DNA of 64,000 bases from an uncultured Pseudomonadales bacterium (GTDB lineage: Bacteria; Patescibacteriota; Microgenomatia; UBA1400; PJMF01), in NCBI GenBank assembly GCA_964455555.1, contig CAYVXV010000002.1, positions 67,677 through 131,676 of the forward strand. Reading direction: 5' to 3'. This document shows positions 1 through 64,000 of the stretch, one piece after another. How positions within the stretch are numbered: position 1 is the first letter of the stretch; every line of letters starts with the position of its first letter. The notes beneath the pieces are model-generated. The model saw only the letters and a list, made by a program, of their open reading frames with translations, ran no database searches and was not told the DNA's origin. A program made the position numbers and the translations under genes.

Positions 1-804
1 GCAAAAAGTGATTCGTCTTACAACTTTGCTCTACTCAAAGACCTAGTTGCGATGGTTTTGAATAAAATTGCTAACTCAATCTTTCCACAATTGCCATTAT
101 TAAGCCTAGTTATTGTTTTATCTACATTTTACGTTATCGCTAAAAGAGCTAGGAGCGAAGTTGTATTGTTTCTAACCACTATATTAACAGCTCCTTTTTG
201 GTTGCTGGCAATTCAGCCAAGAGATACCTACTACACCCTGTTTGGCTTAGGGATGGTGATTTACATAGCTTTTGTTATCAGTTTAACTTTCTTAAAGAAG
301 AGCTGGAGAATTATACTTAGCGCTGCTTTTCTAGCAATCTTTGCTGCTTCAAACATTATCCAACTAAATGCTTACAGAAAGGACAATTTGCATTCCTTTG
401 CTATTCAAGCGGATACGATGCTAAGAGACCAATTGGAGTTGCTAGATAAAACATATGAATTAGCCAATGGCCAGCCTTTTACAATTTCTAGTTTTACCAA
501 TCCATACCTTTACAATACGACTTGGTCATTTCTTTACGGTTGGTATGGCAAAAACAACTATGGATACACCCCAAAGTTTGTGGGATCTGATCAGTCAGGT
601 ATCTATGGAGGTGAATTGCTTGAGGCTGCCGGCAACACTGGTGCTATTCACTTTTCTATTATTGAACCAAGCGCCGGAATTGCCGATGTATTTTTGACTG
701 ATTTTATTAGTTCTCAAGAGGAGTTGTCGGGGCAGGCTAAAGACAGCTTCGTGTTTGGCGGCATTACCCTAGTATATAGAGATAATTCGGAACCTGAAGA
801 CTAA
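1..804 (+). CDS. 3' part of a polytopic membrane protein; the reading frame is open from the window start, so the gene begins upstream. Possibly another GT-C-like protein, with TM helices then a soluble C-terminal domain.
   Basis: Frame 1 has no stop between nt 1 and 804. Several hydrophobic helices are followed by a hydrophilic C-terminal domain, as in the neighbouring GT-C proteins. Confidence 0.45.
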   Translation, partial: AKSDSSYNFALLKDLVAMVLNKIANSIFPQLPLLSLVIVLSTFYVIAKRARSEVVLFLTTILTAPFWLLAIQPRDTYYTLFGLGMVIYIAFVISLTFLKKSWRIILSAAFLAIFAASNIIQLNAYRKDNLHSFAIQADTMLRDQLELLDKTYELANGQPFTISSFTNPYLYNTTWSFLYGWYGKNNYGYTPKFVGSDQSGIYGGELLEAAGNTGAIHFSIIEPSAGIADVFLTDFISSQEELSGQAKDSFVFGGITLVYRDNSEPED

Positions 805-2510
805 TCTTTGCAGACTCTGTTTTCCATATAAAGCGCTGCATCATATGCATAAACATATGTATGGACATCGTTCGTTGCCTTGCCCTGATAAAGAATTTTT
901 GCTCCATCTATTGATTCATTTGTCACATAGACAGAGGGTAAGCCTGCTATTATACCCTTGCAGCCTTGGTTTTCTATTGAGGTTTTATAGGCAGTGATTT
1001 GATCGAGTTCGACGGTATGTCTAAAATTTGCACCATCGGCAGAATCCAAGACAGCCAATTCTTGATATAATTCAGGATCCATATCGGTGTAAAAAGCATA
1101 AAACATCAGCGGGTCGGAATAAAATGGTTTAAGATTTACAAGCGTCTCCTCAGGTAGCGTCTGAAGATACTGATGAAGCTCGGGCAAGTAGGATTGATAC
1201 CGGTACTCGTTTTGAACAACATGAACACCAAAATACTCTGTGAAATAGATGAAAGAGTAACCGATGACAAACAAACTGATTGCTCCATAAAAGAGGTTTT
1301 TGTGGAGTGACTTATCAAGATATGTGCTCACAACTCTAATACCATAAATTATCGTTAGAAGTACAAAAGGAAAGAAGGCGGAAATTCGCACCTTTTGAGG
1401 TTCGCCAACAAGTGCAGCTGGTATTGGAGCGAGAAGAAGGCCGGCGATGATAACGGATTTTGCCGTCAGTGAAAGATTTTTATCTTTACGAAGTATTAGC
1501 GCTGCTAGTCCTAAAATAAAGAAGGGATATAGGACAGGGAAGAATTGCCCAAATCCGTTCACAGTCAAAAAGTCGTTGTCTGTCTCACCAATGCTGACTA
1601 AAAAATCCGGTGAAAAGCTCATCAAATACCTCTTGGATAGCTCTCTAAATATATGAACCGGCTTGTTAGCTGCGAGATAACACACTGAAGCAGGAAACTG
1701 CATGCTGCAGAAGGCTCTCTTTTCATCAATAACCAGAGAAACAGCAGGATCTGATGTAATGCCAACCTGGTCAAACCGAGTATTATTTACACCTACAATA
1801 TTTGGACTAAACAGAGGAAGTACTGTTATGGCAAAGGCTGCAAAAAATATAAGATTGGTTTTTTTTAATTTTGCCCTAAGATACAAGGTTGCTGCGACAG
1901 CTAAAATAATTACGATAGTAATCGGACGATAGGCTATGTAGCTGTACCAGGTTAAGCCAAAGGATATTCCAGCAAGAATCCTCCAGATAGGGCGATCACT
2001 CTTTAACATTTTGAAAATAAGTGCTAATCCCAAGGTAAAGAAAAGAAGTGCGAGATTGGATTCAAACCCAAAGCGGCTTAGAAAAAAAGGCCAGGGGCTT
2101 ACAGCTGTAATAAAAGCGCCTAAAAGTGCTAGTTTGCGGCCGAATTCAAGTTCTAGAAACAACCAATAAACAGCAATTATAAGCAGTGTTCCGGCTATTA
2201 AGGAAGGGATACGGATAGCTAGCAAAGAAAGCCCAAAAACTGCTACAGAAGGCATATCCAGGTAGGCCATAGCGGGCAGCTTCTCATCACCAAAACCTTC
2301 AAAAACTAGTGGCCACTTGTTGCCATGTTCATCAGCCCCTGTTTCAAGCAAAGACTTTGCCAGATAACCAAAGTGCAGCTCATCTATTAAAGCCCCCTTT
2401 GGTGCTGAATCTATTTTCCAAGCCCTAAGCAAAAAACCGAGCAAAACTATTAATAATATTGCTAAAACTGGTATATATCTTTTAAGTCGGGAGAAAATAT
2501 TTGAAAGCAT
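801..2510 (-). CDS. GT-C fold membrane glycosyltransferase, GT39/GT83 (PMT/ArnT)-like
   Basis: The N-terminus has TM1 followed by ...SAPKGALIDELHFGY..., the acidic DE motif typical of GT-C first extracytoplasmic loops. About 11 further TM helices and a C-terminal soluble domain. Confidence 0.7.
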   Translation of the reverse strand: MLSNIFSRLKRYIPVLAILLIVLLGFLLRAWKIDSAPKGALIDELHFGYLAKSLLETGADEHGNKWPLVFEGFGDEKLPAMAYLDMPSVAVFGLSLLAIRIPSLIAGTLLIIAVYWLFLELEFGRKLALLGAFITAVSPWPFFLSRFGFESNLALLFFTLGLALIFKMLKSDRPIWRILAGISFGLTWYSYIAYRPITIVIILAVAATLYLRAKLKKTNLIFFAAFAITVLPLFSPNIVGVNNTRFDQVGITSDPAVSLVIDEKRAFCSMQFPASVCYLAANKPVHIFRELSKRYLMSFSPDFLVSIGETDNDFLTVNGFGQFFPVLYPFFILGLAALILRKDKNLSLTAKSVIIAGLLLAPIPAALVGEPQKVRISAFFPFVLLTIIYGIRVVSTYLDKSLHKNLFYGAISLFVIGYSFIYFTEYFGVHVVQNEYRYQSYLPELHQYLQTLPEETLVNLKPFYSDPLMFYAFYTDMDPELYQELAVLDSADGANFRHTVELDQITAYKTSIENQGCKGIIAGLPSVYVTNESIDGAKILYQGKATNDVHTYVYAYDAALYMENRVCKD

Positions 2511-2524
2511 TTTTAAATTATAAC

Positions 2525-4348
2525 TTACTTTGTAAAGAAGGTTTGGCAGAATTGGACATCTGAGAGTTTTTCCACAGACAATCTATTTTCTTTTAAATTA
2601 GAATATTCAGGTAGATCAAGTCCAGAGCAGAATCGGTCATTAAATATCCTGAAACGAGTTCCGCTATCCACCAGTGATTTTATTTCTACAACAGAACCAT
2701 TAAATTCCGGAGTGTCACAGGGCAGATTGAAAAAATCGATAGCTACGATTGTGTCATCCCTGATATCTCCCCATTCCTTTGGGCATGATTCGATAATTCT
2801 GATTCTGCCATTATCTATCAGCCTATCTCTGGATTTAGCAGCCTGATTCATAGCTTCTTGGCTGTCAACTTTTACTAGCTGATTATATGTTTGAATATAA
2901 TCAAAGGTAGAATCTGTTCTATCTGTAACTAGTATAAACGGCCGGTCACTCTCGCGAAGCACGTAGTTGGCCAGCACTCGTTCTGAAAATCCGGGATGGA
3001 CTGTTTGAGTAATAGGATATCTATAAAAATAGATATAGAATAAGGGTGCAGTCAGGATAGTATAAACTGCCAATACTAATAGCCCATACTTCATGCCTAA
3101 TTTCTTGAGTACGTAGCCCAGTGCCACTCCTATCATTAACACAAGGCCAAGAAAAGAAAAAGCTCCTCTAAAGGTAATCCATACTTCCCCATTTCTAATC
3201 ACGTTTGTTACTGTGCCAGCGAGGGTTATACCGATAATGAAAAGAGCGCCTACCCTATATTTGGCACTTTGGGTGGCAACGAAAGCAAAGAATGAAAAAA
3301 TCACAAAAATATCAACCCAGTGAAAAAATCCATGATCGACAACAGAGAAGGTATCTATTCTAGCATTTCCGCTGAGGAACAACCTCTCAGGATTAAACGA
3401 CTTAAGCAGCCTCTCTACAATTATTTCTGAATATGCAGTAACTTTATTGCTGAAAACCTGATTTAAAGGCGAGTCGAAAGACAATCTTCTTTTTTCATCC
3501 ACTGTTCTCTCTATAACATCCTGACCGACAATTGTAATCTCATTTGACCGTACGACGGCCGTGATAGAGTTTAACCGATACATGTAGGCTGCTGACAACA
3601 ATGCAGCTAAAAGCACAATAATAAGAGATGGAACATTTGCTTTTAAAGAGGTTAGGAATTTTTGAACGACTGATTGGGTATTTATAATTCTAACATCATT
3701 AAAATAATGATTAAGAAAAATTGCTAAGAAAACAACAGTTGCGAGTGGTAAGAGTATCGGCTTGTGGCCTTGATACTGCATGAACCCCCAAAAGAAAGGT
3801 AAAAAAGCCAAGAGTTTCTTATAACCTTTTAAATGAAGCATTAATGTAATGCCAAGCAGATAGAAAAACACACTGAAAAGAGAATCAAAAGCAGTCCTGG
3901 AAAACTGAAAGATCCAAGGATTTAGTGTGGCGGCCAGGCCAACAGTTAATAAATACTCTTTTTTCTTGAAAAAATAAAAGGCGATTAGTGCCATTAAAAC
4001 CGGCACCAAACTACCAAGTATGACTGGAACAATCTTGTGAGCCAACACTGGTTGGTTGGGAAATAACAATAATCCGGGCACCAATGTGGTACTGGTTAAT
4101 TCGGTGTACATTCCGTCTGAAGGTGCGAAATACCAAGGGCGCCAATTGCCCGCAAGATTAGTTCCGTACTCTAGAATATGCTGAGCCTCGGCTGCATAGA
4201 TAATTTCATCATAGGTAGCTCCCGCTGGTATGGAATCGATTTTGTACCACTTTAAGGTCAAGTTGACCAAGAAAATGATTAGTACCAGAGTTAGTAACTT
4301 GTGTTCTCGCAGCCATTTGTTCATAACACTATCTAATAACTTAACCAA
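2525..4348 (-). CDS. GT-C fold membrane glycosyltransferase, GT39/GT83-like
   Basis: TM1 then ...PAGATYDEIIYA... (DE motif). Polytopic, about 600 aa, with a C-terminal soluble domain. The alternative Met at 4324 would remove the 16-nt overlap with the upstream gene. Confidence 0.65.
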   Translation of the reverse strand: MVKLLDSVMNKWLREHKLLTLVLIIFLVNLTLKWYKIDSIPAGATYDEIIYAAEAQHILEYGTNLAGNWRPWYFAPSDGMYTELTSTTLVPGLLLFPNQPVLAHKIVPVILGSLVPVLMALIAFYFFKKKEYLLTVGLAATLNPWIFQFSRTAFDSLFSVFFYLLGITLMLHLKGYKKLLAFLPFFWGFMQYQGHKPILLPLATVVFLAIFLNHYFNDVRIINTQSVVQKFLTSLKANVPSLIIVLLAALLSAAYMYRLNSITAVVRSNEITIVGQDVIERTVDEKRRLSFDSPLNQVFSNKVTAYSEIIVERLLKSFNPERLFLSGNARIDTFSVVDHGFFHWVDIFVIFSFFAFVATQSAKYRVGALFIIGITLAGTVTNVIRNGEVWITFRGAFSFLGLVLMIGVALGYVLKKLGMKYGLLVLAVYTILTAPLFYIYFYRYPITQTVHPGFSERVLANYVLRESDRPFILVTDRTDSTFDYIQTYNQLVKVDSQEAMNQAAKSRDRLIDNGRIRIIESCPKEWGDIRDDTIVAIDFFNLPCDTPEFNGSVVEIKSLVDSGTRFRIFNDRFCSGLDLPEYSNLKENRLSVEKLSDVQFCQTFFTK

Positions 4349-5772
4349 TATACTTTCCAGGGAGAACTTGGAATCTCATATAACTCTCTAAGTTTTGCCT
4401 CCTTAAATGCCTGCATAGAAAATGATTGATCATCTCTTACAGTATCATAATCACTGGTTGAGACAACAAATAAATGCTCGGAGACATCATATTCACTCGG
4501 TGCCCTCAAACCTGCCCCATTCATCCTTACAACGTCACGGTAGGTTTCTGCCAGCGGACCACGGTCTGGGCTAGAGAGCGCGGCTACATTGGCATTATTT
4601 AGTTGATTTGTCTTAATAGTCTGCTCAATGTAATCGGCCGCCTTGGTAAATGAATAAAGGTCGGGATGAATTTTAGTGACGGTGAGCTGCCCCCAAATAC
4701 TCAACAAAGACCCCAGCACTAGTAGGGCAAGCACTGTGCTTGCTATCAGCTGAGCAATTTTCTCTTTTCTTGAAAAGACCAACCAGACCAATAAAAAGCC
4801 TAATGCAGGATAAACATATCGGTCTTCAAAGTCAGTAAAAAAAATTCCACCAGTTAATAAGGTTATTACAGGTGTTAGCCAAACAAGGTGCTTATAAGAT
4901 CTGTGTTTGATATCTAAGGCTGCAAGTAGGATAACTGCTGCTCCAACGAGATATTGCAGCGGTTTCTGGATAACAATCGTTTGAATGAATACAACAGCGT
5001 TTCTGTAAAGGTTGGGAAATATGTCTGCCAGCGATAGGTCCGATTCAACATGAGGCGTATTTCCTCCTAGTAAATATCTGGTTATAAATAATCCGGGGGG
5101 ATGACGCAGATCAAAAAGAAGAAAAGGCAAAAATGGCAGAGAATACCCCAGGAGTAATAAAAGCGCTTGTGTGAGGTTTTTAGATTTATATTCCAAAAAG
5201 GCAATAATCAACACAAAAGGCGTGGTCGCTAAGAATGCTAAATAATGATGATGAAAAAGCAGACCTAGAAAAATACCAGTTAAAAGTAACCCCCATCCCT
5301 TAAGTTGACTTCGATAAAAAAATGATAATAATCCAAGCGAGGCCCAAAGCATAACAAAATGAGGGTTCCACGCCCATCTACTCATTTCAACCAACGGATA
5401 CCATAAGATGATTAGTACTGCCGCCAAAAATGTTTGTTTGGGGTTAATTTTATTTGCTAAAATCAATAGTAAGAAAGCTGTAATTATTCCCCAAAAGGCA
5501 GTGCCATAAACAGGGCCCATGGGGGTAAAATTCACGGCTGCTGCAAAGGGCATCACCATGTAATAGGTAAGAGAACTGAAGACCTTATCTCCTTCGCTGG
5601 AAATAGGCCCGACTAAAGAAATCTTGCGTTCTGAGAAATACTGCTCCATTCTTGCTAGGTCGCTTGATTCGTCTCTGGTAAAGCGTGCAGTGTGGTCCAG
5701 GTTGTAAAGTCTAGTAATCAACACTAAAACTACAAACAACGTGAGACAGAAGATATTTGTTTTAGACAACAT
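4333..5772 (-). CDS. GT-C fold membrane glycosyltransferase, ArnT/PMT-like
   Basis: TM1 then ...LDHTARFTRDESSD... (acidic motif); polytopic membrane protein. Confidence 0.6.
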   Translation of the reverse strand: MLSKTNIFCLTLFVVLVLITRLYNLDHTARFTRDESSDLARMEQYFSERKISLVGPISSEGDKVFSSLTYYMVMPFAAAVNFTPMGPVYGTAFWGIITAFLLLILANKINPKQTFLAAVLIILWYPLVEMSRWAWNPHFVMLWASLGLLSFFYRSQLKGWGLLLTGIFLGLLFHHHYLAFLATTPFVLIIAFLEYKSKNLTQALLLLLGYSLPFLPFLLFDLRHPPGLFITRYLLGGNTPHVESDLSLADIFPNLYRNAVVFIQTIVIQKPLQYLVGAAVILLAALDIKHRSYKHLVWLTPVITLLTGGIFFTDFEDRYVYPALGFLLVWLVFSRKEKIAQLIASTVLALLVLGSLLSIWGQLTVTKIHPDLYSFTKAADYIEQTIKTNQLNNANVAALSSPDRGPLAETYRDVVRMNGAGLRAPSEYDVSEHLFVVSTSDYDTVRDDQSFSMQAFKEAKLRELYEIPSSPWKVYWLSY

Positions 5773-5823
5773 AGCAAAATTATTTTACAGCATTTTCTAG
5801 TTGGCCGGATAGGCTTTATTTAT

Positions 5824-7482
5824 CTAGTTCTTGAGCAACACAAATCCTGGTGTTTCTCCATCATCAAAATATGTTTGCTCAACTACCGTAAGATTTTTTG
5901 GCCTTTCCTCACGGCAATCTGCCGGAGCGACATATAGGGTTGATTCAGTATAGTTCGGCAAGAGACACCGCTCTTGATTAAAGTTGAACTTGCCAATAGA
6001 GTATTCTGCTTGATATCTGGCCAGTGGCTTATTTTGAACCTCTTGGATGCTTATAAGACCTACTTGCCACAGGTATATATACATTTCCCTTAAATCACTG
6101 GTAACCACAGCGCGCTCGTAATCCGCTTGATACTCTGCTATAACGGGAGCCACAATCTCATAGTTTCTGCTTCTGGTTGTAGAATTCAGCTTTGGCATAA
6201 CTACAAAAAACTGCTGAGAAAAGTAACCTATACTCCAGGTGTATCCAAATATTAGGGCTGCAACCGCTCCAAAGAGCAAATACTTATTAGATTTTTTTAT
6301 CAGTTCTAATAACCTCTGTAGTCCCAAAGTAACAAAAATTATCATTGGAATAATCAAAGTGAATGACCTAATGCTACTCGGAATCTCCTCATTAGTCATA
6401 GCAGCAGGAATCGGCGATAATAAAATCAAAAACCCACAGAGAATAGCTAGACCTCTATAGCTTCTTTTGAAAACTAGTTGATAAATACCAAGTGGAATAA
6501 CTGCTAATTCAATAAGATAGAACAAACCATGATAAGGTACAGCGAATCTTTTTGTAGCTCCTCCTAGTGTAAAGAAGAAATTCAGGTCAAAATGAGCCAA
6601 ATAGTTTCTAGCAAAATATTGCAGGTACATTACCGGCTTGTTATAAAAACTTCGCAGTAACAGCAACGGTGTTTCACCCGTACTTTTTGTGGTCATCTCG
6701 TGAATCAGGGCTTTGGGTAAGTCATCACTTATCAGGCCAATAGCTGAAAATCTAACCATAGCCCCACCAGCTGTTAACGCAAATAAAAGCGTTGTTGTCC
6801 CGAAAATAACGAGATGACGCCTTATCTGCTGCGATTCTTTATACCTGGAAATAGCAAGACAAAAGTTGAAAAAATAAAAACCCATCAAAACTATTTTTGC
6901 CGCGTGATAGCTATACATAGCAAGTCCGGCAGTCAGTGAAAAGAGCAAAAGATTCTTAATAGTGATCTTTTTTGACTCTATAAGATGTTTAAAGGCGATT
7001 AAATTTCCAAGAATAAAAAATAAGCTTAGTATCACCTCTTGAGTCGCTCTCGAATTCATGATGTGCCAAGGCGAAATGGCAAATAGCAGCATGCCCAGCA
7101 AGGCCAACCAACGCTTCCCTGTGTACTTATGAAGGAACAAATAAAAGAGTGCTATTGAACCTGTTCCAATTAAAACAGAGGGAAGCCTTGAAGTTGCTGT
7201 GCTCATGCCGAACAAAGCGAAAGAAACAGCTTGCAAATATGAGTAAAGAGCAGGTTTTCCATCTATTAACGAATGCAGATAAAGAGGAAATCGTCTGCCG
7301 TCTTCATCCATGCCTGTTTCAAGAATTGCAGCACTATTGATATAAAATGAGGCCTCATCAGATTGCAGGCCTCGGGGAATCGTTTCCAGGTTAACGACCC
7401 TTATTAGAAAGGCAAAAACAAGGATTGAGCCAAATGCTAGTTTAAATAATAAATTATCGCTATCTTTCAATAATCTTTTCAT
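5824..7482 (-). CDS. GT-C fold membrane glycosyltransferase, GT39/GT83 (ArnT/PMT)-like
   Basis: ...ETIPRGLQSDEASFY... immediately after TM1, then ...GMDEDGRRFP...; about 12 TM helices. Confidence 0.7.
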   Translation of the reverse strand: MKRLLKDSDNLLFKLAFGSILVFAFLIRVVNLETIPRGLQSDEASFYINSAAILETGMDEDGRRFPLYLHSLIDGKPALYSYLQAVSFALFGMSTATSRLPSVLIGTGSIALFYLFLHKYTGKRWLALLGMLLFAISPWHIMNSRATQEVILSLFFILGNLIAFKHLIESKKITIKNLLLFSLTAGLAMYSYHAAKIVLMGFYFFNFCLAISRYKESQQIRRHLVIFGTTTLLFALTAGGAMVRFSAIGLISDDLPKALIHEMTTKSTGETPLLLLRSFYNKPVMYLQYFARNYLAHFDLNFFFTLGGATKRFAVPYHGLFYLIELAVIPLGIYQLVFKRSYRGLAILCGFLILLSPIPAAMTNEEIPSSIRSFTLIIPMIIFVTLGLQRLLELIKKSNKYLLFGAVAALIFGYTWSIGYFSQQFFVVMPKLNSTTRSRNYEIVAPVIAEYQADYERAVVTSDLREMYIYLWQVGLISIQEVQNKPLARYQAEYSIGKFNFNQERCLLPNYTESTLYVAPADCREERPKNLTVVEQTYFDDGETPGFVLLKN

Positions 7483-7484
7483 TA

Positions 7485-9416
7485 TTATTCCTTAAATCTG
7501 TATAAGTTAATTCTATCAGCACGTTCGATAAATTTAATCTGTGGAGCGTCCAATTCTTTTTCGCAGATTATGTAGTCAATATTTTTATCTCCTCTAAAGC
7601 CCCGGGCATCTCCAAGTTTTTTTATTTCCTCTTCCAACCTCCTGTTTCTGTCTTTTATGTCCAAGCCTAAGATTTCAATTTGAACATCATTTGCTAGAAC
7701 TACTTTGGCACCTGTAATTCCCACAACAAGGGAGGTTCTAAAATATCTATTGTCGGCTGGACATATAGCAACCTTGTCTTCTGGCTTAATGATGCCAAGC
7801 ATAGCCAACTCGTTTGCCGATATATACTCTGATTTATCTATTTTTTCATAAGTTGTTTTGATATAGGCAGGCAGGGTAGCAATTAACAAAAGTCCTATTA
7901 TCAGAATTATCCAGGTTCGATCCCAAATGTTTTTATCTTTAAATATTTTATGAATCCCAGTCATAACAGCTGCGGCGAAGATATTTGCAAAAAATAAGGC
8001 ATAATACCAAAATTGAATCGTATTCCACGGAATCCCTTTTTGAATAAACAATAAAGGAAACAGAGAAGAACCAATAAAACCAATAATTACGAAATAATAA
8101 ACAATATTGAACTTGAGACGTTTTAAAATTAGAAATACCGGCAGCAAAAACATTATTGCCCTAGTACCTAAATTTCCAGAATAGAATATTAATAGCTCTT
8201 TGGCTCGAATATAGAGCAGTTGACCCAAATAACCCTTGTCTCGATAATGATCCTTCAGAAATTTCCAGCGGATGTTGTTTACCCGATCCGGAGATTCAAT
8301 CATCGTGTCAAGGTACCAAAGAGGCTTATAACTCAGCATGCCGGTCTTAAAGCCAGTTATTAACCATATGAATGGTGCTGAAATCAACAATAACACAGCA
8401 CCATAAATAAAAACTCTCAGGTTCTTTTTTAAGACTAGCTCTGCCAATAAGTATGCACCATAAAGTAGTCCCAAAACAACAAAGCTATAACTCTTAAAAC
8501 CCAGGCTTGAGCTAAGAATAAGAATGATTAACAAATGAACATAAAGAGCTTTTTGCTGGTTTTTTAAGCCGAAGGCCTTATGCAGCAAAATAAGAATTAG
8601 AGCTACCAAAGACAATGAATAGATCATTTGGGGATTTACCATCATGGCAAAAGTCTGGCTGACCCAAAAACTAGATTCTCCCCAAGTATTTCCTCGAATA
8701 AAAAAAGGAATTAAATAAGCAAAGCTACCGCCAAAAAAGGTAAAGAAAATCAGGTAAGCACCCATAACTTTCGATTTAAAAGCCTGTCCGAGTGCTGTTA
8801 GGCTTCCAGCCAAAAGAGCGGTTAATATCAAAGGAAAAAACTGAAAATAAAGCCTGAATATATCTAGTTTAAATGTACTGTGAAGTGAGGCAATCAACAG
8901 GTCGTAGAAATAGTGGTAATTAGTGACGGTCAAAGAATAGTCGGAAGGGTGCTCAGGAGGGATAGATACGGTGAGTTTTTTTATCAGCGCTATGTGCCAA
9001 ATACTATCATGCAGCTGTCCAGCCTGGACAGTAATGCCTCCCCCAACAGGTAGCCAAGAGAAAGCAATAGAAAAGTACAAACTCAGAGTGGCAAATATAG
9101 CAAAAATAGTAAAATATTTATTCCTGGAGGCCTGGAAAATTAGTGACTTGAGTAACAGAATACTATTTTTAAACTCAATTAACCCTAGAGATACCATCAA
9201 TGCTGAAAAGTAATAGATGCTAGTTCCAATAAGGTGTCCGCCAAAAAATAAAACTGCCGCAGTAACTGCAAAACCGGTTATTACACTCAAGGTTAGTTTC
9301 TCTAAATTGCTTAGTTTAAGGGGCAGATTCTTAATAAACAAAAGACCGCTTGGAACAAAATGAAGATAAAGTACAATTGGTGTGATTAATAATAGTAGCA
9401 GTTGCATTGCAGCCAT
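7485..9416 (-). CDS. Large polytopic membrane protein with about 14 or more TM helices and a roughly 100-aa C-terminal soluble domain; candidate GT-C-like enzyme, function unknown
   Basis: 643-aa ORF, hydrophobic throughout, no recognisable catalytic motif. First gene of the minus-strand operon that ends at 801. Confidence 0.5.
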   Translation of the reverse strand: MAAMQLLLLLITPIVLYLHFVPSGLLFIKNLPLKLSNLEKLTLSVITGFAVTAAVLFFGGHLIGTSIYYFSALMVSLGLIEFKNSILLLKSLIFQASRNKYFTIFAIFATLSLYFSIAFSWLPVGGGITVQAGQLHDSIWHIALIKKLTVSIPPEHPSDYSLTVTNYHYFYDLLIASLHSTFKLDIFRLYFQFFPLILTALLAGSLTALGQAFKSKVMGAYLIFFTFFGGSFAYLIPFFIRGNTWGESSFWVSQTFAMMVNPQMIYSLSLVALILILLHKAFGLKNQQKALYVHLLIILILSSSLGFKSYSFVVLGLLYGAYLLAELVLKKNLRVFIYGAVLLLISAPFIWLITGFKTGMLSYKPLWYLDTMIESPDRVNNIRWKFLKDHYRDKGYLGQLLYIRAKELLIFYSGNLGTRAIMFLLPVFLILKRLKFNIVYYFVIIGFIGSSLFPLLFIQKGIPWNTIQFWYYALFFANIFAAAVMTGIHKIFKDKNIWDRTWIILIIGLLLIATLPAYIKTTYEKIDKSEYISANELAMLGIIKPEDKVAICPADNRYFRTSLVVGITGAKVVLANDVQIEILGLDIKDRNRRLEEEIKKLGDARGFRGDKNIDYIICEKELDAPQIKFIERADRINLYRFKE

Positions 9417-9476
9417 GGATTGTTTTGCAGTATAAATTAAGTATATTATAGATGCACCGCAGTTTGGCTGTACACC

Positions 9477-11132
9477 ATGAGTAACTCAGAATATTGGTTT
9501 TTTCGCTTTCTCTACAGTAAAAGGTATCTGATTACCGCTATCAGTATAGTATTTATTGCTGCACTTATCAGGTTTTATAAGCTTGGCGAGATTCCTCATG
9601 GCTTAACCTGGGATGAGACGGCCATTGGCTACAATGGCTATGCTATTCTTACGACCCGCCGGGATGAGTGGCTCAATTTCCTGCCTGTTTCCTTCAAATC
9701 CTTTGGCGATTTTAAAGCTCCTATGGCTATCTACCTAAATGGCCCGTTTACCGCAGTGGCAGGATTAACGCCTTTCGGTGTCCGCTTGCCGTTTGCTTTA
9801 TCCGGAGTAATGGCGGTGGTTGGCCTCATGCTCCTTATCAAGGAGTTGTGGAGCCATGATAAACATGCCAAATTTTTTGCCTTGGCAGCTGGGGCGATCT
9901 TAACTTTTTCTCCCTGGCACATACACTTTACCCGCACAGGCTTTGAATCAGGTCTGATGCTAACGATGGTGATATTTGGGCTGCTATTTTTAAGGCTTGG
10001 CCTTACCTCCCGTATACCGGGTAGATCCTTGCTTTTTACAGGATCGGCTTTTATTCTTTTTGCCTTTAGCTTCTATACTTATCACAGCGCAAAGGTTTCC
10101 GTACCGCTTTTGGTACCTGTTTTCCTTCTTTTTCATTGGAGATATTTAAAGGCTCACAAACTGCAATTAGCCTTCGGAATAATAGCAGGGTTACTGCTGA
10201 TGGTGCCTTTAATAAAAGACACTTTTTGGGGCGAAGGATTGGAAAGAGCCGGCGTGACAGTGTTTGCCAGGTCGGAATCTCTTACTGAAGCCATTCTTCT
10301 GACAGGTAAACAATTTCTGATTCATTTAAGCCCACGCTTTTTATTATTTGGTGAATCAACTACGATGAGGCATGGCGACGGCACCTGGGGTGTGCTATTT
10401 CTTACCACTGCATTGGGAGCTATAACAGGATTTATAGCTGCTATTAAAGGAGTTTTTAGAGCAAAAAGACACAAAAAGGCTATGAGTCAAAAAACAAAAC
10501 TTGGTATTCTTTTCTTGTTTTGGGTAGCCCTGGGCCTCCTGCCGGCAGCAATAGCAACTGAAATACCTCACAGCAACCGTAGCTTAATGGCATTGCCCGG
10601 CTTTATTGGGCTGGCAATGGTTGGCTTGGATTTTGCCGCATCAGTATTACGCCGTTCCAAACTTAATCAAACCTGGAATGGTAGTAAAGGAGAGAAAAAC
10701 CTACTAGTTAAAGCAGCTATCGGTTCAGCCGCCCTGTTTCACTTTGTGTTTTTCTTTGCTTACGCCAATCATTATCTTAATGTTTTTGCAGCTGAATCAG
10801 CAGGCGCTTTTCAGGATGGTTATCTGGAAACTCTAGAATTGGTTAAAAGCTATGAGAAAGAAGTGAGCTCTATCATCATTTCCTCTAAATATGGCCAGCC
10901 ATACATCTACACTTTGTTCGCCAAGCAGGTTAGCCCGATTGCCTACAATGGCGGTGTCCTGGTTAGTTATCTTTTTCCGGATTCAGTTTCCATTAGCGAT
11001 TTAAACAGGGAGAATTCCTTAATAGTAGCCACTGCAGAAGATGAAGTTCCGTTTAAAAAAGCCGATCATCTTGTTTACGGCAGTGATGGAGAAATTCGGT
11101 TTGCCTTATTTATCACAGATAATGCAAACTAA
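9477..11132 (+). CDS. GT-C fold membrane glycosyltransferase, GT39/GT83-like
   Basis: TM1 then ...GEIPHGLTWDETAIGY... (DE motif); polytopic with a C-terminal soluble domain. Divergent from the 801-9416 operon. Confidence 0.65.
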   Translation: MSNSEYWFFRFLYSKRYLITAISIVFIAALIRFYKLGEIPHGLTWDETAIGYNGYAILTTRRDEWLNFLPVSFKSFGDFKAPMAIYLNGPFTAVAGLTPFGVRLPFALSGVMAVVGLMLLIKELWSHDKHAKFFALAAGAILTFSPWHIHFTRTGFESGLMLTMVIFGLLFLRLGLTSRIPGRSLLFTGSAFILFAFSFYTYHSAKVSVPLLVPVFLLFHWRYLKAHKLQLAFGIIAGLLLMVPLIKDTFWGEGLERAGVTVFARSESLTEAILLTGKQFLIHLSPRFLLFGESTTMRHGDGTWGVLFLTTALGAITGFIAAIKGVFRAKRHKKAMSQKTKLGILFLFWVALGLLPAAIATEIPHSNRSLMALPGFIGLAMVGLDFAASVLRRSKLNQTWNGSKGEKNLLVKAAIGSAALFHFVFFFAYANHYLNVFAAESAGAFQDGYLETLELVKSYEKEVSSIIISSKYGQPYIYTLFAKQVSPIAYNGGVLVSYLFPDSVSISDLNRENSLIVATAEDEVPFKKADHLVYGSDGEIRFALFITDNAN

Positions 11133-11842
11133 ACGAAATATTTTCCGCCAGAGAGTTTATAAATTCCCAGGTCTTTCAGGATGGTTAAGCCATATTTGCT
11201 GGAGCGCCAAAAATTAATCGATGAGGCTTCCTCAAAATACCTGACAGGCACAGCAATTTCGCCAATTTTGGCACCTTTAGCAATGGCTCCAAAAAGAATT
11301 TGAGAGTCAAAGGCAAAGTCATCAGTATAGCGGTGGAAGGGGAGCTTCTTTAGCAGTTTCTTGCTGAAAGCCCTAAAACCGGTGTGATACTCAGAAAGGT
11401 TCTGTCCCAAAAGAATGTTTTCCGTCATGGTCAAAAAGCGGTTGCCGGCATATTTATAACCGGGCATACCGCCGGCCAGCGCTTCTGCCCGTGTTCTGAT
11501 TCTGGAGCCGAGCATCACATCAAACCGCCCTTCAATAATTGGGCGCACCATTTCGCCAGTCAGAGTGCTGTCATACTGATAATCGGGGTGAATCATTACC
11601 ACTACGTCTGCACCTCTGGATAGAGCCAGGGTATAACAGGTTTTTTGATTGCCGCCATATCCTCGGTTTTGCGGGTGGGTAATCACCTCAAGGCCCAGCG
11701 CTTTGGCCACTTTCACCGTCTTATCTGAACTATTGTCGTCAACCAAAATAATCTCGTCCACCACTCCCTTGGGAATATCTTTGACTGTTTTCTTGAGTGT
11801 CTTGGCAGCGTTGTAGGCCGGCATAACGGCAATTACTTTCAT
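11129..11842 (-). CDS. GT2 polyprenyl-phosphate glycosyltransferase (DPM1/GtrB/ArnC-like), soluble type
   Basis: MKVIAVMPAYN...DEIILVDDNSSDKT...QNRGYGGN... gives the GT2 DxD/DD signature and the DPM1-like length of 237 aa. Its stop codon overlaps the stop of the convergent gene at 11132. Confidence 0.75.
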   Translation of the reverse strand: MKVIAVMPAYNAAKTLKKTVKDIPKGVVDEIILVDDNSSDKTVKVAKALGLEVITHPQNRGYGGNQKTCYTLALSRGADVVVMIHPDYQYDSTLTGEMVRPIIEGRFDVMLGSRIRTRAEALAGGMPGYKYAGNRFLTMTENILLGQNLSEYHTGFRAFSKKLLKKLPFHRYTDDFAFDSQILFGAIAKGAKIGEIAVPVRYFEEASSINFWRSSKYGLTILKDLGIYKLSGGKYFV

Positions 11843-13641
11843 GTTTTCCTTTTCTGATTAATAAAGATCAAGGCTGCGGCAGTTAAACCAACCATACTTG
11901 CCAGCCTACCTAGAATCACCGACAGAGTAGCTTGATGACTTATCTTGATATTATGTTCTCCTGGCTCTAGTTCAAATGCAATCAAACCGTCCTTTGAGGC
12001 AGTGTGTGCGACTTTAATATTATCTATATATACTGTCTGGCCCGGAAAATCAAACTGCTTGACTGTGACTTGAGCAATATCTTCTGCAAGAGCCATAAAT
12101 TCGATGCCGCTGTAGTCAACCTTGTACTCTCCAACAAGAATTTGTTCAGGAAAAACCAGTGGGAAATCCTGATCATCGAGTAGTTCACTACTGGCGTCTT
12201 TGGGGAGATACTCTGCAAAGGTATTAGTTGTTTTTTCTGCCCTGACTATGGCTTCCAGAGGAAAATTCAGGCGCATATTAACCCTGACATGATTGCGGTT
12301 CGTATACCAAGCAGCGGCAAAAGCCATGATTAGGAAAAAGACCCTGACTTCTAGTTTACGTGTTGTAGTCATGACTAACCCCAATGCCAACGAGCCAAAA
12401 AAGACGCTCAGCATCAGCAGCCTAAAAGGAAAATCCACGGTGGCCAGTTCGTTTGCCAACCGCCAAACAGGAGCTGAAATATCAAGCATGCCAATGATCG
12501 AAAGGCCGAAGAGACAGAGAACTCCTAAAGACAGCCACTTGTGCTCGTGAGTGCGCCTAAATATAACTGCCAATCCCAGCAGGCCGATACCCAGCCACTG
12601 GACAATCCCAACTTGAAAGGACAATTCTCCGTCTTTTGCATTTGTGGTGACCGGGCCATATCCCCAGGGGGAATATACCAATTGCTTAAAATTAACAAAA
12701 TACCGCTCAAACAGCTCACTATAACCGTTGCCGGCAGCTCTAGAACCGATTTCCGGCAAATAGCTTAACATCGGTAATAAATAGAATCCAGCCAATAAAC
12801 CGGCCAATACTGCCGACCCCAACAGATATAAAATATGCAGCTTTAAATCTTTTCCCCGGTTTTTAGCCAAGAGGACCAGCCCAAAGAGAGAAATAAAGGG
12901 AAGGATCATCACAAAAGTGATTAAATGGGAGAGCATAATTCCGGCAGCAGCTACCCCCGTTAAAACTACTCCCAAAACAGATTTCTCAGACAGTATCATC
13001 CAGAACCCTAAAAACAGGAGCGGCAGCAATGCCAAACTTAGGCTGGTGCCCACTGCGCCTGCCACCATGACGGCAAAAAACTGATAGGGTGCCCACATAT
13101 AGGCAATTGCTGCCAGAAACGCAGCCATCTTATCACGGGATATCCGGAAAACCAGCAGATACATTGCCAGCCCCGCTCCAATAAAGGACTTGATAAATAA
13201 GCCTTTCAGTATGAACTCTATTGAAAATCCTGCCGCTACAAACGGGGCGCTTAATATCCAAGGTAAATGATAGGAAAAGTAAAAAAGTGGATAGCCAATA
13301 CCTTCAGCAATTGGAAATATCCAGTTGGGCAAAAACATACCGGCTTTAAAGGCCTCTGAGTAGTGATAGAGCCTGGCAACCTGGTGCCAAATGTCATGGG
13401 CAGAAAACAAATCTGGCCCAAGAAGATCTTTCATGCCGAACAGCCCAGCCGCACATATTAAACCTATAACTGCTATGTGCCCGCACCAACCTTTTGTTGC
13501 AGACGAAATCTTCTCTGAAATATTAATCAATCCAGCCGTTTTGAACACAATCTTAATTAAATCATACTTGACCATGATATGATAGAGTTTATGATTTCTG
13601 TTGTCCTTGCTGTCCATAATGAGGAGAAAAACTTGCGCCAA
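11839..13641 (-). CDS. Polytopic membrane protein with a C-terminal beta-rich soluble domain (YfhO-like / GT-C-like candidate); start codon uncertain
   Basis: About 12 hydrophobic helices. The annotated 5' end (13641) overlaps the start of the divergent GT2 gene (13579). In-frame Met codons at 13617, 13575 or 13434, or a non-ATG start, are possible. Confidence 0.5.
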   Translation of the reverse strand: MAQVFLLIMDSKDNRNHKLYHIMVKYDLIKIVFKTAGLINISEKISSATKGWCGHIAVIGLICAAGLFGMKDLLGPDLFSAHDIWHQVARLYHYSEAFKAGMFLPNWIFPIAEGIGYPLFYFSYHLPWILSAPFVAAGFSIEFILKGLFIKSFIGAGLAMYLLVFRISRDKMAAFLAAIAYMWAPYQFFAVMVAGAVGTSLSLALLPLLFLGFWMILSEKSVLGVVLTGVAAAGIMLSHLITFVMILPFISLFGLVLLAKNRGKDLKLHILYLLGSAVLAGLLAGFYLLPMLSYLPEIGSRAAGNGYSELFERYFVNFKQLVYSPWGYGPVTTNAKDGELSFQVGIVQWLGIGLLGLAVIFRRTHEHKWLSLGVLCLFGLSIIGMLDISAPVWRLANELATVDFPFRLLMLSVFFGSLALGLVMTTTRKLEVRVFFLIMAFAAAWYTNRNHVRVNMRLNFPLEAIVRAEKTTNTFAEYLPKDASSELLDDQDFPLVFPEQILVGEYKVDYSGIEFMALAEDIAQVTVKQFDFPGQTVYIDNIKVAHTASKDGLIAFELEPGEHNIKISHQATLSVILGRLASMVGLTAAALIFINQKRKT

Positions 13642-14397
13642 TGCCTTAATTCGGTCTCAAACTTTGCTGATGAAATTATTATAGCCGACGGAGAATCTAC
13701 AGACGGTACTGTTGATATCGCCAAAGAATTTGACGCCAAAATTATTTCCACTACCAATAAACCAAATTTTCATATTAACAAGCAGATGGCAATGGATGCC
13801 GCAAATGGTGAAATTGTGCTTCAGCTGGATGCCGATGAAGCGGTAGATAATGAACTTAAGAAATTTATTTTAAAAGTTCATAAAAATCTTCAAGCAGGCA
13901 AAAAGCAGCCGGTAGCTTGGTGGCTCAAACGCAAAAATCTATTTTTAGGTCACTATTTAAGAAAAGGAGGTCAATACCCTGACCCCGTAATCAGGTTGTA
14001 TGTAAACGGCTTTGCCTCTCTTCCTCAAAAAGATGTCCATGAGCAGATGGAAGTAGAGGGGGAAGTGGGCTGGGCTGAGGGCCACCTAATTCATTACAGC
14101 AACCCCAGTTTTTCTGACTATATGAGAAAATTTAATACGTATACTTCTTTTAAAGCCTCACAGCTCAAGGATGGGGGGGTTACCATTAGTTTTAAAAACA
14201 GTATGAACTATTTAATAGCTAAACCGCTTTTTACATTTTTACTTCTATTTTTCAGGCACAAAGGATTTGTTGATGGCGTTCCTGGATTTGTTTTTGCCAT
14301 GATGAGCGGCTTGCATCATTTTTTTGCATACCTTAAGCTTTGGGAATTGTTTGAGCAGGAGAAGGCTGCCAAAGATTATGTTAAAAGTCCTAATTGA
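13579..14397 (+). CDS. GT2 family glycosyltransferase (WaaE/KdtX-like LPS-core type)
   Basis: MISVVLAVHNEEKNL...IIADGESTDGT...QLDADE... matches GT2 motifs, with a C-terminal ...GFVDGVPG... segment typical of this subfamily. Confidence 0.75.
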   Translation: MIEFMISVVLAVHNEEKNLRQCLNSVSNFADEIIIADGESTDGTVDIAKEFDAKIISTTNKPNFHINKQMAMDAANGEIVLQLDADEAVDNELKKFILKVHKNLQAGKKQPVAWWLKRKNLFLGHYLRKGGQYPDPVIRLYVNGFASLPQKDVHEQMEVEGEVGWAEGHLIHYSNPSFSDYMRKFNTYTSFKASQLKDGGVTISFKNSMNYLIAKPLFTFLLLFFRHKGFVDGVPGFVFAMMSGLHHFFAYLKLWELFEQEKAAKDYVKSPN

Positions 14398-15430
14398 TAC
14401 TTCGCCCCTGTCCAGCGAACATGCCTTGCGCGGCGTTGGAACCTATACGCGACAGCTTACAGAGGCTCTCGAAAATATTGGCGGCATTGAGGTAATCCGC
14501 TCGTCAACCTTAGAGAAGGGCCAATCTGTGAAGGCAGACGTAACTCATTATCCATTTTTCGATCTTTTTTTTGACACCCTCCCCATGGATCTAATCAGGC
14601 CAACCGTGGTGACTATTCATGATGTAATTCCTCTCAAGTTTCCGGAGCAATACCCCTCAGGAATAAAAGGTAATTTAAGATTTAATAAACAGAAACTGGC
14701 TCTTCGTACAGTTAATGCAATTGTGACTGATTCTGAGGCTTCAAAGCGTGACATTATTGATCTACTTGGTGTTCCTGAATTCAAAGTCCATGTAATTTAC
14801 TTGGCAGCCAGTCCTGATTTAGTTGCCCAGCCAGTAGCAAAGATTAAAGCTATCCGAAAAAAATATGGCCTTCCCCAAAAGTATGTCTTATATGTGGGCG
14901 ACATTAACTATAATAAAAACATTCCTCAGCTAATAAAAATGGTGAAGTACCTAGATTCTGACATGAAATTGGTATGTGTCGGCAAAAATTTTGTGGCACA
15001 AGATATTCCGGAGTGGAGCTGGATAGAAACCCAGCTAGCATTGAGCGATGTGGCAGACAGGGTTATATTTCTAAACACAGTCCTTACCGATTCTTTAGAA
15101 GACTTGGCAGCAATTTACAGCGGTGCTGTTTGCTATATTCAACCTTCTTTATATGAAGGCTTTGGTTTGCCCGTTCTTGAAGCTATGCAGTGCCGTACTC
15201 CAGTAATAGCCTCTGATGTTTCTTCTCTGCCAGAAGTTGGCGGTGAACATGCCTTGTATCTTGAGCCGACTGCAGAGAAGCTGGCAGAGAAAGTAATGGA
15301 GGTAAACTCCTGGTCTAAAACTAAACGACTTGCATGGACTAGGGGCGCTTACAAATGGAGCCAAAATTTCAGTTGGGAAAAAACAGCTAAAAAAACTGCA
15401 GAGATTTACAAACAAATAGCCCGCAAGTAA
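14378..15430 (+). CDS. GT4 family (GT-B) glycosyltransferase
   Basis: C-terminal ...YIQPSLYEGFGLPVLEAMQCRTPVIASDVSSLPEVGG... is the EX7E GT4 motif. The likely start MLKVLIDTSP at 14378 overlaps the upstream stop by 20 nt. Confidence 0.8.
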   Translation: MLKVLIDTSPLSSEHALRGVGTYTRQLTEALENIGGIEVIRSSTLEKGQSVKADVTHYPFFDLFFDTLPMDLIRPTVVTIHDVIPLKFPEQYPSGIKGNLRFNKQKLALRTVNAIVTDSEASKRDIIDLLGVPEFKVHVIYLAASPDLVAQPVAKIKAIRKKYGLPQKYVLYVGDINYNKNIPQLIKMVKYLDSDMKLVCVGKNFVAQDIPEWSWIETQLALSDVADRVIFLNTVLTDSLEDLAAIYSGAVCYIQPSLYEGFGLPVLEAMQCRTPVIASDVSSLPEVGGEHALYLEPTAEKLAEKVMEVNSWSKTKRLAWTRGAYKWSQNFSWEKTAKKTAEIYKQIARK

Positions 15431-15432
15431 TC

Positions 15433-16635
15433 ATGAAAAAAACCACAATCTGGATTTTGTCTGCTTTACTTTTCTGGTTTATTCTGCTCCAACTGACTGC
15501 TTTAAATGCCGGCCGGTTGGTGGCTTACGAACCTTCTTTTCCCTACGCTTACGACATCTTGGCCAAATTTAATTTACCTCAATGGTATTACTCCTGGGCT
15601 GGTTTTGATGGTGTCCACTATCTTACTATTGCCTTGAATGGTTATAAATATGCCGATTTAACTCAAGCCTTTTTTCCTCTGTTTCCTGGAATCTTGTCAG
15701 TTTTTGAGTCAATTGGCTTGAATCCGATTGCAGCAGGATTAATTTTAAACCTAACTTTACTGACTATGGCCTTGATACTGTTCTATAAATTGGTAAAACT
15801 TGACTTCAGTTATTCAGTAAGCAAAAAAGCTCTTTTGGCCTTGCTGTTGTTCCCAACCTCCTTCTTTTTCATCTCACTTTACACAGAGTCGCTGTTTCTG
15901 CTGACTGTAATCGGCGCCTTTCTGGCAGCCAGAAGGGGAAGATGGCTGCTGGCTGCTGGATTCACAATCTTGGCAACATCTTCAAGATTAGTCGGCATCA
16001 TGCTTGTACCTGCCCTGATAATGGAACTCTATTTACAGAAAAATAACCAAGTCTTTTTAGTCGACCTAATTAAAGACATCAGAAACAATAAGTTTGTAGA
16101 AACTTTTGTTTCAACGGCCAAAAACAATCTTAGGACAATTGCCCTGATTGGCGGTGGCTCTTTGGGGCTAATAATTTATATGAGTTTCCTATACAGAGAG
16201 TTTGGAGACCCGCTTTATTTTTATCACGTCCAATCAGAGTTCGGTGGAGGAAGGCAGGAAAACCTGATTATGTATCCTCAAGTTGTTTGGAGATATATTA
16301 ATATCCTCATCACAGCCCGCCCTTTTGACTGGAAATATTATTCTTATATCCTTGAAGCGATAGCCGGGGTAGGCGGCTTTTTTGGGCTAATGTATGCCCT
16401 TAAACATGTCCGGCTTTCATACGTTTTTTTCTCTCTGGGAATATTTATCATCCCCACCTTAACAGGAACCTTTTCCAGCCTGCCGCGCTATCTCTTGCCG
16501 GCTTTTGCCATATACATACTCTTGGCTAAGCTTCTTGAAACCCATACAATAAGCAGGTATACCTATTTCGGCATCTCAATGCTGCTTTTAGTCATTAATA
16601 CGATGCTCTTTATCCAAGGATATTGGGTGTCATAA
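15433..16635 (+). CDS. Polytopic membrane protein, PIG-V/GT76-like (Mannosyl_trans2-like) GT-C candidate
   Basis: ...WAGFDGVHYLTIALNGY... resembles the W-D-x-x-HY-x-IA-x-GY signature of PIG-V-type mannosyltransferases; about 10 TM helices. Confidence 0.4.
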   Translation: MKKTTIWILSALLFWFILLQLTALNAGRLVAYEPSFPYAYDILAKFNLPQWYYSWAGFDGVHYLTIALNGYKYADLTQAFFPLFPGILSVFESIGLNPIAAGLILNLTLLTMALILFYKLVKLDFSYSVSKKALLALLLFPTSFFFISLYTESLFLLTVIGAFLAARRGRWLLAAGFTILATSSRLVGIMLVPALIMELYLQKNNQVFLVDLIKDIRNNKFVETFVSTAKNNLRTIALIGGGSLGLIIYMSFLYREFGDPLYFYHVQSEFGGGRQENLIMYPQVVWRYINILITARPFDWKYYSYILEAIAGVGGFFGLMYALKHVRLSYVFFSLGIFIIPTLTGTFSSLPRYLLPAFAIYILLAKLLETHTISRYTYFGISMLLLVINTMLFIQGYWVS

Positions 16636-16644
16636 AAGGAAGAT

Positions 16645-17583
16645 ATGAAAATACTCGTTACCGGCGGCGCCGGCTTTATCGCCTCACATGTAGTAGATGC
16701 TTACGTAAACGCAGGCCATGAAGTGGTGGTAGTTGACAATCTTTCAACCGGACAGCTTGAGCATGTAAATCCCAACGCCAAGTTTCTTGAAGCAGATATT
16801 ACCGATAAAAACCTCATCCAAGCGATAATTGATACCGAAAAGCCTGAGGTAATAAACCATCACGCTGCTCATATTCAAGTAGGAAATTCTGTAAAGGACC
16901 CCCAATTCGATGCTGAAACTAATATTATTGGGCTGCTTCATATTATGGAGGCTGCTAAAGACGCGGAAATCAAAAAAGTAATTATGGCCTCAACCGGCGG
17001 AGCAATGTACGGCAATAAACAAACGCCGTTTACTGAAGAAATGAAAGAGGAGCCGCTTTCCCCTTACGGCGTTTCAAAACGGGCGGGTGAGCTTTACCTT
17101 AACTACTATCACGAGCTCTACAATATACCTTACGTGGTCCTTCGCTATTCCAATGTTTATGGCCCTAGGCAAAACCCTCATGGTGAATCAGGTGTGATAG
17201 CAATTTTCTCTGAGTACATTGCTGAAGGCAAGCAGCCTATTATCAATGGCGACGGCACCCACACCCGCGACTATGTTTATATAGATGATGTGGTTAAAGC
17301 AAATGTTATGGCTTTGGATACCGATTTTGTCGGTGAGCTAAATATCGGCACAGCAACAGAAATTTCCACTAACGAAGTATTTGAAAAAGTTGTTGCTGAG
17401 TTTGAGGCAGATATTAAAAAAGAACACGGGCCTGAACGGCCAGGAGAGCAAATAACCAGCTCACTGGCCTATGAAAAAGCCAGAGAGTCGCTTGGCTGGA
17501 CTCCCGAAGTGAACTTTGACGAAGGCGTGAAAAGAACGGTGGAGTGGTATAGAGGGAAAACTCATGGAAGCAATCAAAGCTGA
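16645..17583 (+). CDS. NAD-dependent sugar-nucleotide epimerase (GalE / UDP-glucose 4-epimerase-like SDR)
   Basis: MKILVTGGAGFIASH... Rossmann GxxGxxG motif and catalytic SPYGVSKRAGE (YxxxK). Good Shine-Dalgarno AAAGGAAG upstream. Confidence 0.8.
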   Translation: MKILVTGGAGFIASHVVDAYVNAGHEVVVVDNLSTGQLEHVNPNAKFLEADITDKNLIQAIIDTEKPEVINHHAAHIQVGNSVKDPQFDAETNIIGLLHIMEAAKDAEIKKVIMASTGGAMYGNKQTPFTEEMKEEPLSPYGVSKRAGELYLNYYHELYNIPYVVLRYSNVYGPRQNPHGESGVIAIFSEYIAEGKQPIINGDGTHTRDYVYIDDVVKANVMALDTDFVGELNIGTATEISTNEVFEKVVAEFEADIKKEHGPERPGEQITSSLAYEKARESLGWTPEVNFDEGVKRTVEWYRGKTHGSNQS

Positions 17584-17905
17584 TACTGATTATTTTATTA
17601 ACCAGCTTCAACATCTTCTTGAAATAGATGAGGACGAACCGGATAAAATCCTCCACAGTGAGGACGGGGCTTCTTCCAAATGGCGCACCGGCTGGTTCAC
17701 AGTGGTAGCGGGCAATCTGAAAAACTTAGTATATTTTGGCTTGGTAGATGACCCTTCGATAATAGAAATAATCAATAAAGCTGGTGAAGCCTGGATAAAT
17801 CCAGCATTTACAACAAAACCACTTACAACAAGAAAAGACATAGACCAAGGTAAAAGAGTGTTAGAAATAGTTTTAGATCATCTTAAATCTAAGAAAAGCA
17901 GCTAG
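17564..17905 (+). CDS. Hypothetical small acidic protein (113 aa)
   Basis: Overlaps the upstream epimerase stop by 20 nt, consistent with operon-style coupling. No recognisable motif. Confidence 0.45.
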   Translation: MEAIKADTDYFINQLQHLLEIDEDEPDKILHSEDGASSKWRTGWFTVVAGNLKNLVYFGLVDDPSIIEIINKAGEAWINPAFTTKPLTTRKDIDQGKRVLEIVLDHLKSKKSS

Positions 17906-17948
17906 CCTTCTACATTTTCCGCAACCAATTTCCATATATTGAAATTTG

Positions 17949-18021
17949 TGATGCTTCGCAGCCAGCATCAACCCGCCCGTCTCCCGCACCACCCCTGCGT
18001 CAACAACCATTGAGGCAGGGG
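17949..18021. terminator. Two stem-loops in the 152-nt gap between convergent genes: TGATGCT-N8-AGCATCA (17949-17970) and CCCCTGC-N16-GCAGGGG (17992-18021). Candidate bidirectional terminator.
   Basis: Perfect 7-bp inverted repeats seen in the sequence. No clean U-tract follows on either strand, so this is not a canonical terminator. Confidence 0.25.
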
Positions 18022-18057
18022 AGGGAAGACTTAATATTTTGAGATTGCCGGACAGCG

Positions 18058-19590
18058 CTACTTACTTTCTTCAAACTGGGAAAAAAGCCTAAACTCGTAT
18101 GCCATAAACCGGGGCAGCTCCTGGCACAGCAAATTTAAACCGGCATCGTCGTAAATGCTTTTAAGCAAATCGGTGTTCACAGCTTGATTCTGCCGGACTG
18201 CAGAGGAAGACTGATCCAAATATCTTTCCAGCACTTTAACTCCGAATGGTGTCAGTAATTCATTTGGTGCTCCGCGGTTAATTAAAGCAGCCACCAATAT
18301 TTCTGCATCAAAGCTTACTTTAGACTTCTCAACCTTGTGCAGGAGCTCAGAAACCGGTGTAGAATAGTAAAAATAGTGTTCAAGCCCAGGCGAGGAGCTC
18401 CTAAAAGGCTTTAAAAACAGCTTTTCAATCTCATCCGCGGTGAATGAATCATAGCCTAAGGTGCTGATTATGAATTGATCAACCGATTCGGCTGTTTCAG
18501 CATCCTGATGCATTGAATCAACTAATTTGTACGCAACTTTCTTTAGCATTGACTCCGTTTGCCCGCTTCGCTTACGGTTTCTAAAGTGCGGTTCAGCTTT
18601 TTCCAATGCAGCGCGAAGCGAAGAAGGATCTGCGCGCAGAGCTTGTTCCAGAGCGTTCAAAATTGCTTTAAAGCCATTTGGCTTTTCGCCATTTTTAATT
18701 GATGCAGCTTCTGCCTTTACCTCGGTTTCATCTTTTCCTGCCAAGTCCAAGTGTTGCACCCATTCTCGCTTACCATGCTGCTCTAACAACTTTGCAAATC
18801 GCTTCGAAGAACCAAACTCTTTGTTGGACATAATTACCAAGTATGGTAATAGATCATCTTCAGACAACAGTTCAAGCAATTCCAGCCAAACCGGCCTGCC
18901 GGTGGAGAACTTTTCTTTCAGCAAACCATTTTTGCCCGCGTAGCGGCGGATAACCTGAACAACCATCGGGCTTGGATGTGCCGTACTCTGCAGCCTGCGC
19001 AGGATAGCCTTTATCTCTTTTGCTTGAACATTTGAAAGAATTTCTTCAGCTTGGCGCCCAAACTGAGCAGTAAAAGTACCTGTTCTGCCGTTGGTGCCGG
19101 GGAGTAAATGCCTTATCTGCAAATAAAACAACATCAGTTCATTGGAAATAACCTCCTGATGAGTGCCCTCCTGCAGGGCATAGCTCCAATGCTTAGCGCA
19201 GAGATCATATAGAGGTTTAAAGTCTTCCTGCTGAACACCGGCTATTTCCTCAGCATCCTGGCCATAACCTAGATAAGCCAATTGAAGCTCAGCCACAAAT
19301 TCTAGCACAGTGCGCGATACTCTTGAATCACCTTGCGGCAGCTTGCTTAACGCCTCTATTGCATATAACAGCCAGAGATCGCGGTTTTTTGAAACAAAGC
19401 CATCCGGCAGTTTTAAAGCTGCGGATATTTCCAAAGCATACTCTGCTGCCAACTGCTCAGGGGCATTGGCTAAAAATGGAATGAGTTGCTCTGGATCAGC
19501 CAATACTTCAAGGCTAATAGACTGCTCTCTGCTGCGGGTGAATAGCTGGCGGTTTATTGCTCTTATATCAGTCTCTTTATGCTTGCTCAT
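18058..19590 (-). CDS. Hypothetical cytoplasmic alpha-helical protein (510 aa), no recognisable domain
   Basis: Long ORF on the opposite strand to its neighbours. Has an AAGGA Shine-Dalgarno 3-4 nt before the ATG. No TM helices, acidic. Confidence 0.6.
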   Translation of the reverse strand: MSKHKETDIRAINRQLFTRSREQSISLEVLADPEQLIPFLANAPEQLAAEYALEISAALKLPDGFVSKNRDLWLLYAIEALSKLPQGDSRVSRTVLEFVAELQLAYLGYGQDAEEIAGVQQEDFKPLYDLCAKHWSYALQEGTHQEVISNELMLFYLQIRHLLPGTNGRTGTFTAQFGRQAEEILSNVQAKEIKAILRRLQSTAHPSPMVVQVIRRYAGKNGLLKEKFSTGRPVWLELLELLSEDDLLPYLVIMSNKEFGSSKRFAKLLEQHGKREWVQHLDLAGKDETEVKAEAASIKNGEKPNGFKAILNALEQALRADPSSLRAALEKAEPHFRNRKRSGQTESMLKKVAYKLVDSMHQDAETAESVDQFIISTLGYDSFTADEIEKLFLKPFRSSSPGLEHYFYYSTPVSELLHKVEKSKVSFDAEILVAALINRGAPNELLTPFGVKVLERYLDQSSSAVRQNQAVNTDLLKSIYDDAGLNLLCQELPRFMAYEFRLFSQFEESK

Positions 19591-19649
19591 TTATCCTTTT
19601 GTTTTAGGTTGTATGAATTCTATCACTCCTTGCCAGAAGTACCAAATCG

Positions 19650-19655
19650 TATAAT
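19650..19655 (+). promoter_or_regulatory. TATAAT -10 hexamer upstream of GT2 gene 19683, flanked by the inverted repeat TCTATCA (19619-19625) / TGATAGA (19660-19666)
   Basis: Perfect consensus hexamer 27 nt before the ATG. The 7-bp inverted-repeat arms bracket it. Confidence 0.3.
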
Positions 19656-19682
19656 AATCTGATAGACCCTGCCTCATCAATA

Positions 19683-20360
19683 ATGCCAAAAAAACTTGCG
19701 CCAACTACCTGGATAATTGTCCCTAGCCTCAATGAAGCCAAGGATCTTCCAACTGTACTCAAAGCTATTAAGAAATATACTAAAAACTTTATTGTCATCG
19801 ATGACGGCTCCTCTGATCAGTCAGCCGCAGTTGCCCGCCGCTATACCCCATATGTTTTCCGCCATGAAATTAACCTCGGCAAGGGAGCAGCATTAATGAC
19901 CGGCTGCCAGTATGCCTTTAATGATAAAAAAGCCCAAGCTGTTATTTTTATAGACAGTGACAATCAGCATAATCCGGATCATCTGGCTAGTTTTCAAAAG
20001 GAGCTTGGCGATGGCCATGATATTGTTTTCGGTGTCCGGGATTTTACCAAGGACATGCCTCTCATTAAGATTATGGCCAACCGCTTTTCCTCTTGGATGA
20101 TTTATGTGCTCTTTGGCAGTTATATTCCGGATATTCCCAGCGGCTACAAGGCTCTTTCTCGGAAAGGCTTTCAAAAGATAGCCTGGTCCAGCAGCGATTA
20201 TGCAGTTGAATTGGAAATTGCCGCCAGAGTGGCTAAGTACAAGCTTAATTTTGCCACCATTCCGATAGATACCATCTATCTTGATTATGAGCGGGGCATG
20301 ACAGTGCTTCATGTGATAAAAATGATTAGTAAGGTAATAAGCTGGAGGGTAAGCCTATGA
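19683..20360 (+). CDS. GT2 polyprenyl-phosphate glycosyltransferase (DPM1/GtrB-like)
   Basis: ...TWIIVPSLNEAKDL...FIVIDDGSSDQS...IFIDSDNQHNP... matches GT2 DPM1-like motifs. Confidence 0.75.
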   Translation: MPKKLAPTTWIIVPSLNEAKDLPTVLKAIKKYTKNFIVIDDGSSDQSAAVARRYTPYVFRHEINLGKGAALMTGCQYAFNDKKAQAVIFIDSDNQHNPDHLASFQKELGDGHDIVFGVRDFTKDMPLIKIMANRFSSWMIYVLFGSYIPDIPSGYKALSRKGFQKIAWSSSDYAVELEIAARVAKYKLNFATIPIDTIYLDYERGMTVLHVIKMISKVISWRVSL

Positions 20361-20698
20361 GTATTTTCCAAGTAATAGCAGTGCTGTTTGCACTCTTTAT
20401 GCTTTATGTGATTAAGCTGCACCGAAACCGCAGAAGCATTGCCCAAACAGAAGCGTTTTTGTGGTTCTCTCTCTGGCTGTTGTTTATTGTCATCGCAATT
20501 TTTCCAGATTTGTTACTTGGCATCGCCCATGCCCTAACTTTCCAAAGAGTTTTCGACCTTTTAGTGGTCGCTGCTTTTATGATCTTGAGCGTGATGGTTT
20601 TTCTTGGCTACTTTAGGCAAAAGCGGCTGGAAGAAAGGCTGGAGCGTTATGTTAGAAAATCCGCTCTGGACAAAGGCAAAAAACAGCTAGTAAAGTAG
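20357..20698 (+). CDS. Small 3-TM membrane protein (DUF2304/GtrA-like partner of DPM1-type GT2)
   Basis: ATGA start/stop overlap with the GT2 gene at 19683. Three hydrophobic helices and a basic C-terminus. This is the typical genomic pairing. Confidence 0.45.
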   Translation: MSIFQVIAVLFALFMLYVIKLHRNRRSIAQTEAFLWFSLWLLFIVIAIFPDLLLGIAHALTFQRVFDLLVVAAFMILSVMVFLGYFRQKRLEERLERYVRKSALDKGKKQLVK

Positions 20699-20710
20699 TG
20701 AGATAAAGCC

Positions 20711-22472
<1,762 letters not shown>

Positions 22473-22473
<1 letters not shown>

Positions 22474-23615
22474 TGAATATTTTACAAGTATCTTCCTTTC
22501 TATATCCTGCACTTGCTTACGGCGGCACTGCTAAAGTGGTGTATGACCTGTCTCAAGAGCTCTCCAAAAATCATCAGGTAACAGTATATACCACTGATTC
22601 TTTTAATAATTCTCGAAGGCTCACTGAACAGGAAAAACTGCAGAGTAGTGAGTCTTTCACCATTAGGTATTTTAAAAACATCTTAAACTCATGGGCATAT
22701 AACCTGCGTTTTGTCACTGCCTTTGGTATGGTTTGGTATTTTTTATGGAATCACAAATCTTATGATGTGGTGCATATTCACGACATCTACCTCTTCCCAC
22801 AGCTAATGATTGCCTACCTGTGCCTGCTTTTTAATAAACCGCTCATTTATTCCCCACACGGAGTGCTTGACCCTATTCGCTCAGAGAAAAGAGGGTTGAT
22901 TAAAAGGTTGCTATGGCCCAGTGCAAAATATGTATTAGCTCACTCACAAGAAGTCGTCGCCACTTCCAAGAAAGAAAAAGCTGATTTAGAGCAGTTGGGA
23001 CTCAATAATGTGGTGGTAGTACCTAATGGTGTTGCTTTTGAGGCTGTAGAGGCATCTAACAAGTACAGCGCATTTGAAAACACCAAAAAGCTGGTACTCT
23101 TATATATTGGCAAACTCCATCCGCAGAAAGGGCTTGTAGATTTGGTAGAATCGCTTACAGATTTTCAGGATGAGTATCTACTATTATTAGCTGGGCCCGA
23201 TGATGGAGCTAAAGCACAGGTAGAAGCCATTATTAAAAGCAACCACTTGAGTAACGTGGAGTTTTTGGGTTTTGTTGACTCGGCTGAAAAAGAAGAACTT
23301 TTTAAACTGGCAGATGCTTTTGTCTACCCCTCACATACAGAGGGGTTCTCGATTAGTATTTTAGAAGCACTTTCGCATGGATTGCCAGCAGTTGTTACTA
23401 AAGCATGCAATTTTCCTGAAGTCGAGCAAAAGAGAGCTGGGTTTGTATTAAATAATCAAGACCTCACTGGAGAACTAGTAAATACTTGGAAAAAACTGAA
23501 AAATAAAAAAGGGCAATTAACCGTAATGAAACAAAATGCCAAAGAACTCATTAATAGAGCATACTCAATTGAGAAAATGGCGGGTAGAATGACAGATATC
23601 TATGAAGCTGCGTAA
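22473..23615 (+). CDS. GT4 family glycosyltransferase
   Basis: ...FVYPSHTEGFSISILEALSHGLPAVVT... (EX7E). Start MNILQVSS at 22473 with a TAATG overlap on the fcl stop. Confidence 0.8.
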
Positions 23616-24600
23616 GCCAATACTTGGTATTGTCCCATATGTTTTAATTGTCTTATTAGTACTTGGTGCTGAGTTTATTCAAGTTCCATATTTTCCACTG
23701 ATATCTGTAGTACTATTTTGGCTGAGCATTGTTTACCTACCATTTCCAAAAAAAATAGCAGCTAGAATTCAACAAACCCCACTTGTATACTTACTTCCCA
23801 TCTATTCTTTTATAGTTTACCTAATCATTCGGGTAATTAATCCTTACAATCTCTATCGATTTCAAGTCATCAAAGATTTTTGTCAAATAAATTCTCAAGC
23901 CTGCGGCAATGCTTCAGAGTGGTTTTATACCCTCAAGATCTACCGGCTAGTTACTCTTTCTCCACAGGTGTTTTTCTATCTCGGTGGAGTAATGCTGCTC
24001 ATTTATTATCATGCTGAAATTCGGCAGTGGGTGAAGAAAACCGCAAGCGGACAGGACATCATTTCACAGTTTTTCTTTTTATTGCTTTTTATCCTAATTA
24101 TAAATCATGGAGCTGGTGCCTTTAATACCATAGTAAATGGATTTGTTAAAACTACCTATGCCATAGATACTCAGCGCAATGAGCGTTTTGAGGAACACTT
24201 TGGCGGCAGGCAATCTATTGGCTTTATTTATTCTTTTGCCGAATTCATAAATAAATATGTGCATGAAAATGAAATTTTGTTTATTCCCCCGCAATCGGGC
24301 TCATTTGTAATTGAGGGTAACGCACAATACATTCGTTACTTTATTTATCCTAGAAAAACAACTTCTGCAGAAATAATTGAGGGTACTGAAATACCTGAAG
24401 ATGCGGATTGGATACTCATTACTTATGGTCTTGACTGGCATCAAGAGCATGTTTGGCCACGATTTACAATTCCGTCAGAAGACATTGAAAGAATTTATTT
24501 ACTTGATAGACCCACAGGAGAAGTTACTGAACTGGAAAACACGGAATACACCCCATCATATGAAACTGAACAGTATGGTTTAATTAAACTTAAAGAATAA
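23602..24600 (+). CDS. Hypothetical membrane protein (N-terminal TM helices, C-terminal soluble part)
   Basis: 332-aa ORF, AT-rich, no recognisable motif. Confidence 0.45.
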   Translation: MKLRKPILGIVPYVLIVLLVLGAEFIQVPYFPLISVVLFWLSIVYLPFPKKIAARIQQTPLVYLLPIYSFIVYLIIRVINPYNLYRFQVIKDFCQINSQACGNASEWFYTLKIYRLVTLSPQVFFYLGGVMLLIYYHAEIRQWVKKTASGQDIISQFFFLLLFILIINHGAGAFNTIVNGFVKTTYAIDTQRNERFEEHFGGRQSIGFIYSFAEFINKYVHENEILFIPPQSGSFVIEGNAQYIRYFIYPRKTTSAEIIEGTEIPEDADWILITYGLDWHQEHVWPRFTIPSEDIERIYLLDRPTGEVTELENTEYTPSYETEQYGLIKLKE

Positions 24601-24601
24601 T

Positions 24602-25948
24602 ATGACTCATATTTTATTTGCGATTATCATTGTAGTAATATCAATAGTAGGCGTATTATTTTCATTGCTTTTTACAGGAAAGAAGCTCAATATCGAATCT
24701 ATTGGTCTTTCCATGCTTCTAGGTCCACTAGCTGTTACATATACTCACTTTCTGGCATATCAATACTTAGATGTTCCATTCAACCTTAGAACTTTATTCG
24801 TCGTAATTGCCGGCTTAGTGCTTATTGGTATCCTGCTGTTATTCTTGCATGGCCAAAAACTCAGATTAGATATAAGACAGAGCACAGTCCGCTCTTTTTC
24901 TAAGCCGGCCAAGCTTCTCATTGGCGTAATTTCGCTTGTTATTGGCTTCGTATGGTTACAAAATTTGGTATGGCCAATTTTTGAATGGGACGCATTAACG
25001 CTCTATGATTTTAGAGGCAGAATCTTAGCCACCGAGGGTATGTTTACTCAGGACATACTTACAAAATACTTTTTTGGTTATCCACCGTTTACCTCATTGC
25101 TACATAGTTATGGATACATGGCAGGCGTAGTCTATATAAAAATCTGGTATGCATATTTATATACTGGCTTAATCCTCACCTTTTACGCTTGGTTGCGAAA
25201 AGACACCACGCGAATGCTGGCGTTGTTTGGGGCCTTGCTACTAGCAATTTCCCCCCATATCTTAAGCCATGGTCTCATCGCCTACACCAATTTACCCTAT
25301 GCACTCTATTTTTCATTGGGAAGTCTTTATATTTTAGACTGGCTGAAATCGGATAGTAGGGCAGCGTTACTGGTTGGGAGCATTATGGTTGCCGGGAGTA
25401 GCTGGGTACGCTTAACAGAACCATTTTGGGTAATAGCCATTTTACTTATAATTGCAGGGGTAGCATGGAAGAAAAAAGAAATTATAACTGGAGTATTTGC
25501 AGTGTTCTTGATTATTTTTGCACGTCAACCGTGGCTGCAGTTTCGAGCAGCTATTCATGACCTCAACACCAGCACTGCATTGAATCAGGTAGTGAATAAT
25601 GTTAATAAAGGCAGCGATAGCTATTTACAGTATTTATATAGCGTTCCAGAAGTAATTCCCTTTGTAGCTGAAGCGTTAGAGAAAGTAGTTGCTACATTTA
25701 TTCTTCTACTGCTACTAAGTTTGATGATAGTTGTTAAGAACCGAGACTACAATTTATTGCGATATCATATTGTCTGGCTAGCTGCTGTAGGGATAATTCT
25801 CTACGGAACCTTTGCACTCAGTGTTTCAACAGACTATTGGAACAAAATACCTGGCTCACTCACGAGAATGAGTATATTTTTGGTGATTTTCTTTGTTGCC
25901 ATTATTATAAAAACAACGCAACTAAGTCTAAATGAGTCTACAAAATGA
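24602..25948 (+). CDS. Polytopic membrane protein; candidate O-unit polymerase (Wzy-like) or other GT-C-like enzyme
   Basis: About 12 TM helices over 448 aa. Sits in a wzx/GT-containing polysaccharide cluster. No conserved catalytic motif identifiable by eye. Confidence 0.35.
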   Translation: MTHILFAIIIVVISIVGVLFSLLFTGKKLNIESIGLSMLLGPLAVTYTHFLAYQYLDVPFNLRTLFVVIAGLVLIGILLLFLHGQKLRLDIRQSTVRSFSKPAKLLIGVISLVIGFVWLQNLVWPIFEWDALTLYDFRGRILATEGMFTQDILTKYFFGYPPFTSLLHSYGYMAGVVYIKIWYAYLYTGLILTFYAWLRKDTTRMLALFGALLLAISPHILSHGLIAYTNLPYALYFSLGSLYILDWLKSDSRAALLVGSIMVAGSSWVRLTEPFWVIAILLIIAGVAWKKKEIITGVFAVFLIIFARQPWLQFRAAIHDLNTSTALNQVVNNVNKGSDSYLQYLYSVPEVIPFVAEALEKVVATFILLLLLSLMIVVKNRDYNLLRYHIVWLAAVGIILYGTFALSVSTDYWNKIPGSLTRMSIFLVIFFVAIIIKTTQLSLNESTK

Positions 25949-26958
25949 AAACTATAATCCTACACAATATCATCTCTAATAATTCGGTATATAAACTATC
26001 AAGCTATATTAAAAGACATAAAGAAGAGTTGGGAAATGTTGAGGTATGGTTTTGTGCTGAGACTGAGGACAATAGACAATGGACGCTGCAAGAAGAGATA
26101 GATTTTGAGTACACTGTACTTAGTGGTAATGAAATAAAGTTACGAGGAAAAGACCTTTTTACCTATTTTATAAACTGGAACATCTGGAAAAAACTTACTG
26201 CAGCTAATCCGGATAGATTAATCATCAACGGCTGGGACCAGTTTGCCTACCAACTCTCATTTTTTTGGGGCTGGCTCTATAAAAAGAAGCTCACACTGTG
26301 GAGTGGCAGCACTAAATACGAAAAAAGTTGGAGGAGAACACTCACAAAGCCATTGGTGAGGTGGTTTGTGTGGACTAGTGACAATTATATTGCCTATGGC
26401 ACTAGAGCAAAGGAATATTTAGTTTCCCTCGGTGCTCAAAGAGATAAAATTGAGATCTTTCTGAATGATGTCAATAAAGAGTACTTTACAACCCAGGCAA
26501 AGAAATTACGATTCCAAAAGGAAGTATTAGTATTAAAGGAAAAATATGGACTTACACAACAATTTAACTTGCTTTTTGTTGGGCAGTTTATTGAACGTAA
26601 AGGGATTCTAGATCTTTTGCAAACATATTGTAACTTAAAAGAGAGTGGCACGATTGATAAGTGGGGGTTAGTTTTAGTTGGGTCTGGACTGCTTGAAGAG
26701 AAAATGGGAGCTATAATTAAAGCAAGAAAAATTAAAGATGTGGTATTTCTTGGGCATGTGGATCAGTACGACTTGCCTGAGGTGTACGCAATATGCGATA
26801 TCTTGGTGTTGCCCTCCCGTGAAGAAGTGTGGGGGCTTGTGGTGAACGAGGCATTGTATTCTGGATTGACAGTTGTTGTCTCAAACGCGTGCGGATGTGT
26901 GCCAGATATTGTACAAGAACATAAAAAGGGTTACACTTTTAAAATAGAAAACGAGTAA
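25945..26958 (+). CDS. GT4-like (GT-B) glycosyltransferase
   Basis: ...VLPSREEVWGLVVNEALYSGLTVVVSNACG... is an EX7E-type C-terminal motif. Confidence 0.7.
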   Translation: MKTIILHNIISNNSVYKLSSYIKRHKEELGNVEVWFCAETEDNRQWTLQEEIDFEYTVLSGNEIKLRGKDLFTYFINWNIWKKLTAANPDRLIINGWDQFAYQLSFFWGWLYKKKLTLWSGSTKYEKSWRRTLTKPLVRWFVWTSDNYIAYGTRAKEYLVSLGAQRDKIEIFLNDVNKEYFTTQAKKLRFQKEVLVLKEKYGLTQQFNLLFVGQFIERKGILDLLQTYCNLKESGTIDKWGLVLVGSGLLEEKMGAIIKARKIKDVVFLGHVDQYDLPEVYAICDILVLPSREEVWGLVVNEALYSGLTVVVSNACGCVPDIVQEHKKGYTFKIENE

Positions 26959-26960
26959 GT

Positions 26961-28235
26961 ATGAAAAAGATTAGTGTTATAGGTTTGGGGTATGTTGGCC
27001 TTCCCACCCTAGTAGCAATTGCAAAATCTGAAAAATTTGAGGCTGTAGGTCTTGATGTAGATAAGAATAAGATTAAACAAATTAATGATGGCAATTGTCC
27101 AATTGACGATGATATTGTTGCTGAATATCTTAAATTTCATTCATTACATGTAAGCACAGACCCTAAAATTATAAAAGATAGTGATGTATTTATTATTTGT
27201 GTACCTACTCCAATATATGACGATTATTTACCAAACTATGAGTATGTTTTAGCTGCATCAAGTACGGTTGCAAAATATATAACAAAAGGCAGTCACGTAG
27301 TGCTTGAATCTACGGTCAACCCAGGTACTTCTGAAGAGCTAGTAGTGCCCCTACTCAATAAAGAAGCCAGGCTTACGGCAGGAAAAGATTTTAATGTTAC
27401 CCACTGCCCTGAAAGAATAAATCCAGGGGATAATAAGTGGACTATTTACAATATAAATCGTAATATTGGCTCAATTGATCAAAAACTTAATCATGAAATT
27501 GCTGAAATATACAGGCAGTTTTTACCCGAAATTGAGGTAAATGAAGTAAGTGAACTAAAAATTGCTGAGTCTACAAAAATACTTGAAAACACCTATCGTG
27601 ATGTTAATATTGCCCTCGTAAATGAAATTGCAAAATCATTTGATGTACTAGGCATTGACCTGAAAGAAACCATAGATGCATCGGCTAATAAACCATTTGG
27701 CTACATGCCGCATTGGCCAGGATGTGGTGTTGGTGGACACTGCATTGCAGTAGATCCTTATTTCCTTATAGATAGAGCAGCCAGAAGCGGGTTTAACCAT
27801 GAATTTCTAAAGCTGGCACGTGATATTAATAACAGTATGCCTGAATATACTGTTCGAAAACTGATTCTAACCCTAAACAAGTTGGGCATGCCAGTTAGGG
27901 GTACTAAAGTCGGACTCCTTGGCTTAACTTATAAACCAGACGTAGCAGATACAAGAGAAAGCCCGGCATTTCAAATTCTCTGGCGATTAGAAAAGCTTTA
28001 TGCTGATGTAACTACCTATGATCCATACGTAAAATCTGATACTGATAATTTAGAAGAAATTGTTAGCTCATCAACTGCCCTAGTTATTGCAACAAATCAT
28101 GATGTGATAGAAGCTAATCTTCTGAAACTGCTTAAAGATTCTAAGGTAAAGATCGTAATTGATGGACGAAACTGTCTAGACAAAAATTTAGTTAAAGAGC
28201 TAGGTATAGAATACAAGGGAATAGGAAGACAGTAA
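26961..28235 (+). CDS. wbpA: UDP-N-acetyl-D-glucosamine (or mannosamine) 6-dehydrogenase, WbpA/WecC family
   Basis: MKKISVIGLGYVGLP gives the N-terminal NAD fold and ...GCGVGGHCIAVDPYF... the catalytic Cys. Followed directly by WbpB/D/E homologues. Confidence 0.7.
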   Translation: MKKISVIGLGYVGLPTLVAIAKSEKFEAVGLDVDKNKIKQINDGNCPIDDDIVAEYLKFHSLHVSTDPKIIKDSDVFIICVPTPIYDDYLPNYEYVLAASSTVAKYITKGSHVVLESTVNPGTSEELVVPLLNKEARLTAGKDFNVTHCPERINPGDNKWTIYNINRNIGSIDQKLNHEIAEIYRQFLPEIEVNEVSELKIAESTKILENTYRDVNIALVNEIAKSFDVLGIDLKETIDASANKPFGYMPHWPGCGVGGHCIAVDPYFLIDRAARSGFNHEFLKLARDINNSMPEYTVRKLILTLNKLGMPVRGTKVGLLGLTYKPDVADTRESPAFQILWRLEKLYADVTTYDPYVKSDTDNLEEIVSSSTALVIATNHDVIEANLLKLLKDSKVKIVIDGRNCLDKNLVKELGIEYKGIGRQ

Positions 28236-29266
28236 TGAAAAAGATAAGTGTGGGTGTTATTGGTCTTGGAAGAATTTCACCTCGGCATATTGCAGATTCT
28301 ATCGATAAAATTGAGGCATTAGAACTTGCGGCCGTATGTGACATCGACGAGAGTACTTTTGAGCCATATCAAAACAGAGATATAGCATTTTACACTGGTT
28401 ACAATGACCTCATTAACGATAATAATGTGGACGTGGTTGCTATCGCCACCCCCAATGGATACCACTTTGAAATGGCTAAAGCAGTGGCTAAGGCTGGAAA
28501 GCACTGTGTATTGGAAAAACCTATAACCCAAGATCAAGAGACCGCACAACAACTCGTTGAGATTTTTGGAAATAGTGATGGCATTTTGTTTCCAGTTCTC
28601 CAAGTTCGCTTTAATCCAGTAATACAAAAAATTAAAGAGGTAATAAAAAATAATAACTTAGGTAAATTATTTTCTGCAACTTTAACTATCAGGTGGACCA
28701 GACCTCAGGAATATTTTGATGAGAGCGATTGGAAGGGAACAAAGGATATGGATGGTGGTTCATTGCTTACCCAAGCCATCCATTACATTGATGCTACGCA
28801 ATATATATTGGGTCCTGTAGATTCAGCCTTTGGAACAGTAGAAACAGCAGTAAGAGATATTGAAACTGAAGATACAGTTAAAGCACTTTTGTCTTTTAAA
28901 AATGGTTTTAACGGTCTCCTAGAATTTACAGTAGCAACATATCCACATAATTTAGAGTCTTCACTCATGATAATGGGAGAGACCGGAACTGTTAAAATTG
29001 GTGGTAAAGCTATGAATGAGCTCGAAGAGTGGCTGGTGGAAAATATGCCGCGGCCAAGTATTGAAAAGGGCTTAGATCCTAACGTATACGCCGGCGGCAA
29101 GTATACCGGCTCCTGTCCCAATCATTATAGAATTTACGAAAATGTGGTTGAGGTGCTTCAACATGAGAAAAAACCATATATTTCTGGACAAGATGCTGTA
29201 CATGCCATCGAAATTATTCGTGCCATTAAGTCCTCATCCAGCTCAGGAAAGGTTGAGAAAATATGA
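28235..29266 (+). CDS. wbpB: Gfo/Idh/MocA oxidoreductase, WbpB-like UDP-GlcNAcA 3-dehydrogenase
   Basis: MKKISVGVIGLGRISPRH...VLEKPI... is the Gfo/Idh/MocA N-terminal signature; position between the wbpA-like and wbpD-like genes. Confidence 0.65.
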   Translation: MKKISVGVIGLGRISPRHIADSIDKIEALELAAVCDIDESTFEPYQNRDIAFYTGYNDLINDNNVDVVAIATPNGYHFEMAKAVAKAGKHCVLEKPITQDQETAQQLVEIFGNSDGILFPVLQVRFNPVIQKIKEVIKNNNLGKLFSATLTIRWTRPQEYFDESDWKGTKDMDGGSLLTQAIHYIDATQYILGPVDSAFGTVETAVRDIETEDTVKALLSFKNGFNGLLEFTVATYPHNLESSLMIMGETGTVKIGGKAMNELEEWLVENMPRPSIEKGLDPNVYAGGKYTGSCPNHYRIYENVVEVLQHEKKPYISGQDAVHAIEIIRAIKSSSSSGKVEKI

Positions 29267-29832
29267 TGGAGGACTACTTTGCACACCAGTCTGCATTCAT
29301 TGATGAAGGAGCGAATGTTGGTAAAGGAGCACGGATTTGGCATAACACGCATGTAACAGAAACTGCCATAATTGGGGAGAAATCCAATGTTGGGCAGAAT
29401 TGCTTCGTGGCAGGAAAAGTTGGTAATAACTGCAAGCTGCAAAATAATGTTAACGTGTACCAAGGTGTCAAATTGGGCAATTATGTATTTTGCGGCCCAT
29501 CTATGACCTTTACCAATGATAAGTCTCCAAGAGCTCAATTTCCAAAAAATGGAGAGTATTTAGCAACAACAGTAGGTAATAATGTTACTTTTGGTGCTGG
29601 CTCTGTAATTCTTTCTAACATTTCCATAGGAGACTGGGCATTTATTGGTGCAGGCGCAGTTGTCACTAAAGATGTGCTAGATTACGCTTTAATAGTTGGC
29701 AATCCTGGAAAACAAATTGGCTGGGCATGTGAGTGTGGCTTATCTCTAGGGAATATGCATGATTCGGTTGTATGCAACAATTGCGGGAAAACATATCAAC
29801 TCAATGATAAGAAGGAACTTAAAAGAGTATGA
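29263..29832 (+). CDS. wbpD: Left-handed beta-helix (hexapeptide) N-acetyltransferase, WbpD-like
   Basis: Hexapeptide repeats (...IGEKSNVGQNCFVAGKVGNNCKLQNNVNV...); 189 aa, matching WbpD length; ATGA overlap with its neighbours. Confidence 0.65.
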   Translation: MMEDYFAHQSAFIDEGANVGKGARIWHNTHVTETAIIGEKSNVGQNCFVAGKVGNNCKLQNNVNVYQGVKLGNYVFCGPSMTFTNDKSPRAQFPKNGEYLATTVGNNVTFGAGSVILSNISIGDWAFIGAGAVVTKDVLDYALIVGNPGKQIGWACECGLSLGNMHDSVVCNNCGKTYQLNDKKELKRV

Positions 29833-30929
29833 GCAGAATTCCAATGGTAGATCTACAAGCTCAATATCAAAGTATTAAAGATGAAATTGATGCTGCTTTT
29901 TCTTCAGTAATTTCCGACACCGCCTTTGTTGGCGGAAAATACGTTAAACAGTTTGAAGAAGATTTGGCTGAGTATTTATCTGTACCGTATGTTATTGGAG
30001 TAAATTCGGGGACAGACGCACTCTTTCTTTCGCTTAAGGCACTTAATATAGGGAAGGGTGATGAAGTCATTACCACACCATTTACTTTCTTTGCTACTGC
30101 GGAAGTTATTGCCCAAACCGGTGCCACTCCCGTTTTTGTTGATATTAATCCTAATACATTTAACATTAATGTTGATTTAATAGAAGAAGCCATAACCAAA
30201 AATACCAAAGCAATTATACCTGTACATCTTTATGGTTTACCTGCAGAAATGAGTAAGCTAATGAAGATTGCAGATAAACATAAGCTTGAGGTAATCGAGG
30301 ACGCATGTCAAGCTATTGGTGCAAGAATTGGCAATAAAAGGGTTGGTACTATTGGCACTACTGGGTGCTTTAGCTTTTTTCCTTCAAAGAATTTAGGTGC
30401 CTATGGAGATGGCGGTGCTGTTGTAACACATGATAAAAACATATATAACAAAATTATTAAACTAAGAAATCATGGTTCTAAAAAGAAATACTTTAATGAA
30501 GAACTTGGGTTTAGCAGCAGATTAGATGGGCTACAGGCAGCAATACTGAGTGCAAAGCTGCCCTATTTAGATAAATGGAATGAACTACGAAGACACCATG
30601 CTCAGGGCTATTCAAAAGCACTAGCAGAAAATGAATCCCTGACTACTCCGAAATATGATTTTGATTCAGATAAGTACCATGTCTTTCATCAATACACAAT
30701 TAGAACTGAAAATAGAAGTAGAATACAAAACATCCTAGTTGAAAATGGTATCGATAGTATGATCTATTATCCTGTACCCCTTCATCTTCTTCCTGCATTT
30801 GAGTACCTTGGTTATACAGAGGGGGATTTTCCAGAAGCTGAAAAGGCAAGTAGTGCAGTGTTAAGTTTGCCGATGTATCCAGAATTACAACAAAGTATTA
30901 TCTCCATAATTACTGGCTCGATACAGTGA
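29829..30929 (+). CDS. wbpE: DegT/DnrJ/EryC1-type PLP-dependent sugar aminotransferase, WbpE-like
   Basis: ...VIGVNSGTDAL...CFSFFPSKNLGAYGDGGAV... gives the PLP-lysine motif of DegT family. Confidence 0.8.
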   Translation: MSRIPMVDLQAQYQSIKDEIDAAFSSVISDTAFVGGKYVKQFEEDLAEYLSVPYVIGVNSGTDALFLSLKALNIGKGDEVITTPFTFFATAEVIAQTGATPVFVDINPNTFNINVDLIEEAITKNTKAIIPVHLYGLPAEMSKLMKIADKHKLEVIEDACQAIGARIGNKRVGTIGTTGCFSFFPSKNLGAYGDGGAVVTHDKNIYNKIIKLRNHGSKKKYFNEELGFSSRLDGLQAAILSAKLPYLDKWNELRRHHAQGYSKALAENESLTTPKYDFDSDKYHVFHQYTIRTENRSRIQNILVENGIDSMIYYPVPLHLLPAFEYLGYTEGDFPEAEKASSAVLSLPMYPELQQSIISIITGSIQ

Positions 30930-31969
30930 AAATTTTTACTGGTTATACAAATATTGCAGGGCACAGCAGTAGTCTAGTAACGGAGCTGAGAAAGCGGAAT
31001 ATAGTAGCAACATTTATTTCATTTTCTCCACATAAATATGGTTACGATAGTAGTTTCCCTACATTAAATATTGAAAGATTTCAACTATCTCAAAAAAGCA
31101 TGTTTTCTCTTTCTGGTTTTATATCGAGACTTGAACTTTTAATCGTATTGATTGTGAATTTTATTAAAATAGGTTCAAATCATGACACCTTTGTTTTTTG
31201 GGCGGGAAAATCTTTGTTGCCAGGAAATCTTGACCTACCCATTTTAAAATTACTAAAAAAAAATGTGATTATGATATTTGTTGGTACCTTTGCCCGAGGT
31301 GGAGAATTTTCAAAACTGATTCAGGAAAGACCTTTCTCACCTTATTCAAATTATAAGCCAAATAGATTAATGGAATTTAGAAGGTCATTACAAATTAGGT
31401 TTATTGAAGTATTTTCAGATATTAGATATGCTCAAAAAGAATATGATCATTTTTTAACAAAGGACTATTTTAAGTATTTTCAGCCTTTTCCTACATACAG
31501 TAAAACTAATAGTAGAAATACATCAAATAGATTTAAAATAACCCATAGCCCTAGTAATCGTCATATTAAAGGAACTGAATATGTAATTAGTGCCATAAAT
31601 AAACTTAATAACTTTTATGATTTTGATTTTGAACTTCTTGAGAACATTCCTAATGATGAAGTTATCAAAAAATTATCTTCCAGTTCATTACATATTGACC
31701 AACTCCTACTTGGAGGCTATGGCACATCAGCTATTGAAGCAATGTCATTTGGAATACCTGTTGTTGCAAACATTAGTTGCATTGATAACAAAAGCAGTTG
31801 CCCTATCATACATGCAACACCAGATACATTATATGAGGTAATTGAAGATATTATTGTTAATAATAAAATTCCAGACAGCAAAACTTTGCAAAGATATGTT
31901 TTTAAGAATCACGATATTGAAATATTTACAAATAGGTTAGTGAGTGATATTCATGAAATTGAGTCGTAA
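30926..31969 (+). CDS. Hypothetical protein, possible GT-B-type glycosyltransferase
   Basis: C-terminal ...LLGGYGTSAIEAMSFGIPVVAN... resembles the GT-B nucleotide-sugar-binding motif. Very AT-rich, about 28% GC. Confidence 0.35.
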   Translation: MKIFTGYTNIAGHSSSLVTELRKRNIVATFISFSPHKYGYDSSFPTLNIERFQLSQKSMFSLSGFISRLELLIVLIVNFIKIGSNHDTFVFWAGKSLLPGNLDLPILKLLKKNVIMIFVGTFARGGEFSKLIQERPFSPYSNYKPNRLMEFRRSLQIRFIEVFSDIRYAQKEYDHFLTKDYFKYFQPFPTYSKTNSRNTSNRFKITHSPSNRHIKGTEYVISAINKLNNFYDFDFELLENIPNDEVIKKLSSSSLHIDQLLLGGYGTSAIEAMSFGIPVVANISCIDNKSSCPIIHATPDTLYEVIEDIIVNNKIPDSKTLQRYVFKNHDIEIFTNRLVSDIHEIES

Positions 31970-32475
31970 TTCTCAATATGTTTTACGATTTTTGCTGGAA
32001 CTCCCGCAAGTATTACATTCTCTTCCTTGAAAGATTTTGTTACTACCGCACCAGCAGCAACTATTGTATGTTCCCCTATTTCAACTTCTGGCAATATCAC
32101 AGCATTTGCACCAATCCAGCAATTTGATTTTATTTTGATTGGTTTAGCTCTGTTCCATATTTTAAAATTATTAACGTCATGGTTTGCTGAAATAATTTTT
32201 ACACCTGGTCCAATGTAAATATTATCTTGTAATACAATTCCATTAGCAGCCTGAGTGTAGCATCCGGGCATAAATCCTGGATAATATTTAGACTTGCCCA
32301 TGGTAATTTTGTTGTGGCTTGTGACAATAGACGACCAGTGTACTAACCAAGGGACATTTCCATTTATTCTTAGAATTCTTTGAAATAAGTAATATTGAAA
32401 ATACTTGGAAAATCCTAAAGACATAACTTTAGGTGGCAAAATTTTTTTTATGATTGTTTTTAGTAAAAGTTTCAT
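31951..32475 (-). CDS. Hexapeptide-repeat sugar O-acetyltransferase (WcaF/LacA/NodL-like)
   Basis: ...IGPGVKIISANHDVNNF...NCWIGANAVILPEVEIGEHTIVAAGAVVTKS... matches the LbH acetyltransferase signature. Confidence 0.7.
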   Translation of the reverse strand: MKLLLKTIIKKILPPKVMSLGFSKYFQYYLFQRILRINGNVPWLVHWSSIVTSHNKITMGKSKYYPGFMPGCYTQAANGIVLQDNIYIGPGVKIISANHDVNNFKIWNRAKPIKIKSNCWIGANAVILPEVEIGEHTIVAAGAVVTKSFKEENVILAGVPAKIVKHIENYDSIS

Positions 32476-32490
32476 ATTCTAATGGTTTTT

Positions 32491-33615
32491 CTAAGTATAT
32501 AGATTTAAGAGAATTTTTTCTTCCATTTCCCAATTAAATAATTTTCTTGCTGAAATAGCTTTTGCCTCCTGTTTGTGGACTGCTATTTTATTTAATTGAT
32601 TTAATAATTCCCCCAATTGTTCTTCATGTGGGGAAATAATCCAGCCACATTGATACTCTTCGACAATATTTTTCATTTCAGGGAAATCACTAACTATTAT
32701 TGGAGTACCACCATGGAGATACTCAAATATTTTATTGGGGAGTGATAGGTATACATTTTTACTGGTAGCTTTTGAAATATTAAACCCCACATCAAATTCA
32801 GAAGTGATGGAGGATATATCCTCCATAGGAACTGGAGGATGAAAATGTATATTTGAAAATCTATTACTATATGAAATAACTTTACTTTCCATCGAACCAA
32901 AACCTACAAATACAATATGGTGAGAAGTATTTTTACTAAAAGTTTCTAAAAGCAAATCAATATTTCTATTTGCTCCAAACATTCCAATAAGACCGAATAG
33001 GAGCCCATCTTTTTTTATGCCATACTTCTTTTTTAAATTATACTTACTGTTCTTAGGCTGCTTATAGATAGGGATATTTCGAATTACATGAATTTGACTT
33101 TTAGGAATTGAGTACAATTCAATATATTTATTACGTATTGAATTATTTACAACTATGATTGAATCAATAAATCGTAACGATATTTTTTCAATAATATAGA
33201 AAAATTTGAGAATATAAGAAGGTTCATCTCGTTCAGTTTCTAGTTCATGTGCATCGTAAATTAATTTACTACCTAAGATAAGCTTGGTTGTGACTCCTAT
33301 TAGCAATGTTTCTGTATTGTGACAATGAACTACCTGCGGCTTTTTTAAGACTACTTGAAAAAATGCCATGAATTGCCATAGCAAGTATGAAATGTGTTGG
33401 AATACGCTTCCAGGATTAAATAGGTGTGAAAGATTATTAAGTCGTAGTATCTTAGTCTTATTATTTAATTTTGTAATTTGAGGCAACTTTTTATCACGAA
33501 GAGCAGTAATAAGGTATAACTTCTCTGCGGAGTCTAAACCAGAGATGCTTTTCAACTCTTTTAATATCCTAGAGTCAAACTCCATAAAGTCATAGGTTAG
33601 GTGTACAACAGTCAT
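32491..33615 (-). CDS. GT4-like (GT-B) glycosyltransferase
   Basis: C-terminal ...LPNKIFEYLHGGTPIIVSDFPEM... (EX7E-like). N-terminal domain typical of GT4. Confidence 0.65.
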   Translation of the reverse strand: MTVVHLTYDFMEFDSRILKELKSISGLDSAEKLYLITALRDKKLPQITKLNNKTKILRLNNLSHLFNPGSVFQHISYLLWQFMAFFQVVLKKPQVVHCHNTETLLIGVTTKLILGSKLIYDAHELETERDEPSYILKFFYIIEKISLRFIDSIIVVNNSIRNKYIELYSIPKSQIHVIRNIPIYKQPKNSKYNLKKKYGIKKDGLLFGLIGMFGANRNIDLLLETFSKNTSHHIVFVGFGSMESKVISYSNRFSNIHFHPPVPMEDISSITSEFDVGFNISKATSKNVYLSLPNKIFEYLHGGTPIIVSDFPEMKNIVEEYQCGWIISPHEEQLGELLNQLNKIAVHKQEAKAISARKLFNWEMEEKILLNLYT

Positions 33616-34667
33616 TTGAGAAGTGCCCTTGCAATCTTTTCAGAACTTTTTCCATCACCATACAAATTATTTTCCATTTCCATTACTTGCAGTATTTTAT
33701 CGACTTTACTTTGTATATCTGCTGGTTCAGAAAGTATATTCCATCCTAGTTCAATTAATTCTCTCCACGCCGTGTCTTCCATAATTACAATAGCTCTCTT
33801 TTTTGCAAAATAGGCTTCTTTTTGCAAACCACCACTATCAGTTAAAACAAATGCACAGTTTTGTAATAAACCCATAATTTCAAAGTACCCTACGGGTTCA
33901 ATTACCTTGACATTATTTAGTAATCCATCTAATTTAAATGAGTTAATCCTTTTCTTTGTTCTTGGATGTATGGGTAATACTATTTGGTAATCGTTGGCCA
34001 ACTTATTTAATTGAGATAATATTATTCTTAAAGTTCTCTTATTATCTACGTTAAAATCTCGATGCAATGTACATAAAATGTATTTATTGGCTTCAAGTCC
34101 CAATTTTTTTGGAAACTTCTTATTAAATTGAGGCTCAAGTTTTAGATATAAATCATACATAACATCACCAGTTAAATAAACGTTATTTGAAATATTTTCT
34201 CTTCTTAAGTTGTCTACACATAATTTGCTTGGTGCAAAGTGCATCGTAGACAAGTGATCAGTCATTACTCGATTAATTTCTTCAGGCATATCGTTTGGAC
34301 TCATTCTTAAGCCTGCTTCAACATGTGCAACATCAATTTTCATTTTTCTCGCCACTAGAGCGCCTGCCGCAGTAGTGTTGGTATCACCATACACTACAAC
34401 CATGTCTGGCTTTTCTTTGGAAACAACCTCTTCAAAAGATCTCATTATTTCAGCCGTCATTACTGCATGGGAGGCTGACCCAATGTTTAGGTTGTATTTA
34501 GGTGAATGTATTTTAAGATGATCGAAAAAAACATCAGATAAAATCCTGTCATAATGCTGACCAGAGTTTACTAATACTTCCTCAATTCCCCGCTCAAGAA
34601 ATTTTGGCTGAACTGCTGCTTCTTTTATAAATTGTGGCCGTGCGCCAACTAGTGAAATTATTTTCAT
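33612..34667 (-). CDS. wbpI: UDP-N-acetylglucosamine 2-epimerase (non-hydrolysing), WecB/WbpI family
   Basis: MKIISLVGARPQFIKEAAV...VVVYGDTNTTAAGALVARKMKIDVAHVEAGLR... are WecB family signatures. Confidence 0.85.
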   Translation of the reverse strand: MKIISLVGARPQFIKEAAVQPKFLERGIEEVLVNSGQHYDRILSDVFFDHLKIHSPKYNLNIGSASHAVMTAEIMRSFEEVVSKEKPDMVVVYGDTNTTAAGALVARKMKIDVAHVEAGLRMSPNDMPEEINRVMTDHLSTMHFAPSKLCVDNLRRENISNNVYLTGDVMYDLYLKLEPQFNKKFPKKLGLEANKYILCTLHRDFNVDNKRTLRIILSQLNKLANDYQIVLPIHPRTKKRINSFKLDGLLNNVKVIEPVGYFEIMGLLQNCAFVLTDSGGLQKEAYFAKKRAIVIMEDTAWRELIELGWNILSEPADIQSKVDKILQVMEMENNLYGDGKSSEKIARALLK

Positions 34668-34677
34668 AGAAATTATA

Positions 34678-36237
34678 TTAGTTTTTAAATTTTAATTTTT
34701 TTGTGATTAAACTAACTGTATACACCACGTCGTTTCGCAATTCCTTTTGTATTAAAATAAAAGTGGTAAAAATAAGAGTGTAAACTCCTCCTGCAACTAA
34801 GATTTGAGGAAGACCTCTTGGATCAGGTTTTAAAATATACACAAATAAAACAACAGTTACTAATAAACCAATCAACTTTACATATATACTCAATGGGATT
34901 TTAAAACTCACCATCGTACTAATCAAAAATAAATTTCCAAGCATACTAAACAAATAAATTAATAATCCACTCCATACAGCACCAATTAATCCAAATTGAC
35001 TAACTAAAATGGTGCCTGCAATTATACTAAGGATAACAGCCCCGATTGCAATATATAGCCTTTCTTTTATTAGTCCCAATCCCGAAACAATGGTGCTTAA
35101 AAAACCATTTATTAGGTATATTATGAATCCAATTGCCATAATTCTCAAAGGTACGCTGGCGATACTCATCCACTTAGATCCAAATAATGTCTGAATTAGA
35201 GGCTCTGGGAACAAAAATATGAATAAGCAAAAGTACACTGATATCAAAGGACCAATTTTTAACATTTTTTCAGTAACTTGTGCCAACTGAGAGGGCGATT
35301 TTTCATGTAGTCCAGAAACGAGTGGTATAAATGATTTCCACAAGGGTACTAAAAAGATTTGAGGTACACCTACAATTGGAAGAATAATATTATAAGCACC
35401 AACAGCAGCTAATCCTGCAAAATAGGTCAAGAAAAAAATATTTATAAAACTTAAAATCGTTCCTGCGGTAGTGTTCAGAATACTTGGAATAGCGTAGGCA
35501 AGCATTTTATTAAAAAGAGCCCCATCCCATTTTGGCAACTCTATTATATGCCTGAAATCTAAAAAGAATTTCCCAAATATAATTATTGCAGTCAGCAGAT
35601 AGGCTAGCGACCAAAAAAGAAAGTACATATTAACTGAACTAACTCCTGAAAAATACAAATATGCAGTTCCTGCCAATACTAAGCCATAGTACAAAACATC
35701 AATTGCACTATAGATGTTTTCACGCTCATACCCGATATAAAATTTTCGAAAAGCACTTACTATGCTGTGTGATATAAAAAAAATAATACCAATTTTTAAT
35801 AAAGGAACAGCTAATATTTCCTTAAAATATAACTCTGCTAGCCAGTTAGTTGAAAAAAATATTGCAATACTTAACAATGCAGATGTTCCCATTTCAATTA
35901 TGAGATCATATGCAAAAGTGTTCCAGATTGACGATGGTTTATTATGTTTTTTAAATTTTGGAATAAAGTAAGCAACACTATAACCAAATCCCAAATCATT
36001 ATAGTTGCTCAAAATTGTAAACACTGCCATCACCGCATAAAACAACCCAAACATCTCTTGAGATAATGAGCGAGAGAGAAGCATGCGGATAAAATAACCC
36101 AAGGGTGCGCTTAGCAAAGCAAATAATAAGATTGTAATACTGCTTTTGGTGATTTTACCCCTTAATGCAGCTGTTTCATCAATACCAGTACCAACATCAA
36201 TTTCTGAGGCAGCTATTGTATTTTTTGGTTCTTGCAT
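34678..36237 (-). CDS. wzx: Wzx-type oligosaccharide flippase (MOP/PST family)
   Basis: 519 aa, about 14 TM helices, N-terminal PST-family pattern (...FIRMLLSRSLSQEMFGLFYAV...). Confidence 0.7.
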   Translation of the reverse strand: MQEPKNTIAASEIDVGTGIDETAALRGKITKSSITILLFALLSAPLGYFIRMLLSRSLSQEMFGLFYAVMAVFTILSNYNDLGFGYSVAYFIPKFKKHNKPSSIWNTFAYDLIIEMGTSALLSIAIFFSTNWLAELYFKEILAVPLLKIGIIFFISHSIVSAFRKFYIGYERENIYSAIDVLYYGLVLAGTAYLYFSGVSSVNMYFLFWSLAYLLTAIIIFGKFFLDFRHIIELPKWDGALFNKMLAYAIPSILNTTAGTILSFINIFFLTYFAGLAAVGAYNIILPIVGVPQIFLVPLWKSFIPLVSGLHEKSPSQLAQVTEKMLKIGPLISVYFCLFIFLFPEPLIQTLFGSKWMSIASVPLRIMAIGFIIYLINGFLSTIVSGLGLIKERLYIAIGAVILSIIAGTILVSQFGLIGAVWSGLLIYLFSMLGNLFLISTMVSFKIPLSIYVKLIGLLVTVVLFVYILKPDPRGLPQILVAGGVYTLIFTTFILIQKELRNDVVYTVSLITKKLKFKN

Positions 36238-36238
36238 A

Positions 36239-36934
36239 TCAGTTATTCGTACTTAGATTTTTAGATACAAATGTAAAGTTCCAATGATCTCTCCAAATTA
36301 ATTGGTAGCCACATTCTATTAAATACGAAATAGTATTCATTACCCCTCTCTTAGAATACGGCTGATCAAATTCGACACAAATTACAGCAATGCTTATCTT
36401 ATTTTCAATGATATCTTTTATTACTTTATGCTCCGCACCTTCAATGTCTAGTTTTAGCAAATCCAAATGATTGTGTCCGAGTTCATCCATAATTGAATTT
36501 AAACTCTTACATTCTGCTACAAAAAAACTATCTGTTTCTTGTAGGTTTAATATAGAGTGAGACACATGTGTTGGATCAGCGGGTTGGTAAAACTTCTTTT
36601 CTTCATCTTTATTCCAGATTCCATAGGGATAGAATTGCAATTTATCTGAAACAAATTGCTTAATATACTCAATTGACCTAGGCGTAGGATCAAATGCAAC
36701 AACCTTACATTTATACTCCTTAATAAGTTCTTTATCAAATGAAATATTTTCACCAACACCCGCTGAATAACAAATAGCATTTTCATCCAAAATGTTTGTT
36801 GGTATAAACCACCCACCATAGTCATCTCCATACTTTTTTACCACAGTGCGTGTCCTGGTATATAACAGATCAATAAAGTATAAAAATATCAGGTTTTGTA
36901 AATATGAAATAATATCTTTAGTCATAGTTGCCAT
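36239..36934 (-). CDS. FkbM-family SAM-dependent methyltransferase (sugar O-methyltransferase)
   Basis: ...DLLKLDIEGAEHKV... is the FkbM (Methyltransf_21) hallmark; ...CYSAGVGENISFD... is the SAM motif I. Confidence 0.8.
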   Translation of the reverse strand: MATMTKDIISYLQNLIFLYFIDLLYTRTRTVVKKYGDDYGGWFIPTNILDENAICYSAGVGENISFDKELIKEYKCKVVAFDPTPRSIEYIKQFVSDKLQFYPYGIWNKDEEKKFYQPADPTHVSHSILNLQETDSFFVAECKSLNSIMDELGHNHLDLLKLDIEGAEHKVIKDIIENKISIAVICVEFDQPYSKRGVMNTISYLIECGYQLIWRDHWNFTFVSKNLSTNN

Positions 36935-36943
36935 GGATACAAC

Positions 36944-36961
36944 TTATCATTTTTATGATAA
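36944..36961. promoter_or_regulatory. Perfect palindrome TTATCAT-TTTT-ATGATAA in the divergent promoter region; candidate operator for a dimeric regulator
   Basis: The 7+4+7 inverted repeat is read directly. It lies 10-30 nt upstream of the minus-strand ATG (36934) and about 70 nt upstream of the plus-strand ATG (37030). Confidence 0.3.
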
Positions 36962-37017
36962 TTGTGGCAGAACATAATTTTTTACTGTAATTATTAGTCA
37001 AGTCTACCGATTTAATG

Positions 37018-37023
37018 TACACT
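37018..37023 (+). promoter_or_regulatory. -10-like hexamer TACACT, 6 nt upstream of the ATG of 37030 (leaderless-type promoter)
   Basis: TGTACACT-taatct-ATG. The same architecture recurs at other operon starts. Confidence 0.3.
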
Positions 37024-37029
37024 TAATCT

Positions 37030-38307
37030 ATGGTTGTCAAATCCCTCTTTAAATCCCGCGGCCTCTACCAGTCCTTCATCATTATGGTGGGTTCTTTGGT
37101 GGCTTCCGGGCTCTCGGCTATTTCGCTTATTCTGATCACCCGTCAGCTGGGTCCAGCCAAGTTTGGCGAGTTCTCGGTTGGTTTTGCCATTTTGCTGATC
37201 TTGGTGCGCCTTAATGACCTGGGAATGACCAATGTGGTACAAAAATATGCTGCCAGGGAAGAGGACCGGGCCAAAGCCAACAAAATCTTTTCATTTGCCA
37301 CCCGGGTACGGCTCATCGGCACCCTAGTTATCTGGGTCTCGGGTTTGCTGCTGGCCCGACCTATTGCCGATCTGCTCAACTTCTCCGAACCGCTGATTAT
37401 TTATCTGGCTTTTTTCCTGAGCACCGGCATTTCCATGTACGAGCACATCCAGGCCATGCTGCAATCCCTGCACCGCTTTGGCCAGGCTGCCTGGATTAAT
37501 ATTCTGCAGGCAATTGCTAAGGTTCTCGGGGCAGCGGTGCTCTTCTTTACCGCTTCGCACGCCACAGTACCGATTTTTGCCTGGTATGTCTTTGCCCCTG
37601 CGCTGCCGCTTTTGTTCCTGCCCATTTACTTCCCTAAGTGGGTCAAGATCCGCCTCCAGGATAAATTCTCCGACCAGAAAAAACTGCTCACGGTGATGGC
37701 CGGCCACTCAGCGGTGGCTTTCATTGCTGCCGGTATTATTGAGAATATTGATGTCTTATTTGTTCAGCGCTATCTCAGTACCTATGAAGCCGGTTTGCTA
37801 GGTGGGGTTGGACGGGTGGCTTTGCTATTTTCTATCCTGGCTTATGCCCTGAGCTCGGTTTTAAACCCACGGGTGGCTAAATATACCAATGCCAAGGACC
37901 TCAGGGCTTTCTTTAAAAAAGCCTGGCTAATGGCAGGAGCTGCTATGTTGTTCCTGATTGCTTATCTGCCTTTTTCAAAACTGATCCTGCTTTATACCAT
38001 CGGCGAGCAATACCTACCCGGTCTCGATATCATGAATATTCTGGTGGCTTCATCACTTATGACGGTAGCAGTGGTGCCTTTTATTGCCTTTTTCTTTAGC
38101 ATTGACCGTCCCTGGTATTTTTCAGTCAGCGGCCTCACGCAGCTGGCAATAATCCTGGTTGGAAACGGTGTCTTTGTACCTATTTACGGTCTGGAGGCAG
38201 CTGCTTGGACCAGGCTTTTAGCCAGGGCATTTCTGTTTATTATGACCGCGGGCTTGGCGCTCTATTTTATGCGGGATATTAACGTCAAGAGAGGGGTAAA
38301 TGCTTAA
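37030..38307 (+). CDS. MOP-superfamily polysaccharide transporter (second Wzx-like flippase)
   Basis: 425 aa, about 12 TM helices, with ...ITRQLGPAKFGEFSVGFAI... the PST N-terminal motif. GC about 50%, in sharp contrast to the upstream wzx. Confidence 0.65.
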   Translation: MVVKSLFKSRGLYQSFIIMVGSLVASGLSAISLILITRQLGPAKFGEFSVGFAILLILVRLNDLGMTNVVQKYAAREEDRAKANKIFSFATRVRLIGTLVIWVSGLLLARPIADLLNFSEPLIIYLAFFLSTGISMYEHIQAMLQSLHRFGQAAWINILQAIAKVLGAAVLFFTASHATVPIFAWYVFAPALPLLFLPIYFPKWVKIRLQDKFSDQKKLLTVMAGHSAVAFIAAGIIENIDVLFVQRYLSTYEAGLLGGVGRVALLFSILAYALSSVLNPRVAKYTNAKDLRAFFKKAWLMAGAAMLFLIAYLPFSKLILLYTIGEQYLPGLDIMNILVASSLMTVAVVPFIAFFFSIDRPWYFSVSGLTQLAIILVGNGVFVPIYGLEAAAWTRLLARAFLFIMTAGLALYFMRDINVKRGVNA

Positions 38308-39898
38308 AAATCTGAGAGGTTTCTTTGACAAATATCCATGTGCATTATTTGCTCGCTTGGTATTGGGCTATTTGCTCCTAACCTTGCCAGCACTGCTATC
38401 AACCAATCATATTCTCTACAACTTAGAGCCATACCCTGATGGCCTCCTCTACGCACTCTCTGCCCGCAATGCTGCAGAGGGCAGGGGGCTGCAGCTGGTA
38501 AATGAGGACTCAGTCATCCCTATCTGGGTGCCGCCGCTCTATGCCTACTCACTTGTTCCCGGCTACGCACTATCCAGTTCTCCGAACATATATTACGTTA
38601 TAAATGTTTTATTTGGAGTGCTGGCACTTGTACTACTGATGTACCTAGCCAAGAAAATGTTTAAAAGCCCGCTGGCAGGGATAATTGCCGGGGGAGTTTA
38701 CCTGGCTCACGCTCTGGTGACCTGGGTAGCCAGTGTGCCCATGACCGAAAACTTGTCACCGCTGTTGCTGCTGATGGCTCTAACCGGTTTACTGCTGCCC
38801 AGAAGAAAAATCTGGCTGACGGTTTCCCTGGCTGGAATCCTTGGTTTATTTTTAACCCGCTATTCCGTGATCTTAACCGTCTTGATCCTGGCGGCTTTAC
38901 TGGTTGCGCGTTATGCTTGGGGCAAAAACCGTCAGCTTTATACCGTTTCAGCAATAGTAGGCCTTTTGGCCGCTTCGGCCGCAGCCCTGATACTTTCCAC
39001 TCTCAGCAGCCTGAATATATTTACTGTCGCCAGAAGCTTTGTCAGTGCCCTGATGAACGGCACCCAGTATTTCAACCTAGCATTTATCCCCAATAATTTT
39101 GTTCAATATTCTAAAAGCCTACTGGGCTTTCCCACTCAGTTTCTTTGGCAGAATAAGGCCTTTTCTTCAGCTGCCATCACCTTGCCCACACTAGGCTATC
39201 TTCTGCTTCAACTAAATCAAAGGGGTCTCAAGCAAAAATGGCAAAGTCTGGTAATTTTACTGGTTTTTCTATCCCAATACCCAATACTGTTGGTCTTTTA
39301 CACCGTTGATACCCGCTACAGCATTTTGGGCCTTCCGCTCTTGGCCTTAGGTGCAGCCGGTCTTTTTAGTTATCTCAAAAACAAGCATACTCTAAAGATT
39401 GCCGGAGTCGTCCTAGCCCTTATGCTGGGAATCCTAGGTGTAACCCAGCTACCGCTTTACCGCGAAATTTTAGCCAATAATATCCTGCACCGCTCTCAAG
39501 CTTGGCAGTATGAATCGATTCAGCACTTTAACAGTTTTTTTGAGACCAATAACAACCCTGAAGCTATACTTATCACTGCACTGCCGCCTCATTTAGTTGA
39601 AGCTTACCAAAACACTCCCTACAGGCTTTTGCCGCTTTCCGAAAAACAGGAATTTATGCAAAAGAAACTCGATGCCTGGGGCAGCGATGTTTTTTATGAA
39701 GACTTAACCCAAGAGTATGTCCTGAGGCTAGAGAGAGGAGAGCAAATATATATCTCCAATGCTTATATTACCCATCAACATGAAGTAGTTGAAGATTTTG
39801 AACGCTTGGGTCGGGAATTTAATTTAAAACAAGTTTCGGAGGGTTGTGATGGTGCCTGCAATCTTTATCTGCTTCAGCCGCTGCCTGTCCAAAATTAG
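38300..39898 (+). CDS. Polytopic membrane protein with a C-terminal soluble domain; possible GT-C-like enzyme
   Basis: 532 aa, about 12 TM helices. No DE motif; ...EPYPDGLLYALSARN... follows TM1. Its stop abuts the convergent bcp stop with a 1-nt gap. Confidence 0.45.
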   Translation: MLKNLRGFFDKYPCALFARLVLGYLLLTLPALLSTNHILYNLEPYPDGLLYALSARNAAEGRGLQLVNEDSVIPIWVPPLYAYSLVPGYALSSSPNIYYVINVLFGVLALVLLMYLAKKMFKSPLAGIIAGGVYLAHALVTWVASVPMTENLSPLLLLMALTGLLLPRRKIWLTVSLAGILGLFLTRYSVILTVLILAALLVARYAWGKNRQLYTVSAIVGLLAASAAALILSTLSSLNIFTVARSFVSALMNGTQYFNLAFIPNNFVQYSKSLLGFPTQFLWQNKAFSSAAITLPTLGYLLLQLNQRGLKQKWQSLVILLVFLSQYPILLVFYTVDTRYSILGLPLLALGAAGLFSYLKNKHTLKIAGVVLALMLGILGVTQLPLYREILANNILHRSQAWQYESIQHFNSFFETNNNPEAILITALPPHLVEAYQNTPYRLLPLSEKQEFMQKKLDAWGSDVFYEDLTQEYVLRLERGEQIYISNAYITHQHEVVEDFERLGREFNLKQVSEGCDGACNLYLLQPLPVQN

Positions 39899-39899
39899 C

Positions 39900-40343
39900 C
39901 TACTTAATTACTGTCCCTAAATAATCTAACACCTCTTTGGCATGATTATTGGGAGTAACCTTTTCCCAGACTTGGATAATCACTCCCTCGGGATCGATTA
40001 CAAAGGTACTGCGGATAACTTTTTCCTGCCAAACATCAAATGCTTTAATCAACTCCAGATCGGGATCAGACCAAAGCTCGAACCGAAGGCCCTGGTTCAG
40101 CCTAAATTTGGCATGAGACTCAACCGAGTCCCTGCTCACTCCAATCACCTCCACACCCAAATCCTCAAAACTGGAATGATAATCGCGAAAGGACTGAGCC
40201 TCCAGTGTACAGCCGGGTGTGTTGTCCCGGGGGTAAAAATACAGCACCACGTACTTGCCGCGTTTATGCATTAAGTTCACGCTATTGCCGTTGGAATCTT
40301 GTAGGTAAATGTGAGCTGGAGCCTGTTGTCCTGGTTGCAGCAT
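39900..40343 (-). CDS. bcp: Peroxiredoxin Bcp (thiol peroxidase, AhpC/TSA family)
   Basis: ...GKYVVLYFYPRDNTPGCTLEAQSF... carries the peroxidatic-Cys motif. ATG at 40343; the ORF-track start at 40367 is a TTG. Confidence 0.8.
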   Translation of the reverse strand: MLQPGQQAPAHIYLQDSNGNSVNLMHKRGKYVVLYFYPRDNTPGCTLEAQSFRDYHSSFEDLGVEVIGVSRDSVESHAKFRLNQGLRFELWSDPDLELIKAFDVWQEKVIRSTFVIDPEGVIIQVWEKVTPNNHAKEVLDYLGTVIK

Positions 40344-40358
40344 ACCTATTTTATAGCA
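40344..40358 (-). promoter_or_regulatory. Extended -10 TGcTATAAA immediately upstream (4-6 nt) of the bcp ATG; leaderless-type promoter
   Basis: The minus-strand sequence reads TGCTATAAAATAGGT-ATG. Confidence 0.35.
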
Positions 40359-40430
40359 CAAATACAATCATTTTGGAAGGGTGCATCAATCTATATTGCC
40401 TGCCTCACTTAGGCAGTTTAACTAAAATAC

Positions 40431-40898
40431 CTAGGTGTAGCTGCCCCTTTTTGGCGGAAGATGGCTGCGAGTTGGAGTTGAACCAATTTCTTGGCTTAAG
40501 TCAGACACCGGAGCTCCCGGAGCGGCTGTTGGTGTTGGCTGCGGCCCTGCTTCATTGTCTGGCATATACTCCGGGAGGGCAGGAATATTTAATTTATTTC
40601 CGGGATGAATTACCGACTGGAGTGTCATTCCATTCGCTTTGGCAATCTCTTCTGCAGCGTACATTAAATCTAGGCTTGCTTCAGAAACCCTATGCACATA
40701 ATTGGGGTAAACTTTTTTGGCAATCAGAAAAAATCCATCTCCCGGGACAATTTCGTAGGTGCGGGTTTCTGAACTAATTGGTTTGAGATTATCGGCTGGC
40801 AATGGTTTAGTGTCTGGCATCGGGGCAGCAACAGGCTTGCTTTCCCGATTCATTACTGCAACACCCATAGCAGCGGTCCCCACACCCAGAGCAGCCAA
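40431..40898 (-). CDS. LysM-domain protein, probably exported; start codon uncertain
   Basis: ...YEIVPGDGFFLIAKKVYPN...NKLNIP... is LysM-like. Hydrophobic N-terminus. The first in-frame start is TTG; the first ATG is at 40868. Confidence 0.5.
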   Translation of the reverse strand: MAALGVGTAAMGVAVMNRESKPVAAPMPDTKPLPADNLKPISSETRTYEIVPGDGFFLIAKKVYPNYVHRVSEASLDLMYAAEEIAKANGMTLQSVIHPGNKLNIPALPEYMPDNEAGPQPTPTAAPGAPVSDLSQEIGSTPTRSHLPPKRGSYT

Positions 40899-41095
40899 TA
40901 GTGTAGCTTTGAGCTTCTTGAAGCCCCTTGGTTTTTATTGATTTGATATGCTTCGGGAATTGCCATCTTGTTCCTCGCCTGGTCTGCTACTTTTTGTGAC
41001 TAACAAGGCAAATTGTCTATGCCCACATAGATTAATTCTACATTATAATGGCTGAAAGCATCAAATACTTACAGTCTATACTGTTCAGGCACCTC

Positions 41096-42613
41096 ATGAT
41101 GTCAAGTCTAAAAAAACACCTCGGAATAATCCTAATTTTGCTTCTAGCCTTCTTTGTCCGCCTGCCGCTGCTGAGCGGATCTCTCTGGATGGACGAAGCT
41201 GCCCAGGTGCTGGAAAGCGAACGGTCTTTTTTTGAACAAACCGATATTGTTCAGGACTTCCAGCCTCCCCTGATGCATTATTTACTACATTTTGCCCTTC
41301 AATTAAATGCTTCTGAGGCCTGGCTCAGGCTAGTTGGGGCTCTTTTGCCTGGGCTGATTACTATCTGGGCTACCTATCAAATTGGCAAGTTATTGTATTC
41401 CAAAAATGTCGGCCTGCTTACTAGCTTGCTGCTGTCCATTTCCTCGTTCCACGTTTTCTTTTCCCAGGAACTTAGACCCTACTCTCTACCAGCCATGTTT
41501 GCCCTGTTGTCCTGGCTGGCACTTCTTCAGTTCAGCCGGGCCAATTACAAAAAAATTATCTCCACACCGCTGGTTATGTTTACCGTTTTTACAATCCTCG
41601 GCTTATATTCTGGCTATCTTTACCCATTTTTGTTCTTCTCACAGTTAGTCTATTTACTGATCTTCTCCAGGCGTTTTGTGCCTCATATAGCCTTTACTGT
41701 CATCATGAGTGCTTTGGCATACCTGCCCTGGCTGCCAATGTTCCTCAGGCAACTTGAGGCAGGAGGACTGGTACGGGCGGAGTTGCCGGGTTGGGAAACC
41801 GCTGTCAGCACTCCTCAGCTTAAATCTTTGCCGCTAACTTTTGGCAAATTTATCTATGGCGTCATGGATCTGGAGTTGTCTGCTTTCTTCTTGGTGAGTT
41901 TAGCTGTGCTTATTGCGCTCGGCGCCGCACTCAAATTTTCCCGGCCGTTTACTAATTGGGTAAGGTTCGGCAAAGACAACCTGGCTTTGGTTGTCTGGCT
42001 GCTCCTGCCTTTTTTTACTGCCTGGATTGTTTCTTTCTTTGTCCCGGTGATTCAGCCGAAACGGCTTATGTTCCTTTTGCCGCCATTTTTGCTGGTCCTC
42101 AGTGTCTTTGCCACGGATTTTTGGAAGGACAACGTTAAATCATTTTTTCTCAAAAATGTTTCAGCCAGCTTATTAGTAGTCTATATATTTATTTCAATTG
42201 TCTCGCTCTACAGCTATTGGACAAAACCAGAGCTGCAAAGAGAAAATTGGCGCTCACTCCAGCAGGAAATTTCCATGAGCTTTCCGCCTAGCCAAACTGT
42301 GGTTGTTTTTTCTTTTCCAGAAGCAATCTCTGCCTGGAGATATTATGACCGCGGAAACTACCCTGTTTATGCCACCGGCTCTCTGCATATTCAAGATGCT
42401 CCAAATTTAACGGCCAGACTTCAACAACTGGATCGTTATGAATATTTGCTGGTTTTTGATTATTTAAGGGATCTTACCGACCCTGAAGACAGGCTTTTAT
42501 GGGAAATAAAAGAGCTGGGTTATCAGGAAACAGCTGTGCTGAACTATCCTAACATTGGCTTCATCAGGGTTTACACCAAAACAGGTGAATTTTTAGCTTC
42601 TGAAATAATTTAA
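41096..42613 (+). CDS. GT-C fold membrane glycosyltransferase (ArnT/PMT-like), paralogue A
   Basis: ...LLSGSLWMDEAAQV... gives the DE motif. Shares long collinear identity with 43685..45160 (for example SSxHxxFSQELRPxSL and PELQRENWR). Start MMSSLKKH at 41096 is preferred over 41048. Confidence 0.6.
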   Translation: MMSSLKKHLGIILILLLAFFVRLPLLSGSLWMDEAAQVLESERSFFEQTDIVQDFQPPLMHYLLHFALQLNASEAWLRLVGALLPGLITIWATYQIGKLLYSKNVGLLTSLLLSISSFHVFFSQELRPYSLPAMFALLSWLALLQFSRANYKKIISTPLVMFTVFTILGLYSGYLYPFLFFSQLVYLLIFSRRFVPHIAFTVIMSALAYLPWLPMFLRQLEAGGLVRAELPGWETAVSTPQLKSLPLTFGKFIYGVMDLELSAFFLVSLAVLIALGAALKFSRPFTNWVRFGKDNLALVVWLLLPFFTAWIVSFFVPVIQPKRLMFLLPPFLLVLSVFATDFWKDNVKSFFLKNVSASLLVVYIFISIVSLYSYWTKPELQRENWRSLQQEISMSFPPSQTVVVFSFPEAISAWRYYDRGNYPVYATGSLHIQDAPNLTARLQQLDRYEYLLVFDYLRDLTDPEDRLLWEIKELGYQETAVLNYPNIGFIRVYTKTGEFLASEII

Positions 42614-43585
42614 GGTTTCTGCTAAACCATCATGAAAATCAATTTGTGGCTCCCAGCCAAGCAACTCTTTGGCTTTTGAGATATCAGGCTGCCTGCGTGT
42701 CGGGTCGTCAAGCGGCAATTCCCGGAAATCCAAATCTGCTTTGCCTTTTCCTCCGCTCGCCTTGAAAATTAGCTCTGCCGTATCTAGGACTGTCAATTCT
42801 TTTGGGTTGCCCAGGTTTACCGTCTCACCTGCCAATCCTTCCTCAGCCAGCAACAACATTAACCCTCTAACCAGATCACTGACAAAACAATAAGACCGTG
42901 TTTGTAAACCGTCACCATAAATTGTCATAGGCTCCTTGTGCAGAGCCTGCATTGCTAAATTGGGGATAACTCGTCCATCACTGGGGTCCATCCGTGGTCC
43001 ATAAGTGTTGAATATCCTGGCCAGCCGGACATCCATATCATAATTTCTGTGAAAAACACCGCAAATTGCCTCTCCCATGCGTTTGGCCTCATCGTAGCAG
43101 GAGCGCGGCCCATTAGGATTAACATTGCCCCAATAGGTTTCCTGTTGAGGATGCTCCTTAGGATCGCCATAGACCTCTGATGTGCTGGCGTACAAAAACC
43201 GGGCAGAAGGGTTTTGGTTGCGAAGATAACTGAGCAAGTTGTGGGTTCCAGCTGTGTTAACCAGATAGGTTGCTACCGGATTTTCTTGATAGCGGGGAGG
43301 GCTGGCCGGAGAGGCTAAATGAAAGACAGCATCCAAATGCTGGCCTCCGGGCAGATAGTGCTCAGTCACAGTTGCGGCATCAGCACGGATAAAAACAAAA
43401 TTATCATGCAAAGATTCGGCAGCCAGGTCATTGTATAAATGTGCAATATTTTCCATTCTGCCGGTGAGCAGATTATCAACACCAATGACCAAAGCACCCG
43501 TCTTAAGAAGCGCATCTACCAGATGTGAGCCAATAAAACCTGCTGCACCGGTCACTAAAATGGTTTTTTTATAAAAATAATCCAT
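42593..43585 (-). CDS. UDP-glucuronate decarboxylase (UXS / ArnA C-terminal domain-like SDR)
   Basis: ILVTGAAGFIGSH, STSEVYGDP, CYDEAKRMGE, RIFNTYGPRM and YGDGLQTRSYCFVSDLV are UXS signatures. ATG at 43585; the upstream ORF-track start is GTG. About 52% GC. Confidence 0.85.
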   Translation of the reverse strand: MDYFYKKTILVTGAAGFIGSHLVDALLKTGALVIGVDNLLTGRMENIAHLYNDLAAESLHDNFVFIRADAATVTEHYLPGGQHLDAVFHLASPASPPRYQENPVATYLVNTAGTHNLLSYLRNQNPSARFLYASTSEVYGDPKEHPQQETYWGNVNPNGPRSCYDEAKRMGEAICGVFHRNYDMDVRLARIFNTYGPRMDPSDGRVIPNLAMQALHKEPMTIYGDGLQTRSYCFVSDLVRGLMLLLAEEGLAGETVNLGNPKELTVLDTAELIFKASGGKGKADLDFRELPLDDPTRRQPDISKAKELLGWEPQIDFHDGLAETLNYFRS

Positions 43586-43684
43586 GGTAGGGAAGTCTTT
43601 AAAATGCCTTTGTCCTAAAGGAGTATTCACGGTATGATTATATGGTTTAAATTTTTAAAGCTCAACTAGCGTTAATCTTTAAAC

Positions 43685-45160
43685 ATGAAAAAAATACTAA
43701 TCCGCAACACACCAGGCTTCAGTTTAGTTCTGATAGCCTTGTTGTTCAGATTGCCGCAACTCAATAGTTCCTTCTGGATGACTGAGGCAACTCAGGCTCT
43801 CGCTTCTCAAATCTCATTCTATGAGCAGTTTGTTGTCGGACAGAGTATTCAACCGCCTTTCTTCTTTCTAGTGTCCCATTTGGCCCAACTTATTTCACAT
43901 CAGGAATGGTGGCTAAGGCTGATCGTGGCCTTGATACCCGGTTTAATTACCGTATTTTTTACTTATAAAATAGGAGAAAAGCTTCATTCCTCCCTAACAG
44001 GCTCACTGGCAGCGCTGTTTCTGGCCACTAGCTCCCTGCATATTTATTTTTCCCAGGAGCTCAGGCCTCATTCGCTAGCTGCCATGCTAGCTTTAGTAAC
44101 CTGGTACTTGCTGGTAGAAAAGAAAATCGGCACCGACACAAGGCGCTACATACTTTTCGGAATCCTATCCGTTCTAGGTGTTTATACCACCTACTTTTAC
44201 ACTTACTTGATGATCGGCCAACTGATTTATGTTTATTTGACAGACAAAAAAGTTTTTCAAAAGGTTTTGATGGTTTTTGGCATCTCTGTCTTAGCCTTCA
44301 TGTCACAGATTCCCATCATGCTTAAACAGCTTGAATATTTGAGGACTATCCGTCAGGAACTCCCATCCATCGAAGAAGTAATTGTCCTGCCGTCACAAAG
44401 CTTCCTGCCATTTTTAATAGGAACATTTGTTTATGGCATTATGGAGTTTGACTTCAACCCAATGCAGAGTTTTCCAGGAATTCTAATAATTGCCATTGCT
44501 GCAATGCTGACCGCCATTAACTATACCTCGATGAAAAAGGAAACTATCAGAATGCTAAAGTTTTCCGCTTCGTCTTTCATAATTCCGGTCTTTGTCCTGC
44601 TATTAATCTCCTTGTTCTTGCCGGTAATACAGCCAAGGGGCGTTCTCTTTTTACTACCGGTTTTCTATCTCTATCTTTCTTCAATTACTACACCATATTT
44701 TAGCCAAACTATTGGCAACCTGAGGGGTGGGTTGGCAGTATTGGTAATCCTCACCATGGCACTGATTAATATTAGGGGAACGGTTGAATACAATATTACA
44801 CCAGAACTGCAGCGCGAAAACTGGCGCCAGCTTTACTTCCGGATTGCAAACAAATACCCAGGAGACAATGCTGCCCTCGTCTTTAAGCTGCCAGAGACGC
44901 CGGCTGCCATAAAATGGTACGACAAAAATTCAGAATATAAAGTTGTAACTCTCGAAAACCTACATGTAGATTATGTGCCGGACTTGGAACAGCGGCTTTC
45001 ACAAATTTCAGATTATGACACAGTCTTGGTTTTTAGTTATTTTGAATACTTAACAGATCCAGAGGACAAGGTAGGTCATACTATAGAAGACCTGGGATAC
45101 CGCAATTCCGGAAAATTCTTCCAACCAATAATTGGAGATGTGCGCATTTATACCCGCTAA
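43685..45160 (+). CDS. GT-C fold membrane glycosyltransferase (ArnT/PMT-like), paralogue B
   Basis: ...NSSFWMTEATQA... and collinear similarity to 41096..42613. Confidence 0.6.
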   Translation: MKKILIRNTPGFSLVLIALLFRLPQLNSSFWMTEATQALASQISFYEQFVVGQSIQPPFFFLVSHLAQLISHQEWWLRLIVALIPGLITVFFTYKIGEKLHSSLTGSLAALFLATSSLHIYFSQELRPHSLAAMLALVTWYLLVEKKIGTDTRRYILFGILSVLGVYTTYFYTYLMIGQLIYVYLTDKKVFQKVLMVFGISVLAFMSQIPIMLKQLEYLRTIRQELPSIEEVIVLPSQSFLPFLIGTFVYGIMEFDFNPMQSFPGILIIAIAAMLTAINYTSMKKETIRMLKFSASSFIIPVFVLLLISLFLPVIQPRGVLFLLPVFYLYLSSITTPYFSQTIGNLRGGLAVLVILTMALINIRGTVEYNITPELQRENWRQLYFRIANKYPGDNAALVFKLPETPAAIKWYDKNSEYKVVTLENLHVDYVPDLEQRLSQISDYDTVLVFSYFEYLTDPEDKVGHTIEDLGYRNSGKFFQPIIGDVRIYTR

Positions 45161-45168
45161 CTTTGTAT

Positions 45169-45174
45169 TAGAAT
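45169..45174 (+). promoter_or_regulatory. -10-like TAGAAT, 6 nt upstream of ATG 45181
   Basis: TGTATTAGAAT-gtagat-ATG. Confidence 0.3.
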
Positions 45175-45180
45175 GTAGAT

Positions 45181-46329
45181 ATGAAGCTAGGTATTGATAT
45201 TACCCCCGTGCTGTACAAGAGAGGAGTTTCGCGCTACACCAGCAACTTAGTTGCAGGATTAATTAAACACACCAACCTAAGCCTCCATTTATACGGTTCA
45301 AGCTTCCGCCAACATCAAGAGCTTGTCAAAGCTGCTGAGAACTTTCAGGCTTTTTCTACAAATAAAGTTAAAACAACTCTGCAGCACTATCCGCCAAGCC
45401 TACTAAGCCTGCTTTGGCGGGCCAACATAAACCCCATAGCTTCAACAGCCCCCAAGTTAGACGTTTTTCATTCCTGGGATTGGCTCCATCCTCCAGATAC
45501 AACTTTTCCTTTAGTTTCAACTATTCATGATTTAGCTATTTTAAAATTTCCCGAAACAGCCAATCCAAAAATTCTCAAAATGCATCAGCGTTCCTGGGAT
45601 GTGCTTAAGAAGAAACAGGCCCACATCATAGCCGTCAGCCGTTCAACAAAAAATGACATAGTAGAACTGCTCGGCTACCCCAGGTACTTGGTCCATGTAA
45701 TTTATGAAGCTTTGCCTACAGAAGTAAAAAACGTATCGGATCAGATGACCGAAGAGATCTATGAAGAAACTAAAATAAAGCTATTGCTGGATAAGCCCTT
45801 TGTATTTTTTGTCGGCACCCGCGAACCTAGAAAGAATCTCAAAAAACTAATCAAGGCCTGGGAGCCATTGGCTTCTCATTTTGATTTACTCATAGCCGGC
45901 AACACAGGCTGGGACGAATCAGAGAAACTGGATACCATTACCCTTCAGGAGAAGGGCTTAAGATTCCTGGGCAGGGTCAGCGACCAAGAATTGGCCGTAC
46001 TTTACTCCGAGGCAGCAGTTTTTGCCTATCCTTCGTTGTACGAGGGTTTCGGCCTGCCAATTTTAGAGGCGTTTAATTACGGCACTCCGGTAGTTACTTC
46101 AAATAATTCTGGAATGCTCGAGGTAGCAGGTAATGCTGCTGAACTAGTGGATCCAGAGTCAGTTGACAGCATCCGCGCAGGCTTGGAGAAAGTTTTGGGA
46201 GAAGGCTTGAGCGAACAACAAAAACGCCTGCAGCGAATGATCATCCGCCAACAGATGTTTAGTTGGCAAACAGTAGCCAATGAGACTCACCGGGTTTACC
46301 GGAAAGCTGTAGAAGACTTTAAGAATTAA
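45181..46329 (+). CDS. GT4 family glycosyltransferase
   Basis: ...FAYPSLYEGFGLPILEAFNYGTPVVTSNNSGMLEVAG... (EX7E). Confidence 0.8.
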   Translation: MKLGIDITPVLYKRGVSRYTSNLVAGLIKHTNLSLHLYGSSFRQHQELVKAAENFQAFSTNKVKTTLQHYPPSLLSLLWRANINPIASTAPKLDVFHSWDWLHPPDTTFPLVSTIHDLAILKFPETANPKILKMHQRSWDVLKKKQAHIIAVSRSTKNDIVELLGYPRYLVHVIYEALPTEVKNVSDQMTEEIYEETKIKLLLDKPFVFFVGTREPRKNLKKLIKAWEPLASHFDLLIAGNTGWDESEKLDTITLQEKGLRFLGRVSDQELAVLYSEAAVFAYPSLYEGFGLPILEAFNYGTPVVTSNNSGMLEVAGNAAELVDPESVDSIRAGLEKVLGEGLSEQQKRLQRMIIRQQMFSWQTVANETHRVYRKAVEDFKN

Positions 46330-46342
46330 ACAAAGGCAGTTT

Positions 46343-47524
46343 ATGGCGCATTTAGCAATCGACGGAAACGAAGCCAACGTTGCCAACCGGGTCGGCAGCA
46401 ATGTCTATGCTTACGAACTACTTACCGCCCTGGAAAAACTGATCGGGAAAAAGAAGGGCCTTGAGGTCACAGTGCTGCTTCGGTCTCAACCCCTGCATGA
46501 CATGCCCCCCGTTCGCGATGGTTGGAGCTATCAGGTATTAACACCTGGAAAATTTTGGACTCAGTGGGCTTTGCCGCTGCACTTATTCAATCACCGCAAT
46601 AAATACGACCTACACTTTAGCCCGGGGCATTATGCACCTCATAGTTCACCCATTCCCTTTGTATGCACAGTCATGGATACGGCTTACTTGGATTACCCAA
46701 ACCACTTTCGGTCTGCAGATCTTTTCCAACTGAAAATCTGGACAAAATTGGCAGTTTCAAAAGCTGCCAAAATTATTGCGATAAGTGAGGCAACAAAAGA
46801 TGATGTCATCCGGCATTATCACCGGCAGCCCGATGATGTAGTGGTTGCTTACCCTGCTTTTGAGTTAAAGAGAAAGAACCTTGTTGGACAGGAGGCCAAA
46901 GACTTCCTGGAGAGCAAGAAGATTACCGAGCCGTACTTGTTGTTTGTCGGCACCATCCAGCCACGGAAAAATATAATTGCTCTTGTTGAGGCCTTTGAAA
47001 TTTTTACCAGAATGGCAGCCAGCCGGACCTTGAAACAAAAAAGGTCGGGCCGCAAGCGGGCAAAAACCCAAGCAGCCAAACTGGTTTTAGCAGGAAAGAC
47101 CGGCTGGCTATCCGGGGAAACTTTAGAGCGGATTGATAACTCTCCTCTCAAAAACAGAATTGTCATAACCGGCTTTGTCACAGAGGCGCAAAAACAGCTT
47201 TTATATAAGAATGCTTTTGCCAGCGCTCTTGTCGGTCTTCATGAGGGGTTCGGTATTCCGCCGCTTGAGTCTATGGCACTCGGAACCCCAGTCCTGGTTT
47301 CCAATACAACCAGTCTGCCAGAGGTAGTAGGAGATGCAGGTTTTATGGCCAATCCACTGGATCCGCAGGATATCGCTGAAAAAATCTGGGAAGTTTACAC
47401 CCTGAGCGCAAAGGAAAAAGCCCTCAGTCGGAAAAGGGGCAAGGAGCAGGCGGCCAACTTTTCTTGGGAAGAATCAGCAAAAACAATCCTGAATACTCTG
47501 GAAGAGTTGATAGAAAAACAATAA
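46343..47524 (+). CDS. GT4 family glycosyltransferase
   Basis: ...LVGLHEGFGIPPLESMALGTPVLVSNTTSLPEVVG... (EX7E). Confidence 0.8.
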   Translation: MAHLAIDGNEANVANRVGSNVYAYELLTALEKLIGKKKGLEVTVLLRSQPLHDMPPVRDGWSYQVLTPGKFWTQWALPLHLFNHRNKYDLHFSPGHYAPHSSPIPFVCTVMDTAYLDYPNHFRSADLFQLKIWTKLAVSKAAKIIAISEATKDDVIRHYHRQPDDVVVAYPAFELKRKNLVGQEAKDFLESKKITEPYLLFVGTIQPRKNIIALVEAFEIFTRMAASRTLKQKRSGRKRAKTQAAKLVLAGKTGWLSGETLERIDNSPLKNRIVITGFVTEAQKQLLYKNAFASALVGLHEGFGIPPLESMALGTPVLVSNTTSLPEVVGDAGFMANPLDPQDIAEKIWEVYTLSAKEKALSRKRGKEQAANFSWEESAKTILNTLEELIEKQ

Positions 47525-47548
47525 TCTCAATCTCTCAGGAACTTTAAG

Positions 47549-48076
47549 GTGACCAAACACGCAACAACACTTATCAGCATCGACCCTGGTTATGACAGGA
47601 TCGGCTGGGCCATTGGCACACTAACCGGCACTAAATATATCTTGACCGCCTGCGGCTGCATTCAGACAGACCGCAAGGCAGAAATTTTCAGCCGCTACCT
47701 CCATTTTTCTGATGAGTTGTCTAAAATTATTCAAAAGTATTCTCCCTCTGCCGCTGCCATTGAAAGCATTTTCTTTTCCAAAAACCGCACCACAGCCATA
47801 AAGGTGAGTGAGGCGAGAGGTGTAATCATTGCAGCCTTGCTTCAAAACGGCGTCACCATTCATGAGTATAACCCCAGCGAAATAAAGCTTGCGGTTACCG
47901 GATATGGCAATGCAGACAAAATGGCCGTAGAAAAAATGGTGAGGATGCAAACGAATATAAAAGAGGGAAAAATTCTTGATGATGCCATCGATGCAATAGC
48001 TGTAGGTATGACTCATGCAGTTACTGCTCACATGCGCCAGGCCAAAGACGCCCTCAACAAAGCAAGTAGTTCGTAG
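47549..48076 (+). CDS. ruvC: Holliday junction resolvase RuvC (GTG start)
   Basis: ...LISIDPGYDRIGWAIG... is the RNase H-fold RuvC N-terminus; 175 aa; immediately upstream of ruvA and ruvB. Confidence 0.85.
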   Translation: MTKHATTLISIDPGYDRIGWAIGTLTGTKYILTACGCIQTDRKAEIFSRYLHFSDELSKIIQKYSPSAAAIESIFFSKNRTTAIKVSEARGVIIAALLQNGVTIHEYNPSEIKLAVTGYGNADKMAVEKMVRMQTNIKEGKILDDAIDAIAVGMTHAVTAHMRQAKDALNKASSS

Positions 48077-48088
48077 TATGCTTTCTTT

Positions 48089-48670
48089 ATGTTCGCATTT
48101 CTTTCCGGTACTCCGGTAATCCAAAAAAACAAACTGATTATGCTGGTTAATGGGGTTGGCTACGATGTTGACGTTAGCACAAGAACACTGCTTGCCGCTA
48201 CCAATGCAGACAGCTTTTCCCTTTACATCCACACCCACGTTCGGGAGGACAGAATTGAGCTTTATGGTTTCCAAACTATTGAGGCTAAGGAAATATTTAA
48301 CCTACTAATCGATGTATCAGGTGTCGGGCCTAAAACTGCACTAGCCATAACCGAAAGGGGCAGCCAAGCCCTGATTGAAGCAGTGCAGCAAGCCGATGTT
48401 TCTTTTTTTACCAAGGTTCCCAGGGTGGGCAAAAAGTCAGCCCAAAAAATTATCATTGAGTTAAAATCAAAACTTGGAGGCCTCAAAGAGTTGGACCTAG
48501 GACCGCAAACCCCTCTTCAAGAAGAGATTTCAGATGCATTGCTTTCACTGGGATTTGCCAAAACAGAGGTTTCTGCGGTAGTCAACAAGTTAGATGCCGC
48601 CGGCCTGACCTTGGAATCCGGCCTGCAGCAAGCCATTAAAGAACTCGGTTTAGCTAGGGCAAAGTCATGA
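48089..48670 (+). CDS. ruvA: Holliday junction DNA helicase subunit RuvA
   Basis: ...LVNGVGYDVDVS...LYGFQTIEAKEIFNLLIDVSGVGPKTALAI... gives the OB fold and HhH motifs of RuvA. Confidence 0.85.
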   Translation: MFAFLSGTPVIQKNKLIMLVNGVGYDVDVSTRTLLAATNADSFSLYIHTHVREDRIELYGFQTIEAKEIFNLLIDVSGVGPKTALAITERGSQALIEAVQQADVSFFTKVPRVGKKSAQKIIIELKSKLGGLKELDLGPQTPLQEEISDALLSLGFAKTEVSAVVNKLDAAGLTLESGLQQAIKELGLARAKS

Positions 48671-49677
48671 ACAACCTAGATATTCCTTCATCTCCCACCT
48701 TAAGCCCGGAAGAGGAGGTATTATTTACCTCACTTAGGGCCAGTGATTGGGCAGAATTTTTTGGCCAAAATCAAATAAAGAAATCACTTCAAATTGCTAT
48801 ACAGGCAGCGCTGCAACGAAGTGAGTCTATGGATCATGCTTTGCTCTATGGCCCTCCGGGATTGGGAAAAACAACCCTTACTCATCTGATTGCCAAAGAA
48901 CTAGGAGTAAATATCCGAGTTACATCGGGCACTGCTCTGACCAAAACCGGCGACCTAGCCGCTATCCTAACCAACCTAGAACCCGGTGATATTTTATTTA
49001 TTGATGAAATTCATCGCCTGCCCAAAAATGTAGAGGAAACCCTTTATCCGGCCATGGAGGATTTTGCCCTGGATATTGTTATCGGTAAGGGTCCGTCTGC
49101 CAGAACCATTCGCTTAGACCTGCCTAAATTTACTTTGATTGGAGCCACCACCCGGTTTGGGTTGCTCGCCGGCCCTTTCCGCGACCGCTTCGGCTTGGTT
49201 CACCGGCTTCAATATTATTCACCGAAAGCCTTGGGCACAATCCTTACCAAAGGTGCTGAAAAACTGTCTATAGATGTCAGCCCTCAGGCTGCAGCCGAGA
49301 TTGCCACCCGTTCACGCGGCACCCCTCGGATTGCCCTTAAACTGCTTAAGCGGGTTCGCGATTATGTTCAGGTAGAAGGTAGAACCCGCATAGAAGAAAA
49401 CGACGTAGAAAATGCTTTGGCCATGTTTGCAATCGATAAAAAAGGCTTAAGTGATTCCGACCGACATTTTCTGATGCAGATTATTGAGAAGCACCGCGGT
49501 GGGCCTGTTGGCATTTCTACGATTGCCGCCACCTTGAATGAGGATTCTCTTACTATAGAAGAGGTTTTTGAGCCATATCTGCTGCAGCTTGGTTTAATCC
49601 GCCGCACCCCTCAGGGAAGAATAATTACAAAAGCAGGCTACGAACACGTTGGTGTCAAATATCCAGAGCAAAAATAA
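48667..49677 (+). CDS. ruvB: Holliday junction ATP-dependent DNA helicase RuvB
   Basis: Walker A (...LLYGPPGLGKTTLTHLIA...), Walker B (...ILFIDEIHRL...) and sensor motifs. Confidence 0.9.
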   Translation: MNNLDIPSSPTLSPEEEVLFTSLRASDWAEFFGQNQIKKSLQIAIQAALQRSESMDHALLYGPPGLGKTTLTHLIAKELGVNIRVTSGTALTKTGDLAAILTNLEPGDILFIDEIHRLPKNVEETLYPAMEDFALDIVIGKGPSARTIRLDLPKFTLIGATTRFGLLAGPFRDRFGLVHRLQYYSPKALGTILTKGAEKLSIDVSPQAAAEIATRSRGTPRIALKLLKRVRDYVQVEGRTRIEENDVENALAMFAIDKKGLSDSDRHFLMQIIEKHRGGPVGISTIAATLNEDSLTIEEVFEPYLLQLGLIRRTPQGRIITKAGYEHVGVKYPEQK

Positions 49678-49730
49678 TTATCATTTCTTCGCGGCTAACC
49701 TGCTGGCAGCTCCTGTTTTAAGTTAAGTTC

Positions 49731-49739
49731 TGTTACAAT
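49731..49739 (+). promoter_or_regulatory. Extended -10 TGtTACAAT, 6 nt upstream of ATG 49746 (leaderless-type promoter)
   Basis: TGTTACAAT-gttttt-ATG; no Shine-Dalgarno sequence. Confidence 0.4.
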
Positions 49740-49745
49740 GTTTTT

Positions 49746-50357
49746 ATGACTGAAACTTCGCTCACCGGCCGCCGCTCTCTGCCAGAAAAAATTGTTAATC
49801 GTCTAAGTACTATCTGGCTGGAGTTCGTCACTGGCATCTTGTGGTGGTGTGTAGGATTTATACCACTTCATATTCTTAGAAGGTTTTTTTACCGACTGGC
49901 CGGCTTAACCTTCGGCAAAGGCAGCACAATTCACATGATGGCCAGGATTTATGATCCCCGAAATATCATCATCGGCAACGACACCATCATTGGCGAACGG
50001 GCTTCGCTTGATGGCCGTAAACAATTGAAAAACTCACAGGGAGGCCTTTATATCGGCAATCATGTTGACATTGCCTCAGAAGTTATGATTTGGACCAGCG
50101 AACATGACTTGTCAGATCCGGATATGAGGCCGATTGAAGAAAAAGTAATAATTGAAGACTATGTCTTTATTGGGCCGAGAGCAATTATCCTGCCTGGGGT
50201 TACTGTGGGAAGGGGAGCTGTTGTTGCTGCAGGAGCTGTAGTTACCAAAGATGTTGAGCCATTTACTATAGTGGGAGGAGTGCCAGCTGAAGAAATCGGC
50301 AAACGCAAAAATACCAACCCAACTTACACTTTAGGCAGGGCCCGCTTATTTCAATAG
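49746..50357 (+). CDS. Hexapeptide-repeat sugar O-acetyltransferase (WcaF-like) with an N-terminal TM segment
   Basis: ...IGNDTIIGERASLDG...IGNHVDIASEVMIW...IGPRAIILPGVTVGRGAVVAAGAVVTKDV... are LbH repeats. Confidence 0.7.
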   Translation: MTETSLTGRRSLPEKIVNRLSTIWLEFVTGILWWCVGFIPLHILRRFFYRLAGLTFGKGSTIHMMARIYDPRNIIIGNDTIIGERASLDGRKQLKNSQGGLYIGNHVDIASEVMIWTSEHDLSDPDMRPIEEKVIIEDYVFIGPRAIILPGVTVGRGAVVAAGAVVTKDVEPFTIVGGVPAEEIGKRKNTNPTYTLGRARLFQ

Positions 50358-50364
50358 GATTGTT

Positions 50365-51387
50365 ATGAAGAAAAAAGACACCCTTCTTTCGATAATTATT
50401 ATTTCCTACAGCACTGCAGATTTAACTATTCAAACCCTCGAATCGGTTGTCAGGGATCTGAATCGCTCAATGTTTCTTCATTCTGCCGCTGAAATCATTG
50501 TAATAGACAACAATTCTAAAGATGATTCCGTTAAGAAACTTAAAAGCTTTTCGAAAAATAATTCCGGTCTAAGTTTTAAATTAATTGAGAATTCAAAAAA
50601 CAATGGTTTTGCAGCTGCCAATAATCAGGGAATTGCAAAAGCTAAGGGCAAGTACCTGCTTTTGCTCAACTCGGATACCTTGGTTCAAGCCGGTGCTCTT
50701 GAAAGGATGGTCATGAGCTTTGAGGTCCTGGAGCCTGATCACGCAGCAAGCGTCCTAAACGCCTCAACCAAAAAACTAGACAAGCTCGGTATTTTGGCAG
50801 CCACACTTTTGAACTGGGATGGCTCATACCAACCCCAAGGTGGCAGCAGACCTTCGCTAATAAGTTTGGCTTGCCACATGTTCTTTTTTGACGACATCCC
50901 ACTGCTTGGCAGGTTATTGCCCTCAACTCAACATACCGGCAATAATTCAAGAAATTTCAGTCTGAACGCATACGAAGAAAACCAGCCGCTTAGGCCCAAG
51001 GCTTGGGTTGGTGGAACCGCCATGATGATTAGAAGGGCAGTAATAGATGAGATCGGAGATCTTGATGCCAACCTCTTTATGTACGGGGAGGACATGGAGT
51101 TCTGCCTTCGGGCCCGCAAGCATCACTGGGATATTGCTGAACACCCCACGGCCAGAGTCACCCACTTTCGAAATGCCAGCTCAAGCCGGGAAAAAGCCTT
51201 GATAGGAGAATTTAAAGGCTATTACTACATTTGGGCCAAGCACAAACCTCACTGGGAACAGCCATTTTTAAGGTTTATTTTGCAAATGGGCGCTCTCCTT
51301 AGAATGGTCTTTTTTGATACAATCAGGAAGGACAAAGACAAGGCTGCAGCTTACCGCTTGGCATTTAATGAAGTACCAAAGAAATAG
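50365..51387 (+). CDS. GT2 family glycosyltransferase
   Basis: ...LSIIIISYSTADLT...IVIDNNSKDDS...FAAANNQG...LLLNSDT... match GT2 motifs. Confidence 0.75.
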   Translation: MKKKDTLLSIIIISYSTADLTIQTLESVVRDLNRSMFLHSAAEIIVIDNNSKDDSVKKLKSFSKNNSGLSFKLIENSKNNGFAAANNQGIAKAKGKYLLLLNSDTLVQAGALERMVMSFEVLEPDHAASVLNASTKKLDKLGILAATLLNWDGSYQPQGGSRPSLISLACHMFFFDDIPLLGRLLPSTQHTGNNSRNFSLNAYEENQPLRPKAWVGGTAMMIRRAVIDEIGDLDANLFMYGEDMEFCLRARKHHWDIAEHPTARVTHFRNASSSREKALIGEFKGYYYIWAKHKPHWEQPFLRFILQMGALLRMVFFDTIRKDKDKAAAYRLAFNEVPKK

Positions 51388-51389
51388 TT

Positions 51390-53102
51390 ATGAGAAAAAA
51401 GACACAAAGCTGGATGAGCTGGCTGGACAATAATATATTACTGATTATCGGCGGCTTTCTTTTAGCCTTCATTCCTCTTTATCCAAAACTGCCTCTCTTT
51501 GAAGCTATCCCTGGTTACATTGTGCGGGTCAGAATTGAGGATGTACTGATTCTCTTTGCCTCATTCATCTGGTTTATTCAGGTGCTCAGAAAAAAAGTCT
51601 CCTGGAAGACTCCTCTTACTCCGGTAATCTTAGCCTATGCCGCAGTCGGCCTGCTCTCTACTATTTCTGCAGTCTTAGTTACCAAAACAGTACCCCTAAG
51701 CCCGCTTCATATCGGCAAGTCCCTGCTGCATTATTTCCGCTACCTGGAGTATTTTTCGCTCTTCTTTATCCTATCAGCAGCTGTCCGGAGAAAACGTGAC
51801 CTGAAAATCCTCCTTGTGGTAATCACTGTTACTTTGGTGAGTGTTGGCCTTTATGGCTATGGACAAAAATATTTCTACTGGCCGGTGTACTCAACCATGA
51901 ACCGAGAGTTCAGTAAGGGCATCCGCCTTTACCTAACAGAGCATGCCAGGGTTCAATCCACCTTTGGCGGCCATTATGACCTGGCAGCATACTTGGTAGT
52001 AATTTTGCCATTTTTACTATCGCTGGTTTACAGTATCAAAAACCGGAAACTGAGTTTCGCCACCTTCTTAGCCTTTTTTATTGGACTTTGGCTTTTAATC
52101 ACCAGTGCATCCAGAGCTTCGTTCGCTGCCTTTTTGGGCGGGGCAGTTGCAGTCGTTTTATTTTTTGCCTGGCAGAAAAGCAACCTAAAGAAAAAAATTT
52201 GGTATGCATTTTCAAGAATATTAGGCATTTTACTGCTCACATTTGTCATGTTAATTGCTTTTGGCGACGACATGTATGAGCGGTTGCTGCAAAGCCTTGA
52301 AGGCTACCCTGAGGTTCACAGCGCCTACATAGAGGTTGAAGATGTGGTCGAACAAATAGTCTACGATTATGTTCCTGCAGTTATTGATCTGCTCAGCTTT
52401 AAACCTGAAAAACCTGCCAATTCTCTCTCTACCGAAGAAGCTGAGATTCTGGTTGCCTCTGACCAAAGGCCTTCAGAGGTCAATCCCAAAGACACACCCA
52501 GCGACGTCTACGTAATTGTTCCCGATATTGTAAAAGTAGCTACAAAATCTGCAACTGGAGAGATAGAAATTGTTGAGGTAGAAACTGAACGGGTCTACTC
52601 GGAGAACGCCCTACGCTATGGACTTTCCTTGGCGATCAGACTGGATGAGCTCTGGCCAAAAGCCATTCAAGGTTTCATGCGCAATCCTCTTCTGGGCAGC
52701 GGCTACGCCACCCTCACAAAAGATACCGCCGGGCACTTTACAGAAGCCGAAAGCACTGACAACAACTACTTGAGGGTTTTGGGTGAAACCGGCCTGCTTG
52801 GATTTATTACCTTTTACGGCACAATTGCTTTTGCAATGTATTGGGCTTGGCTTCTCAATAAAAAATACTTCAAAAAGAACGCCTTATATAGTGCACTTGC
52901 AATAGGCTATTTGGGGGCTAGTATTGGGCTGCTTCTAAACGCCGTCTACATTGATGTTTATGCTTCGTCAAAGGTTGCGCTGGTTTATTGGGCTCTTACC
53001 GGAATTCTAATGGCCATAGCAATGACAGAGCTGCCAGAGTCAAAAAAAATGACAGACAATTTGAGTTTGCAGAATATTAAAAAATGGCTGCTGAAAAAAT
53101 GA
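51390..53102 (+). CDS. O-antigen ligase/polymerase-family (Wzy_C domain) polytopic membrane protein with a long C-terminal extension
   Basis: ...LITSASRASFAAFLGG... resembles the conserved SRG/SRAS loop of the O-antigen ligase family. About 10 TM helices plus a soluble acidic segment and two further TM helices. Confidence 0.5.
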   Translation: MRKKTQSWMSWLDNNILLIIGGFLLAFIPLYPKLPLFEAIPGYIVRVRIEDVLILFASFIWFIQVLRKKVSWKTPLTPVILAYAAVGLLSTISAVLVTKTVPLSPLHIGKSLLHYFRYLEYFSLFFILSAAVRRKRDLKILLVVITVTLVSVGLYGYGQKYFYWPVYSTMNREFSKGIRLYLTEHARVQSTFGGHYDLAAYLVVILPFLLSLVYSIKNRKLSFATFLAFFIGLWLLITSASRASFAAFLGGAVAVVLFFAWQKSNLKKKIWYAFSRILGILLLTFVMLIAFGDDMYERLLQSLEGYPEVHSAYIEVEDVVEQIVYDYVPAVIDLLSFKPEKPANSLSTEEAEILVASDQRPSEVNPKDTPSDVYVIVPDIVKVATKSATGEIEIVEVETERVYSENALRYGLSLAIRLDELWPKAIQGFMRNPLLGSGYATLTKDTAGHFTEAESTDNNYLRVLGETGLLGFITFYGTIAFAMYWAWLLNKKYFKKNALYSALAIGYLGASIGLLLNAVYIDVYASSKVALVYWALTGILMAIAMTELPESKKMTDNLSLQNIKKWLLKK

Positions 53103-54568
53103 AAAAGGTTTTCTTTAAGCACGGCTTGCTTTTGATTATTATCTTCGCCGCACTTGCGGTGCGGCTGTACCGCGTACATTATCCGCTTTTGGACTGGCAT
53201 AGTTGGAGGCAAGCCGACACGGCCTCGGTAACACAAAACTATCTGAATTACGGCATCGATCTGCTTAGGCCCACCTATCACGACCTGTCAAATATTCCCA
53301 ACGGTCTTGAAAACCCCGAGGGCTACCGGATGGTTGAGTTTCCGATTATTAATGCCGGCATTGCCAGTTTGATCAAAATATTACCAGCCCTGCCTTTAGT
53401 GCCAACCAGCCGAGTAGTTTCAATTCTCTTTTCCTTGGGAACTCTGGTATCTTTGTTTTTTCTTGTAAAAGATCTTTCCGGCAAGAAAGTGGCTTATATT
53501 ACAGCTGCTGTTTTTGCCTTTCTGCCTTATTCTGTCTACTACTCCCGAGTAATACTCCCCGAACCGCAGGTGCTTTGCTTCTCTGTATTCTCACTGATGG
53601 CTTTTAACAATTGGCTCAAGCACAAAAGAGCGAGTTGGTATATTTTATCGGTTATTAGCCTGGCTTTGGCATTTTTATTAAAGCCTTTTGTCGGTTTCTT
53701 TGCCCCGGCTTATCTGGCATTATCATGGTTTGCCTTTAAAAAGAAACTTTTCCTAAACCCATGGCTATATCTCTACAGCCTTCTAGCTGTAGCCCCATTT
53801 TTTGCTTGGAGAAACTGGATTACTCAGTTCCCTGAGGGCATCCCTTCCTCTGACTGGCTCTTTAACGGCAACGGCATCAGACTGCGGCCTGCTTGGTTTA
53901 GATGGCTGGGTTATGAACGCCTGACCAAACTAATGCTAGGGTTTACCGGCCTTGTTTTCATTCCCTTTGCTTTTGCCAAAGTGTCTAAAGATACCATTTT
54001 TTATATGGCTTGGTGGATCGGTGCCGCAGCATATTTGGTGGTTATAGCGACAGGCAACGTACAGCATGATTATTATCAGGCTCTGCTTATACCAATTCTT
54101 TCAGCTACAGTTGGAAAAGGGGTAGTGGCACTTTACCAGCAGGCTAAAAGTCTTTGGGAAAAAAAGTTTCCCCACCTGCGGCTCTATGGGCACTTGGCTT
54201 CATTCGCTCTGGTAAGCCTTCTTTTTATTCTGATGCTTTTTTTCAGTTGGCAGAACGTAAAAGGTAACTTTAATGTGAACAACTGGGAATACTACAGGGC
54301 AGGGCAAGTTGTTCAGGATAAAACACCTGAAGATGCATTGGTTATAGCCCCACAAATGGGTGATACGGCTTTTTTGTTCCAAACCAACAGAAAAGGCTGG
54401 CCGATAGGCGGAGGTATTGATGAAAAAATCCGCTTTGGAGCAACTCATTACGTCAGTGCCAGCTTTGATAAGGAGGCTCAGGAGCTTTCAGAAAAATATT
54501 TTGTAATTGAGAAAACAGAAGAGTACGTCCTCATTGACCTCACTACTCGTAGAGAGGCGCAACCATGA
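53099..54568 (+). CDS. GT-C fold membrane glycosyltransferase, GT39/GT83-like
   Basis: ...LLDWHSWRQADTASV... after TM1 is the conserved acidic loop. Polytopic. Start MKKVFFKH at 53099 (ATGA overlap with the upstream stop). Confidence 0.65.
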   Translation: MKKVFFKHGLLLIIIFAALAVRLYRVHYPLLDWHSWRQADTASVTQNYLNYGIDLLRPTYHDLSNIPNGLENPEGYRMVEFPIINAGIASLIKILPALPLVPTSRVVSILFSLGTLVSLFFLVKDLSGKKVAYITAAVFAFLPYSVYYSRVILPEPQVLCFSVFSLMAFNNWLKHKRASWYILSVISLALAFLLKPFVGFFAPAYLALSWFAFKKKLFLNPWLYLYSLLAVAPFFAWRNWITQFPEGIPSSDWLFNGNGIRLRPAWFRWLGYERLTKLMLGFTGLVFIPFAFAKVSKDTIFYMAWWIGAAAYLVVIATGNVQHDYYQALLIPILSATVGKGVVALYQQAKSLWEKKFPHLRLYGHLASFALVSLLFILMLFFSWQNVKGNFNVNNWEYYRAGQVVQDKTPEDALVIAPQMGDTAFLFQTNRKGWPIGGGIDEKIRFGATHYVSASFDKEAQELSEKYFVIEKTEEYVLIDLTTRREAQP

Positions 54569-55755
54569 AAGTTTTAATGCTGGCTCCTTATCTGCCTTAC
54601 CCCTTGTTGTCTGGCGGCCAAATACGCACCTACAACCTGCTTAAACAGCTTTCAAAAAACCACGAAATTACCTTATTTGCGCTTATTAAGCATGAGGAGG
54701 AGAAAGAGCATATAGCCGAGCTGGAAAAATACTGCACGAAGGTTCGCGTCTTTAAGCGGACCAGCAAGCCTTTTACCTTGGGCAATATTTTTAAAACTGC
54801 ATTTTCCAGATATCCCTTTCTGGTTATCCGCAATTATGTCCCAGAGGCTGTAAAAGCAATTAAGGAAGAACTTGCTTCAAAGCAATACGACCTAATCCAC
54901 GCGGAAACCTTTTACATGATGCCTCACATACCTGAGTCTTCCGTGCCGGTAATTTTGGTAGAACAAACAATAGAATATTTGGGCTATGAAAGTTTTGCAG
55001 AAAAAGCACTTTTCTTTCTAAAACCTTTTCTCAGATATGATATTGAGAAGATCAAGCGCTGGGAGCGCCACTACTGGAACCGCTGCCATACACTTATAGT
55101 CATGAGTCAAGAGGACAAGCGCTACCTGTCCAAACACGTTAAGAATCCGGGAAAAATTGAGGTTGTTGAAAACGGAGTTGACACCGATTGGTTTGATGAA
55201 AAAAGCCGCAATGAACCATCTGTGCCAACCTTGTTATCTGTCGGAACATTTAAGTGGCTTCCCAATGTAGAGGCTGTTGATTTCCTGGTCCAAAAAGTAT
55301 GGCCATTAGTTAAGGAAGCTTTGCCGGATGCCAAGCTACACATTGTAGGCAATGCACCTAGAAAAAGAGTGCTGGATTATCAAAAAGAGGATCCAAGCAT
55401 ACAAGTTCATGGAAGAGTAGAAGATATCAGGGATTCTTTCAACCAGGCGCATGTGCTGATAGCGCCGGTCTTCAGCGGCAAAGGCACACGCTACAAAATT
55501 CTGGAAGCAATGGCTTCGGGCACACCGATAGTCGCCACTAATATCGCGGTTGAGGGTGTAGGCGTAACTCAAAACAAACATGTGCTCATCAGTGATGAAG
55601 CCAAAGGGATGGCTGAGGCAGCAATAAAACTGATCAATAACCCAGAGAAACGCCTGGAGCTGGCTAATAATGGCCGGAAATTCATCCGCGAAAAATACGA
55701 CTGGTCACTTATCTCAAAAAAACTTGATACAATTTATCAGAATATCAACAACTAA
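54565..55755 (+). CDS. GT4 family glycosyltransferase
   Basis: ...MKVLMLAPYLPYPLLSGGQIRTYNL...; C-terminal ...IAPVFSGKGTRYKILEAMASGTPIVATN... Confidence 0.8.
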   Translation: MKVLMLAPYLPYPLLSGGQIRTYNLLKQLSKNHEITLFALIKHEEEKEHIAELEKYCTKVRVFKRTSKPFTLGNIFKTAFSRYPFLVIRNYVPEAVKAIKEELASKQYDLIHAETFYMMPHIPESSVPVILVEQTIEYLGYESFAEKALFFLKPFLRYDIEKIKRWERHYWNRCHTLIVMSQEDKRYLSKHVKNPGKIEVVENGVDTDWFDEKSRNEPSVPTLLSVGTFKWLPNVEAVDFLVQKVWPLVKEALPDAKLHIVGNAPRKRVLDYQKEDPSIQVHGRVEDIRDSFNQAHVLIAPVFSGKGTRYKILEAMASGTPIVATNIAVEGVGVTQNKHVLISDEAKGMAEAAIKLINNPEKRLELANNGRKFIREKYDWSLISKKLDTIYQNINN

Positions 55756-55756
55756 T

Positions 55757-56632
55757 ATGGCAAACAAACACGATCTTGAAATTATCATCACAACCTTTAA
55801 CAGTGAGTTTTGGCTGAAAAAAACTCTAACTACTTTAAAGGATTATTACTTAGACCATGCAAAATATGATGTCTCCGTCACAGTGGTAGACAATAATTCA
55901 GAGGACAACACGCTGTCCATGCTTAAAAAGGAGTATAAGTGGGTTAAGCTCATCGAGTTGGATGAGAATTTTGGCTTTGCTTTTGCCAACAACCGGGCGA
56001 TAGAAAGTTCCAAAGCGCGATACGTAATGTTGTTAAATTCAGATGTGGAATTTACAAACAGATCACGACTAGATGTTTTAATTGATTTTATGGACAAAAA
56101 CCCAAAGGCCGGAATTATCTCACCACGGGTTGAATTCACAGATGGCACTATCGACCCCGCCTGCCATCGGGGCGAACCAACTCTCTGGGCTTCCCTAACT
56201 TACTTCTCCAATTTGGAGTACTGGTTCCCAGAAAGCACATTGTTCGGCCGATATCACCAATATTATAAGGACCTAAAAGCAGTCCATTCCATAGATGCAG
56301 TGTCAGGAGCTGCACTGATTGCCAGAAAATCTGCTGTTGATGAGATTGGTCTATTAGATGAGCAGTTTTTTATGTATGCCGAAGACCTTGATTGGTGCAA
56401 ACGCTTCCGCGAAAGCGGATACGAAGTTATCTATCACCCGGAAGCTGTTGTCATCCATCATAAAAATAAATCTGGCATTAAAAGCACCTCACAGCAAATA
56501 GCAAAAAAGACCAGGAAACATTTCTATAACACCATGCTACAATACTATGACAAACACTATAAGAATAAGTATCCTCAATTCATGAGGAACCTGGTGCGTT
56601 ATTTATTAGTAATTAAAAAAGGAGCATTATAA
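55757..56632 (+). CDS. GT2 family glycosyltransferase
   Basis: ...LEIIITTFNSEFWL...VTVVDNNSEDNT...FAFANNRA...LLNSDVE... Start MANKHD at 55757, just after the upstream stop. Confidence 0.75.
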   Translation: MANKHDLEIIITTFNSEFWLKKTLTTLKDYYLDHAKYDVSVTVVDNNSEDNTLSMLKKEYKWVKLIELDENFGFAFANNRAIESSKARYVMLLNSDVEFTNRSRLDVLIDFMDKNPKAGIISPRVEFTDGTIDPACHRGEPTLWASLTYFSNLEYWFPESTLFGRYHQYYKDLKAVHSIDAVSGAALIARKSAVDEIGLLDEQFFMYAEDLDWCKRFRESGYEVIYHPEAVVIHHKNKSGIKSTSQQIAKKTRKHFYNTMLQYYDKHYKNKYPQFMRNLVRYLLVIKKGAL

Positions 56633-57102
56633 TGCATTCCCAAACCCACTTTGAAATTGAACAGCTGCGGATGAGAAATCTCGTTGACGGCGTGATGAGC
56701 ATCCTAGGCATCCTAGCGGCATTGCTGGTCGTAATCTTGCTGCCGTCACTTTTAGTTCGCTACGTTATTCCGCAAGAACAGCTTTTGACCGAACCCTTGA
56801 TCCTTGAACTAATTCCTGTTGTAGGTTTTGTATTATCCTTTGGCTACTTCCTTTATGCAGCTGTCAGATCATTCCAAAGAGCTGCCAGAGCAAGGGCTCT
56901 AGAAGCCAGTTTGGCTGGATATGGGGAAATGGTAAATGATTCTGAAATGATCAGCGAAGCTGAGCTGGCAGAACTGGAAGGCATTGTCGAAGAAGCACTT
57001 AAATCCAAATCTGCTAAAACAACCAGAAAAGCTGCAAGCGCAAAAAAAAGCACCAGAAAAACTCCGGCTAAAAGAACTGCCAGAGCTAGAAAAAGCAAAT
57101 AG
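56632..57102 (+). CDS. Small membrane protein (2 TM helices) with a Lys/Ala/Thr/Arg-rich, histone H1-like basic C-terminal tail
   Basis: TAATG overlap with the upstream gene. The tail reads ...KSKSAKTTRKAASAKKSTRKTPAKRTARARKSK. Last gene before a strong terminator. Confidence 0.5.
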   Translation: MHSQTHFEIEQLRMRNLVDGVMSILGILAALLVVILLPSLLVRYVIPQEQLLTEPLILELIPVVGFVLSFGYFLYAAVRSFQRAARARALEASLAGYGEMVNDSEMISEAELAELEGIVEEALKSKSAKTTRKAASAKKSTRKTPAKRTARARKSK

Positions 57103-57132
57103 TTTAATAAAAACTAAATAGCAATTTAACTT

Positions 57133-57170
57133 ACAGCCAGAGCTTCCCGCTCTGGCTGTAATGGTTTATT
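57133..57170 (+). terminator. Rho-independent terminator: ACAGCCAGAGC-TTCCC-GCTCTGGCTGT followed by a TTTATTATT tract
   Basis: Perfect 11-bp stem, 5-nt loop and a T-rich tail, read directly. The T-tract overlaps a TATTAT -10-like hexamer 8 nt before ATG 57181. Confidence 0.6.
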
Positions 57171-57180
57171 ATTAGAGAAT

Positions 57181-58281
57181 ATGAAAATCGGCATAGATTG
57201 CCGGCTGGCCGGCACCAAGCACGCTGGCATTGGCCGTTACATTGCAAACCTTCTCCAAGAATTAATCACTGAAAAAAATATCCACTGGGTGCTCTTTTTT
57301 TATGACAATCAACAGGCTGAGTCTGTACTCGGAAACCAACTCAAAGCTACCAACGTTTCCGTAGAGTATGTGCCTGTTAAACACTACACTTTTTCCGAGC
57401 AGATAAAGCTGCCAAAAATTTTTGCAAACAAGGAACTGGACTTGCTTCATGTCCCTCATTTTAATATTCCTGTGTTTTACCAGGGTAGGATGGTTGTAAC
57501 GATTCATGATCTATTGTGGCATCATCACCGTGGATTGCAGGTAACCACTTTGCCCTCCGGTCAATATTGGTTGAAGTACTTTTTTTACCGAACTGTAACC
57601 AGACAAGCAGTATTTAAGGCTGCCAAGGTTTTGGTTCCCGCTAAAGAAATTAAAAAAACTGTTACTCACTACTATCCGCACGCTCAATCGAAGATAGTGG
57701 TGACTACCGAGGGCGTGGAAGAAGTCTTCCTTAGTGCTAAAAGCAGTGTCAAAAGAGCTAAAAACACCTTGCTTTTTGTCGGCTCGCTTTATCCTCATAA
57801 AAATGTCAGGCTTATTATCTTAGCCCTTAAACTGTTGCCTGAGTACAAACTTCAGATTGTTGGCTCAAGATCTATTTTTCAGGAGGAGACAATGGAACTA
57901 ATCAGGGAAGCAGGTATTGCTGACCGGGTAGAATTCCTAGGCTATCTGGCAGACAGAGAACTGGCCAAGGTGTATTCCGCTACTACAGCCTTAGTGCAGC
58001 CGTCTTTTTCGGAAGGATTTGGTTTGACAGGGGTTGAGGCAATGGCGACCGGAACACCCGTTTTGGCTTCTGACATTCCAATATTTAAGGAAATTTATCA
58101 AGATGCCGCCATTTATTTTGACCCCTTCAGTACAAGCTCATTTGTAAAAGCAGTGAGAAAGCTGGAAAAACTAAACTTGCTTCAACACCAGAAAATTCTT
58201 AAAAAGGTGATAGAACCGTACCGCTGGAAATCTACCGCAGCCCAAACCACCGCCGCCTACCGCGAAGCGCTAGAGAAATAG
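57181..58281 (+). CDS. GT4 family glycosyltransferase
   Basis: ...LVQPSFSEGFGLTGVEAMATGTPVLASDIPIFKEI... (EX7E). Confidence 0.8.
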   Translation: MKIGIDCRLAGTKHAGIGRYIANLLQELITEKNIHWVLFFYDNQQAESVLGNQLKATNVSVEYVPVKHYTFSEQIKLPKIFANKELDLLHVPHFNIPVFYQGRMVVTIHDLLWHHHRGLQVTTLPSGQYWLKYFFYRTVTRQAVFKAAKVLVPAKEIKKTVTHYYPHAQSKIVVTTEGVEEVFLSAKSSVKRAKNTLLFVGSLYPHKNVRLIILALKLLPEYKLQIVGSRSIFQEETMELIREAGIADRVEFLGYLADRELAKVYSATTALVQPSFSEGFGLTGVEAMATGTPVLASDIPIFKEIYQDAAIYFDPFSTSSFVKAVRKLEKLNLLQHQKILKKVIEPYRWKSTAAQTTAAYREALEK

Positions 58282-58284
58282 GCC

Positions 58285-59511
58285 ATGCTCAAAAATCAGC
58301 CACAAGTTGCACTCGTATATGACAAAGTTAACACACCGTATGGCGGGGCTGAACATGTTCTACTAGCACTGAATGAGGCTTTTCCCAAATCACCCCTGTA
58401 CACAGCCGTTTATGATGCTAAAAGAGCCGCTTGGGCAAAGCCGTATAAGGTTGTACCTTCCTTTCTGCAAAAGCTTCCCGGAGCTAAAAGCCGCCACCAA
58501 TTTTTGGCAGCCCTAATGCCGCTAGCCTTTGAATCCTTTGATTTAGGTGGTTATGACATCGTAATCTCAGTAACTTCAGGAGAAGCGAAAGGCGTTTTAA
58601 CCAAGCCCAACCAACTTCACATCTGCTACCTGCTCACCCCGCCGCGCTATCTATACAGCCATCAGAAAGAATATTTGGACAGTTATTGGTTTTCACGCCT
58701 GCCTCTGCTGAGGCAAATTTCCGGATTGCTGCTGCGATATTTACAGTGGTGGGATCAGTCTGCAGCGCTCCGGCCTGATTTAATCATCCCAATTTCAAAT
58801 TTGGTGCGGGAGAGGGCTGAGGGCATATATAAAACGACCATTGAAAAACCAATCTATCCGCCGGTACCGGATATTCCGATGTCCAATGAGTCATTAGCTC
58901 TAAACTCATTTTATTTGGTTGCGTCAAGATTAGTGCCATATAAAAAAGTGGACATAGCTGTTTCATCCTGCAAAAAGCTGAATAAATGCCTAGTCATTGT
59001 CGGCGAGGGAACTGCCAATAAGAGCTTAATTGGCCTGGCTGGAGAAGCCGGTTCGGTCAGAAAGCAAAATGAAAGTTTAACCCGGTTTATTGAGCGCGCG
59101 CAGACGGAAAATAAAATAATACTTTTTACCAACAATTGTACAGAGGCGGAGCTAGGTCGCTTGTTCGCCAATGCGCGCGCCCTGCTGATGCCGGGGACTG
59201 AGGACTTTGGCATTACGGCAATGCAGGCAGGCATGATGGGCAAACCTGTGATTTTAACTGCGGACAGCGGTGCTGCTGAGCTGCTTAAAGAAGGGCGGCA
59301 TGCTATCTTTTTAAAGGAAGTAAGCCAGGCAGCTTTAGAAAATGCTATTCTTCGGCTCGAAAAATATAATTGGAATTCTGAATCCATGCGCAACAATGCA
59401 GAAAAGCATTCAGTCAAAAACTTTACTACCCAATTCTCAAAAAAAGTGTATGATTTGTTCATAACTTATCAAAATCCAGACCGAAAGGCTGTTTATGAGT
59501 TACCTAGATAA
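58285..59511 (+). CDS. GT4-like (GT-B) glycosyltransferase
   Basis: ...LLMPGTEDFGITAMQAGMMGKPVILTADSGAAELL...; GT-B topology. Confidence 0.65.
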   Translation: MLKNQPQVALVYDKVNTPYGGAEHVLLALNEAFPKSPLYTAVYDAKRAAWAKPYKVVPSFLQKLPGAKSRHQFLAALMPLAFESFDLGGYDIVISVTSGEAKGVLTKPNQLHICYLLTPPRYLYSHQKEYLDSYWFSRLPLLRQISGLLLRYLQWWDQSAALRPDLIIPISNLVRERAEGIYKTTIEKPIYPPVPDIPMSNESLALNSFYLVASRLVPYKKVDIAVSSCKKLNKCLVIVGEGTANKSLIGLAGEAGSVRKQNESLTRFIERAQTENKIILFTNNCTEAELGRLFANARALLMPGTEDFGITAMQAGMMGKPVILTADSGAAELLKEGRHAIFLKEVSQAALENAILRLEKYNWNSESMRNNAEKHSVKNFTTQFSKKVYDLFITYQNPDRKAVYELPR

Positions 59512-60598
59512 CACTTATGCTGTAGTTTTAGCTGGAGGTGGCGGTACCCGCCTTTGGCCTAAATCCAGAAAGCAAACCCCAAAGCAGTTCCTTAGGCTCA
59601 TGGGCAAAGACACCTTAATACAAATTACGGTAGCCAGAATTAGCAAACTAATTCCCTTCGAGCGCATTATTGTTGTTACAAACGAGCTCTACCTCGATGA
59701 AGTCGTCAAAGAACTTCCGGAGGTTCCCGAAAAAAACATTATCGCCGAACCGGAAAAGCGCGACACTGCACTGGCCATGCTGGTCGGGGCTCTCTATGCC
59801 AAAAGCATGAATAAGGATGCTGTTGTCATTAATTGTGCTTCTGACCACGTTGTCACCAATGAAAAAGAATTCATTAGGGTTATGAAGGCTGCAGCCGGAG
59901 TTGCAGCTGAAAATGGCAGCCTGGTTTCTGTTGGCATTACACCAAGCTACCCTGCAACCAGTTTCGGCTACATCAAAATCGGCGACGACCTTAAAAAGCT
60001 TAATGGCGGCCTGTCTTTATTTAAGGTTGACAGCTTTACAGAAAAACCAAAAGAGGCCACGGCCAGGGCATTTATCTCAACCGGCAAATACTTTTGGAAT
60101 GCCAACATGTACGTCTGGTCTTCTGATTCCTTGATCGAAGCCTTTAAAAAACATAAAAATGATTTACTGGAAAAAGCTAATCCACTTTTAGAAGCAAAGA
60201 GCAATGATTTTCTGTCTAAGCTGCCTGCAGTTTATAAAGATGCTGAAGCCATCTCTATTGATTACGCAATCTCAGAAAAAGCTGACAATCTTGTCCTCAT
60301 TCCCGGTGATTTTGGCTGGAATGACGTAGGAGATTGGAAAGTGGTCTATGACCTTGAGACCAAAAACCTCTCAGGCAATGCCATTTTCGGTGAAGGCACC
60401 GAGGTCCACGCCCTCTCAATCGAATCGCACAATAATCTCATACACACCAACGGCCGCCTGGTTGCCCTGGTGGGCATTAATGACCTCGTGGTCATCGATA
60501 CCGAGGAAATCCTCATGATCTGCCCCAAAAACAGGACGCAGGATGTGAAAAGGCTTGTTGATAGGCTGAAAGAAGAAAAAAGGCAGGAATACCTCTAA
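59495..60598 (+). CDS. manC: Mannose-1-phosphate guanylyltransferase (GDP-mannose pyrophosphorylase), nucleotidyltransferase domain only
   Basis: ...YAVVLAGGGGTRLWPKSRKQTPKQFL... is the ManC/CpsB signature. 367 aa with no C-terminal PMI/cupin domain. Confidence 0.75.
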   Translation: MSYLDNTYAVVLAGGGGTRLWPKSRKQTPKQFLRLMGKDTLIQITVARISKLIPFERIIVVTNELYLDEVVKELPEVPEKNIIAEPEKRDTALAMLVGALYAKSMNKDAVVINCASDHVVTNEKEFIRVMKAAAGVAAENGSLVSVGITPSYPATSFGYIKIGDDLKKLNGGLSLFKVDSFTEKPKEATARAFISTGKYFWNANMYVWSSDSLIEAFKKHKNDLLEKANPLLEAKSNDFLSKLPAVYKDAEAISIDYAISEKADNLVLIPGDFGWNDVGDWKVVYDLETKNLSGNAIFGEGTEVHALSIESHNNLIHTNGRLVALVGINDLVVIDTEEILMICPKNRTQDVKRLVDRLKEEKRQEYL

Positions 60599-60645
60599 AA
60601 AGTGTATGATATAGTGAAGATTATCTTTTTCGCTTAGACTTTATC

Positions 60646-61266
60646 ATGAATTACGACCAACAAAAACGCTTATTAGATATTATTGTGGCAAGCTTGCTTT
60701 TTGTTTTCTTTCTTCCCATTTGGGTGATCGTGCCCGTTCTCATTTACCTGGATTCAGGACTGCCAATAATTTTCCGCCACCGGCGGGTCGGTTTAAACGG
60801 CAGTGAATTTAATCTCTATAAATTCCGCTCGATGGTCCAGGGAGCTGATGAAATGCTGCACAACCATGATATGGAGCTGCTTAAAAAATTTAAAGAAAAT
60901 GATTGGAAAATCAAGGACGACCCCAGAATTACCCGGCTTGGAAAAGCCCTGCGCTCGCTGACAATTGATGAATTTCCTCAGCTATACAACGTCTTGAGGG
61001 GGGAGATGAGCATGGTTGGCCCGAGGGCTTACGTGAAAAGAGAGTTGAGTGAACAATCCAAGCGCTATCCGAAAACCCAACCTTATATCGAGGCTATTTT
61101 ATCTGTTAAGCCGGGAATTACCGGACCCTGGCAAACCAGCGGAAGAAACGAGGTGCCTTTTTCCAAGCGCGCTAAGATGGACGCCGAGTATGCCCGCACA
61201 CGGTCTATTTGGCATGATATCGTGATTCTTTTCCGAACTCCAAGGGCAATGATTTCCAAGTGGTAA
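60646..61266 (+). CDS. Small monotopic phosphoglycosyl transferase (PglC/WbaP C-terminal-type 'bacterial sugar transferase'); priming enzyme
   Basis: ...LLDIIVASLLFVFFLPIW..., ...NLYKFRSM... and ...MSMVGPRAY... are hallmarks of polyprenyl-phosphate hexose-1-phosphate transferases. Confidence 0.85.
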   Translation: MNYDQQKRLLDIIVASLLFVFFLPIWVIVPVLIYLDSGLPIIFRHRRVGLNGSEFNLYKFRSMVQGADEMLHNHDMELLKKFKENDWKIKDDPRITRLGKALRSLTIDEFPQLYNVLRGEMSMVGPRAYVKRELSEQSKRYPKTQPYIEAILSVKPGITGPWQTSGRNEVPFSKRAKMDAEYARTRSIWHDIVILFRTPRAMISKW

Positions 61267-61288
61267 CCTTCATAGGTTAATCCTTTTT
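61264..61288 (+). terminator. Weak intrinsic terminator candidate: TAACCT-TCAT-AGGTTA then ATCC-TTTTT
   Basis: 6-bp AT-rich stem overlapping the stop codon, followed by a T5 run. Confidence 0.3.
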
Positions 61289-61345
61289 GGCCTGGTTATT
61301 CCGAATAGTTGGCTAAACTGATAGCTTCCGCATAACTTCTGTTTT

Positions 61346-61354
61346 TGCTATACT
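61346..61354 (+). promoter_or_regulatory. Extended -10 TGcTATACT, 9 nt upstream of ATG 61364 (leaderless-type)
   Basis: TTTTTGCTATACT-gtacttctg-ATG. Confidence 0.4.
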
Positions 61355-61363
61355 GTACTTCTG

Positions 61364-63352
61364 ATGATTAATCTAGACAGATTCAAGCCATCATTCAAAA
61401 GAAAGCCTGCTTCCAGCGTTGATGCAAACCCCATTGCAGCTGAACAAACAGTTGCAACAGAACCAACTGTACAGTTGCCTTGGTTTAAAAGTATGAAAAA
61501 ATGGGAGCTTGGTTTGATAGTTGGTCTGCTGATCTTCACAATTCTGACAGCTGCAGTCGGTGCCTACACCTATGCGGTCGGTATGGAGCTCAAAACCCAG
61601 GCCCAAGTTTCCAGGGCACTCGCTCAACAGGCATATGACACCTTTAAAGGCCAAAATCTGCCTGAGTCAGAAGCCAGGCTGATTGAACTAGACCAGGAAT
61701 TAGCCAATGTCACAGCAAGCTACAAAAAACTATCTTTCTATCGATATGTGCCGGTTGTACGGAAATATTACATTGATGGCGAGCATGGTCTAGCAGCTGC
61801 TGCAGCTGGTTTATCAGCCGGCAAAAAATCATTAGCTGCCATCACTCCTTATGCTGACGTCCTAGGTTTCACTGGTGAGGAATCCTTTGAAGGAGGCACT
61901 ACCGAAGACAGAGTGAAGGTTTTATTGGAAACGTTGGATAAAGTTACCCCTATTCTTGAGGATATATCAGCAGATCTCCAGATAGTTGAATCAGAACTGG
62001 CCGAAATAAGCCCCCAGGATTATCCGGAATCTTTCCGAGGCATAGCTATCCGTGAGTATATTATCCAAGCTCATGACCTCAGCAGCGGGGCAGTGTCTGC
62101 GGTAACTGAATACCGACCGGTGCTTGAGGAACTTCCCAAGGTAGCGGGTGCAAACGGTGAAACCAAAAAATATGTAATTTTATTTCAAAATGACAACGAA
62201 CTAAGGCCAACGGGGGGCTTTTTAACAGCTTACTCGATTATTAATGTCACTGACGGCAAAGTAGAAGCAGAACGTTCTGATGATATTTACCAACTAGACC
62301 AAAAGTTCCGCAAAAACGAGCCAATTCCTGAAAAACTCGGCCGCTACCTGACAACGGAGCGGCGCTGGAATATCCGTGACATGAACATCTCTCCGGACTT
62401 TAAAGACAGCATGGATATTTTCTACGAACACTATCAACAAATCCCAGGAGAACCTGCAGACCAAATAGACGGCATTATTGCTGTAGACACAGAATTTCTT
62501 ACCAGCCTGATTAAAGTCTTGGGGCCGGTGCAGGTGCCCGGCTATGGCACTTTCACTGCAGAAAACGACCCAAGATGCGACTGCCCGCAAATCATCTATG
62601 TACTTTCTGAAATTATTACCAGGCCAACTCCTTTTATAAGAGAAGACCGCAAAGGCATATTGGGCCCGCTGATGAGCGCCACTTTAGCCAAAGCATACGC
62701 CGCACCCAAACAGCAGTGGCCTGATCTTTTCGGGACTGGCTTTGCCAGTATTAGGAACCGCCACGCCCAGTTTTATTTTCTTGATGAACAAGCTCAGAAC
62801 GCAGCAGAGGCTGCCAATGCCGCCGGAAGAATGACTGTTGAGGAAGACAGTGACTTTCTCGGCATAATCAATGCCAACTTGGGCGGTGCAAAATCAAACT
62901 TGTTCATCACCTACGATGTAAACCAGGAAGTCAGTGCACCTGAAGACGGCCTCATTACTAAAACCATCGAGATCACCTATAAAAACAACCGGAGGGCGGA
63001 CAACTGCAACTTAGAGGCGGGCTTGCTTTGCCTCAACTCCACTCTGCGGGACTGGACTAGGATCTATGTCCCTGAAGGCTCAGAACTAATTAGTGCTCAA
63101 GGCTTCACTCAAGAACCTGAGAGCTATGAAGAGAATGGCTTTACTGTCTTTGACGGCTTCTTTACCCTGGAGCCGCTGGCGCAAGCCAGGCTAAGGCTAA
63201 CCTACAAAGTTCCTTACAATGACACAGCAAACTACCAGTTGCTGATGTGGAAGCAGGGCGGCATTGAGTCATATTCGACACTCATAGACGTTACCGGTGG
63301 GCAGGAGCAAATGCTGGTCGAATACGATCTGAAGTATCAGACGCCCTTTTAA
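61364..63352 (+). CDS. Large N-terminally membrane-anchored, predicted extracytoplasmic protein (662 aa); function unknown (possibly DUF4012-like)
   Basis: A single TM helix (LGLIVGLLIFTILTAAVGAYTYAV) after about 50 residues, then a long hydrophilic domain containing ...RPTGGFLTAYS... Follows the priming transferase. Confidence 0.5.
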   Translation: MINLDRFKPSFKRKPASSVDANPIAAEQTVATEPTVQLPWFKSMKKWELGLIVGLLIFTILTAAVGAYTYAVGMELKTQAQVSRALAQQAYDTFKGQNLPESEARLIELDQELANVTASYKKLSFYRYVPVVRKYYIDGEHGLAAAAAGLSAGKKSLAAITPYADVLGFTGEESFEGGTTEDRVKVLLETLDKVTPILEDISADLQIVESELAEISPQDYPESFRGIAIREYIIQAHDLSSGAVSAVTEYRPVLEELPKVAGANGETKKYVILFQNDNELRPTGGFLTAYSIINVTDGKVEAERSDDIYQLDQKFRKNEPIPEKLGRYLTTERRWNIRDMNISPDFKDSMDIFYEHYQQIPGEPADQIDGIIAVDTEFLTSLIKVLGPVQVPGYGTFTAENDPRCDCPQIIYVLSEIITRPTPFIREDRKGILGPLMSATLAKAYAAPKQQWPDLFGTGFASIRNRHAQFYFLDEQAQNAAEAANAAGRMTVEEDSDFLGIINANLGGAKSNLFITYDVNQEVSAPEDGLITKTIEITYKNNRRADNCNLEAGLLCLNSTLRDWTRIYVPEGSELISAQGFTQEPESYEENGFTVFDGFFTLEPLAQARLRLTYKVPYNDTANYQLLMWKQGGIESYSTLIDVTGGQEQMLVEYDLKYQTPF

Positions 63353-63389
63353 CCGCCTTTTTAGCCGCCCTTTTAGCCTGACGTTCTCC

Positions 63390-63398
63390 TGATATACT
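63390..63398 (+). promoter_or_regulatory. Extended -10 TGaTATACT, 8 nt upstream of the recO ATG (leaderless-type)
   Basis: CCTGATATACT-aattctgt-ATG. Confidence 0.4.
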
Positions 63399-63406
63399 AA
63401 TTCTGT

Positions 63407-63949
63407 ATGAAATCAAGGACTTTCACTGTTTCCGGATTGGTTTTAAAAAGAGTGAATATCGGTGAAACCGATCGGATAGTTACTATCCTGACTCAAGAGC
63501 ATGGCAAATTGGTTTGTGTAGCCAAAGGAGTCCGCAAATTAAACTCATCCAAAGGCTCGGTGCTTGAACCTGGAAATTATGTTAAATCGCATCTGGTCTC
63601 AACAAAATCCTTGCCCATCCTCACGCAGGCTGTGATCATTGAAGACTGCAACGGCATGGCCTATTCCCTACACAGCTTCCGCTCGCTCTCGCAGCTGTTG
63701 GAAATTTTTGAAAAGCTTTTTGTCTCTGAAGAACTTGACCGCGAAACTTTTCTGCTGGTCATGGCCTTGCGCAAACGGATTATCACCAATCAGGCCTCTC
63801 CCGGAGCTATGAGGGTGATGTTGGGCAAACTGATCGCGCTTCTTGGTTATCAGCATCCCCAAGACTCAAAATATGACACTATCGGTGATTATATTTCGGC
63901 TCTTTCGGACAAACCGATGAGAAGCTATGAGTTTTTGCAGGTTAAATAA
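63407..63949 (+). CDS. recO: DNA repair protein RecO (short form)
   Basis: ...FTVSGLVLKRVNIGETDRIVTILTQEHGKLVCVAKGVRKL... is the RecO N-terminal OB-fold signature. Only 180 aa. Confidence 0.7.
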   Translation: MKSRTFTVSGLVLKRVNIGETDRIVTILTQEHGKLVCVAKGVRKLNSSKGSVLEPGNYVKSHLVSTKSLPILTQAVIIEDCNGMAYSLHSFRSLSQLLEIFEKLFVSEELDRETFLLVMALRKRIITNQASPGAMRVMLGKLIALLGYQHPQDSKYDTIGDYISALSDKPMRSYEFLQVK

Positions 63950-64000
63950 ACTCAAGTGTGTTAAAATATTTATATTCATTCCGCCTTTGGCAAGCGGCTT

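Follow-up and report, generated by a model that had tools for sequence, protein, structure and literature searches.

The 64,000-nucleotide stretch of DNA analysed here (the window) contains 14 genes for GT-C-type membrane glycosyltransferases, nine of which lie inside its first 16.6 kb. Five form a single minus-strand operon (801..9416), as the first-pass annotation had claimed, with gaps of +14, -16, +51 and +2 nt between successive ORFs. The relevant features are:

1..804, plus strand, partial ORF, final ~268 residues of a GT-C-like membrane protein (frame +1 open from base 1)
801..2510, minus strand, GT-C glycosyltransferase of PMT_2/PMT type, 569 aa, last operon gene, DE motif D43-E44
2525..4348, minus strand, GT-C paralogue, 607 aa, DE motif (YDE), blastp 1e-15 to 801
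4333..5772, minus strand, GT-C-fold enzyme, 479 aa, of a family without Pfam model (alignment A2, hhalign, AF2, Foldseek)
5824..7482, minus strand, GT-C glycosyltransferase of PMT_2/PMT type, 552 aa, DE motif (Pfam, blastp)
7485..9416, minus strand, GT-C-fold enzyme, 643 aa, of a family without Pfam model, first operon gene (AlphaFold model)
9417..9476, no strand, divergent intergenic region of 60 bp between the operon and 9477..11132 (coordinates)
9477..11132, plus strand, PMT_2-like GT-C glycosyltransferase, 551 aa, DE motif
11839..13641, minus strand, GT-C of PTPS_related/YfhO-like type, invariant D83 (PF10131 34.6 bits, weak YfhO match)
15433..16635, plus strand, GT-C of PIG-V/Mannosyl_trans2 type, 400 aa (PF04188 34.5 bits)
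24602..25948, plus strand, GT-C, PMT_2-like by profile, 448 aa (hhalign against A4)
38300..39898, plus strand, GT-C, 532 aa, invariant NLEPYPD (E43, D47) after TM1 (alignment A5)
41048..42613, plus strand, GT-C of PMT_2 type, 521 aa, DE motif (MDEA), PF13231 34.7 bits
43685..45160, plus strand, GT-C of PMT_2 type, 491 aa, TE replacing DE, PF13231 35.9 bits
53084..54568, plus strand, GT-C of PMT_2 type, 494 aa, motif WRQAD, PF13231 51.3 bits

Only seven of the 14 genes exceeded the Pfam cut-off for PMT_2, PTPS_related or PIG-V (26.1 bits for PF13231, 22.7 for PF02366, 26.4 for PF10131 and 22.4 for PF04188). Both 801..2510 and 5824..7482 were above the PMT_2 and PMT cut-offs (PF13231 37.1 and 37.3 bits, PF02366 27.7 and 29.9 bits, respectively), and the latter matched the former in blastp at 3e-37. 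Similarly, 41048, 43685 and 53084 matched PMT_2, 11839 matched PTPS_related and 15433 matched the PIG-V family, in keeping with their earlier assignment as further members of the array; 43685 is 36% identical to 41048 (blastp 2e-102). The divergent gene 9477..11132 fell narrowly below PMT_2 (25.8 bits), but blastp to 801 (6e-19) upheld its proposed place as the sixth GT-C. No Pfam match of its own was obtained for 2525..4348; its orthologues are 45-50% identical, and one from Levybacteria bears PF19528 (GT_STM0557_N).

Pfam and NCBIfam searches were both empty for 4333 and 7485, none of 34 members of the 4333 family matched any GT-C Pfam model, and HMM searches against PDB sequences gave no match. 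The PDB matches of confident AlphaFold models of these two proteins were nevertheless exclusively GT-C enzymes (ALG12, STT3, AftA, PglB, ArnT, PMT); the AF2 model of 4333..5772 had a pLDDT of 93.1, with Foldseek matches to ALG12, ArnT, OST, AglB and AftB. Profile-profile comparison by hhalign connected the GT-C families and placed their catalytic Asp residues in the same alignment column: the 4333-family profile aligned with the PMT_2-type paralogues at 96.7% (E 3.9e-10, DE motif in register), and the A7 profile of 11839..13641 aligned with A4 at 96.6% (E 5.7e-10), D83 pairing with the D of DE. Against the same A4 profile, 24602..25948 gave 96.8% (E 2.8e-10, D130 on the D of DE) and 38300..39898 gave 98.3% (E 2.2e-14, 374 columns), thereby bringing both of these earlier membrane candidates into the array. 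The former has 774 representative homologues, and 13 of 29 aligned homologues match PMT_2; PF13231 or PF03901 was found in a few homologues of the latter. Thus, profile, fold and gene-context evidence agree in supporting GT-C superfamily membership for the array proteins, which fall into at least nine sequence families, and no protein was placed in a non-glycosyltransferase family. The label GT39/GT83-like holds at superfamily level only, as the MIR and PMT_4TMC C-terminal domains were absent from every paralogue in the Pfam search and the ArnT equivalog was not matched.

The number of proteins said to carry a DE-type motif after TM1, eight, was too high. The strict DE is present in six (801, 2525, 4333, 5824, 9477 and 41048), 43685 has TE, and 53084, rightly described as lacking DE, reads QAD within WRQAD. 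The remaining families checked retain a single invariant Asp, which in 24602..25948 lies in a WDA motif (D130) after ~4 N-terminal helices and in 7485..9416 follows ~4 additional N-terminal helices in HDSxWHIALI (D137, W140, H141). In the family alignments the invariant residues were D43/E44, D34/E35 (within FTxDESSDL of 4333..5772, alignment A2), D137, D83, D130 and D47, and the loop Asp was invariant across the 22-34 sequences examined per family. DE itself was invariant across a 26-sequence alignment and aligns with PDETRY of E. coli ArnT, an alignment that is statistically weak (25% probability).

The existence of the partial ORF was confirmed, frame +1 being open from 1 to 804, but it lies on the plus strand and thus outside the minus-strand operon. 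Its matches are the C-terminal halves (residues ~256-514) of ORFs of 490-530 aa from assemblies L049 and L051, and these counterparts match the 4333-family HMM at 5e-14 and 1e-8. Its protein is a distant relative of the 4333 family. A promoter-like sequence lies in the divergent intergenic region at 9474-9445, minus strand; it is a match to the consensus only, and shuffled sequence yields such sites at least as often as the region does.

The DNA comes from an uncultivated member of the Microgenomates, a group of Patescibacteria (CPR). Since this organism is represented solely by an NCBI contig (164,957 bp) assembled from a metagenome, a chimeric contig or collapsed repeats might account for the concentration of GT-C genes. 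However, the gene order was repeated in Logan ERR10905742 and SRR25046493, in ENA ERZ27293412 and in several GenBank MAGs, all assembled independently and from other samples, and the housekeeping genes ruvCAB and recO share the window. The paralogues are only 23-36% identical to one another and are therefore not collapsed repeats. Syntenic arrays are present in the independent assemblies L001, L003/L007, L004, L008, L009, L019, L020 and L025, and because of this synteny an assembly or binning artefact is effectively refuted. Array members have one-to-one orthologues of 45-60% identity, among them those of 801..2510 in L004 (60%), 9477..11132 in L001 (56%, equivalent position) and 15433..16635 in L001 (59%, syntenic). 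The recurrence of these arrays, with one-to-one orthologues, in independent assemblies makes the array typical of its lineage, not unique to this genome; the paralogy that the first-pass annotation took as a sign of an unusually elaborate glycosylation system is dense, with 14 genes, but not unusual among relatives, whose arrays are equally dense. Each paralogue may plausibly have an acceptor specificity of its own, as each has a separate orthologue (45-60% identity, against 23-29% between paralogues).

Donor-side genes lie in the same window:

11129..11842, minus strand, soluble GT2, 237 aa, polyprenyl-phosphate-sugar synthase type (PF00535, NCBIfam, blastp)
13579..14397, plus strand, GT2, 272 aa, matching GT2 models over its N-terminal ~100 residues only
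19683..20360, plus strand, soluble GT2, 225 aa, GacI/PpgS-like polyprenyl-phosphate-HexNAc synthase type (PF00535 91.6 bits)
20357..20698, plus strand, DUF2304 small membrane protein, 113 aa, GacJ/Rv3632-like activator partner (PF10066 64.5 bits, cut-off 25.5)
59495..60598, plus strand, mannose-1-phosphate guanylyltransferase, ManC type (PF00483 143.8 bits, PF22640 70.5 bits)

The best NCBIfam matches of 11129..11842 were AglJ, PpgS, Dol-P-hexose transferase and ArnC, all full length and below cut-offs, and blastp to E. coli ArnC gave 1e-7. The first 4 nt of the gene overlap the end of the YfhO/PTPS_related GT-C gene upstream. In L001 and L020 it is 88% and 79% identical, each time directly after the PTPS_related orthologue, whereas the neighbouring GT-Cs are only 40-56% identical in relatives. 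The top NCBIfam match of 19683..20360 was PpgS (2e-25, full length, under cut-off), and its stop is overlapped by the start of the DUF2304 gene, the predicted partner, whose family is confirmed; all GT2s stayed below the NCBIfam equivalog cut-offs. GacJ and Rv3632 stimulate GacI and PpgS (bioRxiv 10.1101/180810). Of three GT2s proposed as DPM1/GtrB-like, these two stand. The best NCBIfam matches of the third, 13579..14397, were families other than polyprenyl-phosphate synthases, and it is probably an ordinary cytoplasmic Leloir-type transferase. The GDP-mannose pyrophosphorylase was correctly recognised.

With 14 GT-Cs but two donor synthases only, several paralogues might be pseudo-enzymes, scaffolds, polymerase/ligase-like proteins or GT-C-like proteins associated with a flippase (a role proposed for Agl23 of archaea), with reactions numbering well under 14. 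The best NCBIfam match of 801, 5824 and 53084 was indeed 'flippase activity-associated protein Agl23', far under cut-off, and 43685 may be inactive or work differently because the Asp of DE is missing. We regard such mixed roles as improbable, given the invariance of the loop Asp in the families examined and the full-length orthologue of each array member elsewhere (45-60% identity), whose retention in other genomes points to functional selection. Mycobacteria, too, supply many GT-Cs from a few polyprenyl-phosphate-sugar donors, much as is proposed here.

A glycan pathway surrounds the array:

34678..36237, minus strand, Wzx-type (MOP family) flippase (PF01943, PF13440, MatE)
37030..38307, plus strand, second Wzx-type flippase (PF01943), its end overlapping the start of GT-C gene 38300
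51390..53102, plus strand, Wzy_C/O-antigen-ligase-family membrane protein, polymerase or ligase (PF04932 36.2 bits)
60646..61266, plus strand, small polyprenyl-phosphate glycosyl-1-phosphate transferase (PF02397 204.9 bits; NCBIfam EPS_sugtrans, WbaP)

The last is the initiating enzyme of an Und-PP-linked glycan, and 51390..53102 belongs to a lipid-pyrophosphate-linked glycan pathway; at least eight GT4, four other GT2 and many sugar-nucleotide enzymes are also encoded. GT-Cs adjoining DPM1/GacI/PpgS-class GT2s, a DUF2304 partner and ManC are the expected anatomy of extracytoplasmic glycosylation fed by lipid-linked donors, and that part of the earlier proposal is supported.

[quoted passage not shown] The products of 11129..11842, translationally coupled to the YfhO/PTPS_related GT-C, and 19683..20360, coupled to its GacJ-like DUF2304 partner, would load nucleotide-sugars onto polyprenyl (undecaprenyl) phosphate at the cytoplasmic face. 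The lipid-linked monosaccharides would then cross the membrane. As a GtrA-type flippase was not found in the window, the candidate for this step is one or other of the Wzx-type pair; 34678..36237 could flip an Und-PP-oligosaccharide or an Und-P-sugar, although the Wzx proteins may serve the Und-PP-linked pathway alone. At the outer face, the 14 GT-C-fold enzymes would use these donors through a predicted first outer loop with an invariant Asp, mostly Asp-Glu, in each family aligned. The acceptors would most likely be at least one surface glycopolymer, with lipid-pyrophosphate-linked repeat units made by the window's Wzx/Wzy-type pathway, each paralogue adding a sugar at a distinct position or linkage. 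A known analogue is the GacI/J/K/L system (PMC8035078), which combines a GT-A in the cytoplasm with a small membrane protein, a flippase of Wzx type and a GT-C of PMT_2 type.

Alternatively, some, or even the majority, of the PMT_2/PMT-type enzymes could transfer mannose from polyprenyl-phosphate-mannose to Ser/Thr of secreted proteins, e.g. pilins, S-layer proteins or lipoproteins, like actinobacterial and eukaryotic protein O-mannosyltransferases, with a different protein set per paralogue. The GDP-mannose pyrophosphorylase, the invariant PMT-typical DE motif, the scores of 801 and 5824 above the PMT (PF02366) gathering score besides PMT_2, and the presence of Pmt2 and Pmt4 among the structural matches of the GT-C models are consistent with this. 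However, all paralogues are without MIR and PMT_4TMC domains, the genes sit amid polysaccharide-type pathways (phosphoglycosyl transferase, Wzx, Wzy_C, GT4s), and no gene in the window stood out as coding for a Ser/Thr-rich target. PMT_2 membership is no sign of a protein acceptor, because the glycan-modifying GacL is also a PMT_2 protein (PMC8035078). We consider protein O-glycosylation possible but rather unlikely, and glycans to be no less likely acceptors than proteins. As regards gene boundaries, the annotated TTG start of 11839..13641 is probably ~25-30 codons too far upstream; its orthologue is 570 aa long.

The five genes of the minus-strand operon, each predicted to encode a polytopic membrane glycosyltransferase (GT-C), lie head-to-tail:

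801-2510, minus strand, GT-C with PMT_2 and PMT matches
2525-4348, minus strand, GT-C, paralogue of 801
4333-5772, minus strand, GT-C of the 'FTxDESSDL' family
5824-7482, minus strand, GT-C with PMT_2 and PMT matches
7485-9416, minus strand, GT-C of the 'HDSxWH' family

The genes are spaced by +14, -16, +51 and +2 nt, and the 60-bp divergent region upstream of the operon holds a promoter-like site recognised solely by its fit to the consensus. Proteins 801 and 5824 (named, like all window proteins here, by first coordinate) scored above the Pfam gathering scores of both PMT_2 and PMT. Protein 2525 had no Pfam hit of its own and is a paralogue of 801 by blastp (1e-15); in Levybacteria, its orthologue has a match to PF19528 (GT_STM0557_N). 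Neither 4333 nor 7485 gave a Pfam or NCBIfam hit, and a GT-C Pfam model was matched by none of the 34 members of the 4333 family and by one, weakly, of the 30 members of the 7485 family. Across the 34 aligned members of the 4333 family, D34 and E35 do not vary; they belong to 'FTxDESSDL', which comes straight after the first helix. By hhalign, the family profile matched the PMT_2-type paralogues of the window with a probability of 96.7% (E 3.9e-10), and the DE motifs fell in register. The best 30 PDB matches of the AlphaFold model of 4333 (pLDDT 93.1) obtained with Foldseek were all of GT-C fold, with TM of about 0.5, and included ALG12, ArnT, OST/STT3, AglB, AftB, PglB, PimE, DPY19 and AftD. 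The 7485 family showed no significant match to the PMT_2-type paralogues by hhalign (15%), and its match to PTPS_related (58%, E 1e-4, HDxxWH in register) is suggestive only. We conclude that 4333 (480 aa) and 7485 (640 aa) represent GT-C families without a Pfam definition. The Pfam, blastp, profile and fold evidence thus bore out the proposal, made in the first-pass annotation from the sequence alone, that all five operon genes are GT-C-like.

In all, the window contains 14 GT-C genes of at least nine sequence families, nine of the 14 within the first 16.6 kb. The divergent gene 9477-11132, which falls 0.3 bits under the PMT_2 cut-off, is a clear paralogue of 801 (blastp 6e-19) and was rightly counted as a sixth member. 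Scores above the PMT_2 cut-off were obtained for 41048, 43685 and 53084, above the PTPS_related cut-off for 11839 (plus a weak YfhO match) and above the PIG-V family cut-off for 15433, both of the latter families being counted in the GT-C/PMT clan. Two further proteins were placed by comparison with the PMT_2-type profile, namely the 38300 family (98.3%, E 2.2e-14, 374 columns) and the 24602 family (96.8%, E 2.8e-10), of which 13 of 29 homologues match PMT_2. All seven of these had been proposed as members and proved to be so by Pfam or profile comparison. The partial ORF proposed at the start of the window exists, but on the plus strand: convergent with the operon, frame +1 stays open over bases 1-804, and its product matches the C-terminal halves of 490-530-aa proteins of two other genomes, which in turn match the 4333-family HMM. 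A minus-strand ORF at this position was rejected, as all three minus frames of 1-900 contain stops. NCBIfam gave no family membership for any GT-C of the window, and an HMM sequence search of the PDB with 801 and the alignments of the 7485 family, the PMT_2-type paralogues and the 38300 family returned nothing meaningful; structure comparison alone worked. Structure comparison revealed the GT-C core in 4333; for the other members, the link is a Pfam model of the GT-C clan or a profile comparison. At the level of fold, the window proteins belong to the GT-C superfamily. The ORFs 11839-13641 (minus strand, TTG start) and 13579-14397 (plus strand) overlap by 63 nt at their 5' ends; since 11839 has 600 aa and its orthologue 570 aa, its translation probably begins at an internal Met some 25-30 codons further on.

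An acidic motif directly after the first transmembrane helix is common to much of the array. Strict DE was found in six proteins (801, 2525, 4333, 5824, 9477 and 41048) and not in the eight claimed earlier, 43685 having TE and 53084 QAD. In an alignment of 26 PMT_2-type members of the array, drawn from this genome and its relatives, D43, E44, P139, R146, Y191, G321 and R375 were invariant. An invariant Asp was also present in the 7485 family (D137), in PTPS_related (D83) and in the 24602 family (D130); by hhalign, D83 and D130 fall on the D-of-DE column, as does D137 by a weaker alignment. In the 38300 family, E43 and D47 are invariant in 'NLEPYPD'. These acidic residues are predicted to face the outside of the membrane, within the first extracytoplasmic loop. 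ArnT of E. coli K-12 aligned weakly with the PMT_2-type paralogues (25% probability, E 7.5e-4) and with the 4333 family at 2%, and in the former alignment its 'PDETRY' fell exactly on the DE column. Loss of the DE-motif alignment with characterised PMT/ArnT enzymes would have told against the first assignment; with E. coli ArnT the motif stayed in register, weak as that alignment is. The protein encoded by 43685-45160, 36% identical to that of 41048-42613, has Thr-Glu in place of the Asp-Glu shared by the rest of the DE-type members, and may be inactive or have a different catalytic arrangement.

Lipid-linked sugars would be supplied to these transferases by GT2-type synthases. Two soluble GT2 proteins, encoded by 11129-11842 (237 aa) and 19683-20360 (225 aa), gave as best full-length NCBIfam matches AglJ, PpgS, haloarchaeal Dol-P-hexose transferase, PgfS and ArnC, all of them synthases of polyprenyl- or dolichyl-phosphate sugars, with every score below the equivalog cut-offs. 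In addition, 11129 is similar to E. coli ArnC in the catalytic domain (1e-7). Three DPM1/GtrB-like GT2 proteins had been proposed, and these two are of that family type; the third candidate, 13579-14397, was rejected because its GT2 match covers only the N-terminal ~100 residues and no synthase-type best match was obtained. The DUF2304-like partner suggested for 19683 was confirmed: a small membrane protein encoded by 20357-20698, whose start overlaps the stop of 19683, matched PF10066 with 64.5 bits (cut-off 25.5) and adjoins a GT2 without TM helices. The small membrane proteins GacJ and Rv3632 are reported to stimulate the synthases GacI and PpgS, respectively (bioRxiv 10.1101/180810). The 11129 gene overlaps the end of the PTPS_related/YfhO-like GT-C gene 11839 by 4 nt, a pair that is kept at two loci from other assemblies (L001 and L020). 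From their sequences, 11129 and 19683 probably make polyprenyl-phosphate-monosaccharides, and the coupling of synthase-type GT2 genes to GT-C or DUF2304 genes suggests that the GT-Cs use lipid-phosphate-linked donors. No GtrA-type flippase was found in any scanned ORF of the window, which has no unannotated gap large enough for one. Two Wzx-type proteins are the only flippase candidates in the window and may instead serve a pathway linked to Und-PP.

About 56 real ORFs are packed densely into the window, and ruvC, ruvA, ruvB and recO among them attest its bacterial origin. Almost every other gene has a role in glycan synthesis: there are nine Glycos_transf_1-type (GT4) enzymes (eight of them above the Pfam cut-off), six GT2 enzymes, two Wzx-type flippases, one Wzy_C protein, a small phosphoglycosyl transferase, an FkbM-type methyltransferase and a dozen sugar-nucleotide enzymes, among them a GDP-mannose pyrophosphorylase of ManC type, as predicted. 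The genes ruvC-ruvA-ruvB (47549-49677) stand amid glycosylation genes and recO lies at 63407-63949; since core housekeeping genes are interleaved with them, the glycan genes do not form a detachable island. Scans for tRNA and Rfam families detected no RNA gene in the window. Promoter-like sites were as many as in shuffled sequence, and terminator-like sites were at most modestly commoner (24 against 16.8 ± 4.2 expected by shuffling).

The fold, the family relationships, the conserved acidic residues, the coupling of genes and their synteny are consistent with the following scheme. The two GT2 enzymes would load a monosaccharide onto polyprenyl phosphate; a Wzx-type protein is a possible flippase for the product, and the flipped sugars would be transferred by the GT-Cs at the outer face. 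As acceptors we consider glycopolymers most likely; the phosphoglycosyl transferase, GT4/GT2, Wzx and Wzy_C genes encoded alongside would build their repeat units on polyprenyl pyrophosphate. The idea of an extracytoplasmic glycosylation system fed by lipid-linked donors is, at that level, supported by fold, families and gene coupling. A serious rival is protein O-glycosylation by the members that score as PMT, as in GT39 PMT/POMT and actinobacterial Pmt. PF02366 (cut-off 22.7) was matched by 801 with 27.7 bits and by 5824 with 29.9 bits, the other twelve GT-Cs being below it, and PMT and PMT_2 matches are shared with the GT39 enzymes, as is the DE motif in the first loop. However, a Pfam scan (E <= 0.01) detected neither a MIR domain nor a PMT_4TMC module in any GT-C of the window, and their absence weakens this alternative, as does the polysaccharide context of the genes. 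The window proteins are also shorter (480-640 aa) than the GT39 enzymes and, as they lack that domain architecture, are not demonstrable GT39 members sensu stricto.

The modification of polyprenyl-pyrophosphate-assembled glycopolymers, which we prefer, would match the multi-component transmembrane glycosylation systems of Gram-positive bacteria. GacI/GacJ/GacK/GacL, which carries out side-chain glycosylation of the Group A carbohydrate in Streptococcus pyogenes, is such a system, and GacL itself is a PMT_2 protein (PMC8035078). Shared with it are a cytoplasmic GT2 without membrane helices, a separate small DUF2304 membrane protein directly downstream of the GT2, flippase candidates of Wzx rather than GtrA type, GT-C transferases of the PMT_2 family, and the placing of the components within a cell-wall polysaccharide locus. 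In contrast, GacIJKL has one GT-C per donor synthase where the window has about 14 GT-Cs of at least nine families for two synthases; no rhamnan genes were identified in the window, and the organism is a CPR bacterium. The CsbB/GtcA/YfhO (and GtlA/GtlB) systems of teichoic-acid glycosylation in Bacillus, Listeria and Staphylococcus likewise combine a GT2 with a YfhO-related GT-C, and 11129/11839 resemble a csbB-yfhO pair in being adjacent, co-directional, overlapping and kept together in relatives. Unlike CsbB and GtrB, which have C-terminal membrane helices, 11129 has no predicted TM helix, and neither a GtrA/GtcA flippase nor teichoic-acid genes were noticed in the window. By analogy, the window system would work like GacIJKL and CsbB/YfhO and differ in scale and in the families used.

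ArnC/ArnT (GT83), which modifies lipid A with aminoarabinose, shares the two-step logic of a GT2 plus a GT-C, and ArnT is a top structural match. However, no protein of the window reached an ArnT or ArnC equivalog score, the ArnT model was absent among the NCBIfam matches of the GT-Cs, and the window showed no homologue of arnA, arnB, arnD, arnE or arnF and no genes for lipid A. With no equivalog hit and a weak alignment, the GT-Cs are not demonstrable GT83/ArnT members. The mycobacterial and corynebacterial enzymes PimE, AftA, AftB, AftD, EmbA-C and Pmt are fed by polyprenyl-P-mannose and decaprenyl-P-arabinose; in mycobacteria, many GT-C paralogues build a complex glycan outside the membrane from very few lipid-linked monosaccharide donors. 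About 14 GT-Cs with two synthases would resemble this situation; AftA, AftB, AftD and PimE are among the structural matches of the window models, and PpgS/Rv3632 is the mycobacterial counterpart of the GT2 and DUF2304 pair. The likeness to GT53, GT85, GT87 and GT89 was seen at the level of fold. Whereas the mycobacterial genes are dispersed through 4.4 Mb of genome, those of the window crowd into tens of kilobases, and the genome concerned is, as in typical CPR bacteria, probably of about 1 Mb.

Named homologues of the 7485, 4333 and 38300 families come from Levy-, Pace-, Woese-, Beckwith-, Davies-, Shapiro- and Amesbacteria or from the 'Patescibacteria group', lineages that belong to the Microgenomates group of Patescibacteria. 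As the best matches of these three families are 46-63% identical, the source is a fairly distinct member. In L001, an independent assembly, the same eight-gene module as in window 7485-17583 was found (epimerase, PIG-V-like, GT4, GT2, PTPS_related, GT2 of 237 aa, PMT_2 and the 644-aa family), and L004, another such assembly, with six consecutive GT-C genes for proteins of 640, 483, 591, 591, 572 and 546 aa, closely mirrors the operon. Equally dense loci are present in Levybacteria and at L008, L009 (ten GT-C ORFs in 19 kb), L019, L020 and L025. Array paralogues are 45-60% identical to their orthologues as against 23-29% among the four PMT_2-type window paralogues linked by blastp, and the paralogy is therefore ancient and maintained. 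The glycosylation system proposed as unusually elaborate in the first-pass annotation is supported but is not unique to this genome; the GT-C array is typical of a CPR sublineage, and a search of the literature on CPR/Patescibacteria for GT-C, ArnT or mannosyltransferase yielded no description of such arrays. The 11129 GT2 is 88% identical in L001 (7556-8266) and 79% in L020 (1042-1746), where the GT-C next to it is 51% and 40% identical, respectively, and adjacent GT-C proteins are 40-56% identical. As judged from sequence identity, the putative donor-making enzyme is under far stronger constraint than the transferases, which fits a fixed donor with diverging acceptor sites. At L008 (18863-21113), a 38300-like GT-C is immediately followed by an orthologue of the GacI-type GT2 19683 (36% identity); the two genes lie 18 kb apart in the window, and their adjacency at L008 suggests that such proteins work together. 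Many MAG records with these CPR-specific genes (among L005-L056) are titled 'uncultured Pseudomonadales' or 'Gammaproteobacteria bacterium', L045 is titled 'Candidatus Methanoperedens sp.' and one 'Pseudomonadales' isolate is named HK-STAS-PATE-15; such titles look like mislabelling or mis-binning.

The genomes of CPR/Patescibacteria are tiny, the organisms rely on other cells, and to our knowledge hardly anything is known of the chemistry of their surfaces. In the window, 14 of about 56 genes encode enzymes of the outer-face GT-C type, an extreme density for a presumably minimal genome, and their layout is kept across relatives, which argues for a sugar coat under strong selection; such a coat probably has a part in attachment, host recognition or defence against phages. 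We consider it possible, though rather unlikely, that Microgenomates-group CPR carry a large, complex envelope glycan built mostly outside the membrane, like mycobacterial arabinogalactan/lipoarabinomannan, by a conserved array of at least nine GT-Cs, with at least the 'FTxDESSDL' and 'HDSxWH' families among them, using one or two highly conserved lipid-linked sugars. If true, these epibiotic or symbiotic cells would have an envelope architecture that has not been recognised before and may be central to how they attach to hosts. The two GT-C families without Pfam models offer confident structure models and candidate catalytic residues, the two small putative donor synthases are a directly testable route to the sugars used, and a set of many transferases sharing one donor would offer a natural setting for studying the evolution of GT-C acceptor specificity.

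The GC content is 0.39-0.46 (about 0.44) across the window except at ~24-36 kb, where it is 0.32-0.38. Five genes of this low-GC segment (26961-30929 and 33612-34667) encode a UDP-sugar 6-dehydrogenase, a GFO/IDH/MocA oxidoreductase, a hexapeptide acyltransferase, a DegT aminotransferase and a UDP-GlcNAc 2-epimerase, which we take to resemble the WbpA/B/D/E/I pathway to UDP-2,3-diacetamido-2,3-dideoxy-mannuronic acid. Given its deviant GC, the segment may be a variable or horizontally acquired glycan cassette. Three further proteins had no Pfam hit: a soluble protein of 510 aa without predicted membrane helix (18058-19590, minus strand), between an epimerase and the GacI/GacJ-like pair; a membrane protein of 332 aa with about four or more helices (23602-24600, plus strand), directly upstream of GT-C 24602; and a membrane protein of 156 aa with two helices and a Lys/Arg/Ala-rich tail (56632-57102, plus strand). 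A single-pass membrane protein of 662 aa with a DUF4012 domain (61364-63352, plus strand) is encoded directly after the phosphoglycosyl transferase, and its position suggests a part in the same glycan pathway.

What the first reader, a model, noticed from the sequence alone, without database searches (positions are those of the whole stretch)
26961..36934. Complete WbpA-B-E-D-I type pathway for UDP-2,3-diacetamido-2,3-dideoxy-mannuronic acid, with Wzx, FkbM methyltransferase and O-acetyltransferases
Five family types co-localise: a UDP-GlcNAc 6-dehydrogenase (26961..28235), a Gfo/Idh/MocA 3-dehydrogenase (28235..29266), a hexapeptide N-acetyltransferase of 189 aa (29263..29832), a DegT aminotransferase (29829..30929) and a UDP-GlcNAc 2-epimerase (33612..34667). 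This is exactly the enzyme set that makes UDP-ManNAc3NAcA in Pseudomonas aeruginosa O5 (WbpA/B/E/D/I) and Bordetella (WlbA-D).

The first four genes are translationally coupled (ATGA/overlapping stops). The epimerase is on the opposite strand, in an operon with wzx, an FkbM methyltransferase, a GT4 and an O-acetyltransferase. That arrangement implies a methylated and/or O-acetylated di-N-acetylated uronic acid-containing repeat unit.
Basis: partly seen in the sequence, partly recalled or inferred. Interest (0 to 1): 0.55.

Follow-up and report, generated by a model that had tools for sequence, protein, structure and literature searches.

The report
Known rare-sugar pathway in a CPR bacterium
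The region really does encode the five known enzyme types that turn UDP-GlcNAc into the rare acidic sugar UDP-ManNAc3NAcA, next to flippase, glycosyltransferase and tailoring genes; this is an ordinary new example of a well-studied pathway, notable mainly because the host appears to be an ultra-small Patescibacteria (CPR) bacterium.

Summary
All ORFs exist at the stated coordinates and belong to the stated families. Four of the five pathway enzymes also match the right sub-clade.

- **2-epimerase:** 47% identical to the proven Thermus thermophilus UDP-GlcNAc3NAcA 2-epimerase. It carries the Trp/Tyr specificity switches that 13 WecB-type controls lack.
- **N-acetyltransferase:** 47% identical to PDB 3MQG, which I recall as WlbB.
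- **3-dehydrogenase:** matches 3Q2K/3Q2I (recalled as Bordetella-type WlbA) at E=2e-64, against 1e-8 for P. aeruginosa WbpB.
- **Aminotransferase:** groups with sugar C-3 aminotransferases, far above PglE/PseC.
- **6-dehydrogenase:** acetamido-sugar branch, not Ugd. Its exact substrate rests only on operon membership, because its clade is not pathway-specific.

The junctions TAATG/ATGA/ATGA/GTGA confirm coupling. The operon is longer than stated (19683-31969). The same five-gene set recurs in at least five metagenome loci. RuvB and DH relatives indicate Patescibacteria.

Verdict: supported; a new member of a known kind; low to moderate interest. The one oddity is a minor epimerase subclass, Glu16/Met296/Ala300.

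The parts
26961..28235 (+). NDP-N-acetylhexosamine 6-dehydrogenase (WbpA-role candidate), 424 aa
   Evidence: TIGR03026 at 368 bits against a cutoff of 190. Best PDB hits are 4R16 (8e-76) and Cap5O (8e-69); Ugd enzymes score 1e-36 or worse. It is 31% identical to E. coli WecC and lies in a separate clade. Cys261, Lys206, Asn210 and Asp265 are invariant among homologues. The TAATG junction couples it to the next gene.
28235..29266 (+). WlbA-type (Bordetella/Chromobacterium family) UDP-sugar 3-dehydrogenase, Gfo/Idh/MocA, 343 aa
   Evidence: Full-length matches to 3Q2K (2e-64, 34% identity) and 3Q2I (1e-58, 32% identity). WbpB 3OA2 scores only 1e-8, over the N-terminal half. The EKP motif is conserved at residues 94-96.
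29263..29832 (+). WlbB/WbpD-type sugar 3-N-acetyltransferase (left-handed beta-helix), 189 aa
   Evidence: 3MQG/3MQH at 2.4e-45, 46.6% identity over residues 7-182. The next hits are all 3-N-acetyltransferases (7S43, 4MZU, QdtC). ATGA overlaps on both sides.
29829..30929 (+). PLP-dependent sugar C-3 aminotransferase (WbpE/WlbC role), 366 aa
   Evidence: DegT family, 3e-123. Identity is 51% to 7B0D, 46% to QdtB and 42% to WbpE. The WbpE Lys185 position aligns to Lys187 in an ungapped block.
30926..31969 (+). Putative GT-B glycosyltransferase, 347 aa, last gene of the plus-strand operon
   Evidence: Only a weak Glycos_transf_1 hit (E=1e-3) and no NCBIfam hit. Coupled to the aminotransferase by GTGA. 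Homologues lie near the pathway genes in L141 and L095.
31951..32475 (-). Hexapeptide acetyltransferase of the O-acetyltransferase type, 174 aa
   Evidence: The best NCBIfam similarities are maltose O-acetyltransferase, WbbJ and WcaF, all below their cutoffs.
32491..33615 (-). GT4 glycosyltransferase, 374 aa
   Evidence: Glyco_transf_4 plus Glycos_transf_1. An ATGA overlap joins it to the epimerase. A homologue sits directly upstream of the epimerase in L088.
33612..34667 (-). UDP-GlcNAc3NAcA-type 2-epimerase (WbpI/WlbD role), 351 aa, minor E-Y-M-A-W subclass
   Evidence: 8SXV/8SXY at 3e-98, 47% identity. 21 of the 24 residues mapped from PMC10622841 are conserved, including Trp301 (=W307) and Tyr93 (=Y96). 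Glu16 replaces Ala18, and Met296/Ala300 replace Arg302/Glu306.
34678..36237 (-). Wzx/MOP-family flippase, 519 aa
   Evidence: Polysacc_synt, Polysacc_synt_3 and MatE. Strongly hydrophobic throughout.
36239..36934 (-). FkbM-family methyltransferase, 231 aa, first gene of the minus-strand operon
   Evidence: PF05050 at 7e-14; TIGR01444 at 52.8 bits against a cutoff of 37.7.
19683..26958 (+). Upstream part of the same plus-strand operon: GT2, DUF2304, GT2, GDP-fucose-synthase-like SDR, GT4, 332-aa membrane protein, 448-aa ~10-TM protein (Wzy candidate), GT1
   Evidence: Gaps between these genes range from -25 to +12 nt. Families. Hydrophobic segments.
37030..38307 (+). Second MOP-family flippase, divergent from the FkbM operon
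   Evidence: Polysacc_synt at 4e-16. 11 hydrophobic segments.
51390..53102 (+). Wzy_C (O-antigen ligase/polymerase-like) membrane protein elsewhere in the island
   Evidence: PF04932 at 6.5e-9.
60646..61266 (+). Small PglC-like polyprenyl-phosphate phosphoglycosyl transferase (candidate initiating enzyme)
   Evidence: Bac_transf at 9e-61. TIGR03025 at 242 bits, below its cutoff of 296.

Best explanation
[quoted passage not shown] It sits inside a lipid-linked (Wzx-type) glycan assembly island of a Patescibacteria (CPR) bacterium.

Proposed steps:
1. The 424-aa dehydrogenase oxidises C-6 of UDP-GlcNAc to give UDP-GlcNAcA. This step is inferred from operon membership.
2. The WlbA-type Gfo/Idh/MocA enzyme oxidises C-3. 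As I recall the literature, this family uses exchangeable NAD+ in a sequential mechanism and does not use the 2-oxoglutarate-recycling ping-pong mechanism of P. aeruginosa WbpB.
3. The DegT aminotransferase (PLP on Lys187) aminates C-3.
4. The WlbB-type left-handed beta-helix enzyme N-acetylates the 3-amine with acetyl-CoA.
5. The Trp301/Tyr93-type 2-epimerase on the opposite strand converts the gluco product to the manno product.

The adjacent GT-B/GT4 transferases would then add the sugar to a polyprenyl-phosphate-linked oligosaccharide. A small PglC-like transferase elsewhere in the island could start that oligosaccharide. The FkbM methyltransferase and the O-acetyltransferase-like protein may tailor it, and Wzx would flip it.

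Shown here: gene presence, order and coupling; sub-clade assignment of four of the five enzymes; and recurrence of the five-gene set elsewhere. Inferred: every catalytic activity, the order of the steps, and the fate of the sugar.
For: - **Coordinates and families:**
- **Epimerase:** 47% identity to the biochemically proven T. thermophilus UDP-GlcNAc3NAcA 2-epimerase. The paper's specificity switches are Trp in place of the Arg that binds 3'-OH, and Tyr in place of His/Gln (PMC10622841). E. coli WecB and 12 WecB-like epimerases from other loci all have M/L, H/Q and R at those sites; only the Thermus enzyme, L072 and the window enzyme have Y and W. About 146 of the 150 nearest representative clusters carry the Trp.
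- **Acetyltransferase:** 46.6% identical to 3MQG over its full length; the remaining top hits are all C-3 N-acetyltransferases.
- **3-dehydrogenase:** end-to-end match to 3Q2K/3Q2I at 2e-64 and 1e-58.
- **Aminotransferase:** falls among C-3 aminotransferases and the PLP lysine is conserved.
- **DH:** belongs to the N-acetylhexosamine branch, not Ugd. It is translationally coupled to the other three genes and is embedded in the same way in a Shapirobacteria locus, L004.
- **Recurrence:** the same five genes co-occur in L088, L114, L139, L141 and L147.
- **No rival pathway parts:** no RmlA, equivalog-level RmlB or ketoisomerase was found among the window ORFs that were scanned.
Against: - The DH clade is not pathway-specific. 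Only L004, of about 40 close homologues, has the three C-3 enzymes nearby. Two relatives at 55% identity (L005, L008) lie near WecB-type epimerases. DHs found in a Wbp context are polyphyletic.
- No WbpA reference sequence was available for comparison.
- The DH's closest solved relatives are UDP-ManNAc dehydrogenases.
- The aminotransferase is closer to QdtB/DesV (dTDP-sugar enzymes) and to the poorly described 7B0D than to WbpE.
- The epimerase has Glu16 where the proven enzyme has Ala18, and it lacks the Arg302-Glu306 salt bridge.
- The identities of 3Q2K/3Q2I (WlbA) and 3MQG (WlbB), and the kinetic distinction between the WlbA and WbpB families, rest on my recollection of Thoden & Holden. 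Those papers could not be opened.
- Nothing biochemical was tested.
Confidence: 0.8

Rival explanations
1. Same enzymes and same end product, but a different order. The 3-dehydrogenase, aminotransferase and acetyltransferase act first on UDP-GlcNAc to give UDP-GlcNAc3NAc. The epimerase then makes UDP-ManNAc3NAc, and the dehydrogenase (related to UDP-ManNAc dehydrogenases) oxidises C-6 last.
For: The DH's best solved relatives are UDP-ManNAc dehydrogenases, 4R16 and Cap5O. The closest NCBIfam equivalog by score is the archaeal UDP-ManNAc DH, at 308 bits and below its cutoff. Two close relatives (55% identity) sit near WecB-type epimerases. The epimerase has Glu16 at a position that PMC10622841 places on the C-6' side of the sugar (Ala18 in the enzyme that accepts the uronate), which might disfavour a carboxylate.
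Against: The canonical order is experimentally established in P. aeruginosa, as summarised in PMC10622841. As I recall, 3Q2K/3Q2I were solved with UDP-GlcNAcA bound. The only long contig of the Glu-subclass epimerase (L088) also carries a DH inside the same gene string, which does not distinguish between the two orders. The effect of Glu16 on specificity is untested.
Confidence: 0.12
2. Two unrelated pathways happen to be adjacent: a WecB/WecC-like pair making UDP-ManNAcA, and a Qdt/Fdt-like branch making a dTDP-3-acetamido-3,6-dideoxyhexose.
For: The aminotransferase scores higher against QdtB (2e-94) and DesV (1e-89) than against WbpE (5e-81). The acetyltransferase also hits QdtC and FdtD-like enzymes. 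The DH resembles UDP-ManNAc dehydrogenases.
Against: The epimerase lacks the WecB signature (M/L-H/Q-R) and has the 3-acetamido-type Y/W signature. WecC equivalog NF008286 scores 228 bits against a cutoff of 459, and identity to E. coli WecC is 31%. A WlbA-type 3-dehydrogenase has no role in the Qdt route, which uses a 4,6-dehydratase plus a 3,4-ketoisomerase. No thymidylyltransferase, equivalog-level RmlB or cupin isomerase was found among the scanned ORFs. The acetyltransferase's best hit by a margin of 16 orders of magnitude is 3MQG. The four genes are translationally coupled.
Confidence: 0.04
3. The pathway yields a derivative rather than plain ManNAc3NAcA (for example a different 3-N-acyl group, a uronamide, or a mixture of gluco and manno forms). 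The unusual epimerase subclass would reflect that altered substrate.
For: There is a recurrent co-varying subclass, E-Y-M-[A/G/S]-W, against the dominant A-Y-R-E-W. Variants of this pathway that yield modified sugars are documented in P. gingivalis and T. forsythia (PMC7468200 title and abstract, listed; PMC4031482).
Against: No WbpG-like amidotransferase or extra acyltransferase with a clear role is present in the operons. The acetyltransferase is a close WlbB relative. The subclass still co-occurs with the standard four partner genes in L088.
Confidence: 0.04

Closest known systems
Bordetella pertussis wlb locus (WlbA-WlbB-WlbC-WlbD) for UDP-ManNAc3NAcA
   Same: The 3-dehydrogenase belongs to the same family (3Q2K at 2e-64, full length) and the acetyltransferase is of the same type (3MQG at 2e-45, 47% identity). 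A C-3 aminotransferase and a 3-acetamido-type 2-epimerase are clustered with them.
   Different: In Bordetella the 6-dehydrogenase genes lie apart from the wlb cluster (PMC4031482); here the DH is the first of four coupled genes. Identity to WlbA is only 32-34%. The host is a CPR bacterium, which as far as I know lacks LPS, so the acceptor cannot be an LPS core.
Pseudomonas aeruginosa PAO1 O5 B-band pathway (WbpA, WbpB, WbpE, WbpD, WbpI)
   Same: It has the same five chemical steps and the same end product (pathway as summarised in PMC10622841). The aminotransferase is 42% identical to WbpE and keeps the PLP lysine.
   Different: The 3-dehydrogenase is not WbpB-type: 3OA2 scores only 1e-8, over the N-terminal domain. 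So the 2-oxoglutarate-coupled ping-pong mechanism probably does not apply. WbpA itself could not be compared.
Thermus thermophilus HB27 five-gene set (WP_011172736-39, WP_148187554), including the structurally characterised 2-epimerase 8SXV/8SXY
   Same: The epimerase is 47% identical. The catalytic Asp, the allosteric-site residues (Gln, His, Glu, His, Arg) and the Trp/Tyr specificity switches are all conserved. Both organisms are non-classical-LPS bacteria.
   Different: Ala18 becomes Glu16, and the Arg302/Glu306 salt bridge is replaced by Met296/Ala300. Thermus uses a WbpB-type 3-dehydrogenase (49% identical to WbpB per Table 1 of the paper), whereas the window uses the WlbA type.
E. coli WecB/WecC (UDP-ManNAcA for enterobacterial common antigen)
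   Same: The protein folds and families are the same: Epimerase_2 and the NDP-sugar dehydrogenase family.
   Different: The epimerase specificity residues differ (WecB has M-H-R, the window has E-Y-W) and identity is 34%. The DH is only 31% identical and lies in a different clade. Both are below the equivalog cutoffs for WecC.

Membership tests
Wbp/Wlb UDP-ManNAc3NAcA pathway | A UDP-GlcNAc 6-dehydrogenase (WbpA role): an NDP-sugar dehydrogenase of the N-acetylhexosamine branch, not Ugd | tested here: inconclusive
   Branch membership is met: TIGR03026 passes, the top PDB hits are 4R16 and Cap5O, and Ugd enzymes score 1e-36 or worse. GlcNAc versus ManNAc specificity is unresolved. No WbpA reference was available, the clade has mixed gene contexts, and DHs in a Wbp context are polyphyletic. 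Automatic JGI labels on homologues at 57-63% identity read 'UDP-N-acetyl-D-glucosamine dehydrogenase'.
Wbp/Wlb UDP-ManNAc3NAcA pathway | An NAD-dependent Gfo/Idh/MocA 3-dehydrogenase (WlbA or WbpB) | tested here: met
   Full-length matches to 3Q2K and 3Q2I at 2e-64 and 1e-58, with the EKP motif conserved. That these entries are WlbA comes from my recollection plus reference 10 of PMC10622841.
Wbp/Wlb UDP-ManNAc3NAcA pathway | A PLP-dependent C-3 aminotransferase (WbpE/WlbC) | tested here: met
   The top characterised hits are all C-3 aminotransferases. Identity to WbpE is 42% and the WbpE Lys185 position aligns to Lys187. C-4 enzymes score 20 to 50 orders of magnitude weaker than WbpE. Preference for a UDP-uronate over a dTDP-6-deoxy substrate was not resolved.
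Wbp/Wlb UDP-ManNAc3NAcA pathway | A WbpD/WlbB-type left-handed beta-helix 3-N-acetyltransferase | tested here: met
   3MQG/3MQH at 2.4e-45, 46.6% identity over 176 aligned residues; the next best hit is at 1.5e-29.
Wbp/Wlb UDP-ManNAc3NAcA pathway | A 2-epimerase with the 3-acetamido-accepting active site: Trp in place of the 3'-OH-binding Arg, Tyr in place of His/Gln, and Ala in place of Leu/Met | tested here: met
   Trp301 and Tyr93 are present. The third position is Glu16, which is neither Ala nor Leu/Met. All 13 WecB-type controls show M/L-H/Q-R. Two of the three switches are met, and the third is a variant shared by a small subclass.
Wbp/Wlb UDP-ManNAc3NAcA pathway | Demonstrated production of UDP-ManNAc3NAcA, or presence of the sugar in the glycan | not testable with these tools
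   This needs enzymology or glycan analysis.
WbpB-type (P. aeruginosa/Thermus) 2-oxoglutarate-dependent 3-dehydrogenase | Close sequence similarity to WbpB (3OA2, 3O9Z) | tested here: not met
   3OA2 at 1.3e-8 and 3O9Z at 2.7e-8, covering only residues 12-195, against 2e-64 for 3Q2K.
WecB/WecC UDP-ManNAcA pair | A WecB active-site signature and WecC equivalog-level similarity | tested here: not met
   The epimerase signature is E-Y-W against M-H-R in E. coli WecB. NF008286 scores 228 bits against a cutoff of 459. Identity to E. coli WecC is 31%, in a different clade.
Qdt/Fdt dTDP-3-acetamido-3,6-dideoxyhexose pathway | RmlA, RmlB and a 3,4-ketoisomerase accompanying the aminotransferase and acetyltransferase | tested here: not met
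   No thymidylyltransferase was found; the only NTP transferase is ManC-like. The SDR enzymes fall below the RmlB cutoffs. No cupin isomerase was found among the scanned ORFs. ORFs under 100 aa were not scanned.
Wzx/Wzy-dependent glycan assembly | A MOP flippase, an initiating phosphoglycosyl transferase and a Wzy polymerase | tested here: inconclusive
   There are two MOP flippases and a Bac_transf PGT at 60646-61266. Wzy is uncertain: a Wzy_C protein at 51390-53102 and an unannotated ~10-TM protein at 24602-25948. No chain-length regulator was identified.

The most novel reading that the evidence does not exclude
The window's epimerase belongs to a small, recurrent, co-varying subclass: Glu at Thermus position 18, Met at 302, and a small residue at 306. 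This subclass might have a changed sugar-binding pocket on the C-6 side. If so, in this lineage the pathway may run in a different order, with C-6 oxidation last by a UDP-ManNAc-dehydrogenase-like enzyme, or it may deliver a modified 2,3-diamino sugar for a non-LPS surface glycan of a CPR bacterium.
Probability: 0.12. Interest if true: 0.45.

Novelty: new member of a known kind. Interest (0 to 1): 0.27.

Why it matters
ManNAc3NAcA is a rare acidic sugar, best known from the O-antigens of pathogens such as P. aeruginosa and B. pertussis. It has also been reported in a Gram-positive cell-wall polymer and inferred in Thermus.

Here a complete, tightly coupled gene set appears in a Patescibacteria genome. 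As far as I know, that group has very small genomes, limited biosynthetic capacity and no LPS. This extends the taxonomic range of the pathway. It also suggests that these organisms invest heavily in an elaborate, negatively charged surface glycan: essentially the whole 64-kb window is glycan-assembly genes.

In practice the result gives a reliable annotation for these five genes. It also provides a simple residue test (Tyr/Trp versus His-or-Gln/Arg) that separated WbpI-type from WecB-type epimerases in every sequence examined here. It does not reveal a new mechanism.

Tried and rejected
1. **Context conservation to fix the DH's function.** A genome scan with a DH profile returned 80 loci. Only L004, of about 40 close homologues, had the three C-3 enzymes beside the DH (L072 has NAT, AMT and epimerase; L006 only an AMT homologue), so DH context is uninformative. 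A neighbour-joining tree showed that DHs in a Wbp context are polyphyletic.
2. **Enzyme-family swap in Shapirobacteria.** I suspected that L004 uses a WbpB-type 3-dehydrogenase, because its enzyme is only 33% identical to the window's. Rejected: it is also 3Q2K-type, at E=1.5e-80.
3. **Primary papers.** I tried to read the WlbA, WbpB and Wbp reconstitution papers (PMC3050068, PMC4241754, PMC2694220). None are held, so mechanistic statements about the WlbA and WbpB families are from memory.
4. **7B0D.** I searched for the paper behind the aminotransferase's closest structure and found nothing relevant.
5. **RNA genes.** tRNA and Rfam scans of the window found nothing.
6. **Promoters and terminators.** The scan was not enriched over shuffles: 66 against 62 expected promoter-like sites, and 12 against 14 expected terminator-like sites. 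Operon boundaries therefore rest on gene spacing only.
7. **Organism identity.** Exact-sequence look-ups gave only an unnamed NCBI contig of 164,957 bp and run SRR9016294. Taxonomy had to be inferred from RuvB and DH relatives.
8. **Literature on CPR and this pathway.** Two searches found no relevant paper. That is not proof that none exists.

Full report
**1. Observation**

Pfam and NCBIfam confirm each family:
- 26961-28235: NDP-sugar dehydrogenase.
- 28235-29266: Gfo/Idh/MocA oxidoreductase.
- 29263-29832: 189-aa hexapeptide transferase.
- 29829-30929: DegT aminotransferase.
- 33612-34667 (-): non-hydrolysing 2-epimerase.
- 34678-36237 (-): MOP/Wzx flippase.
- 36239-36934 (-): FkbM methyltransferase.
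- 32491-33615 (-): GT4.
- 31951-32475 (-): O-acetyltransferase-like hexapeptide protein.

The junction sequences are TAATG, ATGA, ATGA and GTGA, so the four sugar-modifying genes and the following glycosyltransferase are translationally coupled.

The plus-strand operon runs from 19683 to 31969, with 13 genes and gaps of -25 to +12 nt. It meets the five-gene minus-strand operon (36934 to 31951) with a 19-bp overlap of the 3' ends. A consensus promoter and terminator scan was not enriched over shuffles, so it adds nothing.

**2. Sub-clade assignment**

The general family models do not separate WbpA from WecC, WbpE from PglE, or WbpI from WecB. I therefore compared each protein with solved, characterised structures.

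*Epimerase.* The best hits are the T. thermophilus UDP-2,3-diacetamido-2,3-dideoxy-glucuronic acid 2-epimerase entries (8SXV/8SXY, E=3e-98, 47% identity). They are followed by UDP-GlcNAc 2-epimerases.

The paper describing those structures (PMC10622841) states that enzymes acting on UDP-GlcNAc have a conserved Arg binding the 3'-OH, a Leu/Met, and a His/Gln. In the 3-acetamido-uronate enzyme these are replaced by Trp307, Ala18 and Tyr96.

The window enzyme has Trp301 and Tyr93, and Glu16 at the third site. 21 of the 24 residues I mapped are conserved, including the catalytic Asp and the allosteric-site residues.

As controls I used authentic E. coli WecB and 12 WecB-like epimerases found in other loci. 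All show M/L, H/Q and R. Only the Thermus enzyme, a Thermoflexales enzyme that sits beside acetyltransferase and aminotransferase homologues (L072), and the window enzyme show Y and W.

Among the 150 nearest representative clusters, about 146 carry the Trp. The commonest five-site signature is A-Y-R-E-W (60 of 150). The window's E-Y-M-A-W belongs to a small recurrent subclass.

*Acetyltransferase.* The best hit is 3MQG/3MQH (2.4e-45, 46.6% identity, essentially full length). The next hits are all sugar 3-N-acetyltransferases (7S43, 4MZU, QdtC). PglD does not appear among the 60 hits listed. I recall 3MQG as Bordetella petrii WlbB.

*3-dehydrogenase.* It matches 3Q2K and 3Q2I end to end (2e-64 and 1e-58; 34% and 32% identity). 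WbpB (3OA2) matches only at 1e-8, over the N-terminal half. I recall 3Q2K/3Q2I as WlbA from B. pertussis and C. violaceum, and reference 10 of PMC10622841 is consistent with that.

From memory of that work, this family uses a sequential mechanism with free NAD+, whereas the WbpB/Thermus family recycles bound NADH with 2-oxoglutarate. I could not open the papers to verify this.

*Aminotransferase.* It is 51% identical to 7B0D, a structure with an uninformative label whose paper I could not find. It is 46% identical to QdtB and 42% to WbpE. PglE (9e-29), PseC (1e-36) and ArnB (4e-37) are far weaker. The WbpE Lys185 position aligns to Lys187. The enzyme is therefore a C-3 aminotransferase, but it is not specifically closest to WbpE.

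*6-dehydrogenase.* The best solved relatives are UDP-ManNAc dehydrogenases (4R16, Cap5O) and an NDP-GalNAcA dehydrogenase. UDP-glucose dehydrogenases are much weaker. No NCBIfam equivalog cutoff is reached. It is 31% identical to E. coli WecC and lies in a different clade.

**3. Context tests**

A profile of DH homologues pulled 80 loci from named genomes. The closest are Patescibacteria MAGs: Shapirobacteria at 60-61%, and Dojkabacteria and Saccharibacteria at 55%.

Only L004 (Shapirobacteria), of about 40 close homologues, has the oxidoreductase, acetyltransferase and aminotransferase beside the DH. Two close relatives (L005, L008) lie near WecB-type epimerases. L072 (Thermoflexales) has acetyltransferase, aminotransferase and W-type epimerase homologues beside a distant DH. 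DHs found in a Wbp context are polyphyletic.

So the DH is a generic module recruited to the pathway, and its substrate here is inferred from operon membership only.

In contrast, a metagenome scan seeded with the epimerase subclass showed frequent linkage. Among W-type epimerase loci of at least 8 kb, acetyltransferase homologues occurred in 18 of 40, aminotransferase in 16 of 40 and DH in 13 of 40. All five genes were present in L088, L114, L139, L141 and L147. L088 is the only long contig of the Glu-subclass, so that subclass still belongs to the pathway.

L004's oxidoreductase is also 3Q2K-type. That removed my idea of an enzyme-family swap between the two CPR loci.

**4. Surroundings and organism**

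ruvC, ruvA and ruvB at 47549-49677 show a bacterium. RuvB's closest named relatives are Patescibacteria group, Ca. Pacebacteria and Ca. Woesebacteria at 69-72% identity. This agrees with the DH result.

Almost the whole window is glycan machinery:
- many GT2 and GT4 genes;
- six PMT_2-type GT-C proteins, plus PIG-V-like and YfhO-like membrane proteins;
- two MOP flippases;
- a Wzy_C protein;
- a ManC-like guanylyltransferase;
- a small PglC-like phosphoglycosyl transferase.

No thymidylyltransferase, equivalog-level RmlB or ketoisomerase was found. This argues against a Qdt-type dTDP route.

**5. Mechanism**

The most likely course is UDP-GlcNAc, then 6-oxidation, then 3-oxidation (WlbA-type), then 3-transamination, then 3-N-acetylation, then 2-epimerisation, giving UDP-ManNAc3NAcA.

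The neighbouring GT-B enzymes would then incorporate the sugar into a polyprenyl-linked oligosaccharide. Methylation or O-acetylation may follow, and then Wzx flipping.

A variant in which C-6 oxidation comes last cannot be excluded. It would give the same product.

**6. Comparison and verdict**

This is the known Wbp/Wlb pathway. Its closest relative is the Bordetella wlb type for the 3-dehydrogenase and acetyltransferase, and the Thermus enzyme for the epimerase.

It is a new member of a known kind. The new elements are:
- the host lineage (CPR);
- the DH being fused into the coupled operon;
- a minor epimerase subclass.

I found no paper linking CPR bacteria to this pathway, though the search was limited.

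Interest is low to moderate.

Noticed in passing
window 1-64000: Nearly the whole 64-kb window is glycan-assembly genes. These include six PMT_2/GT-C proteins (801-2510, 5824-7482, 9477-11132, 41048-42613, 43685-45160, 53084-54568), a PIG-V-like protein (15433-16635), a YfhO/PTPS-related protein (11839-13641), and many GT2 and GT4 genes. The only interruptions noted are ruvCAB (47549-49677), an AhpC peroxiredoxin (39900-40367, minus strand), a LysM protein and a RecO N-terminal-domain ORF at the 3' end (63407-63949). For a presumably ~1-Mb CPR genome this would be a large investment.
   Followed up: partly
window 24000-36000: GC content drops to 0.32-0.39 across the pathway and Wzx operons, with a minimum of 0.32 at 32-34 kb. 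The flanks are at 0.41-0.47. The pattern resembles a horizontally acquired or hypervariable serotype cassette.
   Followed up: no
window 33612-34667 (-); P0241, P0242, P0249, P0261, P0338; L084-L091: There is a recurrent epimerase subclass with co-varying changes relative to the proven Thermus enzyme: Ala18 to Glu, Arg302 to Met, and Glu306 to Ala, Gly or Ser. This loses a salt bridge that the paper says rigidifies the active site. The functional meaning is unknown.
   Followed up: partly
L004 4485-15433 (Ca. Shapirobacteria JAQWFB010000005.1): The closest related locus has the order oxidoreductase-DH-acetyltransferase-aminotransferase-GT2, whereas the window has DH first. No 2-epimerase lies within its 21 kb. 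Upstream, on the opposite strand, are a second Ugd-like dehydrogenase and a Fic-domain protein. It may therefore make the gluco form (GlcNAc3NAcA), as proposed for P. gingivalis.
   Followed up: partly
L005, L008 (Dojkabacteria, Saccharibacteria MAGs): DH homologues 55% identical to the window's lie 1.7-1.9 kb from WecB-type (M-H-R) epimerases. Closely related dehydrogenases in CPR genomes may therefore serve UDP-ManNAcA synthesis rather than the diacetamido pathway.
   Followed up: partly
window 19683-20698: A 225-aa GT2 is translationally coupled (ATGA) to a DUF2304 small membrane protein at the head of the plus-strand operon. The pair looks like a polyprenyl-phosphate sugar synthase with a small membrane partner, which could feed the many GT-C enzymes. 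This was not tested.
   Followed up: no
window 18058-19590 (-), 2525-4348 (-), 4333-5772 (-), 7485-9416 (-), 38300-39898 (+), 23602-24600 (+), 24602-25948 (+): Several large ORFs have no Pfam hit. 24602-25948 has about 10 hydrophobic segments (a Wzy candidate). 38300-39898 has about 8. 18058-19590 has none.
   Followed up: partly
window 29829-30929: The aminotransferase's closest solved structure, 7B0D (51% identity), is labelled 'Glutamine--scyllo-inositol transaminase', which looks like an automatic name. I could not find a describing paper, so its true substrate is unknown to me.
   Followed up: partly
window 61364-63352: A 662-aa DUF4012 protein lies immediately downstream of the PglC-like phosphoglycosyl transferase. 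Its role is unknown.
   Followed up: no

Follow-up and report, generated by a model that had tools for sequence, protein, structure and literature searches.

Where do transcripts begin at the heads of the operons in this locus, and by what means are their first genes translated? The initial annotation of the window (the whole 64,000-nucleotide stretch of DNA analysed here) had reported −10-like hexamers only a few nucleotides upstream of several start codons, and had read them as a sign of widespread leaderless initiation. The six elements that it named (genes 37030, 40343, 45181, 49746, 61364 and 63407) were all found where it had placed them, each in front of an ATG, and the two that it had called weaker (57181 and 60646) are present as well. 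About eight start-adjacent boxes lie in the window beyond the six. The cases at 2510(−), 5772(−), 34667(−), 36934(−), 43630(−), 43685(+) and 48089 (ruvA) had not been listed before. The boxes are as follows.

2517-2522, minus strand: TATAAT, 6 nt before ATG 2510
5782-5787, minus strand: TAAAAT, 9 nt before ATG 5772
34672-34677, minus strand: TATAAT, 4 nt before ATG 34667; an overlapping TAATAT gives a 7-nt spacer
36941-36949, minus strand: TGaTAAGTT, weak extended −10 (3.2 bits, with TGn), 6 nt before ATG 36934, FkbM methyltransferase
37018-37023, plus strand: TACACT, 6 nt before ATG 37030, Polysacc_synt flippase
40350-40358, minus strand: TGcTATAAA, 6 nt before ATG 40343, bcp (peroxiredoxin); alternative TAAAAT at 40353-40348 with a 4-nt spacer
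43637-43642, minus strand: TATAAT, 6 nt before GTG 43630, NAD-dependent epimerase/dehydratase
43673-43678, plus strand: TAATCT, 6 nt before ATG 43685, PMT_2 glycosyltransferase
45169-45174, plus strand: TAGAAT, 6 nt before ATG 45181, GT4 glycosyltransferase, in the 20-nt gap to the preceding gene
48074-48079, plus strand: TAGTAT, 9 nt before ATG 48089, ruvA; the box overlaps the end of ruvC
49731-49739, plus strand: TGtTACAAT, extended −10, 6 nt before ATG 49746, hexapeptide-repeat transferase, gene located downstream of ruvB
57167-57172, plus strand: TATTAT, 8 nt before ATG 57181, GT4 glycosyltransferase
60635-60640, plus strand: TAGACT, a weak case, 5 nt before ATG 60646, Bac_transf sugar transferase
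61346-61354, plus strand: TGcTATACT, extended −10, 9 nt before ATG 61364, DUF4012 protein
63390-63398, plus strand: TGaTATACT, extended −10, 8 nt before ATG 63407, recO

The genes at 37030(+) and 36934(−) form a divergent pair with a box on each arm. The product of the gene at 34667 begins with MKIISLVGARPQFIK, a sequence that we take to resemble the N-terminus of UDP-GlcNAc 2-epimerase.

The window was scanned for −10 hexamers scoring at least 4.5 bits with a spacer of 4-10 nt to the start codon, and 2000 dinucleotide shuffles served as the null. A start-adjacent −10 was present at 13 of the 57 window genes, compared with 4.5 ± 2.0 in the shuffles (maximum 12, P < 0.0005), and about four of the 13 matches correspond to the chance expectation. 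Operon heads accounted for most of the signal, with 10 of 22 carrying a box versus 2.3 ± 1.4 in the shuffles (P < 0.0005). The earlier impression that the pattern exceeds chance was thus confirmed. Over the entire window, the motif TGNTANNNT is not enriched (151 matches, 167 expected), so that the sole oddity is its placement beside start codons.

Related loci exhibited the same placement. We compared Patescibacteria metagenome loci (about 689 kb to 0.8 Mb, 330 head genes) with Firmicutes and Chloroflexi loci (739 heads) that were passed through the identical pipeline; gene starts in the related loci were taken from a crude longest-ORF caller, which was also used for the controls. At the related heads, spacers of 6, 7, 8 and 9 nt yielded 32, 21, 20 and 21 matches over a background of about 5-7, with a single match at 5 nt. 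This corresponds to an approximately 3- to 3.6-fold enrichment at 6-9 nt, the higher value being relative to positions 12-53. No spacer peak was seen at the control heads (ratio 0.8). The box occurs at 31-38% of heads versus 9-10% of internal genes (31% of the related heads at spacers 4-9). Without recourse to gene calls, we also measured, for the 698 TGnTAnnnT sites of the related loci, the distance to a downstream ATG that opens an ORF of 100 codons or more. Distances of 6, 7, 8, 9 and 10 nt were represented by 22, 18, 9, 12 and 7 cases, respectively, compared with 0-3 cases at each distance below 6 nt and about 2-3 beyond 10 nt, and the distribution in the controls was flat, without a spike. 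The scan of start-adjacent hexamers that the initial annotation had proposed therefore revealed enrichment in the window and in related loci, while the controls remained flat. An artefact at spacer 6, caused by in-frame stops (TAA or TAG at −12) under longest-ORF calling, was rejected as the principal cause: at most a small bump is seen in the controls (14 of 739), spacers 7-9 are equally enriched, and TATAAT, TATACT and TACAAT contain no stop codon in that frame.

The surroundings of the boxes point to promoters. Extended −10 promoters have a TG that precedes the −10 hexamer by one base, and their −35 element is weak or dispensable. Among 130 start-adjacent hexamers of the related loci, T and G were found at −3 and −2, positions unused in the selection, in 52% and 50% of cases, compared with 30% and 21% at 11,154 equal-scoring hexamers elsewhere. 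The bases of a TTG at −23 to −21, corresponding to a 17-nt spacer, were present in 55, 46 and 38% of the same 130 versus 30, 31 and 18% of the 11,154 control hexamers. In the window, the TG of an extended −10 accompanies the boxes at 49731, 61346, 63390, 40358(−) and 36949(−), and the −35 matches of individual promoters are poor (1-4 of 6 positions). Between 36 and 64 kb, searches for a generic −35/−10 consensus and for terminators yielded nothing above shuffles save one hairpin (57131-57161); the consensus search lacks power here, since the window promoters are of the −10 or extended −10 type. Searches of the entire window for Rfam families and tRNAs returned no match, so that its intergenic regions are not explained by a riboswitch or leader RNA. 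In the position of the TG, which about 50% of the boxes in the lineage carry, and in the weakness of the −35, these elements resemble the extended −10 (TGn) promoters known from E. coli and from Gram-positive bacteria. The classical examples, however, drive leadered mRNAs, whereas the boxes described here abut the start codon.

Initiation by RNA polymerase usually takes place some 7 nt beyond the −10 hexamer. From a box with this spacing, the 5′ end of the transcript would thus lie at the A of the ATG or 1-3 nt before it, and consequently both a 5′ UTR and a Shine-Dalgarno (SD) sequence would be absent. The alternative 4-nt spacers at 34667 and 40343 would clash with initiation at the A of the ATG. 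An SD core was indeed found at none of nine window genes with a start-adjacent −10 and at 2% of the 130 in the lineage. Start codons of these 130 anchored heads were ATG in 84%, GTG in 9% and TTG in 7%, compared with 67, 10 and 23% at other heads. Two loci in the window exemplify the contrasting, conventional arrangement.

19617-19625, minus strand: extended −10 TGaTAGAAT of a leadered unit, 26 nt before ATG 19590, an AAGGA SD lying between the two
56619-56624, plus strand: AAGGAG SD of an internal gene, 7 nt before ATG 56632; AAAAAGGAGCA is kept in 6 of 6 syntenic loci

The SD sequences cited earlier at 16645, 28235 and 19590(−) were all recovered. The accompanying statement that internal genes carry an SD holds for about one third of those in the window (SD core in 37%), while many others overlap the upstream stop codon instead (ATGA or TAATG), as do many internal genes across the lineage.

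Such sparing use of the SD invites a different explanation, namely that the AT-rich box acts on the mRNA as a non-SD ribosome-binding site or unstructured enhancer, as in the 'group B' of Bacteroidetes, and that transcripts start further upstream. An SD core occurs in only 14-18% of genes across the lineage versus about 47% in the controls, which are SD-using genomes, the frequency of G at −12 to −8 does not exceed 0.24 in the related genomes, and A/T richness is general upstream of starts. Low SD usage and AT-rich upstream regions are indeed shared with group B, and weak SD use implies that some non-SD mechanism must serve many genes. Yet the group B signal precedes heads and internal genes alike (PMC6028130) and has no promoter character, whereas the box reported here is specific to heads and bears promoter flanks. 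The combination of TAnnnT with TG one base 5′ and TTG 17 nt 5′ corresponds to features of DNA recognition by sigma-70, and the cut-off at exactly 6 nt fits start-site selection by RNA polymerase rather than ribosome spacing. We thus regard an mRNA-level enhancer as improbable and retain the reading of the boxes as start-adjacent promoters.

Conservation of the boxes was examined gene by gene. The nearest relatives share 72% (RuvB), 56% (RuvA) and 72% (RecO) identity, which made promoter alignment at the nucleotide level impossible, and orthologous upstream regions were compared instead. At 49746, 13 of 14 orthologues keep TATACT, TACAAT, TATCAT or TATGAT at 6-10 nt, while the rest of the upstream region is unalignable. 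All four orthologues of 37030 exhibit a −10 (TATCAT, TAAAAT or TAAAGT) at 6-7 nt, and 10 of the 14 of 43685 have TATCAT, TATGAT, CATAAT or TACAAT at 6-9 nt. For the DUF4012 gene at 61364, TTGCTAGAAT, TTGCTATACT, TGTTATACT or TGATATACT was found at 6-7 nt in 4 of 5 syntenic relatives, or in 5 of 5 if the gene in relative L164 starts at its second ATG. Of five relatives, three repeat the recO box as TATACT, TATATT or TATAGT with a 6-nt spacer. In each of these series, the conserved box adjoins the ATG of the orthologue although the flanking sequence has diverged.

Elsewhere, conservation was partial or lacking. Close syntenic relatives of 57181 carry TATAAT at 6-9 nt in 3 of 5 cases, and more distant orthologues an AAGGTGG SD. 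Similarly, a −10 adjoins the start in 17 of 62 ruvA orthologues, and others carry an AAGGAGG SD instead. A good −10 precedes the 60646 orthologue in 1 of 5 syntenic relatives, and its 5-nt spacer is otherwise strongly avoided in related loci. The box at 45181 was found in 0 of 16 orthologues; it could be a chance match or a lineage-specific internal promoter. No orthologue of bcp (40343) was encountered in any related locus that was fetched, nor was one at hand for the FkbM gene at 36934.

Two sites constrain the architecture by their dimensions. Upstream of 57181, the preceding unit ends in the one hairpin that stood out in the terminator scan.

57131-57161, plus strand: terminator-like hairpin with a 13-bp stem, 19 nt before ATG 57181

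So short a distance between a strong hairpin and the start codon leaves no room for a promoter plus a leader. Similar hairpins precede the orthologue in relatives L164 and L167. Likewise, the genes at 43630(−) and 43685(+) are served by back-to-back promoters within a 54-nt intergenic region, a divergent gap that again lacks the room for a promoter and a leader.

Real promoters would produce ordinary short leaders if the annotated starts were wrong and the true ones lay downstream. For single genes this is plausible: the ORF called at 55670 in fact begins at ATG 55757, and the orthologues of 43630 begin at window codon 15-16 (ATG 43585), 11 of 19 having a −10 that lies 6-10 nt before the ATG of the orthologue at that position. 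The alignment suggests that ATG 43585, rather than the GTG, may be the true start of this gene. As a general account, however, misplaced starts are very improbable. Pfam domains open at residues 1-16 in bcp, recO, ruvA, the GT4 genes (45181 and 57181) and Bac_transf. The start codon of bcp is fixed because its AhpC-TSA match begins at residue 4, and RecO, with its RecO_N match from residue 5, has homologues of equal length (180-181 aa, 100% coverage). The N-termini of the candidates align with those of their orthologues from residue 1-2. Within about 10 codons, most candidates offer no other start in frame, and in no case is such a start preceded by an SD.

That AT-rich intergenic DNA should merely yield functionless TAnnnT near starts fits the flat window-wide count of TGNTANNNT, the 4.5 matches per 57 genes that shuffles alone produce and the unconserved boxes at 45181 and 60646, but is largely refuted, and most improbable of all, in view of the excess at genes and heads, the sharp rise at spacer 6 next to a depleted spacer 5 with no peak in the controls, the enriched flanking TG and TTG, and the conservation of the box among orthologues.

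Start-adjacent promoters would account for the locus as follows. The host is an uncultured bacterium of the Patescibacteria (candidate phyla radiation, CPR; Microgenomates type) in which about 40% of operon heads are probably driven by sigma-70-type promoters with a TAnnnT hexamer ending 6-9 nt before the start, often with the TG of an extended −10 and with a weak TTG as −35. At the first gene, the ribosome and initiator tRNA would recognise the 5′-terminal AUG directly, and downstream genes of the operon would depend on an SD or on stop/start overlap (translational coupling). Position, promoter flanks, head-specificity, SD exclusion and orthologue conservation all argue for the widespread leaderless initiation originally suggested. 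We conclude that start-adjacent sigma-70 promoters very probably yield leaderless mRNAs at many operon heads, the start sites and the mode of translation being deduced from the geometry of box and start codon.

The design has counterparts; gene expression from leaderless mRNAs is well established, though its distribution is uneven. GeneMarkS-2 distinguishes a 'group C' of bacteria with frequent leaderless transcription, which has been reported chiefly from Actinobacteria (90%) and Deinococcus-Thermus (97%), mostly of high GC content (Lomsadze et al. 2018, PMC6028130). The box on about 40% of window heads and 31% of related heads and the 6-9 nt spacing are shared with group C, whereas the Microgenomates host has about 42% GC, its remaining genes use the SD much more weakly and TGn is frequent. 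The assignment of the architecture to the known group C leaderless design, here in a Microgenomates bacterium, is supported by the sequence, and the mechanism is not new. Leaderless transcriptomes mapped by dRNA-seq are cited in the same paper for Mycobacterium tuberculosis, M. smegmatis, Streptomyces coelicolor, Corynebacterium glutamicum and Deinococcus deserti (PMC6028130). They have in common with our locus a TANNNT directly 5′ of ATG or GTG, the absence of an SD and the coexistence of leadered and leaderless genes, but they rest on mapped start sites and proteomics, while our case is built on sequence statistics and comparative footprinting only. These species also differ from the host in lineage, GC content and genome size, the relatives residing on contigs of 0.5-1.4 Mb.

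Our literature search found no report linking leaderless mRNAs with the candidate phyla radiation, Patescibacteria, Saccharibacteria, Parcubacteria or Microgenomates; the GeneMarkS-2 group C genome list lay outside that search. We lean slightly towards the view that Microgenomates, and perhaps much of the CPR, constitute an unrecognised leaderless-rich clade, in which about one third of transcription units start at the AUG and the SD is minor even at internal genes. If confirmed, a large uncultured radiation of mid-to-low GC content would join Actinobacteria and Deinococcus-Thermus as leaderless-rich. A TGnTAnnnT located 6-9 nt before an ATG would then provide a practical rule for placing start codons and the limits of operons in metagenome-assembled CPR genomes, and the same modules of promoter and start could be used in the CPR genetic tools now under construction. 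In a clade of this kind, SD-based gene finders would moreover have misplaced start codons systematically when CPR genomes were annotated with them. CPR ribosomes are devoid of uL30 and often of bL9, and the anti-SD has been lost in some Parcubacteria (PMC9297842). The finding, if confirmed, would be relevant to initiation on the reduced CPR ribosome, and a truly leaderless-rich clade would tie these minimal ribosomes to a simpler, perhaps ancestral way of starting translation.

All six -10 elements that the initial annotation had placed before 37030, 40343(-) (bcp), 45181, 49746, 61364 and 63407 (recO) were found at its coordinates and spacers (nt between hexamer end and start codon), together with two weaker cases (57181, 60646) and three Shine–Dalgarno (SD) examples. 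Inspection of 60 nt of upstream sequence for each of the 58 window ORFs revealed further cases:

Start-adjacent -10 elements from upstream inspection
2510, minus strand: TATAAT, spacer 6 nt
5772, minus strand: TAAAAT, spacer 9 nt
34667, minus strand: TATAAT, spacer 4 nt, alternatively TAATAT, spacer 7 nt
36934, minus strand: TGaTAAGTT, spacer 6 nt
43630, minus strand: TATAAT, spacer 6 nt
43685, plus strand: TAATCT, spacer 6 nt
48089, plus strand, ruvA: TAGTAT, spacer 9 nt

Hexamers were scored with a simple -10 weight matrix (threshold 4.5 bits, 4–10 nt before the start) against 2000 dinucleotide shuffles. The proposed enrichment beside starts was borne out, with 13/57 window genes carrying a hexamer compared to 4.5 ± 2.0 in shuffles (P < 0.0005), and its peak recurs in related loci. 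Heads are the first genes of transcription units, either divergent or separated from their upstream neighbour by 15 nt or more; 10/22 of them carried such a hexamer, versus 2.3 in shuffles. The signal is purely positional, since TGNTANNNT showed no enrichment across the whole window (151 matches, 167 expected). A generic -35/-10 scan did not exceed its shuffles because the -35 matches of the window sites are weak (1–4 of 6); five sites carry TGn. In the 60-nt divergent gap at 9417–9476, between 9416(-) and 9477(+), TATAAT, TATACT and TATTAT boxes are crowded, with spacers of 12 and 27 nt, none showing the 6–9 nt geometry, and SD is absent.

Mis-annotated starts may account for one or two genes, but not for the pattern in general. 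Pfam domains begin at residues 1–16 of the ruvA, bcp, recO, Bac_transf and GT4 genes, N-termini such as MKIGIDCRLAG, MKLGIDITPV and MKIISLVGARPQFIK match orthologues from residue 1–2, and RecO homologues measure 180–181 aa at 100% coverage. There were two exceptions. The longest ORF at 55670 shares 86 nt with the upstream gene; its GT2 domain and N-terminus MANKHDLEIIITTFN indicate ATG 55757, 1 nt past the upstream stop, as the real start. For the epimerase/dehydratase 43630(-), most orthologues start at the equivalent of window codon 15–16, that is ATG 43585 (MDYFYKKTILVTGAAGFIG), whereas the rival GTG 43630(-) lies 6 nt past a perfect TATAAT. Separately, TGATACAAT at 55725 was rejected as a promoter, being conserved because it codes for the C-terminus of the upstream protein.

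A crude pipeline (longest ORFs, greedy non-overlap rule, first start codon) was applied identically to three sets of loci:

Heads with a -10 hexamer at spacer 4–9, and ratio to positions 12–53
Related genomes (L001–L007): 51 heads, 20%, ratio 2.1
Related metagenome loci (L082–L161; 689 kb, via RuvA): 330 heads, 31%, ratio 3.6
Firmicutes/Chloroflexi control loci (L009–L080; from a RuvB scan): 739 heads, 6%, ratio 0.8

Counts at spacers 0–12 in the metagenome set were 9, 8, 7, 6, 6, 1, 32, 21, 20, 21, 11, 11 and 11, with a gap at 5 nt and a steep increase at exactly 6 nt; the 739 control heads gave no peak. RNA polymerase initiates about 7 nt beyond the last T of the -10 hexamer, so a 6-nt spacer places +1 at the A of the ATG. 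The 6-nt threshold is thus a prediction of promoter geometry, since the start codon would be lost at any shorter spacing. A gene-call-free test, relating TGnTAnnnT sites to ATGs that begin ORFs of 100 codons or more, gave 22, 18, 9, 12 and 7 cases at 6, 7, 8, 9 and 10 nt for 698 sites in related loci, against 0–3 below 6 nt and about 2–3 beyond 10 nt. These matches were spread over nearly all long related loci, and the same test was flat in the controls. Two loci that fell within the control set, L012 and L072, were the sole controls with at least three start-adjacent -10 matches.

We then aligned 130 start-adjacent hexamers, examining only positions unused in their selection. T (52%) and G (50%) at -3/-2 corresponded to the TG of an extended -10, and T, T and G (55, 46 and 38%) at -23 to -21 to a -35 TTG at the canonical 17-nt spacer; equal-scoring hexamers elsewhere in related loci (n = 11,154) gave 30/21% and 30/31/18%, respectively. 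The start codon was ATG in 84% of the 130 genes. An AT-rich ribosome signal at the mRNA level, as in the Bacteroidetes-type group B of GeneMarkS-2, is contradicted by these TG and TTG flanks, which are of DNA type, and by the specificity of the boxes for heads. T precedes the ATG in 51–53% of genes in L001–L007, L082–L167 and the window, heads and internal genes alike, versus 32–33% in controls, and G in only 5–8% in related loci and window. At heads this T would agree with a preference for start sites of the pyrimidine(-1)/purine(+1) type, which leaves internal genes unexplained.

An SD core was present in 0/9 window heads with a start-adjacent -10 and in 2% of such heads in the lineage. The contrast drawn initially with SD-bearing internal genes therefore held in direction, but the extent of SD use was overstated: within the window 37% of internal genes have the core, and within the lineage 14%, compared to about 47% in controls. 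Across related Patescibacteria loci the frequency was 14–18%, low even at internal genes, and unanchored G at -12 to -8 reached only 0.13–0.24, versus 0.35–0.44 (the SD G-run) in controls. The starts of many window internal genes overlap the preceding stop codon, by 4 or 1 nt, and most internal genes in related loci may initiate by coupling or from an unstructured A-rich leader. Both modes coexist; upstream of the 510-aa gene 19590(-), TGaTAGAAT lies 26 nt before the ATG with AAGGA between.

Gene-by-gene footprinting via synteny yielded the following:

Orthologues keeping a start-adjacent -10
37030, flippase: 4/4
43630, epimerase: 11/19
43685, PMT_2: 10/14
45181, GT4: 0/16
49746, hexapeptide transferase after ruvB: 13/14 (TATACT, TACAAT, TATCAT or TATGAT at 6–10 nt, surroundings unalignable)
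57181, GT4: 3/5 close relatives (hairpin, then TATAAT at 6–9 nt)
60646, Bac_transf: 1/5
61364, DUF4012: 4/5, or 5/5 if the relative L164 is taken to start from its second ATG, which follows TATACT by 7 nt
63407, recO: 3/5

Elements of 61364 orthologues, at 6–7 nt, read TTGCTAGAAT, TTGCTATACT, TGTTATACT or TGATATACT. Comparison thus supports four of the six original cases (49746, 61364, 63407, 37030), and 45181 is not conserved. The SD AAAAAGGAGCA ahead of internal gene 56632, kept in 6/6 loci, provides a positive contrast. Distant orthologues of 57181 have an AAGGTGG SD instead. The two modes interchange in evolution, ruvA being a single-gene example: a start-adjacent -10 occurs in 17/62 of its orthologues and an AAGGAGG SD in others. 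Around ruvA (48074–48088; L082–L160), the SD occurs where it is internal after ruvC; otherwise the -10 is embedded in the ruvC end. Chance matches are excluded by the statistics and by orthologue conservation.

Geometry supports leaderless transcripts: 54 nt separate the divergent starts 43630 and 43685, and the end of a 13-bp terminator stem lies 19 nt ahead of ATG 57181, leaving no room for a leader in either case. Motif, spacing, flanks, specificity and conservation of the start-adjacent -10 are directly observed. Computationally, spacing, promoter flanks, head-specificity and conservation favour the leaderless initiation suggested at the outset. The best-supported reading is that abutting sigma-70-type promoters would yield mRNAs begun at the AUG; transcription start site and leaderless translation mode are what we infer from sequence. 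Sigma-70 RNA polymerase would use -10 or extended -10 promoters abutting the start codon, producing mRNAs that start at the AUG or 1–3 nt ahead of it. Their translation would proceed with no SD pairing, and downstream cistrons would depend on SD or coupling.

The window (GC about 42% over 64 kb) is dense in polysaccharide/glycosylation genes (flippases, PMT_2, GT2 and GT4 transferases, ManC, Bac_transf, DUF4012) and also encodes ruvC-ruvA-ruvB, bcp and recO; scans of the 64 kb matched no tRNA genes or Rfam families. Among species-representative genomes, the closest RuvB relatives all come from Patescibacteria (UBA924, Gottesmanbacteria, Daviesbacteria; 60–72% identity), named RecO homologues belong to Woesebacteria, Pacebacteria, the 'Microgenomates group' or the 'Patescibacteria group', and NCBI places Gottesmanbacteria in Patescibacteria group > Microgenomates group. 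By these relationships the organism is assigned to the candidate phyla radiation (CPR), Microgenomates type. No close relative was present in the collections searched. Several MAG records labelled 'uncultured Pseudomonadales' or 'Gammaproteobacteria' (L001, L012, L072, P0022, P0097) resemble Patescibacteria in gene content and are syntenic with the window, so these labels look wrong. Within the polysaccharide cluster, 24000–36000 has a GC of 0.32–0.38 versus 0.42–0.46 flanking and could represent a glycan module that is variable or was acquired horizontally. The order at 53084–63949 (PMT_2, GT4, GT2, 160-aa hypothetical, GT4, GT4, ManC-like NTP transferase, Bac_transf, DUF4012, recO) is kept in five relatives (L162, L164–L167) despite RecO identity of only 58–67%; in three of them (L162, L165, L166), an aminoacyl-tRNA synthetase and then the mraZ/mur division cluster come next. 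This order looks like a core Microgenomates locus for cell-envelope glycosylation.

The architecture matches group C as outlined in the GeneMarkS-2 paper, where a Pribnow box lies 6–8 nt from the first operon gene, SD serves elsewhere, and 25–50% of operons are leaderless, reported mainly for Actinobacteria and Deinococcus-Thermus (PMC6028130). At the sequence level it also matches the leaderless transcriptomes that have been mapped in Mycobacterium, Streptomyces, Corynebacterium and Deinococcus and are cited there. In the literature searched, no paper linked leaderless mRNAs with CPR; the nearest relevant work reports loss of the anti-SD motif in part of Parcubacteria (PMC9297842), and leaders are not a topic of a promoter study that includes 188 TM7x start sites (PMC12641261). 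Systems of this kind are already known; what the comparisons support as new is a Microgenomates/CPR lineage with frequent predicted start-adjacent promoters, which would bear moderately on CPR biology and on gene-start annotation.
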